Shown: positions 1 through 34,233, numbered from the stretch's first letter. The stretch: DNA of 34,233 bases from Candidatus Nanohaloarchaea archaeon (GCA_046497485.1 JAWOFP010000042.1:1-34233), one strand, 5' to 3'. The notes: a model not told the origin generated them from the sequence alone. Numbers and translations are program-made.

Positions 1-108
1 CTGCGGTAGACCCATCTCTTTGTAAGCCAGGAAACAAACTGCTACAACCAGAGAAGACGCGATGAAAGCCTGTAAGTCTTTAACAGTTGGATGCAGAGGC
101 GACCTCAT
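1..108 (-). CDS. N-terminus of a membrane protein, truncated by the window edge
   Basis: Manual translation from ATG at 108: MRSPLHPTVKDLQAFIASSLVVAVCFLAYKEMGLPQ, open to the edge, with a hydrophobic segment. Not in the ORF track. Confidence 0.55.
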   Translation of the reverse strand, partial: MRSPLHPTVKDLQAFIASSLVVAVCFLAYKEMGLPQ

Positions 109-141
109 AACCTTAATTGATGGAAGCTGCCTTTTAGCTTT

Positions 142-621
142 TCAGGTAAACATCTCAACAATATTATCCGAAAAGTTGTATTCTCCTGAGATCCTGGAGA
201 CCTGTGGGAAGTCATCGAACTCATCGATATGGATCCCTTTCTGACCTGCAGAATAACGCCTCCAGACTTCTTCCCATGGAACCATGTAAGCCTTTCTAGG
301 CCTTCCACGACCCCTCCTCAACTCAACTGCTAGATAGCCTTTACGGCCAGAACGGTTTACGAAATCCGTGATTCGCTCAACTTGATGGCCGTTGTCGCTG
401 ACTGAGAAATGCTGGGAAAAGTAGAGCTTGTTAGTGCTTGAGGCCTTCACCGACTTGTTCTCAATCGCCAAGTAGAAAGTTTCATGAGGTGAATCCACCA
501 GTACATCGCATAGCTGGCTGGAAAACCGGTGCTGCTTCTTTCTATGTGCTATTCCTTCAATCTCTTCATCCTGGAAAAACTGGTTGAATGAATTTACTAA
601 GGCCCTTTCAAAATCAGTCAT
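142..621 (-). CDS. Holliday junction resolvase-like PD-(D/E)XK nuclease
   Basis: Likely start is MTDFER at 621; the ORF-track extension overlaps the upstream gene. Motifs FE...D-VLVD...LAIENKS match the E...D...ExK nuclease pattern. Confidence 0.7.
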   Translation of the reverse strand: MTDFERALVNSFNQFFQDEEIEGIAHRKKQHRFSSQLCDVLVDSPHETFYLAIENKSVKASSTNKLYFSQHFSVSDNGHQVERITDFVNRSGRKGYLAVELRRGRGRPRKAYMVPWEEVWRRYSAGQKGIHIDEFDDFPQVSRISGEYNFSDNIVEMFT

Positions 622-653
622 AATTACAGTATAACATCCTGCAGTAATAAAAT

Positions 654-1391
654 TTAGAAACTTCCAAGGCCTTTCTGCTCCGGACGCTTCAAGACTTTTC
701 CAGAAGTCATCGCCATCGCGACTCTTCCATTTGAGATTATCTGGCCTTTCACACACTGAATCTCGCCTTCTAAAAGGCCTGAACGAGTAAACTCTCCCTC
801 AATCAAAGGATAATCGGTCAATTCCTGTACATCAATTACTTCAGCGTGCCGGTCCTTACCCTTCATAATCTCCGATAAATTTTCCTCAGGTCTGCTAAGC
901 TTGTTCTCTTTCCTGATTCTCTGACTGATATTATCAGTTGTTAACTGATCCTCAATATCAAGAGCTTCATTGGATGTCAGGCCTGATTCGATCTCCGCTG
1001 CGTAATCTGATCCCTGCTCTACCCAGCGCTTCGGAATATTCTCTGATCGAGTAACTCCCACCTTGAACTTATCGCCGATCTGAGCGTAGTAGACTGAGAA
1101 CTCTCCTTCTAATGTGTTTTGTGCGCCTCTAACATAATCGGAGTAAATATCTTTTCCCCGACATTCTGGACATTGAGAACCTGAATCTATCTCCCTAAAT
1201 TCTGGGCAGATAGTTCTTTCACCCGGCGAATGAGCATAACCAGTACATCTCCTTTCATTTTTTAGTTCATAAGAAATACTTCTACCTTGTTGAAGGCCTC
1301 GTTTCTCAAAACCGTTTTTCGTCGCGAGTAACAGGTTAGCCTTCCAGCGTTGATTGCTTCGGCTCCACTGGACTTTGACTATCGATTTCAT
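654..1391 (-). CDS. DUF2797 family protein (Zn-ribbon plus GIY-YIG-like segment)
   Basis: C..G...CP...QCPEC zinc ligands, VYYAQ...KVGVTR...RWVEQG and KGQII motifs recognised as typical of DUF2797. Confidence 0.75.
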   Translation of the reverse strand: MKSIVKVQWSRSNQRWKANLLLATKNGFEKRGLQQGRSISYELKNERRCTGYAHSPGERTICPEFREIDSGSQCPECRGKDIYSDYVRGAQNTLEGEFSVYYAQIGDKFKVGVTRSENIPKRWVEQGSDYAAEIESGLTSNEALDIEDQLTTDNISQRIRKENKLSRPEENLSEIMKGKDRHAEVIDVQELTDYPLIEGEFTRSGLLEGEIQCVKGQIISNGRVAMAMTSGKVLKRPEQKGLGSF

Positions 1392-1986
1392 CTTTTCTTT
1401 CCTCTAAACCTTTTTGATGTGCGGCACCCACAACCACTAGAATATCTTTCCCAGGATTTTCGTCCGCTACTTTCTCTAAGGCCTTGAACATGTAAATATC
1501 TCTCTCCTCTAAGACGGCTTGATAGATTTCTGGGAAACTTTCAGCAAACTTTTCCTTCATACCTTCCAGCATTTCTCCTTCCGGAATCTCGGTATAATCA
1601 AACTTGGTTCCAAAGATAGAAAGTGGAAGCATCATTAAGGCCTTAACTTTCTCCTTTCTCCTCACTGCATTTAGCCGGCCCATAGTCTCTCGAATATCTC
1701 TATCAATTAGATAAATTTCTTTCTCCGTTTTACTGGCTCTATTGTATGCGTGAAGCATCTCCTCACCAGGCATAACACCAGTCTTGCTTCCGATATATTT
1801 CTGAAACTTTGCTAGAAGAGAATAAGCCAAGTTATCAGGACTGTCTCTCTCTCCTGTAATCAAGGCATTCAACCGGCCCATATCAAGTTCAAGACAAACA
1901 ACATCAGGATCAAACTCTTCAAAGGCCTGATCAATTCTTTCTATGCTTTTCTGAGAAACATGCGAAGTCCCGATTATCTTAATCAA
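1336..1986 (-). CDS. TraB/PrgY/GumN family protein
   Basis: GTSHVS, PDVVCLELD..R, GVMPGEEM, LIDRDI, ERD and VVGAAH motifs; TTG start. Confidence 0.85.
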   Translation of the reverse strand: MIKIIGTSHVSQKSIERIDQAFEEFDPDVVCLELDMGRLNALITGERDSPDNLAYSLLAKFQKYIGSKTGVMPGEEMLHAYNRASKTEKEIYLIDRDIRETMGRLNAVRRKEKVKALMMLPLSIFGTKFDYTEIPEGEMLEGMKEKFAESFPEIYQAVLEERDIYMFKALEKVADENPGKDILVVVGAAHQKGLEERKDEIDSQSPVEPKQSTLEG

Positions 1987-2023
1987 TATTCTTCAATCCC
2001 CTTTTTCTATGAGTAAAAATAGT

Positions 2024-2303
2024 GAGGCCTTTCTCCCGCGGTCGGGAGAGTCTCCAGGCTGAGCATCTCCGAAGCTACCTCAGATCCGCCACCCCTCGAA
2101 CATGCCACAGACCGCTTAAGGCTGCTCCCGTCAAGGCCTGACCTGATTCACAACCTGCGACATCCCGAGGGACGGATCATCAACAGTAGCTTCAAAGCCT
2201 CTTCCCTGAAAGCTCAACCTTCCACGGAATAACTAGGGATTCCCTGCTTACGAGGATTACAGGGCAACAGCCGACCTCGAACCGGCCAATCCAACAAGGC
2301 CTC
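2024..2303 (-). ncRNA. ffs: Signal recognition particle (7S/SRP) RNA
   Basis: Terminal helix GAGGCCUU/AAGGCCUC; Alu domain with UGUAA motif and complementary loops CGAGG/CCUCG; long helix 5; helix 8 AGGU-CAGG-CCU-UGAC-GGG-AGCA-GCCU; TTTTAAC box about 25 nt upstream. Confidence 0.93.
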
Positions 2304-2360
2304 AAAAAGAAATTAAGCTGGAAATGTTAAAAGAAGGAAGGCCTTAGAATCTGGAATTAA

Positions 2361-3569
2361 TTAACCATAGTATTCAATAATAATTTCTCCGCTTCCAGGA
2401 CTTGATCCTCCAGTAACCGTTTGACCTGAAGGTTCTAACGAAGCTATCCCTAATTCTTGGCCTGCGTTCTCACCATCTATTTCACTTGAAGTCGAATTTC
2501 CCCCCCATCCTCCAAATCCTGTACCGTCTCCAGAATCCCCATTTGCACCAACGCCACCTAAACCCCCAGGACCTCCACGAGCACCACCACCGCCTCCATA
2601 TCTTTTATTTCCATAATCCCAATTAGCACCTCCTCCAGCATCTGCTGCAGCAACTAGCTCTCCAGTATCATTTATAACTATCTCTGTAGATCCACCACCG
2701 CCTCCACTATCATCATATGTTGCTCCCCCACTAAATCTACCAAACCCCGAATCTGAGCCAGTAGGGGTTTCTCCCACCCATATACTCAATTGAGAGTTAG
2801 TTGATACATCTGCTTTTGCATTAGTAATATAGCCACCAGATCCGCCTACACCCGGATTATTATCGCTAGTAGAATCAGCTCCATCTGCGCCGTGCATTTC
2901 AACAATTCTGATCTCCTCTACTTCATTGGAGAAGCCATTATTTAGATCAACCTGATAACCATCACTTCCAGCAGTAGACTCATTAACCTGAACATCTCCT
3001 GAATCATCGTATGTATAATTTACTGTTTGCATCAACGACAAACTTCCTCCACCACCCCCATCATCAATCGATTGATGATCATCTTCAGGCAGGCCTTCAA
3101 AGCTACCAGAATCAGTTAATTCTAAAGAACCAGACACAGTACCGCTTACAGACAAATTAGAAAGACCTCCAGAATCATAAACAATCTCAACATTCAATTC
3201 ATTACTGGAACCAGTTCTAGACAGATTAGGCAACTCAAAAACCTTAGAACTACCAACTCCTATTCGATTTTCCCCTGTAAACTCCTTATAAACCCATTTG
3301 CCAGTACCAGGATCAGAAACATTAACCCGAGAAACCATAATTTCACTTCCAGAAGCCCCTCTCATCTCTAGGCCTAATTCATCTTCTGAAGAAACACCAA
3401 AGTTATCAATTTGAACATCACTACCAGAAAAACCAGAAGTAGAATCAACACTCTGATTCCCAACAGTCGCAAAAATTGCTCCACCAACTACAGCAACAAC
3501 CAACAACATCCAACCATAAGTCATCAAATACTCAATCGCAGACTGACCGGAAAGACCTCTATAACTCAT
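2361..3569 (-). CDS. Class III signal-peptide (pilin-like) surface protein with C-terminal glycine-rich domain
   Basis: SG|QSAIEYLMTYGWMLLVVAVVGG prepilin-type leader, Ser/Gly-rich beta region, and GxxG/GGGGGS..AGGG repeats. Confidence 0.8.
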   Translation of the reverse strand: MSYRGLSGQSAIEYLMTYGWMLLVVAVVGGAIFATVGNQSVDSTSGFSGSDVQIDNFGVSSEDELGLEMRGASGSEIMVSRVNVSDPGTGKWVYKEFTGENRIGVGSSKVFELPNLSRTGSSNELNVEIVYDSGGLSNLSVSGTVSGSLELTDSGSFEGLPEDDHQSIDDGGGGGSLSLMQTVNYTYDDSGDVQVNESTAGSDGYQVDLNNGFSNEVEEIRIVEMHGADGADSTSDNNPGVGGSGGYITNAKADVSTNSQLSIWVGETPTGSDSGFGRFSGGATYDDSGGGGGSTEIVINDTGELVAAADAGGGANWDYGNKRYGGGGGARGGPGGLGGVGANGDSGDGTGFGGWGGNSTSSEIDGENAGQELGIASLEPSGQTVTGGSSPGSGEIIIEYYG

Positions 3570-3650
3570 AAATAATGGTTTTTTTTGGCTTTATATTAGG
3601 GTTGGATTCCAAAAGATTCTTAAGATTTAAGCAATAACATATTATTAGTT

Positions 3651-3872
3651 ATGACCACTACCGTGGATTTGCCTGATAAAGTTGAAGAAGCCTTGAAGGA
3701 GAAGGTTGAGAGCGGAGAGTATACTAGTAAGTCCGATTTTGTGAAAGAAGCCGTCAGGACTCATCTTGACAAGATTTTACTGGCTCCAAAGGATGTTGCT
3801 GATAGAGCTGAGGAAGTTAGGAATGGCGAGGTTGAAACGGTTGAATGGGAGAATGTTTCCGAAGAGATGTAA
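3651..3872 (+). CDS. Ribbon-helix-helix (CopG/ParD-like) antitoxin
   Basis: TVDLP....L...VESGEY.SKSDFVKEAVR pattern; directly upstream of a RelE-like ORF; ATAAC-N9-GTTAT inverted repeat overlaps the start (3634-3652). Confidence 0.8.
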   Translation: MTTTVDLPDKVEEALKEKVESGEYTSKSDFVKEAVRTHLDKILLAPKDVADRAEEVRNGEVETVEWENVSEEM

Positions 3873-3878
3873 GTACTA

Positions 3879-4184
3879 ATGGATTACGAAGTTCATAAGT
3901 CAGCTGTTGAAGAATTTCAGAGTTTACCTGATAAATTTAGTAAAGTGATTAGAAGTGCAGTTGAATCAAGGAAAAGCAGAGATAATCCTATAACCGAGCA
4001 GAGAGGTACAGGAATAGCCTATGACAATCACGGTGAACCGATCCACTACTTCAAAGTAGAAGAAAAAGGCCTAAACTATAGAGTATTTTTTAATATCAAA
4101 AATCAGAAAGTTATTCTCCTAGGAGCTAGGCCTAGAGATGACGACACTTACCTGAATCTTAGAGAGTTTACTAGGAAAATTTGA
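3879..4184 (+). CDS. RelE/ParE-family toxin
   Basis: YEVHKSAVEEFQSLP...NYRVFF...KVILLGARPR pattern, 101 aa, 6 nt after the RHH gene. Confidence 0.72.
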   Translation: MDYEVHKSAVEEFQSLPDKFSKVIRSAVESRKSRDNPITEQRGTGIAYDNHGEPIHYFKVEEKGLNYRVFFNIKNQKVILLGARPRDDDTYLNLREFTRKI

Positions 4185-4185
4185 A

Positions 4186-4992
4186 TTATATCTCGAATTC
4201 CATTCCTCTTTCTGCGACTTTGAAGCCTCTTTCCTCTAACTCTTGTCTTTCTTCGCTGTCAGGCCTGAGCGCTGGGTTGGTGTGGTTGAGGTGTGTGAAG
4301 ATTATTTCTGTATCCCAGTCTTCTGCTTTATGCATTGTTTCTTTCATGACTGGATGCGGTACTTCGTGGTACCGGTCGATTTCTTCTTCGTTCCAGAAGG
4401 TCCCGTCAATTATCGCGATGTCGGCTTCTTCGACTGATTCAAGCGTTTCTTCGCTCCATGCGTGGATATCACTCATGTAGAATAGTTTTTTGTCTTCTCC
4501 GTGAATCATGAAGCTGAGTGAGTCTGTGTTCACTCCTGTATGTGTTGTTTCTCTGGCCTCTATTTTTGCGCCTTGGATTTCCTGAGTATGTCCATCGTTG
4601 AATTCTCTGAGCTCGATATTATTTTTGTCAAGAAGTAGTCTGAATGGATCATTGTTCTGGAGATAGTGCTCAGTCTTATCTGTTACATAAACTGGTACCA
4701 TATCCGCATCCAGCGCTTCTTCTCCAAGATGTAGTAGGCCTGTAATATGTCCCAAGTGCCCATGTGAAATAAAGACTCCGTCAATGTATTCTCCATCAAT
4801 CTGGTATCGGATGTCAGGGGTTGCGTCGATTAAGTATCTTGTTGAGTTTTCTGAATCATTAGTTTTCACCATGACGGACGCGTTGTATCTTTGTTTTCTT
4901 GGATCCTCTCTCGCTGCTTCACATATATCGCAGTCGCAGCCTAGATGAGGTACTCCTCCGTCTTGAACTGTTCCTAGAACTTCTACTTTCAT
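4186..4992 (-). CDS. MBL-fold metallo-hydrolase, PqqB-like
   Basis: LGT.QDGG.PH.GC.C..C, LIDATPD, SHGHLGH, DGTF, HP and HLNHTNP motifs. Confidence 0.85.
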   Translation of the reverse strand: MKVEVLGTVQDGGVPHLGCDCDICEAAREDPRKQRYNASVMVKTNDSENSTRYLIDATPDIRYQIDGEYIDGVFISHGHLGHITGLLHLGEEALDADMVPVYVTDKTEHYLQNNDPFRLLLDKNNIELREFNDGHTQEIQGAKIEARETTHTGVNTDSLSFMIHGEDKKLFYMSDIHAWSEETLESVEEADIAIIDGTFWNEEEIDRYHEVPHPVMKETMHKAEDWDTEIIFTHLNHTNPALRPDSEERQELEERGFKVAERGMEFEI

Positions 4993-5070
4993 TCATGTAA
5001 CCCCCTTGAATCGGATAATTCCTATTGGTGAGATAAATGATAAAAACCCTCTCCGTGCCTATGGGACTGA

Positions 5071-5077
5071 TATAAAA
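5071..5077 (+). promoter_or_regulatory. TATA box of tRNA-Cys
   Basis: TATAAAA about 26 nt upstream of the tRNA 5' end. Confidence 0.6.
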
Positions 5078-5102
5078 CTTGGAGGCCTCAAACTCTATAC
5101 AA

Positions 5103-5175
5103 GCCGGGATGACAGAGCGGCCTTATGTGATCGCCTGCAAAGCGATTTACCCGGGTTCAAATCCCGGTCCCGGCT
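5103..5175 (+). tRNA. tRNA-Cys (GCA), integration target
   Basis: Cloverleaf: acceptor GCCGGGA/TCCCGGC, anticodon arm ATCGC-CTGCAAA-GCGAT, T arm CCGGG-TTCAAAT-CCCGG, discriminator U; no intron and no encoded CCA. Confidence 0.97.
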
Positions 5176-5176
5176 T
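5163..5176 (+). repeat. attL core CCCGGTCCCGGCTT (tRNA 3' end)
   Basis: Identical to 13587-13600. Confidence 0.92.
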
Positions 5177-5208
5177 ATTCATATTAACCTATTATGCCTG
5201 TGACTTTT

Positions 5209-5225
5209 AAGGCGGAGTCTTCTTT
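5209..5225 (+). promoter_or_regulatory. Element operator-like box, copy 1 (AAGGCGGAGTCTTCTTT), upstream of integrase
   Basis: Overlaps TTTTAA (5205-5210); one of four near-identical copies. Confidence 0.7.
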
Positions 5226-5252
5226 GGTAGCCATTACTAGAGGCTACAAAAA

Positions 5253-6506
5253 ATGGGAATACACAACAAGAAAGACAGAATTAAATCGAGACTCCAAAAA
5301 GTCAAACACTCTGAAAACCTCTCAGAATCAGATAAGGACTACTTCCAGGAGGTCCACAAATGGTTGAAAAAAGGAAGTAGAAGCGATAGCAGGGTAGAAA
5401 GATACCTAAGCAGCTTACATTCTATATTAAGGTACCACGATTTCGATCTTCAGCCTTTAACTCAAGAAAAGTTCGATGAGATTCTTTTCTCAATAGAAAA
5501 CAGCGATTACAAGAAACGCGGTCAAGGCGAATATAGCCCTGCTACAAAGGCAGAGTACCGCAAGTTAATGAAAAGACTTTGTATAAAAGAAGATTCTGAG
5601 CATATCTTGCCTAAAGATAACCAAGGAAATATAGATTTCAAGACTCATGTATCGAAGAGCGAAATGAAGAAGACTAGGCCTGATCAGCTTCCTTCAGTAG
5701 AGGATTCTAAGAAAATCGCACAGAAAATTGAGGAGCAGAGTTCTGAAGGAACTGTTCTCAGAAATCTTTCATTATTCTATGTTATTTATGAATCAGGAGC
5801 TCGTATAGGGGAAGTGCTTGAAATCCGTAAAAGAGATGTAGAAATCCTTGATGAGAAAAGTATCAAGATCTACATTACAGGAAACAAAGATTCAAATGAC
5901 AGAGAAAACTTGTTTGTAGTTTCAGCACCTATTCTCAAAAGATACTTCCAAAATCATCCTGAGCCAGATAATCCTGATGCTTATCTTTTCTGTAATATTA
6001 GGCAGGATCAAGGCCGACAAATGCAGTATAAAGCAGCTAAGAAAATCTTGAATAGAGCAGGAAAGGCCGCAGATGTAGATGCTAAATTCAATCCGCATGT
6101 TTTCCGTAAGAAGCGGATCAGCTTCATGAAAGTCTATCTTAACATGAACGAGGCCTTGATTGACAAGAAGGTAGGTCATGTTCCAGGCTCGGATACAACA
6201 AGGATCTACACTAGAATTGATGATCAGGAAATGATCGATCAGTACAAACAGGCCTATGGATTGAAAGATGAGGACAAACCAAACCCTGAGAAAGTCCACT
6301 TATGGCCTCAGAGATGTGCGGAATGTGGTAAGCTTCAGTCAGGTCACCGAGACATGTGCTACTCATGCGGGAAGGTTGTCGATAAAGCAGCATTTGGAGA
6401 CATTGAAGTACACTATGATACTCCAGAGAAAGAAGAAATGATGCAGAAAGTAGAAAACCTGCTGAAAGAGAAAGGAATATTCGACAATTTGGAGGATATG
6501 AAATGA
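5253..6506 (+). CDS. int: Tyrosine recombinase/integrase with C-terminal Zn ribbon
   Basis: ESGARIGE (R), GNK (K), HVFRK (HxxR), VGH (H), RIYT (Y); C-terminal CAEC...CYSC. Confidence 0.95.
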   Translation: MGIHNKKDRIKSRLQKVKHSENLSESDKDYFQEVHKWLKKGSRSDSRVERYLSSLHSILRYHDFDLQPLTQEKFDEILFSIENSDYKKRGQGEYSPATKAEYRKLMKRLCIKEDSEHILPKDNQGNIDFKTHVSKSEMKKTRPDQLPSVEDSKKIAQKIEEQSSEGTVLRNLSLFYVIYESGARIGEVLEIRKRDVEILDEKSIKIYITGNKDSNDRENLFVVSAPILKRYFQNHPEPDNPDAYLFCNIRQDQGRQMQYKAAKKILNRAGKAADVDAKFNPHVFRKKRISFMKVYLNMNEALIDKKVGHVPGSDTTRIYTRIDDQEMIDQYKQAYGLKDEDKPNPEKVHLWPQRCAECGKLQSGHRDMCYSCGKVVDKAAFGDIEVHYDTPEKEEMMQKVENLLKEKGIFDNLEDMK

Positions 6507-6526
6507 AAATCGGGCATGTTGTTTAT

Positions 6527-6543
6527 AAGGCGGAGTCTTCTTT
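6527..6543 (+). promoter_or_regulatory. Element operator-like box, copy 2, upstream of copG-like gene
   Basis: TTTATAAGGCGGAGTCTTCTTT, ATG at 6558. Confidence 0.7.
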
Positions 6544-6557
6544 TACCGGAATAGATT

Positions 6558-6683
6558 ATGGAACTACTCGAGGTATCACTTCCCGAACCCATGAAAAAAA
6601 CACTGAAAGAGGAGTCTCAGAGGAGCGGAAGAAGTATGGCAGAGATAACCCGCTCAGCTCTCTATCAACATCTGGAGGTATAA
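6558..6683 (+). CDS. CopG-like ribbon-helix-helix repressor, 41 aa (missed by the ORF track)
   Basis: MELLEVSLPEPMKKTLKEESQRSGRSMAEITRSALYQHLEV: beta strand, helix, G-x-S, helix RHH signature; follows a TATA box. Confidence 0.85.
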   Translation: MELLEVSLPEPMKKTLKEESQRSGRSMAEITRSALYQHLEV

Positions 6684-6688
6684 TCACA

Positions 6689-6796
6689 ATGCAAGACGAT
6701 ATTCAAAGAATCAGAGAACTTGATGAAGAAAATCCTAAAATCAAAGACACACTTCCTCCGCTCTACAAACAAGTAGTAGAGCAGGTGACAGGATAG
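6689..6796 (+). CDS. Small hypothetical protein, 35 aa
   Basis: GGAGGT RBS at 6674-6679 before ATG 6689: MQDDIQRIRELDEENPKIKDTLPPLYKQVVEQVTG. Replaces ORF-track 6503..6796. Confidence 0.6.
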   Translation: MQDDIQRIRELDEENPKIKDTLPPLYKQVVEQVTG

Positions 6797-6849
6797 TAGA
6801 AAAGAAGACGGAGAGTCCAATTCTCCGTCCTCAATTAAAGTGCCTAACA

Positions 6850-7221
6850 ATGCAAACTTACAATTCCAGCTTTAATAATTCGCCTAATAGGAGGACCGAA
6901 TCCTTCTGGATAGGTGAAGAAGAGCTTAACTTTCTAGATAATTACGCTGAAAACCGCAGTAAAGCCCTGAGAGACCTTATTAAGGAAGAAAAAGAGGAAC
7001 GAGAAGACAGAGATCCTAGTTATACAATGACCAGAGAAGATCTCATTACTCATGAGTCATTCTTTCCTATCAAACAATCAGAGGAGAAGGCCTACTGCAG
7101 TCACTGCAAGGCAGGAATCCAGTTAGATGCTTGCAGGAAGTATGCGAGGATCAAGAATAGTCAATTCCTTATATGCCCGAGATGCCTAAATAGAGTCTTC
7201 ATAGAGAGAGGTGAAGAATAA
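6850..7221 (+). CDS. RHH-like plus C4 zinc-finger protein
   Basis: SFWIGEEELNFLD...NRSKALRDLI RHH-like N-terminus; CSHC...CPRC. Confidence 0.7.
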   Translation: MQTYNSSFNNSPNRRTESFWIGEEELNFLDNYAENRSKALRDLIKEEKEEREDRDPSYTMTREDLITHESFFPIKQSEEKAYCSHCKAGIQLDACRKYARIKNSQFLICPRCLNRVFIERGEE

Positions 7222-7262
7222 TCGAAGATGTATTTCTTGGATTAAACGATCCTATTCAGAAG

Positions 7263-8819
7263 ATGAAGCAGAAGCAGCAGCAAAACCAAGAAGTCACATT
7301 TAAAGACTTCAATTTCTTCATAACCAAGAATGTAGATAGCATAGACAGTCCCGACAAAATCAAAGAAACAAGAGAATTTCTAGAAGAACAAGGAATCATA
7401 GAGACAGAAGACAACAAAGTAACAAAGATAGAATATGAGAAATTCAAAGAAATAGCGGGCCTCAACCAGTCTAAAAACAGCTTAATGGAGCAAGAATTTC
7501 CATTAAACAGCTATCAAGGATTCAGTAAGACAGAATTAGCACAAGAATATGCAGATTGGCTAATAGAAGACTGCAAAATTCAACCTGTATGGATACCAGG
7601 AACAACAATATTCTACAGATATGACAGAACCACCAACACCTGGAACCAAGTAGAGAAAGACCTTATCTTGAAAAAAGCTAAACATGACCTCAGAGGCAGA
7701 TGGAGTAACCACACAAAGAGAGAGCTGCTCAACCAATTCGAGCACCACCAGAACTACATAGAATTTGAGGATATGGGTCTTCCAGAAAACAAATTCCTTC
7801 TAAAAGATGGCCAAGTAATAGACATAGAGACTAGAGAACTAGAGACAGTTAGGCCAGAAATGTATCCGCTTAACAGCTTAAACACTAGATATAACTCTGA
7901 TGCAGAAGGCCAAGAACTCAAACAATTCATAGAAGACACAATAGACAGCGAAGAAATGATTAAAGCACTTCAAGAATTTCTAGGATATAGCCTGACATGG
8001 CCTTCAAGCAAATATGAAAAAATGCTTTTAATCCTGGGCGGCACCGACACAGGAAAAAGTACACTCATAGAAGTAATAGAAGAACTCTACGGAGAATCTA
8101 CACTTACAAAAATCAGTTTCCCGCAGCTCGGAATGGACAGAGCCTTCCATGTTCCAGATCTCAAAGACTCAATTCTCAACATTGACACCGACATGGAAGA
8201 TAAAGACATTCAGAGAAAAAGCCGAGTCAAGAAAATTGTAAGTAAAGAAGAAATTTATGCCGAGGCCAAAGGAAAAGACGGCTACAATATGATACCGAAA
8301 GCCAATCATTTAGTAACAAGCAACAATTGTCCCGAGCACGACAATGCAACCGATGCTTACTTCAACAGATTCATAACCTTGACCGCTACAACTAGGGTGC
8401 CAGAAGAAGAGAAAGACAGAGAGCTAGCAGATAAATTGAAGAGTGAAGAAAATATTCAATGGCTATTCAAGTGGGCACTAGACGGCCTAGACAGATTAAA
8501 CAAACAGAATGACTTTTCCTGGAATCCAACAGAATATGAAACAAAGAAACTATGGGACAGATTCGGAAACAGCGTACAGCAATTTATAGCCGATCAAATA
8601 ACTGTAGATACTCAAGAAGGCCGTAATATCAAAACCGTTGATGTATACGAGGCTTATGAGATGTGGATGGAAGATAAACTGGAGAAAAAAGTCTCCAGAA
8701 ATAAATTTATCGGTATGGCCGCTAACCACCCTGATATGCATAAAGCTAATACACTAGCAGAAGATGGAACACAAGCCAGTTGTTTTGTAGACATTAATAT
8801 CGGTGATTACAATGTTTAA
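7263..8819 (+). CDS. D5/P4-family superfamily-3 helicase, no recognisable primase domain
   Basis: D5_N-like YRYD...W, Walker A GGTDTGKS, motif B LNIDTD, motif C LVTSN, YFNRF arginine finger, C-terminal wHTH VYEAYEMW. Confidence 0.88.
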   Translation: MKQKQQQNQEVTFKDFNFFITKNVDSIDSPDKIKETREFLEEQGIIETEDNKVTKIEYEKFKEIAGLNQSKNSLMEQEFPLNSYQGFSKTELAQEYADWLIEDCKIQPVWIPGTTIFYRYDRTTNTWNQVEKDLILKKAKHDLRGRWSNHTKRELLNQFEHHQNYIEFEDMGLPENKFLLKDGQVIDIETRELETVRPEMYPLNSLNTRYNSDAEGQELKQFIEDTIDSEEMIKALQEFLGYSLTWPSSKYEKMLLILGGTDTGKSTLIEVIEELYGESTLTKISFPQLGMDRAFHVPDLKDSILNIDTDMEDKDIQRKSRVKKIVSKEEIYAEAKGKDGYNMIPKANHLVTSNNCPEHDNATDAYFNRFITLTATTRVPEEEKDRELADKLKSEENIQWLFKWALDGLDRLNKQNDFSWNPTEYETKKLWDRFGNSVQQFIADQITVDTQEGRNIKTVDVYEAYEMWMEDKLEKKVSRNKFIGMAANHPDMHKANTLAEDGTQASCFVDINIGDYNV

Positions 8820-8848
8820 AGAATCTAACAAATTAATCGCTTTAAGGC

Positions 8849-8913
8849 ATCAAAGGGTTATTTACCCCTTTATGTGTTGGCCTAACACCCAAAGGGTGCA
8901 AAACCTCTTTGAT
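8849..8913. repeat. 65 bp imperfect palindrome, candidate replication origin
   Basis: ATCAAAGGGTTATTTACCCCTTTATGTGTTGG|CCTAACACCCAAAGGGTGCAAAACCTCTTTGAT, immediately after the helicase gene. Confidence 0.55.
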
Positions 8914-9052
8914 AGTTTAGATAGTAGTAAATTTTCAGATTTTCTTCTAGAGGTGTATGTCAAATGAAGAACTTACGGTCTTGTTATGAGATAACTATGA
9001 GCAGGTTTTGTGGAGGATATGAGACAGATACGGATAAATGGAGGTTGAGAAA

Positions 9053-9262
9053 ATGAAAAGACAGAATTGGGAGATTAAAGACGGAATATTAGAGGCCTTG
9101 GAGAAGTACCCTCACAATAAGAGCCAGTTGAGCAAGCGGCTTGGAACTAATACTGATACTATTGAGAAGCATCTTCAGGACCTAGAGTCTTATGGTAAAG
9201 TCAGAAAATCTAGAGAATGGGTTAATGGTAACGAAAAGACTGTTTGGAGGCTGAATCTATGA
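9053..9262 (+). CDS. Winged helix-turn-helix protein
   Basis: ILEAL...NKSQLSKRLG...TIEKHLQDLESYGKV; GGAGGT RBS favours ATG 9053. Confidence 0.82.
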   Translation: MKRQNWEIKDGILEALEKYPHNKSQLSKRLGTNTDTIEKHLQDLESYGKVRKSREWVNGNEKTVWRLNL

Positions 9263-9480
9263 GCACCGGTGATGTGATTGATTGGCTATTAGAGAATGGT
9301 CCTGCATCTACTCAGGATATAGTAGAGGGATCTGATATGTCTAAAGGCCAGGTTAGAAGGAATTTGAGGAAAATGACGAAATGGGAGGATTATTATGAGT
9401 TTACAATCGATAAGAGCAAGAATTACAATGTCTATGATGTGGAAAAGCGGGAAAAATCTAAGAGTAAACGATTTTTCTAG
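9259..9480 (+). CDS. Winged helix-turn-helix protein
   Basis: VIDWLLENGPASTQDIVEGSDMSKGQVRRNLRKM; ATGA overlap with the previous gene. Confidence 0.78.
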   Translation: MSTGDVIDWLLENGPASTQDIVEGSDMSKGQVRRNLRKMTKWEDYYEFTIDKSKNYNVYDVEKREKSKSKRFF

Positions 9481-9500
9481 AATGGAGGTGAAAAATAATA

Positions 9501-9989
9501 ATGGATTTAATTAATGATGAAGAGGAATGGAAGCAGAAGCAAGAGTTAAAGAAGCTAAAAGATGAGAGAGCTAACAGCATTAAGGATGAGTTAAGCGATC
9601 AGCTGGAGGATATTCAGGAAGCCTTGGAAGATACAATAGGCAGAGATTATTTGAATCAAGGCTTGAAGTCTCTGAATGAGAAGATCAAGGTGTTAAGAGA
9701 AGATAAGGCTGATAGAGAGAAAGTTTCTAGGCTTGAGTCTAGAGTAGCTGAGTTAGAAAATGAAGTTGAAGAAATGAAGTCCCAGGCTTTGAAGCAGAGT
9801 GTTAAGGCCAGTTCATTGAATAACTCTGAAGAGAATGAGGTTCTTGGAAGCGTAAAAGCAGAATCGAGAAGTAAGAAGCAGAAGATCATTGAGTTAGATG
9901 ATGAGAATCCTGCTTTAACTCATCAGCAAATTGCTGATATGGTTGGATCTGAGAGAACTTATGTATCAAAGATTTTAGGCAGTGATTGA
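9501..9989 (+). CDS. Coiled-coil protein with C-terminal HTH
   Basis: Heptad-rich N-terminal region; LTHQQIADMVGSERTYVSKIL HTH; GGAGGTGA RBS. Confidence 0.75.
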   Translation: MDLINDEEEWKQKQELKKLKDERANSIKDELSDQLEDIQEALEDTIGRDYLNQGLKSLNEKIKVLREDKADREKVSRLESRVAELENEVEEMKSQALKQSVKASSLNNSEENEVLGSVKAESRSKKQKIIELDDENPALTHQQIADMVGSERTYVSKILGSD

Positions 9990-10159
9990 AGATAATTCTG
10001 CTTTTTCCCTTTGATGTGTGTGGTGTGTTGTGTGTATACAACACATGTTGTAGATAGGCTTTGACCGCAGGCGCGCGACACATTCATTTTTTCTTTTTTG
10101 TTCTGACGGATAGTATTGAATCAATCTGCTTTTAGGCACTGTTTTTAGAGTACTATTTT

Positions 10160-10176
10160 AAGGCGGAATCTTCTTT
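10160..10176 (+). promoter_or_regulatory. Element operator-like box, copy 3 (one mismatch)
   Basis: TTTTAAGGCGGAATCTTCTTT followed by 9 nt and ATG 10186. Confidence 0.7.
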
Positions 10177-10185
10177 GAATTGTCT

Positions 10186-10527
10186 ATGAATAATAAAGCG
10201 TATGTACATGCTATGAAGCAACCTTACGGAAGTTATTACCATGAATTAACTGTTTCTCTGGAAGACTTCAGCTCTGAGGAAGAACTCGTTAGGCATGTAT
10301 TTGATTCGTGCGGAGAAGGAGAATATTATATCCAAGTTAGAAAGAATAACGGGCAGTTCTCTAAGGCTCTCTGGAAGGGTTTTATCAAGGATTTAGGCAG
10401 CGATACCATCAAGTTTGGTAAGAATGAGAAGACTATTTGTTATCAAAATCGATTAGAAGAGCCTTTACTTGAGAATATGGGTATAGATCAGAGGAAGACT
10501 GGATCTAATCAGAAGATCAAGTTTTAG
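10186..10527 (+). CDS. Hypothetical protein
   Basis: ATG 30 nt after the TATA start, consistent with a leaderless transcript; no family recognised. Confidence 0.65.
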   Translation: MNNKAYVHAMKQPYGSYYHELTVSLEDFSSEEELVRHVFDSCGEGEYYIQVRKNNGQFSKALWKGFIKDLGSDTIKFGKNEKTICYQNRLEEPLLENMGIDQRKTGSNQKIKF

Positions 10528-10563
10528 GCACTAACTCCATAGGCGCGTATGCCATTTGTTTAA

Positions 10564-10580
10564 AAGGCGGAGTCTTCTTT
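10564..10580 (+). promoter_or_regulatory. Element operator-like box, copy 4
   Basis: TTTAAAAGGCGGAGTCTTCTTT followed by 9 nt and ATG 10590. Confidence 0.7.
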
Positions 10581-10589
10581 TAGAGGTCT

Positions 10590-10769
10590 ATGAAAGAAGC
10601 AGCTGGACAAGTAGTTTTTCTGATGTTGGCGTTATTCCTTGCTATAGGCATAGCTTTTGAGCTATTCTATCCAGGGAACTGTACAGCATTGGAATATCTC
10701 TCTAGAGAAATCATAAACCTTGATGGAACAGTATGCAGCGTGGAGACAGTTTTCAGCACAGCAGATTAA
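10590..10769 (+). CDS. Small membrane or secreted protein, 59 aa (missed by the ORF track)
   Basis: MKEAAGQVVFLMLALFLAIGIAFELFYPGNCTALEYLSREIINLDGTVCSVETVFSTAD; own promoter and a T-tract after the stop. Confidence 0.75.
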   Translation: MKEAAGQVVFLMLALFLAIGIAFELFYPGNCTALEYLSREIINLDGTVCSVETVFSTAD

Positions 10770-10919
10770 GTTATCTTTTTTTGGTCGTAAACCGACCAAT
10801 AGATGCCACCTTAGCAGTTGCTTCTACTGATTCATCGCTTCCCTTCATGCCTGATTCGGCTGGAGGGAGGCGTTTCCCTATACCATAATTTTAACAAAAT
10901 TACTTAGTAATAGAAAGAT

Positions 10920-11174
10920 ATGGATGTAGCTACACAAGAAGATTTCTATGAGTTAGATGAAAAACTCTATGCTTTATTCGATGCTAATACTGAGAAAAGA
11001 TATGAAAAAATTATAGGATTAGTTTTAGTGAATGAAGACGAGTTTCAGAACTGGGAGCCTGCTATAATGGATAGAGGAGGCTCTATTAAATCTGTAAAGA
11101 CTATTGATAATTTCGTACGAGTTATTCCTGAGGAAAAACTGCCCGAAGAACCTAATATGGATCTGGAGATTTAA
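10920..11174 (+). CDS. Hypothetical protein
   Basis: Acidic 84 aa ORF with TTTTAAC about 30 nt upstream. Confidence 0.6.
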   Translation: MDVATQEDFYELDEKLYALFDANTEKRYEKIIGLVLVNEDEFQNWEPAIMDRGGSIKSVKTIDNFVRVIPEEKLPEEPNMDLEI

Positions 11175-11254
11175 TAATTAGTATAGTTGCTGAAAAGTCA
11201 AACACTCCAATCTTTTGAGAAAGATTTTTACAACTGTAGATTAGAGACATATTC

Positions 11255-11958
11255 ATGGATCAAAATTCGAGAGAAAGAGATTCTAATAATGAAGATGTTG
11301 ATATCGATGAAATCCCTCCAATTGGTGCGCCTGTTTTAGGCCTAATATTAATTTATACTGTTATTGAAGTAGGATTTAGTGATCCTCTGATAAGTTTGGC
11401 ATTTGGAGGAGCAGGCTTAACGATGGTTGCTGCGTTCTCTGTCAAAATTGTTACATTGTACAAACAGAGAGGTGCTAAAAGAGCGATAGATTATGCGATT
11501 ACAGCTCCAGTAGACCGCGAAGAAGACTATTCTATTGATTTAAAAAAGAGTCCAGGTATTGAAAAAACGGAACAAGGTATTACATTAGATCATTTGAAAG
11601 AGATAGATCCTTATGAATTCGAGGAATTTGTAGCAAAGGTCTGGGATGGTATGGGGTATGAAACAAAAGTAACTCAAGGAGCCCAGGACAGAGGTATAGA
11701 TGTAGTTGCTGAAAGGCAGAGCCTTACAATAAGAAAAAATTAATCCAGGCTAAAAGAAAAGGAGATGGAAATAAGGTTTCTGCACCAACTGTCAGGAAGT
11801 GTAGCGGTTTAAAGCATGATAACGGTGTAGATGAAGTGTTAGTTGTTACAACTACTTCATTTACTTCTCAAGCGCATGAAGAGGCAGATAAATATAATGT
11901 TAAACTTATAGATGGTAAAAAACTTTTACAGCTATATGAGGATAATGTGGAAAAATAG
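11255..11958 (+). pseudogene. mrr: Membrane-anchored Mrr-family restriction endonuclease, split by a -1 frameshift
   Basis: Two TM helices, then IDPYEFEEFVA...GY...T....DRGIDVVA; the -1 frame continues EPYNKKKLIQAKR...VTTTSFTSQA....NVKLIDG to TAG at 11958. Confidence 0.85.
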
Positions 11959-11971
11959 GTGAATCGATAAT

Positions 11972-12214
11972 ATGGGAGTTGTCAAACGCGACGGAAGATG
12001 GAGATTAGAAAAGAAGAAAGAAGGAGTTTACATAGTTACAGAAAGAGGTGAACAAAAGGCCAAAATAATCACTGGAGAGTATGAACCTTCTGGGATGATG
12101 AATGATGAAAGGAGTAGCATGATGGCTAATGTTATAGAAGTAAAAGACTTTGAGGAAGCCAAGAGAGAGTTTAATGAATTTGCAAGCGGAAATTCAGGAG
12201 GAGGCCTAATTTAA
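11972..12214 (+). CDS. Hypothetical protein
   Basis: AGGTGA RBS; 80 aa; co-oriented and closely spaced with mrr. Confidence 0.72.
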   Translation: MGVVKRDGRWRLEKKKEGVYIVTERGEQKAKIITGEYEPSGMMNDERSSMMANVIEVKDFEEAKREFNEFASGNSGGGLI

Positions 12215-12409
12215 AAAATATTTTATCTAGACTATCGACCTCAAATATCCTTGATATAATTTGTTATTATTGTAACAATTAACATTGTTTACGCAGTTTA
12301 ATTTATTATTAACATTAGAAATAATAGCTTTCGTAGTATTACGAAACCTTTGGGCTTTATTTTCTCTAAAAACATTTATATGCAGTCTAATGTAAATATG
12401 TAGTAGAGC

Positions 12410-12826
12410 ATGACCGACGACCAAGTACAATCATGCTCCCAGAAAAGTATGGGAGCTTCAAGTTCAAATAACCAGGTCTCAGAAGACCTAAAACCGCTTA
12501 AAAAATACTATGAGGAAGATCATATCTCTAGAGCTGAGTCTTTAGGCAGCGAATCAGTTTTTAATCCTAGAGCCATCCTGCTATATGCCATTGATGTAGG
12601 GCTTAGAGAGTTCGAGAAATTCGGTGTAAAACACAGTAAGTTTAGGCAGGATATTCGAGAAGATAACTTTGAGGAATATCGTAACTACCTTATAGACATG
12701 TTAGGCAAAGGAATTGACTTTGACGAAGTTGATTTGAAGGATTTGGAAAAGGCCTATGAACATCTGCATGGAGAGAATATCAGAGAGATGGTAGGCAGAG
12801 CACCAGGTGATCAAAGTGGCGTATGA
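12410..12826 (+). CDS. Hypothetical protein
   Basis: 138 aa acidic ORF preceded by TTTATA. Confidence 0.65.
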   Translation: MTDDQVQSCSQKSMGASSSNNQVSEDLKPLKKYYEEDHISRAESLGSESVFNPRAILLYAIDVGLREFEKFGVKHSKFRQDIREDNFEEYRNYLIDMLGKGIDFDEVDLKDLEKAYEHLHGENIREMVGRAPGDQSGV

Positions 12827-12869
12827 ATCACAAGAGATCCATTCTAGAAGAGTTATCAATGAATACAGT

Positions 12870-13121
12870 ATGAAAAGCAGTGTTCCAGAGAGTTTAGAAG
12901 ATAGTGTTCAGGGCTTAGAGAACTTGATGGAGGTTCTTTCAGAGCTTCCATCTGAGTGGATAGATTCAACTAGAGTCTACGAAGATCTTAAAAATAAAGA
13001 CGGTAGGAGTCCTTCCAGGAGAACGATTAGGCGCTGGATCAATAAGCTGGAAAGTAAAGGAATGGTTAAGAAGAGAGGAACTACTAGATCGACTGAAGTT
13101 TTTTCACTTGTAGAGAAATAA
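12870..13121 (+). CDS. Winged helix-turn-helix protein
   Basis: STRVYEDL...PSRRTIRRWINKLESKGMV.K.G; start uncertain (12807 GTG or 12870 ATG). Confidence 0.75.
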   Translation: MKSSVPESLEDSVQGLENLMEVLSELPSEWIDSTRVYEDLKNKDGRSPSRRTIRRWINKLESKGMVKKRGTTRSTEVFSLVEK

Positions 13122-13346
13122 TCCATTATTCTTTCTATTTTCTTTATTTTTTACCCACATCTTACCATCTAGGGTAGGGGTTAAGGCCTAGATATGTGCT
13201 TTAAAGAACTGACAATTGTTTATATTCAATTCCTTTCTCTTATTTCTTATTATTTTAGTTTAGCTTATAGAGAAACTTCCAAATCTTAATGTAAGTTCCT
13301 TTCTCTCCATTCTCAAGCTTCGAATTGTATTTACCAAAGAAACCCA

Positions 13347-13502
13347 TTATTCTGAGGCCTCTTGAAGCGCTAGATTGCCTTTATTATTGAGTTTCCATTC
13401 AAGCTCCTGGCCATCTTCCCAATCTTTGGCTTCTACCATTGATTTAGGCACTGTGATAACTGCTTGACCAGTGTGATCATTTATCTGAAGTTTGTAACTC
13501 AT
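13347..13502 (-). CDS. AbrB/MazE/SpoVT-family DNA-binding protein, 51 aa (missed by the ORF track)
   Basis: MSYKLQINDHTGQAVITVPKSMVEAKDWEDGQELEWKLNNKGNLALQEASE; ITvPK...W..G..LEW signature. Confidence 0.85.
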   Translation of the reverse strand: MSYKLQINDHTGQAVITVPKSMVEAKDWEDGQELEWKLNNKGNLALQEASE

Positions 13503-13586
13503 ACATGTATATCTAAGGTTAAACTACTTAAGTATTGGGTACGAAATAACTAATATACTACGGCATTAAAGGCTTCCAAAGGAGCG

Positions 13587-13600
13587 CCCGGTCCCGGCTT
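13587..13600 (+). repeat. attR core CCCGGTCCCGGCTT
   Basis: Duplicate of the tRNA-Cys 3' end. Confidence 0.92.
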
Positions 13601-14592
13601 TAATCTATTAATCCATGTTCTTCCATCAGATCTCCGGCATACTTCTGACCTTTACTTATACTATTACTATGTTTATATCGTCTGCCTTCCTTTGTTTCTC
13701 CATTGAAATTTTCTGAGGCCTCTTTCTTTTGCAGAAGCTCGAGAGCTATTATCTCGCCTTCGTCCTCTCTGTATCCTGGAACTTTACCTGCATCAACTAA
13801 TATCAGTCTGTGCCCTCCATTGATTCTGGTTTTAGTGAGCGGTTTCCAGTTACCGCTATAAGTGTCAATTATCTCTTCCAGCTCCAAGTCCAGCTCTAGG
13901 TTTGACTCTATAGTTTCAAGCCTATTGTTTACTTCGCTCCAAGAAACAGCTGAGGCCTGTTCTACATCGGATTCTAGTTTTGGAGTCATCGTTATTCTGC
14001 TTTCTTCTTCCTGGTTATTCTGCAAGAAAGCTTGTTGGATCAGTTTAAGATTTCTCATTTCTGAAGTAGAGTTTCTAATATCTTGGGCGTCCGCATAAGT
14101 AACTAAATTTGCAGTTTCAGGATTCATTTGCCTAAGCTCATATTCTCCGTCTTCCTCCAAAACAAGGATCTCCGAATTTTCTTCGTAAGGCCTTATCCAT
14201 GTACAGTTAGGTCCTTCAATTTCAGAATGTTCAAGACCTGGAGCATAACCAATAAACCTGTAGCTTTTCTGTTCTGTATCAGAATCTAGAATAGATGTTG
14301 ATCCTACCGTTTCAGTTTCGATTCTGACATCTCCTGAGTCCTGATCGAACCATAATTTTCTGGCATCAGTCTCAAAATCAAGTTCAATGGACTCTACAAA
14401 TTTTTCAGGGCTTCCTTTGTCCAATTGAAATTCCTGTCCCTCAGAACTAATGTATTTCACATCATAATCAAATACTTCTTCATCTGGCAGATTAATCCTA
14501 TCTCTGACATGTTTTCTCATCTGACGCGGATCTTGTTGAAGTCTCTGATCGACTTCTTCCGTATCCATTCCAGGTATTAGAGGAACTGACAC
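13600..14592 (-). CDS. Hypothetical protein, possible RelE-like C-terminal domain
   Basis: 330 aa acidic ORF whose stop codon abuts attR. Confidence 0.7.
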   Translation of the reverse strand: MSVPLIPGMDTEEVDQRLQQDPRQMRKHVRDRINLPDEEVFDYDVKYISSEGQEFQLDKGSPEKFVESIELDFETDARKLWFDQDSGDVRIETETVGSTSILDSDTEQKSYRFIGYAPGLEHSEIEGPNCTWIRPYEENSEILVLEEDGEYELRQMNPETANLVTYADAQDIRNSTSEMRNLKLIQQAFLQNNQEEESRITMTPKLESDVEQASAVSWSEVNNRLETIESNLELDLELEEIIDTYSGNWKPLTKTRINGGHRLILVDAGKVPGYREDEGEIIALELLQKKEASENFNGETKEGRRYKHSNSISKGQKYAGDLMEEHGLID

Positions 14593-14635
14593 ATATATTC
14601 GTCACAGCGCAGTTATAAATAAGTTATGTGCTGGT

Positions 14636-14983
14636 TCAAGTAACTAGCTGTAATCCGCCCAGTAGATAGAAAAGCGCTCCAATCAATGCCACTACTCCGC
14701 CGCCAATTAAAGCTCCTTTAAGGCCTGCGTAAGGATCTTTTAGTTCTTCAAACTTGTCGGCGAAATCCAGTACAGTGGACATATTTCCGCTTAACAGAAT
14801 TACTTTCTGATATCTTCTACCGTCATCCAAGGCCTCTATCTTGTAGGATCCTTCTTCTAGCTCGACTGAGCCTTTCCCATCTAGTTCTCCTACTTTCTCA
14901 TGGTAGTCTTTGAAGGCCAAGCTGTAGATATTGAACTTTACCTCTTCTCTATTATTCTGGGCCTTTACTGATAGCTTTGGCAA
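14636..14983 (-). CDS. Membrane-anchored hypothetical protein
   Basis: Small beta-rich domain plus C-terminal TM helix; TTG start after AGGTG. Confidence 0.7.
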   Translation of the reverse strand: MPKLSVKAQNNREEVKFNIYSLAFKDYHEKVGELDGKGSVELEEGSYKIEALDDGRRYQKVILLSGNMSTVLDFADKFEELKDPYAGLKGALIGGGVVALIGALFYLLGGLQLVT

Positions 14984-15108
14984 AAATCAGACACCTATCC
15001 AATTCTTGGAAAGACCTGAATTTAACTCCTTCCCCTCCAAGAAACTTTTCAAACAAAGAGGCCTAACTACTTGATAGGTGAGAGAAGATTTCAAGAGACA
15101 AATTCAGA

Positions 15109-15534
15109 GTGGTGGTTTCGGCCATAATTACTAACAAAGGCGAAGTATTAGTTGGTAAAAAAGAGGAGAAAGAAAATCATCCTGTTTCAGGAGAATGGAT
15201 TTTTCCAGGAGGGCATCTAGACGACGAAGAGGACATAGAGGAAGCATTGAAAAGAGAAGTTAAGGAAGAGACTGATCTTGCAGTAGATGTTCATCAGCTT
15301 ATTGACTGTTATAGTAAAAGCTACAGTTCTGGTCGAAATTCCATGGTCAGAATTTTCTATCACTGTGAATCATCCAAAGAGGAAGCAAAGGCTGAAGATG
15401 ATCTCTCAGAGGTTAAATGGGTTTCTCCAGACAGTTTAGAGGAAACGCTAGGAGATACAGATCATTCTACATTGGAAAATAGACCTACAATCTCAAATTT
15501 TATTAAAAAAATAGAAAAAATGCCTGGCTTATAA
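15109..15534 (+). CDS. NUDIX hydrolase
   Basis: Nudix box FPGGHLDDEEDIEEALKREVKEETDL; true start may be ATT at 15088. Confidence 0.92.
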   Translation: MVVSAIITNKGEVLVGKKEEKENHPVSGEWIFPGGHLDDEEDIEEALKREVKEETDLAVDVHQLIDCYSKSYSSGRNSMVRIFYHCESSKEEAKAEDDLSEVKWVSPDSLEETLGDTDHSTLENRPTISNFIKKIEKMPGL

Positions 15535-15581
15535 CTTACTCAATAACAGAAAAATTAAAGATTGCCTGTGAAGACTGAGTT

Positions 15582-16973
15582 ATGGCATTGAAGCTGTACA
15601 ATACTTTGACCCGTGAGAAGGAAGAGTTCAAACCTTTAGAGGAAGGAAAGGTTAAGATGTACAGCTGTGGTCAGACAATCTACGATGATCTCCATATTGG
15701 AAATGCTCGAGCATATGTTGCATGGGATACGCTTAGGCGTTACATGCAGTATAAAGGCCTGACAGTTAGACATGTTCAAAATATCACTGATGTAGGGCAT
15801 TTAACTGATGACGGAGATCAGGGAGAAGATAAGGTTGAGAAAAGAGCCAATGAGTTAGGTCTTGAACCGATGGAGCTTGTAGAAGATCAAATTCAGCGTT
15901 ATTTTGAAGACACACAGGCCTTGAATATTGAGCGTCAGGATATTGTGCCAAGGGCGACCGGTCACATCAATGAGATGATTCATTATGTCGAAAAGATAAT
16001 TGAAAACGGTTACGGCTATGAAGCCGATGGGAATGTCTACTTTGATGTAGAAAAATTTGCTGAGGACTATCCTTACGGCGAGATGGCGAAAAAGGATCTC
16101 AATGATTTGAAGGAAGAAGCTCAGGCCCGTGTAGAGCATGATGACAATAAGAGGAATCAGTTTGACTTTGCGCTCTGGATTAAAGCAGATGATAATCACG
16201 CGATGAAATGGGAAAGCCCGTGGTCAGTGGGTTATCCGGGATGGCATCTTGAATGCTCAGTTATGAGTCAGAAATATTTGGGCGATGAGTTCGATATCCA
16301 CACTGGCGGAAAAGATCATATATTTCCTCATCATCCAAATGAAAGGGCTCAGGCCTTCGCAGCTTCGGGGAAAGGCCAGGCCCGTTACTGGCTTCACAAT
16401 GAATTCATCCAAATTGAAGGAGAGAAGATGTCAAAATCAGAGGGAAACTTCTACACGGTAAGAGAGTTACTTGATGACGGGTTTTCCGGCGACACAATTA
16501 GGCTTTACATTAATTCAGCCCATTACAGGACTGAGACAGACTTTTCCAAGGAAGGACTGGAAAAAGCGGAGAAAGAGTTGAAGAAACTTCGGAAAGCCTA
16601 CAAACTGAGTGATGGAGAAGGCCTGGAAAAAGAAGCAGAAAATACTAGAGAAAAGTTTGAGAAGTACATGGATGACGACCTGAATACAGCGAAAGCTAAA
16701 CAGGCCTTGCTAAGTTTAGCCGGAGAGGTAAACTCGAGAGGCGAGGCTTCAGAATCAGTTGGCGATACTTTGAGAGAGCTTTCAATGGTGCTAGGTATCG
16801 ATGTGAAGCCTGATGCTAATAGTAGAGAAGCTTCCATGGCAGACCTATTATCTGATCTGAGAGATAATGCTCGTGAAAGAGAAGATTATGAGGCCTCAGA
16901 TTTCATCCGTGATGAATTGGAAAGGCTCGGGTTTGAAGTTGAGGATTCGGAAGAAGGTTCTCAGTGGTATTAA
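15582..16973 (+). CDS. cysS: Cysteinyl-tRNA synthetase
   Basis: HIGN, NITDV, DFALW, PGWHLECS, DIHTGG.D..FPHH.NE and KMSKS motifs. Confidence 0.97.
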   Translation: MALKLYNTLTREKEEFKPLEEGKVKMYSCGQTIYDDLHIGNARAYVAWDTLRRYMQYKGLTVRHVQNITDVGHLTDDGDQGEDKVEKRANELGLEPMELVEDQIQRYFEDTQALNIERQDIVPRATGHINEMIHYVEKIIENGYGYEADGNVYFDVEKFAEDYPYGEMAKKDLNDLKEEAQARVEHDDNKRNQFDFALWIKADDNHAMKWESPWSVGYPGWHLECSVMSQKYLGDEFDIHTGGKDHIFPHHPNERAQAFAASGKGQARYWLHNEFIQIEGEKMSKSEGNFYTVRELLDDGFSGDTIRLYINSAHYRTETDFSKEGLEKAEKELKKLRKAYKLSDGEGLEKEAENTREKFEKYMDDDLNTAKAKQALLSLAGEVNSRGEASESVGDTLRELSMVLGIDVKPDANSREASMADLLSDLRDNAREREDYEASDFIRDELERLGFEVEDSEEGSQWY

Positions 16974-17020
16974 CTGTTTAGAAATAGAAATGAGAAAATA
17001 AGATTGAAGAGCTAAATTTT

Positions 17021-17134
17021 TTACTCTTCTTTTTTGTCTTGTCCTTCTTCAAAGATTTCGCTTGCTCTATCGTCGGTGATTCCTAATAGTTCCTTTGCCT
17101 TCTCTTTCTGCTTCTCAGCCTTGTTATTGTCCAT
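17021..17134 (-). CDS. Small charged protein, 37 aa (missed by the ORF track)
   Basis: MDNNKAEKQKEKAKELLGITDDRASEIFEEGQDKKEE; TTTAAA box about 25 nt upstream. Confidence 0.55.
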   Translation of the reverse strand: MDNNKAEKQKEKAKELLGITDDRASEIFEEGQDKKEE

Positions 17135-17169
17135 AACTCGATTCTTGTTCTGGAGGTTTAAATAGTATT

Positions 17170-18267
17170 TTACACATTCTCTATGAAGTTCTCCTTGAAC
17201 TCTTCATAGTACTCTCTAGGGAATGATGCTCCAGCAGCCTTTCTATGGCCTCCAGCTTCCGCTCCTTCTTCAACTGCGGCCTCGGGTAAAGAATCTCTCA
17301 GCAATGTGCCTAGATCGACTCTGCCACTCTGACATCGAGCACTTATATTCACTTCATCATCCAGTTGAATAACCAGATGGATCCAGTCAGGAGTCTTAGT
17401 AGACATATTGGTTGAAATCGATGAAGTAATATTGAACTCGGAATCTATTTTGAAGAAGATTACTCTCTTATCCCTCTCAATCTCTCGGTCTTCTTCATAG
17501 TCTTCAACCATCTTATTGAACTCGTCCTGCATCTCCAGGTAGACTTCATAGACCTTACGGTACTCTTCTTGAGCTTCAATCTCCATCAAGTCCTCAGAGT
17601 TCATCAAGGCCTGATAAGCCAGTTTAGAGAAATGGCGTGAGTCTCTGTAAGGCTTAATATTCAGCACAGAGGCATAACGACCGTATTCACAGTTTTTAGC
17701 CAGTTCATGCTGATTTAACTCTTCTGGAAGATACTTTTCGTAATCTTCATTTAATGCATCGAACAATTCCGGGCATGATTCTACGCCAAAGTCTTGGATT
17801 ACTCCCATTCCTGCAATCCATCGAAGTTCATCCTCTAAACCAAATTCTGCGGAAATATCTAGGCAGATCTTGCTGCATGGGACATAGATATCCGCATCAA
17901 ACTCTCTCGGATTCACGAACGGGATGTCAGGCCTTCTATCAAATTCATGGTGATCTACTACTAACACATCTATGAACTCATTCAGTTCTTCGAGTTCATC
18001 AGCTTTCAAGTTGAAATCCAAAACTATCAGTTTGTCAAACTTCTTTAACTCTTCTTTTTCTTCTTCTGAGAGATGGTAGGCTCGCTCTAAAGGAATAGAA
18101 ACATCCTCTGCAGGCCTTCCGCGCTGTTTCTCCAGTATTTTGGAGATTATAGTAGCTGAGGCCACCCCATCCATGTCCCAGTGATGTAAAATCTTGATTT
18201 TCGAGTTCTCGCAGTCCTTCAAATAATCTACTGCCGGTTTAAGATGTTCTTGTTTCATATATTCCAT
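17170..18267 (-). CDS. DHH-family phosphoesterase (RecJ-like) with DHHA1 domain
   Basis: HWDMDG, VLD, VDHH, SAR and GGH..AAG motifs. Confidence 0.9.
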   Translation of the reverse strand: MEYMKQEHLKPAVDYLKDCENSKIKILHHWDMDGVASATIISKILEKQRGRPAEDVSIPLERAYHLSEEEKEELKKFDKLIVLDFNLKADELEELNEFIDVLVVDHHEFDRRPDIPFVNPREFDADIYVPCSKICLDISAEFGLEDELRWIAGMGVIQDFGVESCPELFDALNEDYEKYLPEELNQHELAKNCEYGRYASVLNIKPYRDSRHFSKLAYQALMNSEDLMEIEAQEEYRKVYEVYLEMQDEFNKMVEDYEEDREIERDKRVIFFKIDSEFNITSSISTNMSTKTPDWIHLVIQLDDEVNISARCQSGRVDLGTLLRDSLPEAAVEEGAEAGGHRKAAGASFPREYYEEFKENFIENV

Positions 18268-18281
18268 TAACTCCTTAGTCT

Positions 18282-21200
18282 TTAAACCGGATTCGAAAAT
18301 GAGAACCTGATTTCCTGATCTTTGAACTCGGCGGAGGCCTCATACTCAAGCTTTTCTCCTTCGAAGTTGAGCGATGAGAGATTAATCCTGTCGTGGAACA
18401 TCTCCGAGAACTTCTCTAGATCTTCTTCTACCGATAGATCTACCTCATCCTCTACTTCAAGGCCTACTTCTTTTCTTTTCTGTTGCACTGCTCTGACTAT
18501 TTCCGAAGCCAGTGCCTCTCGTTCAATCTCTTCTGTCATCTCAAGATCCAAGTAAAGCTCTCCTTTTGAGAAGGCCTTGCTTCCTACATCTTCAGGAGAT
18601 TCCCTGACTATCTCGAGATCTTCTTCCTCTATCTGGAACTTTTCAAGTTCAAGTTCTCCTAATTCCTGCAGTTCTTCAATCTGACTGTGTTCAAGTTTTT
18701 CTATCTCATCTGCAACTTCGTCAGCATTCCCTCCGAATTTAGGCCCTAGCTTTGAGTAGTCTGGTTTTGCAGATAGATTCGAGGCAACTCCTCCATACTC
18801 TATCTCCTTTACATTCGCCATGTCCTTGATTAAAGGTTCAAACTCTTCTAGCATTTCCTGAGTCTCTTCTTCTACTGAAAGAACCATTCTCCTAGCAGGC
18901 CATCTCAAGTTGTATTCTTCCTGATCTCTCAACTTAACTGATTCTTCTACTATTTCTCTAGCAACTTCCATTCCCTTTTCTAGGCCTTCATCTAGGAATT
19001 CTTCAGTAGGCTGAGGATAGTCTTCTGCATGGATTGAAATCTCTTCTCCATCGAATTCTCGGTAGATCTTCTCAGTTATGTAAGGTGCAAAAGGAGCTAT
19101 CAAGAAATTCACTTGTTCAAGGACTTCTCTCAATGTCCAAATCACTGCTTCATCTCCATCTTTGAGTCGAGATCTAACTTTCTTCACATACCACCGGGAT
19201 AAATCATTGACAATAAATCCTTCCAGCTCTCTAGCTACCTTGAAGAAGTGAGCGTCTTCCATCTTTTCCTCGGCTTCTTCTTCGATAGAGTTAATCTTGG
19301 ATAAGATCCATTTATCCTCTACTTCAAGTTCTTCAGGCCTCTCGACATCTTCCTCGTAAGTTCTATAGAATTCCTTTGTGTTCCATAGCACTGAGAAAAG
19401 CCTGTAAATCTCGTTTTCTATCTCAGTCTCATCATAGTTTTTCTGTTCCCATGGAGGAGCCAGTCTTAACTGGTAGAATCTTGGAAGATCAGCTCCGTAC
19501 TCATCCACCTGATCCTGAGGATCTACAACATTTCCGAGAGATTTAGACATCTTCTCGCCTTCTGCATCCAAGACATATCCCTGGAAAAGAATCTTTTCAT
19601 AAGGCGCTTCATCAAATCCAAGGATCCCTGTAAACATTAGACTGTAGAACCATCCACGGATCTGATCTGAGGCCTCAGTAATGAAGTCCATCGGCCACAT
19701 ATCTTCGAAAGGTTGTTCTTCAAATGGGTAATGTAGTGATGCGAACGGAGCGATTCCTGAGTCAAACCATACATCAAAAATATCCGGGATTCTTCTGAAT
19801 GTGCCTCCGTTTTCTCCTTCCCATGTTAGTTCATCTACTACATGTTTGTGAGGATCGAAGTCTTCCGGGAGCTCTCCGACTTTCTCTTCTAACTCTTCAA
19901 AGCTTCCGATTACAACTATCTCGCCAGTTTCATCATTCCTCCAGATTGGAATTGGAATACCCCAGTAATTCTGTCGAGAGATACACCAGTCAGGGGAGTC
20001 TTCCACAAAATTATGGAAGCGTTGCTGGGCATTTTCTGGAACCCAGTCGACCCCTTCATTTTCTTCTAGCATTCTCTGCTTAACTTCCTCATTTTCTATG
20101 AACCATTGATCTGCTGCCCTGTAAATTAGCTCTGTCTTACATCTCCAGCAGTGAGGATATTCGTGCTGATAAGGCTCGCTGTGGAATAGAAGGCCTTTCT
20201 GTTCTAATCTTGATTCGATCTCTGGATCAACTTCTAAGACATTTTCCCCTTCAAGCTCCCCAGCCTCTGCAGTATAATTTCCTTCCTCATCTAGAGGAGA
20301 GAAAACAGGTAGATTCATAGGCCTTGTCTCTTCATAATCTTCCGGTCCATGACCAGTTGCTGCATGTACTAGGCCTGTTCCCTCTTCCAAAGTTACTAGC
20401 TCTTCTGATGTATGGACCTTGTGGACACCACCTTGTTCATCAAGTTCTTGCTGTCTTGGAATCTCATCTAGGAAAGGTGTGTCATATGCTAGGCCTTCTA
20501 ATTCTTCTCCATTTCTTATCTCAGTTATTTCGTAATCATTCTCTTCGTAACCGGCTTTGCTCATCGCTCTTTCGACAAGTTGTTCTGCAATTATCAGTTT
20601 TTCGCCGTCTACTTCTACTGTTGCGTATTCAAACTCTGGATGTACAAATACTGCCATGTTTGATGGAATTGTCCATGGAGTGGTGGTCCAGATAACTACT
20701 TTTTCATCTCTGTTTCTCAGCGGGAACTTCACAAATACTGCAATATCTTCAATTTGCTGATACTCGTCCGTTACTTCATAACCTGATAGACTCGTCTGAC
20801 ATCTTGGACACCAGTGAATCGGCTTTCCATCTTCATAGAGAAGATCCTGTTCGTGAGTCTTCTTGAGCAGCCACCAAGCAGTCTCAATATAATCAGCATC
20901 ATAAGTCATGTAAGGATCTTCAAAGTCCTGCCAAACTGCTAAGTCATTCATCACTCCTTGCCATAGGCCTTTAGCTGAGGTGGCTCTATCTTTACATTCT
21001 TCTATAAATTTGGCTGCTGAAATAGAGTCTCCTATCTCGTTTTTGTCTTCAATCCCCAGCTCTTCTTCCGTAGCTAATTCATTTGGAAGGCCGTGAGTAT
21101 CAAATCCTGCTTGATCATGAACATCATAGCCTTGCATCTGTTTGAAACGGAGCATGACATCTTTGATGACCTTTCCCTGCATATGGCCTACATGGGGCGC

Positions 21201-21341
21201 TCCGTTCAGATAAGGAGGTCCATCAATCAAAAAGAAAGGCTCATTACCTTCAGTTGAATCCCTGACTTTTTCCTTTACATTGTTTTCTTTCCAGTAATCT
21301 GAGATTTCATTCTCAATTTCCTGAGGATTGTAGTCTGTCAT
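18282..21341 (-). CDS. ileS: Isoleucyl-tRNA synthetase
   Basis: DGPPY.NG.PHVGH, WTTTPWT, GTGLVH, HCWRC, DWCISRQ.YWG, WFDSG and KMSKS motifs. Confidence 0.97.
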   Translation of the reverse strand: MTDYNPQEIENEISDYWKENNVKEKVRDSTEGNEPFFLIDGPPYLNGAPHVGHMQGKVIKDVMLRFKQMQGYDVHDQAGFDTHGLPNELATEEELGIEDKNEIGDSISAAKFIEECKDRATSAKGLWQGVMNDLAVWQDFEDPYMTYDADYIETAWWLLKKTHEQDLLYEDGKPIHWCPRCQTSLSGYEVTDEYQQIEDIAVFVKFPLRNRDEKVVIWTTTPWTIPSNMAVFVHPEFEYATVEVDGEKLIIAEQLVERAMSKAGYEENDYEITEIRNGEELEGLAYDTPFLDEIPRQQELDEQGGVHKVHTSEELVTLEEGTGLVHAATGHGPEDYEETRPMNLPVFSPLDEEGNYTAEAGELEGENVLEVDPEIESRLEQKGLLFHSEPYQHEYPHCWRCKTELIYRAADQWFIENEEVKQRMLEENEGVDWVPENAQQRFHNFVEDSPDWCISRQNYWGIPIPIWRNDETGEIVVIGSFEELEEKVGELPEDFDPHKHVVDELTWEGENGGTFRRIPDIFDVWFDSGIAPFASLHYPFEEQPFEDMWPMDFITEASDQIRGWFYSLMFTGILGFDEAPYEKILFQGYVLDAEGEKMSKSLGNVVDPQDQVDEYGADLPRFYQLRLAPPWEQKNYDETEIENEIYRLFSVLWNTKEFYRTYEEDVERPEELEVEDKWILSKINSIEEEAEEKMEDAHFFKVARELEGFIVNDLSRWYVKKVRSRLKDGDEAVIWTLREVLEQVNFLIAPFAPYITEKIYREFDGEEISIHAEDYPQPTEEFLDEGLEKGMEVAREIVEESVKLRDQEEYNLRWPARRMVLSVEEETQEMLEEFEPLIKDMANVKEIEYGGVASNLSAKPDYSKLGPKFGGNADEVADEIEKLEHSQIEELQELGELELEKFQIEEEDLEIVRESPEDVGSKAFSKGELYLDLEMTEEIEREALASEIVRAVQQKRKEVGLEVEDEVDLSVEEDLEKFSEMFHDRINLSSLNFEGEKLEYEASAEFKDQEIRFSFSNPV

Positions 21342-21373
21342 GTATAACTCGGCGGAACAGAATGTTAAAAGGA

Positions 21374-21718
21374 TTATTCTTCTAGTTCATCTTCTCCTAA
21401 CTGTTCAAGATCTCTATCGTCCATGAAAGAATAAGTCGCCGCAGCCCATGCACCAACGCCAAGGCCTGTGAAAATAAGGTTATCCAAGTAACCTGTGTCA
21501 TTGTCTCGATTCTGGAAATATGCTTCCATTAGTCCTGCTCCTGCTGCTCTAACTGGGTCTTCTGATTCTTCATAAGTTCCTTGAGCAGCTCCTGCAGTAT
21601 AGTTAAGTTCCTCAAAGTTTCTGGTAGCAAGCCTATATCCGCCGTAACCTGCTGCTAAAGCTCCTGCAGTTCCTAGAGCAGCTCCTCCTATCTTTTTCAG
21701 AAAACCCATATTTACCAA
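21374..21718 (-). CDS. Small Gly/Ala-rich membrane protein
   Basis: Two hydrophobic segments; start may be 21709. Confidence 0.65.
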   Translation of the reverse strand: MVNMGFLKKIGGAALGTAGALAAGYGGYRLATRNFEELNYTAGAAQGTYEESEDPVRAAGAGLMEAYFQNRDNDTGYLDNLIFTGLGVGAWAAATYSFMDDRDLEQLGEDELEE

Positions 21719-21741
21719 AGGGTAACAAATTTATTTATGTT

Positions 21742-22437
21742 TTATGTCCAACGAGTAGACTCTCCTCTCTTCCTGTAACTTCTTTCAGTCTTGCTCTCTT
21801 CATCATCTCTCTTATAACCTTCATACCCTGAATCAGATTCACCTTCTGAAGAACTATCTTCTGAACTGCTTTCTGATGAAGACTCACTTTCCGAAGATTC
21901 AGACTCATTATTTGAGGCCTCATCTTTTCTGGATCTATTATTCTCTTCTTTATGTCTCTGAGAATCCGGATGAGGCTCAAAGGCTTCAGACCCTAGATCG
22001 ATATCTACTGATTCATAACCCTGCATAACTTTCTGGTAGGCCTCTTCAGTTTGTAACTCTTCTCTGTGAGGGAAGATTGCTCCTGTCGGAGTCCCAGCAT
22101 TCTCCTCATCCTGGAACCTAGGGAAAACCTGGATATAAGCATGAGGAAGCATCTGTCCTCCAGCCTCCTTAACATTCATAGTTACAGAAAGTCCATCTGC
22201 TCCAAGGCCTTCCATCGCTTTCTCCATCACTTCTCTAGTAAGTTTTATCCCTTCTTGGAACTGTGAGAAAGATAGCTCCATCACATCCTCTACATGTTCT
22301 TTAGGGACAATGTTTGCGTGTCCTTTCGCCCTTGGCTGAGGATATTCGAGCCAGGCGTAGAAGTTTTCTGTCTCTCCGATTATGTTTAACTGTTCGGGCT
22401 GCGATATCAGCTGGCAGAAAGGACACTGGTCAGTCAT
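21742..22437 (-). CDS. HIT-family protein with degenerate triad and acidic/Ser-rich tail
   Basis: CPFC, GH..IVPK.H and GQMLPHAYIQVFPR motifs. Confidence 0.88.
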   Translation of the reverse strand: MTDQCPFCQLISQPEQLNIIGETENFYAWLEYPQPRAKGHANIVPKEHVEDVMELSFSQFQEGIKLTREVMEKAMEGLGADGLSVTMNVKEAGGQMLPHAYIQVFPRFQDEENAGTPTGAIFPHREELQTEEAYQKVMQGYESVDIDLGSEAFEPHPDSQRHKEENNRSRKDEASNNESESSESESSSESSSEDSSSEGESDSGYEGYKRDDEESKTERSYRKRGESTRWT

Positions 22438-22479
22438 AAAGAAAAATTAGTGATATGTGATTAAAGTAGCTTTGGCAAT

Positions 22480-22785
22480 TTAAATCGGAGGCATGTCGTC
22501 GTCCGGCATGTCACCTGGACCTCCTGCAGGCCCTGGTTCTTCTGCCATAAAGTCTCCTCCCCCTGATTCCTGAACTTCGTCCATCAATTCCCTGATCTCA
22601 TCAATCATCTTCTTCAGACTAGAAGCTGAATCAGGATCCTGAAGCTCCTGCTCCAGTTGACGGACTGCAGACTCTAACTGTTGAGCTGCTTTACCAGAAC
22701 GGCCAAAGGTTTCCAAAGTCATCTCGGCGGAATCCAGTACGGCTTCCGCTTCTTCCTTGCGCTCTTTCAAACCCATACATACCAC
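22480..22785 (-). CDS. Hypothetical helical protein
   Basis: Acidic helical ORF with Pro/Gly/Met tail; start may be 22776. Confidence 0.7.
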   Translation of the reverse strand: MVCMGLKERKEEAEAVLDSAEMTLETFGRSGKAAQQLESAVRQLEQELQDPDSASSLKKMIDEIRELMDEVQESGGGDFMAEEPGPAGGPGDMPDDDMPPI

Positions 22786-22828
22786 CGTTCACATAGCATA
22801 TATAAACCTTTTTCCTGTAGGGAAAACT

Positions 22829-23939
22829 TTAAATTTCTCTAATCTCAGCAGACTCAACCAAACCCTGTAAAATCTCTTCAAAACCGAGTTTTTCCTTCAA
22901 GGCCTCCAACTCCTCAAGACCCATATTAGTTGAAGGATTTTCTGGAGAGAGTTTTACAGGCAGAATCAATTTTAGAATACTGGAAAGTCCCAATTTCTCT
23001 TGCCTTCTCAGTAATTTCATCTTTTTCCCAGGTAAGCAGAGGCCTGAAAATATTCAATCCCTGACTAGTCGTAGCTAGATTCTGAGGAGTCTGAGAAGAT
23101 TTCTGGGAAATACTCTCCCCTGTTACAATTCCATCTAAGCCTTTTTTCTTTCTTAATTTATCTGCTACTTCGAACATCAGTCTTCTATGCAGAATCATTC
23201 TACCACTATCAACTTTTTCCAAGGCCTGGTTCGCTTCCATCATGTCCACGACATAATACTTCCATTTCTTTGAGGGATTAACTTCTCTCAGTTTTTGAAC
23301 TGCTTTTTCAAATCGCATCAAGTGGTCCTCTGCAGAGTAAGGCCTGTTGTAAAAATAAATTGGAGTTATATCTGTTCCTCTCTTCATCATTTGATAAGCC
23401 GCGACTGGGGAATCTATGCCTCCTGAAATCAACGCCATGAAACGCCCTTGCGTAGCTGCTGGAAGGCCTCCAGGACCTTTCAGTGTTTCAGTATAGATAT
23501 GTGCTTGGTCTTTCGAAATCTCTATCTTAACCCATGTATCCGGATTTTCCAGGTCTACTTCGGCGCCACTTTTCTCCTGAATTATGGATCCGAACTTTCT
23601 CTCAAGTTCTGGACTTGAAAAATCCGTGTCCCGAGTATTTACCCTGACTCCAAAAGAACCTTCAACCTTAGGCAAGTTTTGTTCAATAGTATTAATTTCA
23701 GCTTCTACTTTTTTTGCCGGAGAACAAGACTTGACTCCGGGTAAAAGTTTGATTGATTCAGCTGCTTCTCTAGAAGTATTAAAAATAAAGATACGGCCAG
23801 GCCTTTCAGAGACTTTATGATAAGAGACTTTCTCGAAATCGAGTTTGTCCTGTATCCTCTGTCTCAAGGCCTGTACAAGTTGTTGTCTGGTCTTTCCTTT
23901 CTTCTTCGATATTTCGCTGTATCTGACCAGTACATCCAT
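22829..23939 (-). CDS. thiI: tRNA 4-thiouridine synthase ThiI (THUMP plus PP-loop), frameshift near the C-terminus
   Basis: VRYSEI..KG, LISGGIDSPVAA, TGESI.Q.SSQT and RPL motifs; C-terminal LSPENPST... lies in another frame ending at 22829. Confidence 0.9.
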
Positions 23940-23948
23940 CGTATTCTT

Positions 23949-24332
23949 TTATTCTACGATTTCTGCAAATGCGAACTTGTTACCGACTGAAGTAACTTCT
24001 ACTTCATAAGTTGTGTCGACTTCTGCTCCAGGTACGAAAACTACGAATCCTTCAACGCGTGCAATTCCGTCTCCTTTACTTCCAAGATCTTCGACTTCCA
24101 CGTCAACGATGTCTCCTTCGCTGACTGGCTTGTCAAAGTCTTCATCTGAGCCTTCATCTTCTGTTTCTTGAGTCTCTTCTACTTCGTCAGTAGTTTCTTC
24201 AACTACTTCTTCAGTGTCTTCAACTTCTGCTTCTTCAGCTTCTGTCTCTTCGACTTCTGGCTCTGGTTCTTCAACGGTTTCGTCGTCTGCGTTAAATTCT
24301 TGACCTGCAAAATCATCTTCATCTTCTGTCAT
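23949..24332 (-). CDS. TRAM-domain RNA-binding protein with acidic N-terminal extension
   Basis: PVSEGD.VDVEVEDLGSKGDGIARVEGFVVFVPG...FAFAE. Confidence 0.92.
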   Translation of the reverse strand: MTEDEDDFAGQEFNADDETVEEPEPEVEETEAEEAEVEDTEEVVEETTDEVEETQETEDEGSDEDFDKPVSEGDIVDVEVEDLGSKGDGIARVEGFVVFVPGAEVDTTYEVEVTSVGNKFAFAEIVE

Positions 24333-24419
24333 ATGAGAAATTTCACCTATGTATACAATAACTATTCTGCAAACTTTAAAAAGGAGAATTATTTTTAGCT
24401 GTTTTGAGATTGAGGCAGG

Positions 24420-24725
24420 TTATAAATTATTTTCACTAGCGGATAATAGTAGATCTAATTTTACTTCCAAATCGCCAAGATGTCCTTCATATATAGGGTG
24501 ATTTCTCGCCCATTCAACCGCATAAGACAGCTCCTCAAAGTCTTTTTCTATAGTATTTTCTGTCGTTCTAGCTTCTCCATCCAGCTCAGAATCCTCAGAA
24601 AAAAGTTTACGATCTAAATAGTTTTCAACTACATTTTTAGCTCTTTCAAATGTATATTCAAACTCTGATTCAGTCATATTGCTGTACGCAATATTTCTTA
24701 CCCTTTTCTTTGCATATTCCTCCAT
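24420..24725 (-). CDS. Hypothetical protein
   Basis: 101 aa acidic ORF with an upstream TTTAAG box. Confidence 0.6.
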   Translation of the reverse strand: MEEYAKKRVRNIAYSNMTESEFEYTFERAKNVVENYLDRKLFSEDSELDGEARTTENTIEKDFEELSYAVEWARNHPIYEGHLGDLEVKLDLLLSASENNL

Positions 24726-24781
24726 TATAGAGCACTATATACAAAAAATCTTAAATTATTAGTAGACAGTAAAAGAAGACT

Positions 24782-24871
24782 CGCCAGCGACCGGATTTGA
24801 ACCGGTGAGGGACGGGTATGTCCCAGCAGATCTCGAATCTGCCGCGTTCAACCAGACTCCGCCACGCTGGC
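24782..24871 (-). tRNA. tRNA-Ser (CGA)
   Basis: Acceptor GCCAGCG/CGCTGGC, anticodon arm GCAGA-TTCGAGA-TCTGC, long variable arm GGGAC..GTCCC, T arm ACCGG-TTCAAAT-CCGGT, discriminator G. Confidence 0.96.
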
Positions 24872-24938
24872 ATACAGATTAATTGAGATCGGGAAGGCCT
24901 TTAAATAGATTGGAGAGGTTAATTTGGAAGGATAGTCT

Positions 24939-25598
24939 ATGAAATACGACGCAGTTATTTTCGATATGGATGGAGTTATACTTGATTCGGGCCTAGATAA
25001 TTTCCAGTGGATGGATCAGATAAGACGAAAAAAGGCCTCGGAAATGGGTTATGAATATTCAAAAGACGATGCTGTCCAGATTGTTCAGTCGACGGATATG
25101 TCCCAGGTGAAGGAACTTATGGATAGAAAAGGGATGGCGCTTAAAGAGGTTGAGGAGATTGAGCACAGAGTTCAGAACGCGAAAATCAGTTTAATCGAGC
25201 ATGGAGCAATCAGGCTTTTCTCTGAGACAGAAAAGGTCTTACAGGAAATTGATAGGCCTGTAGGATTAGCTACTAACTCGCCTAAAAAGACTGCGCAGTT
25301 TACTTTGAGGTACTTTGGAATCAATGATTACTTCGATGCTTTTGAGGCTCTATCATTGACAGATCTTGAAAATTATATCCAAAATAAAAAACCTCATCCT
25401 TACATGCTTGAGAAAATTATAGAGGAACTAGATGCTGAGAATCCTGTAATGGTAGGAGATACAAGCGCAGATATTAAGGCCGCAGAGAATACAGAGATAG
25501 ATTCAGTACTAGTACAAAGCTATGCCGAGAGAAAGAATCTGAACCCGACTCATAGAATCAGAGATCTGAGCGAGTTAAGATCTATACTCAATATCTAA
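24939..25598 (+). CDS. HAD-superfamily hydrolase (subfamily IA)
   Basis: FDMDGV, ATNS, KPHP and MVGDT.AD motifs. Confidence 0.92.
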   Translation: MKYDAVIFDMDGVILDSGLDNFQWMDQIRRKKASEMGYEYSKDDAVQIVQSTDMSQVKELMDRKGMALKEVEEIEHRVQNAKISLIEHGAIRLFSETEKVLQEIDRPVGLATNSPKKTAQFTLRYFGINDYFDAFEALSLTDLENYIQNKKPHPYMLEKIIEELDAENPVMVGDTSADIKAAENTEIDSVLVQSYAERKNLNPTHRIRDLSELRSILNI

Positions 25599-25646
25599 GC
25601 CTGTTGTCACGGAAAAGTTAAAAGAATAATTCTTCTTATTTCAAGT

Positions 25647-26336
25647 ATGACTGCGGCTGCAGCCGAAGAAAATCATGGAGGACCTGACGGACCCGAAACT
25701 ACAGATTCTCCGGAAGAGCCAGAGATGCCTGAAGAAGATCATGGCGAGGAAGATAGCTCAGATGAATCAGAATTTGACATTGAGGGGTACTTAGAGTCAG
25801 AATCTTCTGAATACGAAAACTTTGGCACAGTAGATGATCTTTACAGAGAAGCAGAGAATCCATCCCAAGTGGATGAAAATGTTGAAATTGTCTACCAGTC
25901 TGAATCCGATATCTACATAACTGAAGAATCGCTTGAGGAAATAGAGACAACCTTCGAAGAGATTGATGAAGAGCTCGAAGAGGATTCAGACACAGGAATT
26001 CTAACTACTGTTAAGGAATACGGAAGTAAAGCAAAAGAATACATTTCTCAAATAACTCCTAACGATAAATGGGACTGGGCTGCTTATGGTTCAGGCCTTG
26101 CAATAGGAGGGATAGGATTCGCGACAGGATCAATCGGATTAGGAGCTGCAGGTTTCTTACTAGAAGGAGTTGGTCTCTATAGATCAAACAGCGGAAAAGA
26201 AGATGCAGAAGAACCAGAAGATGAAGAATCTGAAGAGTACGAACTTGGTGAACTAGAGCCTGTAAAAGACAAAGGAATCAGAGCCATTTCCAGAGATTCG
26301 GTTGAAGAGATCCAGGAAGAATACGATGAGGAATAA
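25647..26336 (+). CDS. Extremely acidic membrane protein
   Basis: D/E-rich flanks around a Gly-rich hydrophobic hairpin. Confidence 0.7.
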   Translation: MTAAAAEENHGGPDGPETTDSPEEPEMPEEDHGEEDSSDESEFDIEGYLESESSEYENFGTVDDLYREAENPSQVDENVEIVYQSESDIYITEESLEEIETTFEEIDEELEEDSDTGILTTVKEYGSKAKEYISQITPNDKWDWAAYGSGLAIGGIGFATGSIGLGAAGFLLEGVGLYRSNSGKEDAEEPEDEESEEYELGELEPVKDKGIRAISRDSVEEIQEEYDEE

Positions 26337-26372
26337 CATCTAACTAAAAAGATTCACAGTTATTTTCTAGAT

Positions 26373-27377
26373 ATGACTGAAGAAAACCAATGCGCCAAAT
26401 GCGACAGAGAAACAGTAATTTTCAGAGAGCACGAAGGAAGAGGCCTCTGTGAGAAACATTTCTCTATTGATATTAACAAGAAAGTGAAGCGCACAATCAG
26501 AGACGGAAACCTAGTTGAATCTGGCGACACGATAGCTGTAGGCCTTTCTGGCGGAAAAGACTCGGCAGTTATGCTTGAGCAGCTAATTGAGATTTTCGGC
26601 GACAGGCCTGACATTGAGATTGTAGCAGTTGCAGTTCATGAGGGAATCGATGAGTATCGTGATGAGTCTATTTCTGCTGCGGAAGAGATGTGCGATGAAC
26701 TTGATGTTAAATTAGAAGTTGGAAAGTATTCCGAGTACTATGATCTGAAGATGGATGATGTCGCGGATGCAGGAGCAAAAGGAAACTGCACCTACTGCGG
26801 AATCATGCGTCGAGATCTTTTGAATAAAATGTGTAGAAAAGTCGATGCAGATAAGATGGCGATCGGCCACAACTTAGATGATGAGGCCCAAGCCATTATG
26901 ATGAACCATATCAAAGGCGATACGAAAAGAATGGCGCGAATCGGGCCTAAAGACGATCCAGCAGACCACGAAATGTTCGTCCCAAGAATCAAGCCTCTGC
27001 GCGATGTGATGGAAAAAGAAATCGCACTCTACTCGAGAATCCATGAATTAGGAGTTATCGATCGATGCCCTCATGTACAGGAATCCTCTTTGAGGCCTAT
27101 GGTCAAAAGTTTTCTAAATAAGCTGGAGTCTCAGATGCCGGGCATCAAGTACTCAATCGTTTCACAAGGAAGAGAAATCTCAGACCTGGTAGAGAATAAC
27201 ATGGACTGGGACAGCGAAGAGAACCAAATCAAAGAATGTGAAAGATGTGGAGAGCCTTGTAGCGGAGGCCTATGCCGTAAATGCCAGTTACTTGATGAAA
27301 TCAAAGTCGCGGCCGACAGTTCAGAAGATCATAACTATGAAATAGATGATGACAAATTAGAGGCGCGTCTGGAATAG
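26373..27377 (+). CDS. ttuA: tRNA 2-thiolation protein TtuA/Ncs6 (ATP pyrophosphatase)
   Basis: N- and C-terminal Zn fingers, SGGKDS, CTYCG..RR, GHNLDD and CPH motifs. Confidence 0.92.
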   Translation: MTEENQCAKCDRETVIFREHEGRGLCEKHFSIDINKKVKRTIRDGNLVESGDTIAVGLSGGKDSAVMLEQLIEIFGDRPDIEIVAVAVHEGIDEYRDESISAAEEMCDELDVKLEVGKYSEYYDLKMDDVADAGAKGNCTYCGIMRRDLLNKMCRKVDADKMAIGHNLDDEAQAIMMNHIKGDTKRMARIGPKDDPADHEMFVPRIKPLRDVMEKEIALYSRIHELGVIDRCPHVQESSLRPMVKSFLNKLESQMPGIKYSIVSQGREISDLVENNMDWDSEENQIKECERCGEPCSGGLCRKCQLLDEIKVAADSSEDHNYEIDDDKLEARLE

Positions 27378-27408
27378 CAATAAAAATGAGAAAGTATTAC
27401 TTTGTAAT

Positions 27409-28374
27409 ATGAAAGCAGTGATTCTTGCAGGAGGCCATGCAACAAGGCTCTGGCCTGTTACTAAAGACCGTGCAAAACCTCTTCTACCTCTTGGAGAAAG
27501 GCCTATAATTGATTATATTGTAGATGAGATGGAGGACTTCGATGAAGTTATTATCTCGACTAATGAAAAATTTGCGGATGACTTCGAGGAATATATCGAG
27601 CTCTCAGACCACGAGAATGTCCGAGTCGTAGTAGAAGAACAGGACAGTGAGGAAGAAAAGCCAGGCACTATCGGCGCTATAATCAATATTTTAGATAAAG
27701 AAAAAATTGAAGACGACCTGCTGATTATTGGAGGAGACAATTATTACAGTTTCTCAATTCAGGACTTCGTGGACTTTTCACTGGAGAAAGATGCGCCTAC
27801 AAATGTAGTATTCGATGTAAACGATTTAGCTAAGGCCTCAAGCTTTGGAATAGTCGATACTGACGAGGATGAGATAGTAGGATTCGAGGAGAAGCCTGAA
27901 GAACCACCTTCTACACTTGCTTCAACTGCTTGCTACTTCTACCCCGAGGACAAACTGAACTTATTCCATGAGTATGAAGAACATTTTAGAGAAAATACAG
28001 ATATTCCAGCGGACCAGTTCTTAGATGAGCCAGGTAGACTGATTGAATGGGCTCACGAACAGACTGATATGTATGCCTACAGCTTTACAGGCGAATGGCA
28101 CGATGTTGGAACGCCTGAAGGATATCTGGATGCCCAGGCCTCCGTAATCGACGGAGAAATCGTGAAAGGAGATGTGGAAAATTCCGAGACAAATGACAAT
28201 GTTTTTCTAATGGAAGGCTCCACAGTCAAGAATTCAGACTTAGAGAATGTGATAATTTTCCACGATGTAGAGATAGAGAACTGCACCATCAAGAACAGTA
28301 TAATCGACAACAACTGTGAGTTAGGGGAAGCCGACTTGAACGACGCAGTTATAGGAGAGCACACATCAATGTAA
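27409..28374 (+). CDS. NDP-sugar synthase (sugar-phosphate nucleotidyltransferase)
   Basis: LAGG.ATRL.P, K.LLP, GGDN, EEKP and W.DVGT motifs; left-handed beta-helix tail. Confidence 0.92.
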   Translation: MKAVILAGGHATRLWPVTKDRAKPLLPLGERPIIDYIVDEMEDFDEVIISTNEKFADDFEEYIELSDHENVRVVVEEQDSEEEKPGTIGAIINILDKEKIEDDLLIIGGDNYYSFSIQDFVDFSLEKDAPTNVVFDVNDLAKASSFGIVDTDEDEIVGFEEKPEEPPSTLASTACYFYPEDKLNLFHEYEEHFRENTDIPADQFLDEPGRLIEWAHEQTDMYAYSFTGEWHDVGTPEGYLDAQASVIDGEIVKGDVENSETNDNVFLMEGSTVKNSDLENVIIFHDVEIENCTIKNSIIDNNCELGEADLNDAVIGEHTSM

Positions 28375-28400
28375 GAGATAAAAAATAAACTTAGAAGGCC

Positions 28401-29261
28401 TTAGATGTTCGAGGCCTCAATATTTTCTAATCTTTCTTCAAGCGGCGGATGAGTCGAGAAGAATTTTGTAATTTTATCGCTGGAAAATGGATTGTAAATG
28501 AATAAATTCGATCCAGCCTCCTGTACGCGAGAATTATGCTTAGTACTTTTTCTTTCATTAGCTGAGCTTATTTTTCTCAAAGCAGATGAAAGGCCTTCTC
28601 TTTTTCTATGAATTTTGACAGCATCCGAATCTGCACGGAACTCCATCTTTCTCGAAATTGATGTTCTGATCACAGTCGCTATTAGCGGGGTTAAAATCAT
28701 CATTGCCATCGCAGACATTAACTCTCCTTCCTGATCTCTTCCAGAAAACATTGCTCCCCAGAAAACCATTTCCGCCATAATCGCTAAAGCACCAGCTACA
28801 GTAGCCACAATAGCGTTAATCAATGTATCACGATTCTTGATATGAGCTAGTTCGTGAGCAATAACTGCCTCAACTTCTTCATGCTCTAAGTCTCTTAACA
28901 GGCCTTTGGTTACACAGACTACTCCTTTCTCAGGATTTCTTCCGGTCGCAAACGCGTTAGGCACTTTCATATCAGAGATGTATAGATCAGGGGTAGGAAT
29001 CTCAGCGTTATTCGCAAGCTTTTCTACCGCATCATATAGTTCAGGTCTGTCGCTTCTCTCAATTTTCTCGGCATTGTATATTTTTAGTACAATTTTGTGA
29101 GAATACCAGTAACTTCCGAAATTTATAACTCCGGCAAATACCAGGCCTAGAACCATTCCACCAGTTCCTCCAATTAGGTAACCGGCTCCTATGAATAGGC
29201 CTGTTAGAATTGATAGAAGGCCTAGGATCTTGGCATTATTTAGAATTCTGTGAGATTCCAT
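28401..29261 (-). CDS. htpX: Zinc metalloprotease HtpX (M48)
   Basis: PNAFATG, HELAH, SR..EF.AD and FSTHPP..ER motifs. Confidence 0.95.
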   Translation of the reverse strand: MESHRILNNAKILGLLSILTGLFIGAGYLIGGTGGMVLGLVFAGVINFGSYWYSHKIVLKIYNAEKIERSDRPELYDAVEKLANNAEIPTPDLYISDMKVPNAFATGRNPEKGVVCVTKGLLRDLEHEEVEAVIAHELAHIKNRDTLINAIVATVAGALAIMAEMVFWGAMFSGRDQEGELMSAMAMMILTPLIATVIRTSISRKMEFRADSDAVKIHRKREGLSSALRKISSANERKSTKHNSRVQEAGSNLFIYNPFSSDKITKFFSTHPPLEERLENIEASNI

Positions 29262-29319
29262 GTGTTATCTAAGTTGTAGAATACTTAAGTTATTTGATAA
29301 ATAAATTAAGGAAAAATAG

Positions 29320-29433
29320 TGTGGCAACGTCAGGAGCCTCCCGTCAAAGACAGTACTACTCAAATCGCTGAGAGACTTTACTTCCGTGTTCGGGATGGGT
29401 ACGGGTGTAACCCTCTCGCTATGGTCGCCAACA
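29320..29433 (-). rRNA. rrf: 5S rRNA, stand-alone
   Basis: UGGCGACCAUAGCG...CACCCGUACCCAUCCCGAACACGGAAGUAAAG...AGUAC...GUUGCCA; TTTATAA box upstream; ends approximate. Confidence 0.95.
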
Positions 29434-29518
29434 AGAACTAACTAGGCCTTAACTCTTATAAAGGAAAGGAAGGTCCCGATGTAAAGTTAAAAACAAGGAC
29501 ATACAATTAAACGATATA

Positions 29519-30031
29519 ATGAGCGGTAACGGGAAGAATATTATTCAGCATTTCAAGAAACTGAAAACATACGATGGATTAGCAATAGGCGCCCTAGCTC
29601 TCAACATTTTCGCGGTCTATACCACTTCTAACATCAGAGATTTCCAGGAGCTTCTGGAGCCGATGGCCAACCAGGAAATAATGGTGATCCAGGCCTCAGC
29701 AATTATGGCATGTCTCTACCTGATAGAGTACTTTGGTGACAGTGAAGGGTCATCAGATAATATGTATCCAACCTCAAGTAATGATGAAGGATTTGTCGCT
29801 ATGATCTCAGGGTTTATGGAGGCAGGTTTTGTAGGCGAAATAGTAGACGCTGCTTCAATCGGAGTAGTATTCTTAGGCTACAGCTACTTATCCGGAAATG
29901 CTTCATATGGAACCTCAATCACAGAAATATCAACTAACCCAGAAGTAATAGCAATGCAGGTAAGCGTAATAATGATGGTAAACTTTGGAATAGTTTTGGT
30001 CTCTGATCTACTTAGCAAATCAAACAATTAG
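29519..30031 (+). CDS. Membrane protein with internal two-TM duplication
   Basis: About four hydrophobic segments; repeated D...IG...N.E....Q.S.IM pattern. Confidence 0.7.
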   Translation: MSGNGKNIIQHFKKLKTYDGLAIGALALNIFAVYTTSNIRDFQELLEPMANQEIMVIQASAIMACLYLIEYFGDSEGSSDNMYPTSSNDEGFVAMISGFMEAGFVGEIVDAASIGVVFLGYSYLSGNASYGTSITEISTNPEVIAMQVSVIMMVNFGIVLVSDLLSKSNN

Positions 30032-30042
30032 AGAATAAAAAA

Positions 30043-30447
30043 TTATAGAGCATTGAGAAGCTCTTCACCACGGCCTTCAGGAACCCGACTGGAAATCAGC
30101 TCATCCATGTAAAAACCGCAGCCAATACATCGGCCTTCAAAGAAAAGCGCCACATATCCTTTTTCCAGGCCTGAATACTCTATCATATCGCCAGTAAGCA
30201 AGGCCTCTAACTCCTCTCTGGAAAAATCAACTCTATTTTCCTCTATTTTATCTTCGATTAACTGGAGGAAATAAGTGGTCGGCTTAAGGCCTATATCCAT
30301 ATCCCTAACTGCTCGAATACCGTTGGTCTCATATCTTTCCTCGGGTTCCTGACAATACCAGAAGTCTCCATTATAATGGAACTCTCCTTCCAGTTCGGCT
30401 CCGAATCTTTCTTTCACATACTCTCTAACATCTGAATTTGGCAACAT
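30043..30447 (-). CDS. NIP7/PUA-like partner of the RsmB/NOP2 methyltransferase
   Basis: ERFG...GIRA...LKPTT...GYVAL..EG..IG.G; overlaps the methyltransferase gene; start MLPNSD. Confidence 0.7.
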   Translation of the reverse strand: MLPNSDVREYVKERFGAELEGEFHYNGDFWYCQEPEERYETNGIRAVRDMDIGLKPTTYFLQLIEDKIEENRVDFSREELEALLTGDMIEYSGLEKGYVALFFEGRCIGCGFYMDELISSRVPEGRGEELLNAL

Positions 30448-31300
30448 ACATCCCTCCACTCTCTAAATGATGCGGATAAATCCTAATAGTTTTACTCAAT
30501 TCTTTTCCAAACTCTATTTCTTCGTAATTTTTCAGGCCCCTCTCATGTTTGAAATCTAGCTCAATTCTCTCAAGCTCTACATCATTATTTTCCAGAGCCT
30601 GACTCACCACATATTCGTTTTCATAAGGCGAGAACGTGCATGTAGAATAGACTACAGTTCCGCCTTCTTTTGTCAATGCAAAGGCCTTCTCCAATAAGTC
30701 AAGCTGGAGATTAGCCAAGTCTTTTGACTCCTGTTTAGACGCCATCTTCTCTTCTTCTCTACGACAGTTATTTCCCTCTCCGGAGCATGGAGCATCTACA
30801 AGCACTTGGTCAAACTCTATATCCTCAGGGATCATTCTTCCATCTTCATTCAATGCATTGACTGAGAAAGCTCCGGTCCTGTAAATGTTTGCGTGAAGGC
30901 TTTTCATCCTCTGATCGGAAACTTCATTCGCAACGACTACGCCGTCATTGTCTATTCTATCGGCGATTTGAGTGGTCTTCCCACCTGGTGCCGAACACAT
31001 ATCAAGTACTTTATCACCAGGCCTCGGATTAAGAAGTGTAACGGGGACAGAAGCTGACTCCTCCTGAACATAGTATTCTCCTCTCCAATGAAGCATCGAT
31101 TTACCAGGCTTTTTCTCATCCTTCAACCTGTAAACTTTGTCGTTCCAAGAGGCCTTTTCAAACTCAAAATCTTCAGCCAATCTTTCCTCAAAATCTTCTC
31201 TAGCTTTGATATCATTCCTTCTAACAGTCGAAACCGGCTCCTTCTGACATTCTTGTTGAAAGGCCTCAAAATCTGGGATTATCGAACTGTATTTTTCCAT
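30425..31300 (-). CDS. RsmB/NOL1/NOP2 RNA m5C methyltransferase
   Basis: YVQEESAS, VLDMCSAPGGKTT, DAPCSGEG and YSTCT..P.ENE motifs. Confidence 0.95.
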   Translation of the reverse strand: MEKYSSIIPDFEAFQQECQKEPVSTVRRNDIKAREDFEERLAEDFEFEKASWNDKVYRLKDEKKPGKSMLHWRGEYYVQEESASVPVTLLNPRPGDKVLDMCSAPGGKTTQIADRIDNDGVVVANEVSDQRMKSLHANIYRTGAFSVNALNEDGRMIPEDIEFDQVLVDAPCSGEGNNCRREEEKMASKQESKDLANLQLDLLEKAFALTKEGGTVVYSTCTFSPYENEYVVSQALENNDVELERIELDFKHERGLKNYEEIEFGKELSKTIRIYPHHLESGGMYVAKFRC

Positions 31301-31839
31301 TATTTAACCCTCTTTGAAACTTTCTGAGGTGTGCCTGATAGAAAGTCCCATCCGTCTTTAGTTCTTCCAATAATAAGTTGGGATACTTTGGTATCTTCTG
31401 TAAAACTGTTGAGCAACATTTTCTCCTTTTCCCTTTCGTCAGGCCTTATTTCTGCGACTACTTCATAACTCCAGTCATCCTTTATTGGTATCTTATAGCG
31501 CCGGAAACCATCTCCAAGATTATCATTTCTTCCAAGAAACGGATCTATTTCTTTAACAGGATAGTCGCCGGAATCTAATACATCTGCTTCTCCTGGACCT
31601 TCTAACCCAAATAAAGTATCTTGATGATCGCTTTCTCCATTGAAAAAATACCCAGATAAGTCTTCACTACCATAAATACAGAGTACAGGTCTAGAATCAA
31701 ATCCTGAAGACGAATACGGAAGGTTAAAGACCAATCCAGATAATCCTTCAATGGCTTCAAGTTCAGGAACTTCATAACTCTGCACATTATGCGAACTATA
31801 CTCTTCTACAGGTATCTGTTCAGCTACCCTCTGACTCAT
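31300..31839 (-). CDS. Hypothetical protein
   Basis: 179 aa ORF with TAATG coupling to the methyltransferase gene. Confidence 0.65.
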   Translation of the reverse strand: MSQRVAEQIPVEEYSSHNVQSYEVPELEAIEGLSGLVFNLPYSSSGFDSRPVLCIYGSEDLSGYFFNGESDHQDTLFGLEGPGEADVLDSGDYPVKEIDPFLGRNDNLGDGFRRYKIPIKDDWSYEVVAEIRPDEREKEKMLLNSFTEDTKVSQLIIGRTKDGWDFLSGTPQKVSKRVK

Positions 31840-32022
31840 ATTAAATCAAATTCAGTACAAGAATCTTATATCTCTAAAATCTCTGAAGGTATAAAATCCG
31901 GTTTTTGCTATTTAGAACTTTGATTTCCAAAGGTCTTAGAGTTTATAGAATAAAATGATTTTCTCTAACCTAAATTTTGTTCTATGAGTACTGTTTTAAG
32001 CGATTATTAATTGAATTCATTT

Positions 32023-32706
32023 ATGGATAGAAGATCTCTTGTTTTCGGGGCTTTTCTTGGTTTTCTTGTGGCTCAATCTCCTAGTTTTCTGAATCATTTG
32101 ACCTTTTTTCTCTCAGGCCAAGTCTCAGAGATGATGTTCCAAGGGAACTGGACTTTGGTCGCGCTCAACATTGGAGGATTTCTACTGTTTTTAATCCCTC
32201 TAGCTTACAGGAGAAAGGCCGACTGGAGATCATACGGAATCTATACAGCATTCATAGTCTCACTTTTCGTAGAAATGTATGGAATCCCACTAACAGTTTA
32301 TCTAGGATCAGGACTACTATCCTCAAGCATGACACCGCCAGATGTAGTATTGACCCTCAGCTTTTTCGGAACCAGTTTAGCCATGAACTACTGGATGATT
32401 ATCGGAGCCCTGATAACTTCTATAGGAATGCTTATCGTGACAGTTGGCTGGGCACAAATATATCGGGGAGAAGGCTTAGTAACGGACGGTATTTACAAGT
32501 ATTCTCGGCATCCTCAGTATCTTGGGATAATTCTTATCGCAGTCGGATGGTTTATCGGATGGCCAACATTACTGACAATGGCAATTCTTCCAATACTGAC
32601 TTATGAATACTACAGGCTCTCATTCAAAGAAGAGGAAGAAGTAATAGAAGAACTGGGCGAAGAAAAATACCAAGAATACAGAGAAAAAACACCTTTACTA
32701 ATCTAA
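32023..32706 (+). CDS. Isoprenylcysteine-carboxyl/phospholipid methyltransferase family membrane protein
   Basis: LF.EMYG.PLT.Y, LVTDGIY...RHPQYLG, EE...L...Y.EY...P motifs. Confidence 0.85.
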   Translation: MDRRSLVFGAFLGFLVAQSPSFLNHLTFFLSGQVSEMMFQGNWTLVALNIGGFLLFLIPLAYRRKADWRSYGIYTAFIVSLFVEMYGIPLTVYLGSGLLSSSMTPPDVVLTLSFFGTSLAMNYWMIIGALITSIGMLIVTVGWAQIYRGEGLVTDGIYKYSRHPQYLGIILIAVGWFIGWPTLLTMAILPILTYEYYRLSFKEEEEVIEELGEEKYQEYREKTPLLI

Positions 32707-32709
32707 ATT

Positions 32710-33273
32710 CTATAGATCGCTCAACTTTTGTTGGCCGGAATTCTCTTTCCCAAATGCCTTTCTGAAATCTTTTTCCAGTTCAGGGCCTTTGCTTCTATCA
32801 TAGAGCGTCGCTGCGGGATGGAATACCGGCATAATCTTCTGGCCTTCCCGAGTAAATATCCGTCCATGAATCTGACTGATTCCTTTACTGGTATCAAGCA
32901 TATACTTGGAAGGAAAGTTCCCTAGAGTAATTATTATTTCAGGATTTACATTTTCGATCTCTTCTTCAAGTAATGGCGCCCAGGCCTCAATCTCTTTCTT
33001 TTTTGGATCTCTATTGTCCGGAGGCCTGATTTTAACTAAATTGGTAATGTATAATTCACTTCGATCGACTATATCGGAGAGAATACCATCCATCCGTTTC
33101 CCTGCCCTGCCGACAAAAGGTTCGCCTTGCTCGACTTCATTCGCTCCTGGAGCCTCCCCTATCAGCATGTAGTCGCTGCTCTCAGACCCGGCCGCTGGAA
33201 CAAAGCGTTCCTCATCCATGTTACTAGGGTGAAGAGTCTCAAAGAAATCTTGATACTTCTTTTTGAATTCCAT
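32710..33273 (-). CDS. udg: Uracil-DNA glycosylase, family 4, cysteine-free
   Basis: IGEAPG..E...G.PFVG.AG, TN.VK.RPP.NR.P and HPAA motifs. Confidence 0.92.
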   Translation of the reverse strand: MEFKKKYQDFFETLHPSNMDEERFVPAAGSESSDYMLIGEAPGANEVEQGEPFVGRAGKRMDGILSDIVDRSELYITNLVKIRPPDNRDPKKKEIEAWAPLLEEEIENVNPEIIITLGNFPSKYMLDTSKGISQIHGRIFTREGQKIMPVFHPAATLYDRSKGPELEKDFRKAFGKENSGQQKLSDL

Positions 33274-33298
33274 AGATATATTACAGCTGCAAGCTATT

Positions 33299-33703
33299 TT
33301 ATTTCTGAGTTTCGTAGAAAATCAGAGACGCTGCAATCGCGACAAACATGTCAGGTACATAAGTAAACGGTCCTACACTTATAGTTTCAAAGCCTGAGAG
33401 AATATGAACTACAGGGCTCGAAGTCACTGCATAAAGCAGTAATGCGGCACTAAACATTGAGAAACCTCTAGACATAGAAGTAGGAACTTCTCTATAAATT
33501 GAAAGATAAGTGTATGTCAAGGTTCCTAGCATAACTATATTGAATGAAGTAAAAAATACTTTAGCTAATATTACGCTTTGGAAGAACTGATTTGGTGCAA
33601 AGAACAGTCTACTTGCGAAATGCGCTGAAATTACTCCGAAAACTGCTGCTGAACTAATTACTGCTGCAAAGGCCTGATTCTTGGTTAAATCTAAATCTTT
33701 CAC
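33299..33703 (-). CDS. Small membrane protein coupled to an HTH regulator
   Basis: About four TM segments; 4 nt overlap with the upstream HTH gene. Confidence 0.75.
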   Translation of the reverse strand: MKDLDLTKNQAFAAVISSAAVFGVISAHFASRLFFAPNQFFQSVILAKVFFTSFNIVMLGTLTYTYLSIYREVPTSMSRGFSMFSAALLLYAVTSSPVVHILSGFETISVGPFTYVPDMFVAIAASLIFYETQK

Positions 33704-33993
33704 TTTTTGACACCTGCTTTTTCAGCTATATTCTCCAGTTTTTCCATGTTTGCATCCATCTGATCAGTTAAAAAGTAGTTTTTACCGTATCCATCGCCCA
33801 TCTCTGTGACGACATTGTGCTCCTGCATCAAATCAATATGATGTTGTACCGTTTTGTAGTCCAAATCCAGTTCCTCTGATATCTGATTCATGTTTAACGG
33901 CTGCTTATCGAGTTTCATGATGATTCTCAACCTGTTCTTTCCTCCACGGGTTCCTCCGATAAGCCACCATAACACTTTCTCAAAGTTCTGCAT
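33700..33993 (-). CDS. ArsR-like winged HTH regulator
   Basis: LWWLIGGTRGG.NR.RI...P.N.NQISEEL.LDYKTVQHH..L...YG..YF; likely start MQNFEK at 33993. Confidence 0.85.
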   Translation of the reverse strand: MQNFEKVLWWLIGGTRGGKNRLRIIMKLDKQPLNMNQISEELDLDYKTVQHHIDLMQEHNVVTEMGDGYGKNYFLTDQMDANMEKLENIAEKAGVKK

Positions 33994-33997
33994 TCTC

Positions 33998-34233
33998 TCA
34001 GCGTCCGGATAATTGATCACCCGCTGCTGGTGCAGGGTTGTGGCGGCCGCCTGCCCCGTGGTCAGGTCCAGATATTCATCCGGGTCATAGCCCCACAAGC
34101 CGATGGACAGGTTGCCCCGGTTTGCCGATGTCATGCCCGCTATGCCAATAGCGGTTATTTGGCCGTCACGGGTTGCCATTTATCAGTTCTCCTTCTTTAT
34201 TGCCCAGCCGAAAGTGCCGTTGTGGTCAACATG
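33998..34233. other. GC-rich foreign or chimeric segment at the window end
   Basis: About 57% GC by manual count (134/233 over 34001-34233) against about 40% elsewhere; bacterial-style AAGGAG RBS before ATG 34179. Confidence 0.55.

Follow-up and report, generated by a model that had tools for sequence, protein, structure and literature searches.

The DNA uptake sequences of the Neisseriaceae (DUS) and Pasteurellaceae (USS) are non-palindromic words of 9-12 letters which occur about once per kb and are used by competence pili with a specific receptor; they are evenly spaced, sparse in recent imports, responsible for peptide changes, and patchily distributed among relatives. Chi, the hotspot of RecBCD or AddAB, is asymmetric, oriented with replication, enriched only a few-fold, and present about once per 5 kb. 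The Dcm/Vsr repair of CCWGG in E. coli, which acts on T:G mismatches only and needs both a C5 methylase and Vsr, has an effect of well under 2-fold, and restriction sites are normally avoided. Uptake sequences and Chi are named as word classes in the introduction of Elhai 2015 (PMC4390886), and HIP1 (GCGATCGC) and the alternate highly iterated palindromes of cyanobacteria are treated in that paper and in Xu, Lawrence and Durand 2018 (PMC5861425). According to the former, a methylase for the palindrome or its core occurs wherever the palindrome is abundant, and one-letter deviations are biased to the first and last letters; according to the latter, the sites are conserved between genomes beyond controls and show a periodicity of 10-90 kb.

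The present work concerns the hexamer AGGCCT in a window of 34,233 nt, the whole stretch of DNA that was analysed, which belongs to a nanohaloarchaeal genome of 967 kb (G000), and in the relatives of that genome. The original prediction had described AGGCCT as a highly iterated palindrome of an archaeal chromosome, with about 99 copies, nine example coordinates, and an expectation of about 5 from base composition; the exact count is 99, all nine coordinates are correct, the composition expectation is reproduced, and the archaeal assignment agrees with the SSU rRNA match. The features of the window are as follows.

298..33675, no strand: 99 copies of AGGCCT, beginning at 298 and ending with the copy at 33670-33675, of which 89 fall within host DNA (1 per 290 bp, 25.8 kb) and 10 in the integrated element
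2026..2301, minus strand: SRP RNA gene (Rfam RF01857, 101.7 bits), with AGGCCT starts at 2134 and 2297 inside and at 2025 on its edge
5102..5176, plus strand: tRNA-Cys, the site targeted by the element, with the left attachment repeat at the 3' end of the gene
5163..13600, plus strand: integrated mobile element, 8.4 kb, sparse in AGGCCT, with 14-nt direct repeats (5163-5176 and 13587-13600) and integrase, D5_N/DUF5906 and Mrr_cat domains
5253..6506, plus strand: tyrosine integrase of the element (PF00589, E 1.9e-16)
7263..8819, plus strand: D5-type primase-helicase of the element (DUF5906, E 8.8e-16; D5_N weak)
13601..33200, no strand: host stretch for orthologue comparison with the same-genus genomes G002, G003 and G004
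28396..28417, no strand: closest AGGCCT pair of the window, with starts 16 bp apart, a rare short spacing

The excess in the window ranges from 12-fold, compared to dinucleotide-preserving shuffles (8.28 ± 2.98 copies, maximum 15, with none of 100 shuffles reaching 99), to about 19-fold compared to composition. The further claim that the palindrome occurs throughout the chromosome proves right: G000 contains 3249 copies against 153.8 expected by composition (O/E 21.1), which makes AGGCCT the commonest of the 4096 hexamers, and the next palindrome, CTGCAG, has an O/E of 2.15. The closed genome G010 is also strongly enriched (O/E 19.4). The maximal-order Markov ratio of AGGCCT in G000 is just 1.09, a value which is expected because the five-letter sub-words come almost wholly from AGGCCT itself. 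The integrated element is likewise real, and the densities claimed for it hold, with one copy per 842 bp inside (1.2 per kb) and one per 290 bp in the host flanks, although the density inside is still about 9 times the expectation from the element's own composition. The element, with a GC content of 0.383, is one of just three AGGCCT-sparse islands in the genome; intermediate densities of 1.2-2.2 per kb are found in a cas island, a contig carrying a methylase, and the element.

The force which maintains this abundance acts on the DNA, and not on codons or peptides. The density in G000 is 3.34 copies per kb in coding and intergenic DNA alike, all three reading frames are occupied (512, 932 and 1329 copies), 457 intergenic copies are observed where 17.7 are expected, and the starts inside the SRP RNA gene show that the motif occupies a structured RNA gene too; in G010 the spacers are denser than the genes (4.84 vs 3.86 per kb). 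Copies thus fall in coding and non-coding DNA as predicted, and neither of the two outcomes that the original prediction had named as contrary to it, confinement to one frame with absence from spacers and loss of the excess under shuffling, is seen: the coding sequences of G000 hold 2762 copies, compared to 385 ± 15 (maximum 420) in 20 synonymous-codon shuffles which keep every protein and the codon usage of each gene constant. A codon-pair-preserving shuffle is not a fair null here, because it retains the in-frame AGG-CCT pair by construction. The process fills 67-95% of the compatible positions, that is, those which could synonymously be AGGCCT: 2760 of 4133 (67%) in G000, 73.8% in G010, and 41 of 43 shared positions in G002. 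The fill in the non-enriched genome G053 is 8.5% genome-wide, and at shared positions it is 7.8% in G053 and 2.6% in G035, which is also non-enriched.

All six bases of the word are favoured about equally. In G000 and G010 the apparent bias against one-letter alternatives amounts to 2.2-3.0 natural-log units, and it is lower (1.4-1.9) for GGGCCT/AGGCCC alone. These two variants have an O/E of 1.5-2.0 in both genomes vs 0.7 in G053; the inner one-letter variants stand at the G053 level, and other NGGCCN words are without enrichment. Where G000 and G010 differ by one step, the most frequent letters are C at position 6 (25 cases) and G at position 1 (22), so that deviations concentrate at the first and last letters. 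A weak palindromic flank, TTnnAGGCCTnnAA, remains around the copies in spacers, where T at -3 has a frequency of 0.41 against a background of 0.30 and A at +3 one of 0.46 against 0.32.

Comparison with non-enriched orthologues shows that copies were created from any starting codon, with no single mutational route. The commonest one-step states in these orthologues are third-codon letters of every kind, among them A or G at motif position 4 as well as A at position 5; A at position 4 (45 in G053, 71 in G035) means that transversions are included. Proteins were also altered to accommodate the word, with weak protein constraint overridden: G000 has 14.9 and G010 15.6 permissive peptide contexts per 1000 codons, vs 8.9 in G053, and at 121 of 1163 copies the residues in the two non-enriched orthologues concur and are incompatible with the word.

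The trait occurs in 13 of 70 genomes of the phylum, all of them in one family, and is switchable, being present or absent between close relatives (in genus g2 it is found in 2 of 6 genomes). In the host stretch, G002 keeps 31 of 47 G000 copies as AGGCCT (control hexamers 11%) and G004 keeps 9 of 56. Between genera, 660 of 1872 G000 copies are matched in G010 (control hexamers across comparisons, 9-11%), and the sharing exceeds independence with an odds ratio of 2.56, which is a residual, since near-saturation of permissive positions would alone yield most of the site conservation between genomes. The 762 copies of G004 seem to be eroding through ordinary mutations of the G>A and C>T kinds: 11 of 13 one-step variants at G000 sites are inner changes of these kinds, vs 37-44% in G053 and G035, and the ratio of AGGTCT/AGACCT to control is 1.17, vs 0.55-0.82 in four other genomes.

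The reading preferred here, tentatively and with a probability of about 0.35, is that recognition-directed biased repair or gene conversion drives sequences toward AGGCCT. The word would be the core of a signal on the DNA itself, read by a protein, and an active, lineage-switchable process would write it into all resident DNA and maintain the copies. Most likely a dimeric factor would recognise AGGCCT with weak TTnn/nnAA flanks, and it may bias the repair or gene conversion of heteroduplexes between motif and near-motif toward the motif, a molecular drive in the manner of very-short-patch repair, but acting on every kind of mismatch and with no methylase of a known family; if the factor were lost, the copies would erode through the usual G>A and C>T changes. 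This proposal is consistent with the action at the DNA level (equal coding and intergenic density, all frames, the codon shuffles), with the reading of the whole hexamer, the any-codon origin, the high fill and the peptide changes, with the palindromic flank in spacers, with the switchable trait and the pattern of decay in G004, and with the intermediate densities of the islands and the integrated element, as any resident DNA would be affected; in G010 no 10-kb window has 10 or fewer copies. The mismatch-cutting NucS/EndoMS is encoded, which provides a path from mismatches to recombinational repair, but the non-enriched genomes have NucS just as well, and none of the five genomes searched has MutS, so that no known difference in repair machinery separates the two groups. 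Nor does a factor emerge from co-distribution with the trait, which none of the twelve families and proteins tested fits (PF00145, PF01555, PF02384, PF02086, Vsr, an Ogt-like protein, an AAA ATPase, a SAM methyltransferase, two unknown proteins, an ArsR regulator and Cas8b). The loss of a Y-family polymerase was also considered as a cause, and its distribution does not fit the trait.

Nearly as likely as biased repair, and to be held as tentatively, is natural selection for AGGCCT as the binding site of an abundant protein, which would organise the chromosome or protect self DNA from a nuclease as a Chi-like tag, one copy serving about 100 bp. Copies repel each other up to about 100-120 bp, in genes and spacers and in two independent lineages: across the genome, spacings below 20 bp fall short of random expectation by a factor of 4-7, and the fill of permissive positions is 0.13 when another copy lies 6-12 bp away and 0.75-0.79 when it lies 100-200 bp away, where a flat null gives 0.67; the effect is reproduced in G010, in spacers, and in the pair correlation. 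Selection with diminishing returns predicts such repulsion and independent drive at each site does not, although it could also come about if two copies, being self-complementary, are kept apart to avoid hairpins or slippage. Selection is also suggested by the even spacing and by the under-dispersed per-kb counts in G010 (index 0.85), and by the lower density in the integrated element and the islands, and the palindromic A/T flank fits a dimeric binder. The sharing of sites between genera suits selection at least as well as biased repair, as does a 74.5-kb periodic component in G010, which is weak and found in this single genome (mean 4.01 copies per kb, amplitude 0.41) and is reached by none of 500 bin permutations, by 4 of 500 after GC removal, and by 8 of 500 with 10-kb blocks. 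On the other hand, a fill of 74-95% together with peptide changes is hard to square with little gain per extra copy, congeners live without the enrichment, the pair correlation shows no periodic array at 10-200 bp, and no lineage-specific DNA-binding protein was found among 986 ORFs of at least 90 aa and 581 ORFs of 35-90 aa.

An unlikely reading is the methylation-dependent mechanism proposed by Elhai, in which a methylase marks AGGCCT or GGCC and methyl-directed repair ratchets the copies up; the methylase would have to be unrecognised, supplied by the host, or encoded on unassembled DNA. The phenomenology is HIP1-like, down to the outer-letter variants, and sister lineages avoid AGGCCT/GGCC words as if facing matching restriction enzymes (AGGCCT stands at 0.15 of a control word in G025 and G051, and GGGCCC has an O/E of 0.03 in G035). 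No matching restriction enzyme pair was found in the enriched genomes. Also in favour of this mechanism are the one C5 methylase of G000 and the proposal, made for a nanohaloarchaeon in culture, that a methylase can pass between the cells of host and symbiont (PMC11001535). The original prediction had suggested a link of the palindrome to methylation, and gene content does not support a methylase link. In tests at the level of Pfam, the distribution of the trait is followed neither by C5 (PF00145), N4/N6 (PF01555), N6 (PF02384) or D12 (PF02086) DNA methylases nor by Vsr. The first two families were searched in 21 genomes, not 50: PF00145 has a single member in G000, the sole case among the enriched genomes searched, located on a strain-specific 4.9-kb contig without counterpart in G010, and is absent from G001-G005 and G010, and no match of PF01555 passes the cut-off in G000-G005 or G010. 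PF02384 is absent from G000, G003 and G004 and has only weak matches in G010, PF02086 and Vsr are found in none of five enriched genomes, and the closed genome G010 has no clear methylase of any of the four kinds and no clear Vsr. The abundance of AGGCCT is accordingly not accompanied everywhere by a cognate methylase of these families, a comparison at the Pfam level which unrecognised methylase families would escape. Copies also arise by transversions, which the repair of deamination cannot produce. The one published SMRT methylome of a nanohaloarchaeon, a cultured relative which may or may not have the trait, lists only GDGcHC and counts against this mechanism to that extent, although SMRT sequencing detects m5C poorly.

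Still less probable is a signal for DNA uptake or recombination like DUS and USS, whereby fragments with AGGCCT would be preferentially taken up or recombined and would accumulate by molecular drive. It would account for the even spacing, the depletion in recently acquired DNA, the peptide changes and the patchy occurrence, and T2SSF proteins mark type IV pilus-like loci; but six letters discriminate little, the word is palindromic where known uptake signals are not, no DNA receptor is known, and at a near-saturation of 4-6 copies per kb any further gain would probably need fragments of about 100-200 bp. An origin as a side effect of base composition, of the usage of codons or amino acids, or of a dispersed repeat, which the low maximal-order Markov ratio might seem to favour, is refuted by the shuffles, the occurrence in all frames, the intergenic excess, and flanks that are at background past ±4.

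Among known systems, type II restriction-modification sites share the word with it, AGGCCT being the site of StuI/Eco147I and GGCC that of HaeIII, and sister lineages avoid it as is usual for such sites; the enriched genomes instead carry it about 20-fold over chance. Dcm/Vsr repair offers a likeness in that repair directed by recognition pushes near-sites to the site and raises its frequency. A product of C5 methylase and Vsr is rejected by the lack of Vsr in the five enriched genomes and of any C5 methylase shared among those searched, and gain solely by T-to-C correction is ruled out by A and G at position 4 and A at position 5. Chi is likewise a short overrepresented word, one by which the machinery of recombination and repair tells self DNA; it is oriented, whereas a palindrome has no orientation. 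With DUS and USS it shares hyper-abundance in resident DNA, even spacing, sparseness in recent imports, peptide changes and confinement to certain lineages, and it departs from them as a word of exactly six letters, palindromic, with just a weak symmetric A/T flank in place of an asymmetric word of 9-12 letters.

AGGCCT stands about 20-fold over chance in genes and spacers, even where proteins had to change for it, through an active force that is present in some close relatives and missing in others; the equal preference for six bases, the origin from any codon, the protein changes, the repulsion over about 100 bp and the weak spacer flank are new here. The original prediction of an archaeal HIP-like system stands as regards the palindrome, its roughly 20-fold excess, its presence in genes and spacers, its restriction to certain lineages and its outer-letter variants, and is not supported by gene content as regards a methylase link; its further candidates, a repair signature, a chromosome-organising site and a self-recognition tag, are narrowed by the present data. 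Like HIP1, AGGCCT is a short GC-rich palindrome at least 15-fold overrepresented genome-wide, in genes (all frames) and spacers beyond codon and peptide usage, on or off between relatives, with outer-letter variants and possibly with positions conserved beyond controls and a periodicity of 10-90 kb. It differs from HIP1 in being archaeal rather than cyanobacterial, in having six letters rather than eight, in lacking a C5, N4/N6, N6 or D12 methylase that tracks it, in its very high density of one copy per 250-300 bp, and in the short-range repulsion and the origin by transversions described here.

The window contains exactly 99 copies of AGGCCT, as the original prediction had counted and placed them, compared to 8.28 ± 2.98 (largest 15) in 100 shuffles that preserve dinucleotides. 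It forms contig C59 of a genome (G000) assembled to 967,558 bp in 66 contigs, which is 97% complete and has an archaeal SSU rRNA, and metagenome contigs from lake-water and hypersaline-lake runs match it at 85-99%. In the genome as a whole AGGCCT occurs 3249 times where base composition predicts 153.8 (O/E 21.1) and ranks first among the 4096 hexamers, the second being GAAGAA with 1550 copies; the second-ranked of the 64 palindromic hexamers reaches an O/E of only 2.15. The maximal-order Markov ratio for AGGCCT is 1.09, which is uninformative because the five-letter sub-words are almost wholly made of AGGCCT itself. The overrepresented word is six letters exactly: the fifteen other NGGCCN words have 18-173 copies apiece, and the flanks of AGGCCT past ±4 are at background level. 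Around the word there is a weak palindromic flank, TTnnAGGCCTnnAA, which the 415 copies lying wholly between genes retain (T at -3, 0.41 vs 0.30 in the background; A at +3, 0.46 vs 0.32), with a further flank preference, AAGGCCTT, in G010, a closed genome of another genus in which AGGCCT is also hyper-abundant.

The separation of this excess from effects of coding was based on a crude gene map made of the longest ORFs that do not overlap (986 in number, 85.9% coding), on which the copies in the three codon phases number 512, 932 and 1329, with 19 at ORF edges and 457 between ORFs, where 17.7 are expected; the density is 3.34 per kb in ORFs as well as between them. Twenty within-gene shuffles of synonymous codons, which preserve every protein and the codon usage of each gene (the latter already inflated by the motif), leave 385 ± 15 coding copies (largest 420) compared to the 2762 observed. 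The excess is not a coding artefact. The original prediction named as its refutation a loss of the excess under codon-pair-preserving shuffles, or its confinement to one reading frame and absence from spacers; since copies occupy all three phases and intergenic DNA and their excess survives the synonymous-codon shuffle, neither refutation holds. If a permissive position is defined as one that could hold AGGCCT through synonymous changes alone, with the peptide kept, and fill as the share of such positions which carry it, then fill in G000 is 67% (2760/4133), and by peptide context it is 77.5% for R-P, 65.6% for [KEQ]-A-[FLSYCW] and 64.1% for x-G-L.

All resident DNA is affected by the force that favours AGGCCT. 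There is no 10-kb interval of G010 with 10 or fewer copies and there are only three sparse islands in G000, and even the lower densities per kb found in a horizontally shared cas island (2.2 and 1.6), a methylase contig (1.8) and the integrated element of the window (1.2) are all far above chance. The features concerned, and others seen alongside them, are the following.

Window 5163-13600: integrated element, 8.4 kb, inserted in the 3' end of tRNA-Cys; attachment repeats (14 nt, CCCGGTCCCGGCTT) at 5163-5176 and 13587-13600
Window 11255-11743: protein of the integrated element with an Mrr-like nuclease domain
Window 2026-2301 (-): SRP RNA gene, two to three AGGCCT copies
Window 18285-21341 (-): 1019-aa protein
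Window 29319-29432 (-): 5S rRNA gene, 0 AGGCCT copies
G000 contig C45, 339-6694, and G010, 800.5-808.8 kb (L064:551-8801): type I-B CRISPR-Cas (Cas6, Cas8b, Cas7, Cas5, Cas3, Cas4, Cas1)
G000 contig C53, 1-4924 (L004): strain-specific island with C5 DNA methylase at 98-1264 (-), 9 AGGCCT copies

The genes of the integrated element encode a tyrosine integrase, a D5-type primase-helicase and small HTH proteins. A conserved word of about 20 nt occurs in it four times (5193-5225, 6511-6543, 10144-10176 and 10548-10580), each time just upstream of an ORF, and may serve the element as a promoter or operator motif of its own. Metagenome contigs pile up more than 10-fold at 29319-29432 because the 5S rRNA gene lies there.

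The distribution of the trait was measured as the ratio of AGGCCT to the reversed control word TCCGGA, with genomes called enriched if the ratio exceeds 4, a threshold set after viewing a clearly bimodal spread (4.3-17.2 vs 1.63 or less). Of the 70 genomes compared in the phylum 13 are enriched, and every one belongs to the window's family (5/5, 3/3 and 3/3 in genera g1, g7 and g25, and 2/6 in genus g2), with 0 of 20 enriched in the remaining four families; four closed genomes are enriched and four are not. Median proteome identity to G000 is 56.9% for G010 and 55.6% and 56.4% for the closed non-enriched genomes G053 and G035, so that by this measure the enriched genera are not visibly nearer to G000 than the non-enriched ones. 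The 1019-aa protein was rejected as a marker for a tree, because two deeply divergent forms, one 65-80% and the other 41-44% identical to that of G000, are scattered over the genera, and no loci could be cut; in the same-genus genome G002 the syntenic gene encodes the 43% form, as would be expected after replacement by a xenologue. In some relatives AGGCCT is depleted, to 0.15 of the control word in G025 and G051 and 0.28 in G035, and the last (L128-L163) avoids GGCC-type words broadly (O/E 0.03 for GGGCCC, 0.11 for AGGCCC). Such avoidance is the usual mark left by restriction enzymes, and it looks as though these lineages met enzymes specific for GGCC or AGGCCT in a shared habitat.

G000 was aligned codon by codon to orthologues in G010, G053 and 74% of G035 (genome sizes other than that of G000 are rounded values). 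Where both partners are permissive, fill is 71% in G000 and 77% in G010, compared to 7.8% in G053 and 2.6% in G035; in G002 it is 41/43. The number of permissive contexts itself differs: in identical orthologous columns G000 has 2354 vs 1418 in G053 and 2023 vs 1199 in G035, but 2546 vs 2508 in G010, and genome-wide there are 14.9 per 1000 codons in G000, 15.6 in G010 and 8.9 in G053. When 1163 G000 copies in 375 genes were aligned to these three genomes, 668 had a compatible peptide in neither non-enriched orthologue; at 121 of these 668, G053 and G035 agree on incompatible residues, and G010 has AGGCCT there in 27. AGGCCT has altered protein sequences.

Any one-step neighbour of the word gives rise to copies. 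In non-enriched orthologues that differ by one step, the commonest states are third-codon letters of every kind (in G053, position 4 is A in 45 cases, T in 30 and G in 28, and position 5 is A in 32), a range that a deamination-repair route cannot produce. Relative to G053, G000 and G010 alike are biased against each one-letter neighbour by 2.2-3.0 natural-log units, for every position and base, and less so (1.4-1.9 units) only against the outer transitions GGGCCT/AGGCCC, which is the profile of a reader of the whole hexamer that is slightly less strict about the outer letters. A sequence-specific force thus acts on the DNA itself, reading six bases, overriding weak protein constraint and reaching all resident DNA, and it is on or off between close relatives. 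We infer that it acts via a protein which would recognise the palindrome as a dimer. Our best guess, at a probability of roughly 35%, is repair biased towards AGGCCT; the saturation of positions and the peptide changes favour such a drive.

The first alternative is selection for a binding-site function of AGGCCT, which has in its favour the even spacing of the copies, the sites common to different genomes and a weak long-range periodicity. Spacings below 50 bp in G000 number 197 compared to about 502 expected for an exponential distribution, and fill is 0.13 where the nearest other copy is 6-12 bp away and rises with distance to 0.30 (12-20 bp), about 0.52 (20-40 bp), 0.60 (40-75 bp) and 0.75-0.79 (100-200 bp), whereas permuted labels give a flat 0.67; in G010 it likewise climbs, from 0.41 to 0.82. 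The pair correlation at 6-10 bp is 0.14 in G000 and 0.25 in G010 and rises smoothly to 1.0 at about 120 bp, with no overshoot and with no periodic peak at 6-600 bp of the kind that nucleosome-like or helical phasing would produce. Intergenic spacings taken alone show the same deficit below 20 bp (9 vs 26.8 ± 4.6 expected). Strict pairwise exclusion is confined to distances under 20 bp, and further apart both members of a close pair are less often filled. Repulsion of this kind is expected if selection gains less from each further copy nearby; another source might be the avoidance of hairpins or slippage between copies, which is conceivable because any two copies of a palindrome are complementary to each other. 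On a larger scale, counts per kb in G010 are under-dispersed (index 0.85), and its density (L024-L079) has in this one genome a 74.5-kb component of about 10% amplitude, which is reached by 0/500 bin permutations, 4/500 after GC removal and 8/500 with 10-kb blocks.

As for shared sites, 31 of 47 aligned G000 copies are also AGGCCT in G002 and 660 of 1872 are in G010, compared to 9-11% for control hexamers; most of this conservation arises because permissive positions are near saturation, and the residual association between G000 and G010 has an odds ratio of 2.56. The same saturation, together with the peptide changes, speaks against selection and for drive, but we regard selection as almost as probable as biased repair.

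Methylation of AGGCCT is a clearly less probable explanation, and a matching enzyme for it was not found. The original prediction had called for a search for a cognate methyltransferase, and the C5, N4/N6, N6 and D12 families do not track enrichment. PF00145 (C5) is present in 4 of 21 genomes searched, among which G000 is the only enriched one, and its enzyme lies on the strain-specific 4.9-kb contig C53, adjacent to two large ORFs of 536 and 452 aa, the methylase and both ORFs having no counterpart in G010, G053 or G035; the island may be a restriction-modification system. The specificity of the enzyme is unreadable from M.HaeIII, whose match is limited to the catalytic half (residues 1-164). 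PF01555 (N4/N6) is above cut-off in 5 of 21 genomes, 0 of them enriched, and PF02384 (N6_Mtase) has clear matches in the enriched genomes G005 and G041, weak generic ones in G010 and none in G000, G003 or G004. D12-class methylases and Vsr were found in 0 of 5 enriched genomes, NucS/EndoMS in 5 of 5 genomes searched, enriched and non-enriched alike, and MutS in 0 of 5, so that no known methylase or repair nuclease tested tracks the enrichment of AGGCCT. The only SMRT methylome published for a cultured nanohaloarchaeon, from a strain that may lack the trait, lists GDGcHC as its sole motif, with no mention of AGGCCT (PMC11001535). A role in DNA uptake is very improbable, given the poor fit of a six-letter palindrome to an uptake word.

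The factor was sought by tblastn subtraction, in which 986 G000 ORFs of at least 90 aa and 581 of 35-90 aa were compared to G010, G053 and 720 of the 973 kb of G035, a design that is blind to allelic differences in core proteins and to factors on unassembled DNA. It yielded 58 candidates among the long ORFs and 9 among the short ones, each with a match in G010 and a weak one or none in the other two; Pfam and NCBIfam place them in a type I-B CRISPR-Cas cassette, in metabolism or in a pilus locus and leave about 13 unassigned, with no obvious site-specific DNA enzyme among those annotated. Distribution tests, made on all but about 45 of the 58 long candidates, eliminated an Ogt-like protein (in 26/50 genomes, many non-enriched), an AAA ATPase (3/50 only), Cas8b (2/50 only), a SAM methyltransferase (also in the non-enriched genome G046), an ArsR regulator (in 5/5 genomes searched) and two unknown proteins, one also in G046 and G039, the other without a match in G005 and G045 yet in G039. 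The cas cassette is the strongest shared signal, and it looks horizontally transferred, because its identity between G000 and G010 (48-87%) is above the proteome median of 57%, it occurs in 2 of 50 family genomes, and its G010 copy is flanked by the orthologues of window ORFs 15582-16973 and 17170-18267. The reverse subtraction gave 28 genes in G053 and G035, none of them in G000 or G010, with a Y-family polymerase as the only DNA-metabolism gene; its loss was rejected as the cause, because the enriched genomes G005, G041-G043 and G045 have it. Inorganic pyrophosphatase, TatC, RNase P p30 and Pop5, and several PIN toxins have tblastn matches in G053 and G035 and none in G000 or G010, which may be true loss or mere divergence.

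What follows when the force weakens may be visible in G004, of the same genus as G000, which has 762 copies (5 times the control word) and conserves 9 of 56 G000 copies. Its one-step variants at G000 sites are inner G>A or C>T in 11 of 13 cases, vs 37-44% in genomes without the trait, and the ratio of AGGTCT/AGACCT to the control word is 1.17, vs 0.55-0.82 in four others; AGGCTT/AAGCCT was set aside as a decay signature, being only weakly distinctive (1.62 vs 0.86-1.74). Although the numbers are small, our reading is that in the G004 lineage the force has weakened or been lost and the copies are decaying. In the metagenome contigs, among 40 of the 2619 differences from the window that were listed, 0 fall in an AGGCCT copy (about 0.8 expected), a count too small to be informative.

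Biased repair can be extended to a methylation-independent system which would write its word into the genome. A switchable factor would read AGGCCT and skew repair in its favour, would overwrite two-thirds to nearly all compatible positions genome-wide, would impose amino-acid replacements on one in ten or more of the peptides that host it and, once lost, would leave a decaying AGGCCT footprint. The full scheme is tentative, and we would not call it probable.

The hyper-abundant palindromes of cyanobacteria have been known since 1995 and, to our knowledge, have no accepted mechanism or function. If the scheme is true, AGGCCT would be the first tractable case in which to look for the machinery that makes palindromes highly iterated, which for cyanobacterial HIP1 has been an open question since that year, because one family contains closed genomes with and without the trait and one genus contains both states. 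These natural contrasts (13/70 genomes; 2/6 in one genus) allow the cause to be tested directly by comparing genomes, sequencing methylomes and performing pull-downs in the nanohaloarchaeon-haloarchaeon co-cultures that already exist. A DNA-level force can evidently remodel some 0.3% of the positions of a minimal genome, with a measurable effect on protein sequences, and AGGCCT is both a strong lineage marker for binning and a confounder in codon-usage and selection analyses of enriched genomes.

No paper linking AGGCCT with nanohaloarchaea, Nanosalina or DPANN was found among the top literature listings, and the word is absent from the two nanohaloarchaeal methylome papers (PMC11001535 among them) and from Elhai 2015 (PMC4390886). 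The nearest known system is the cyanobacterial HIP class, to which the original prediction had likened AGGCCT. Xu et al. 2018 (PMC5861425) report a periodicity of HIP1 at 10-90 kb, a range that includes the 74.5-kb component seen in G010 only. The likeness extends to four defining features of the class, may or may not extend to two more (conservation of sites and long-range periodicity), and stops at the methylase link, since no tested family tracks the trait; unlike HIP1, moreover, AGGCCT belongs to another domain of life, the Archaea, and to 1-Mb genomes. Because the four features are present and the methylase association was not seen, we call AGGCCT a HIP-like phenomenon, a new variant rather than a member of the HIP class.
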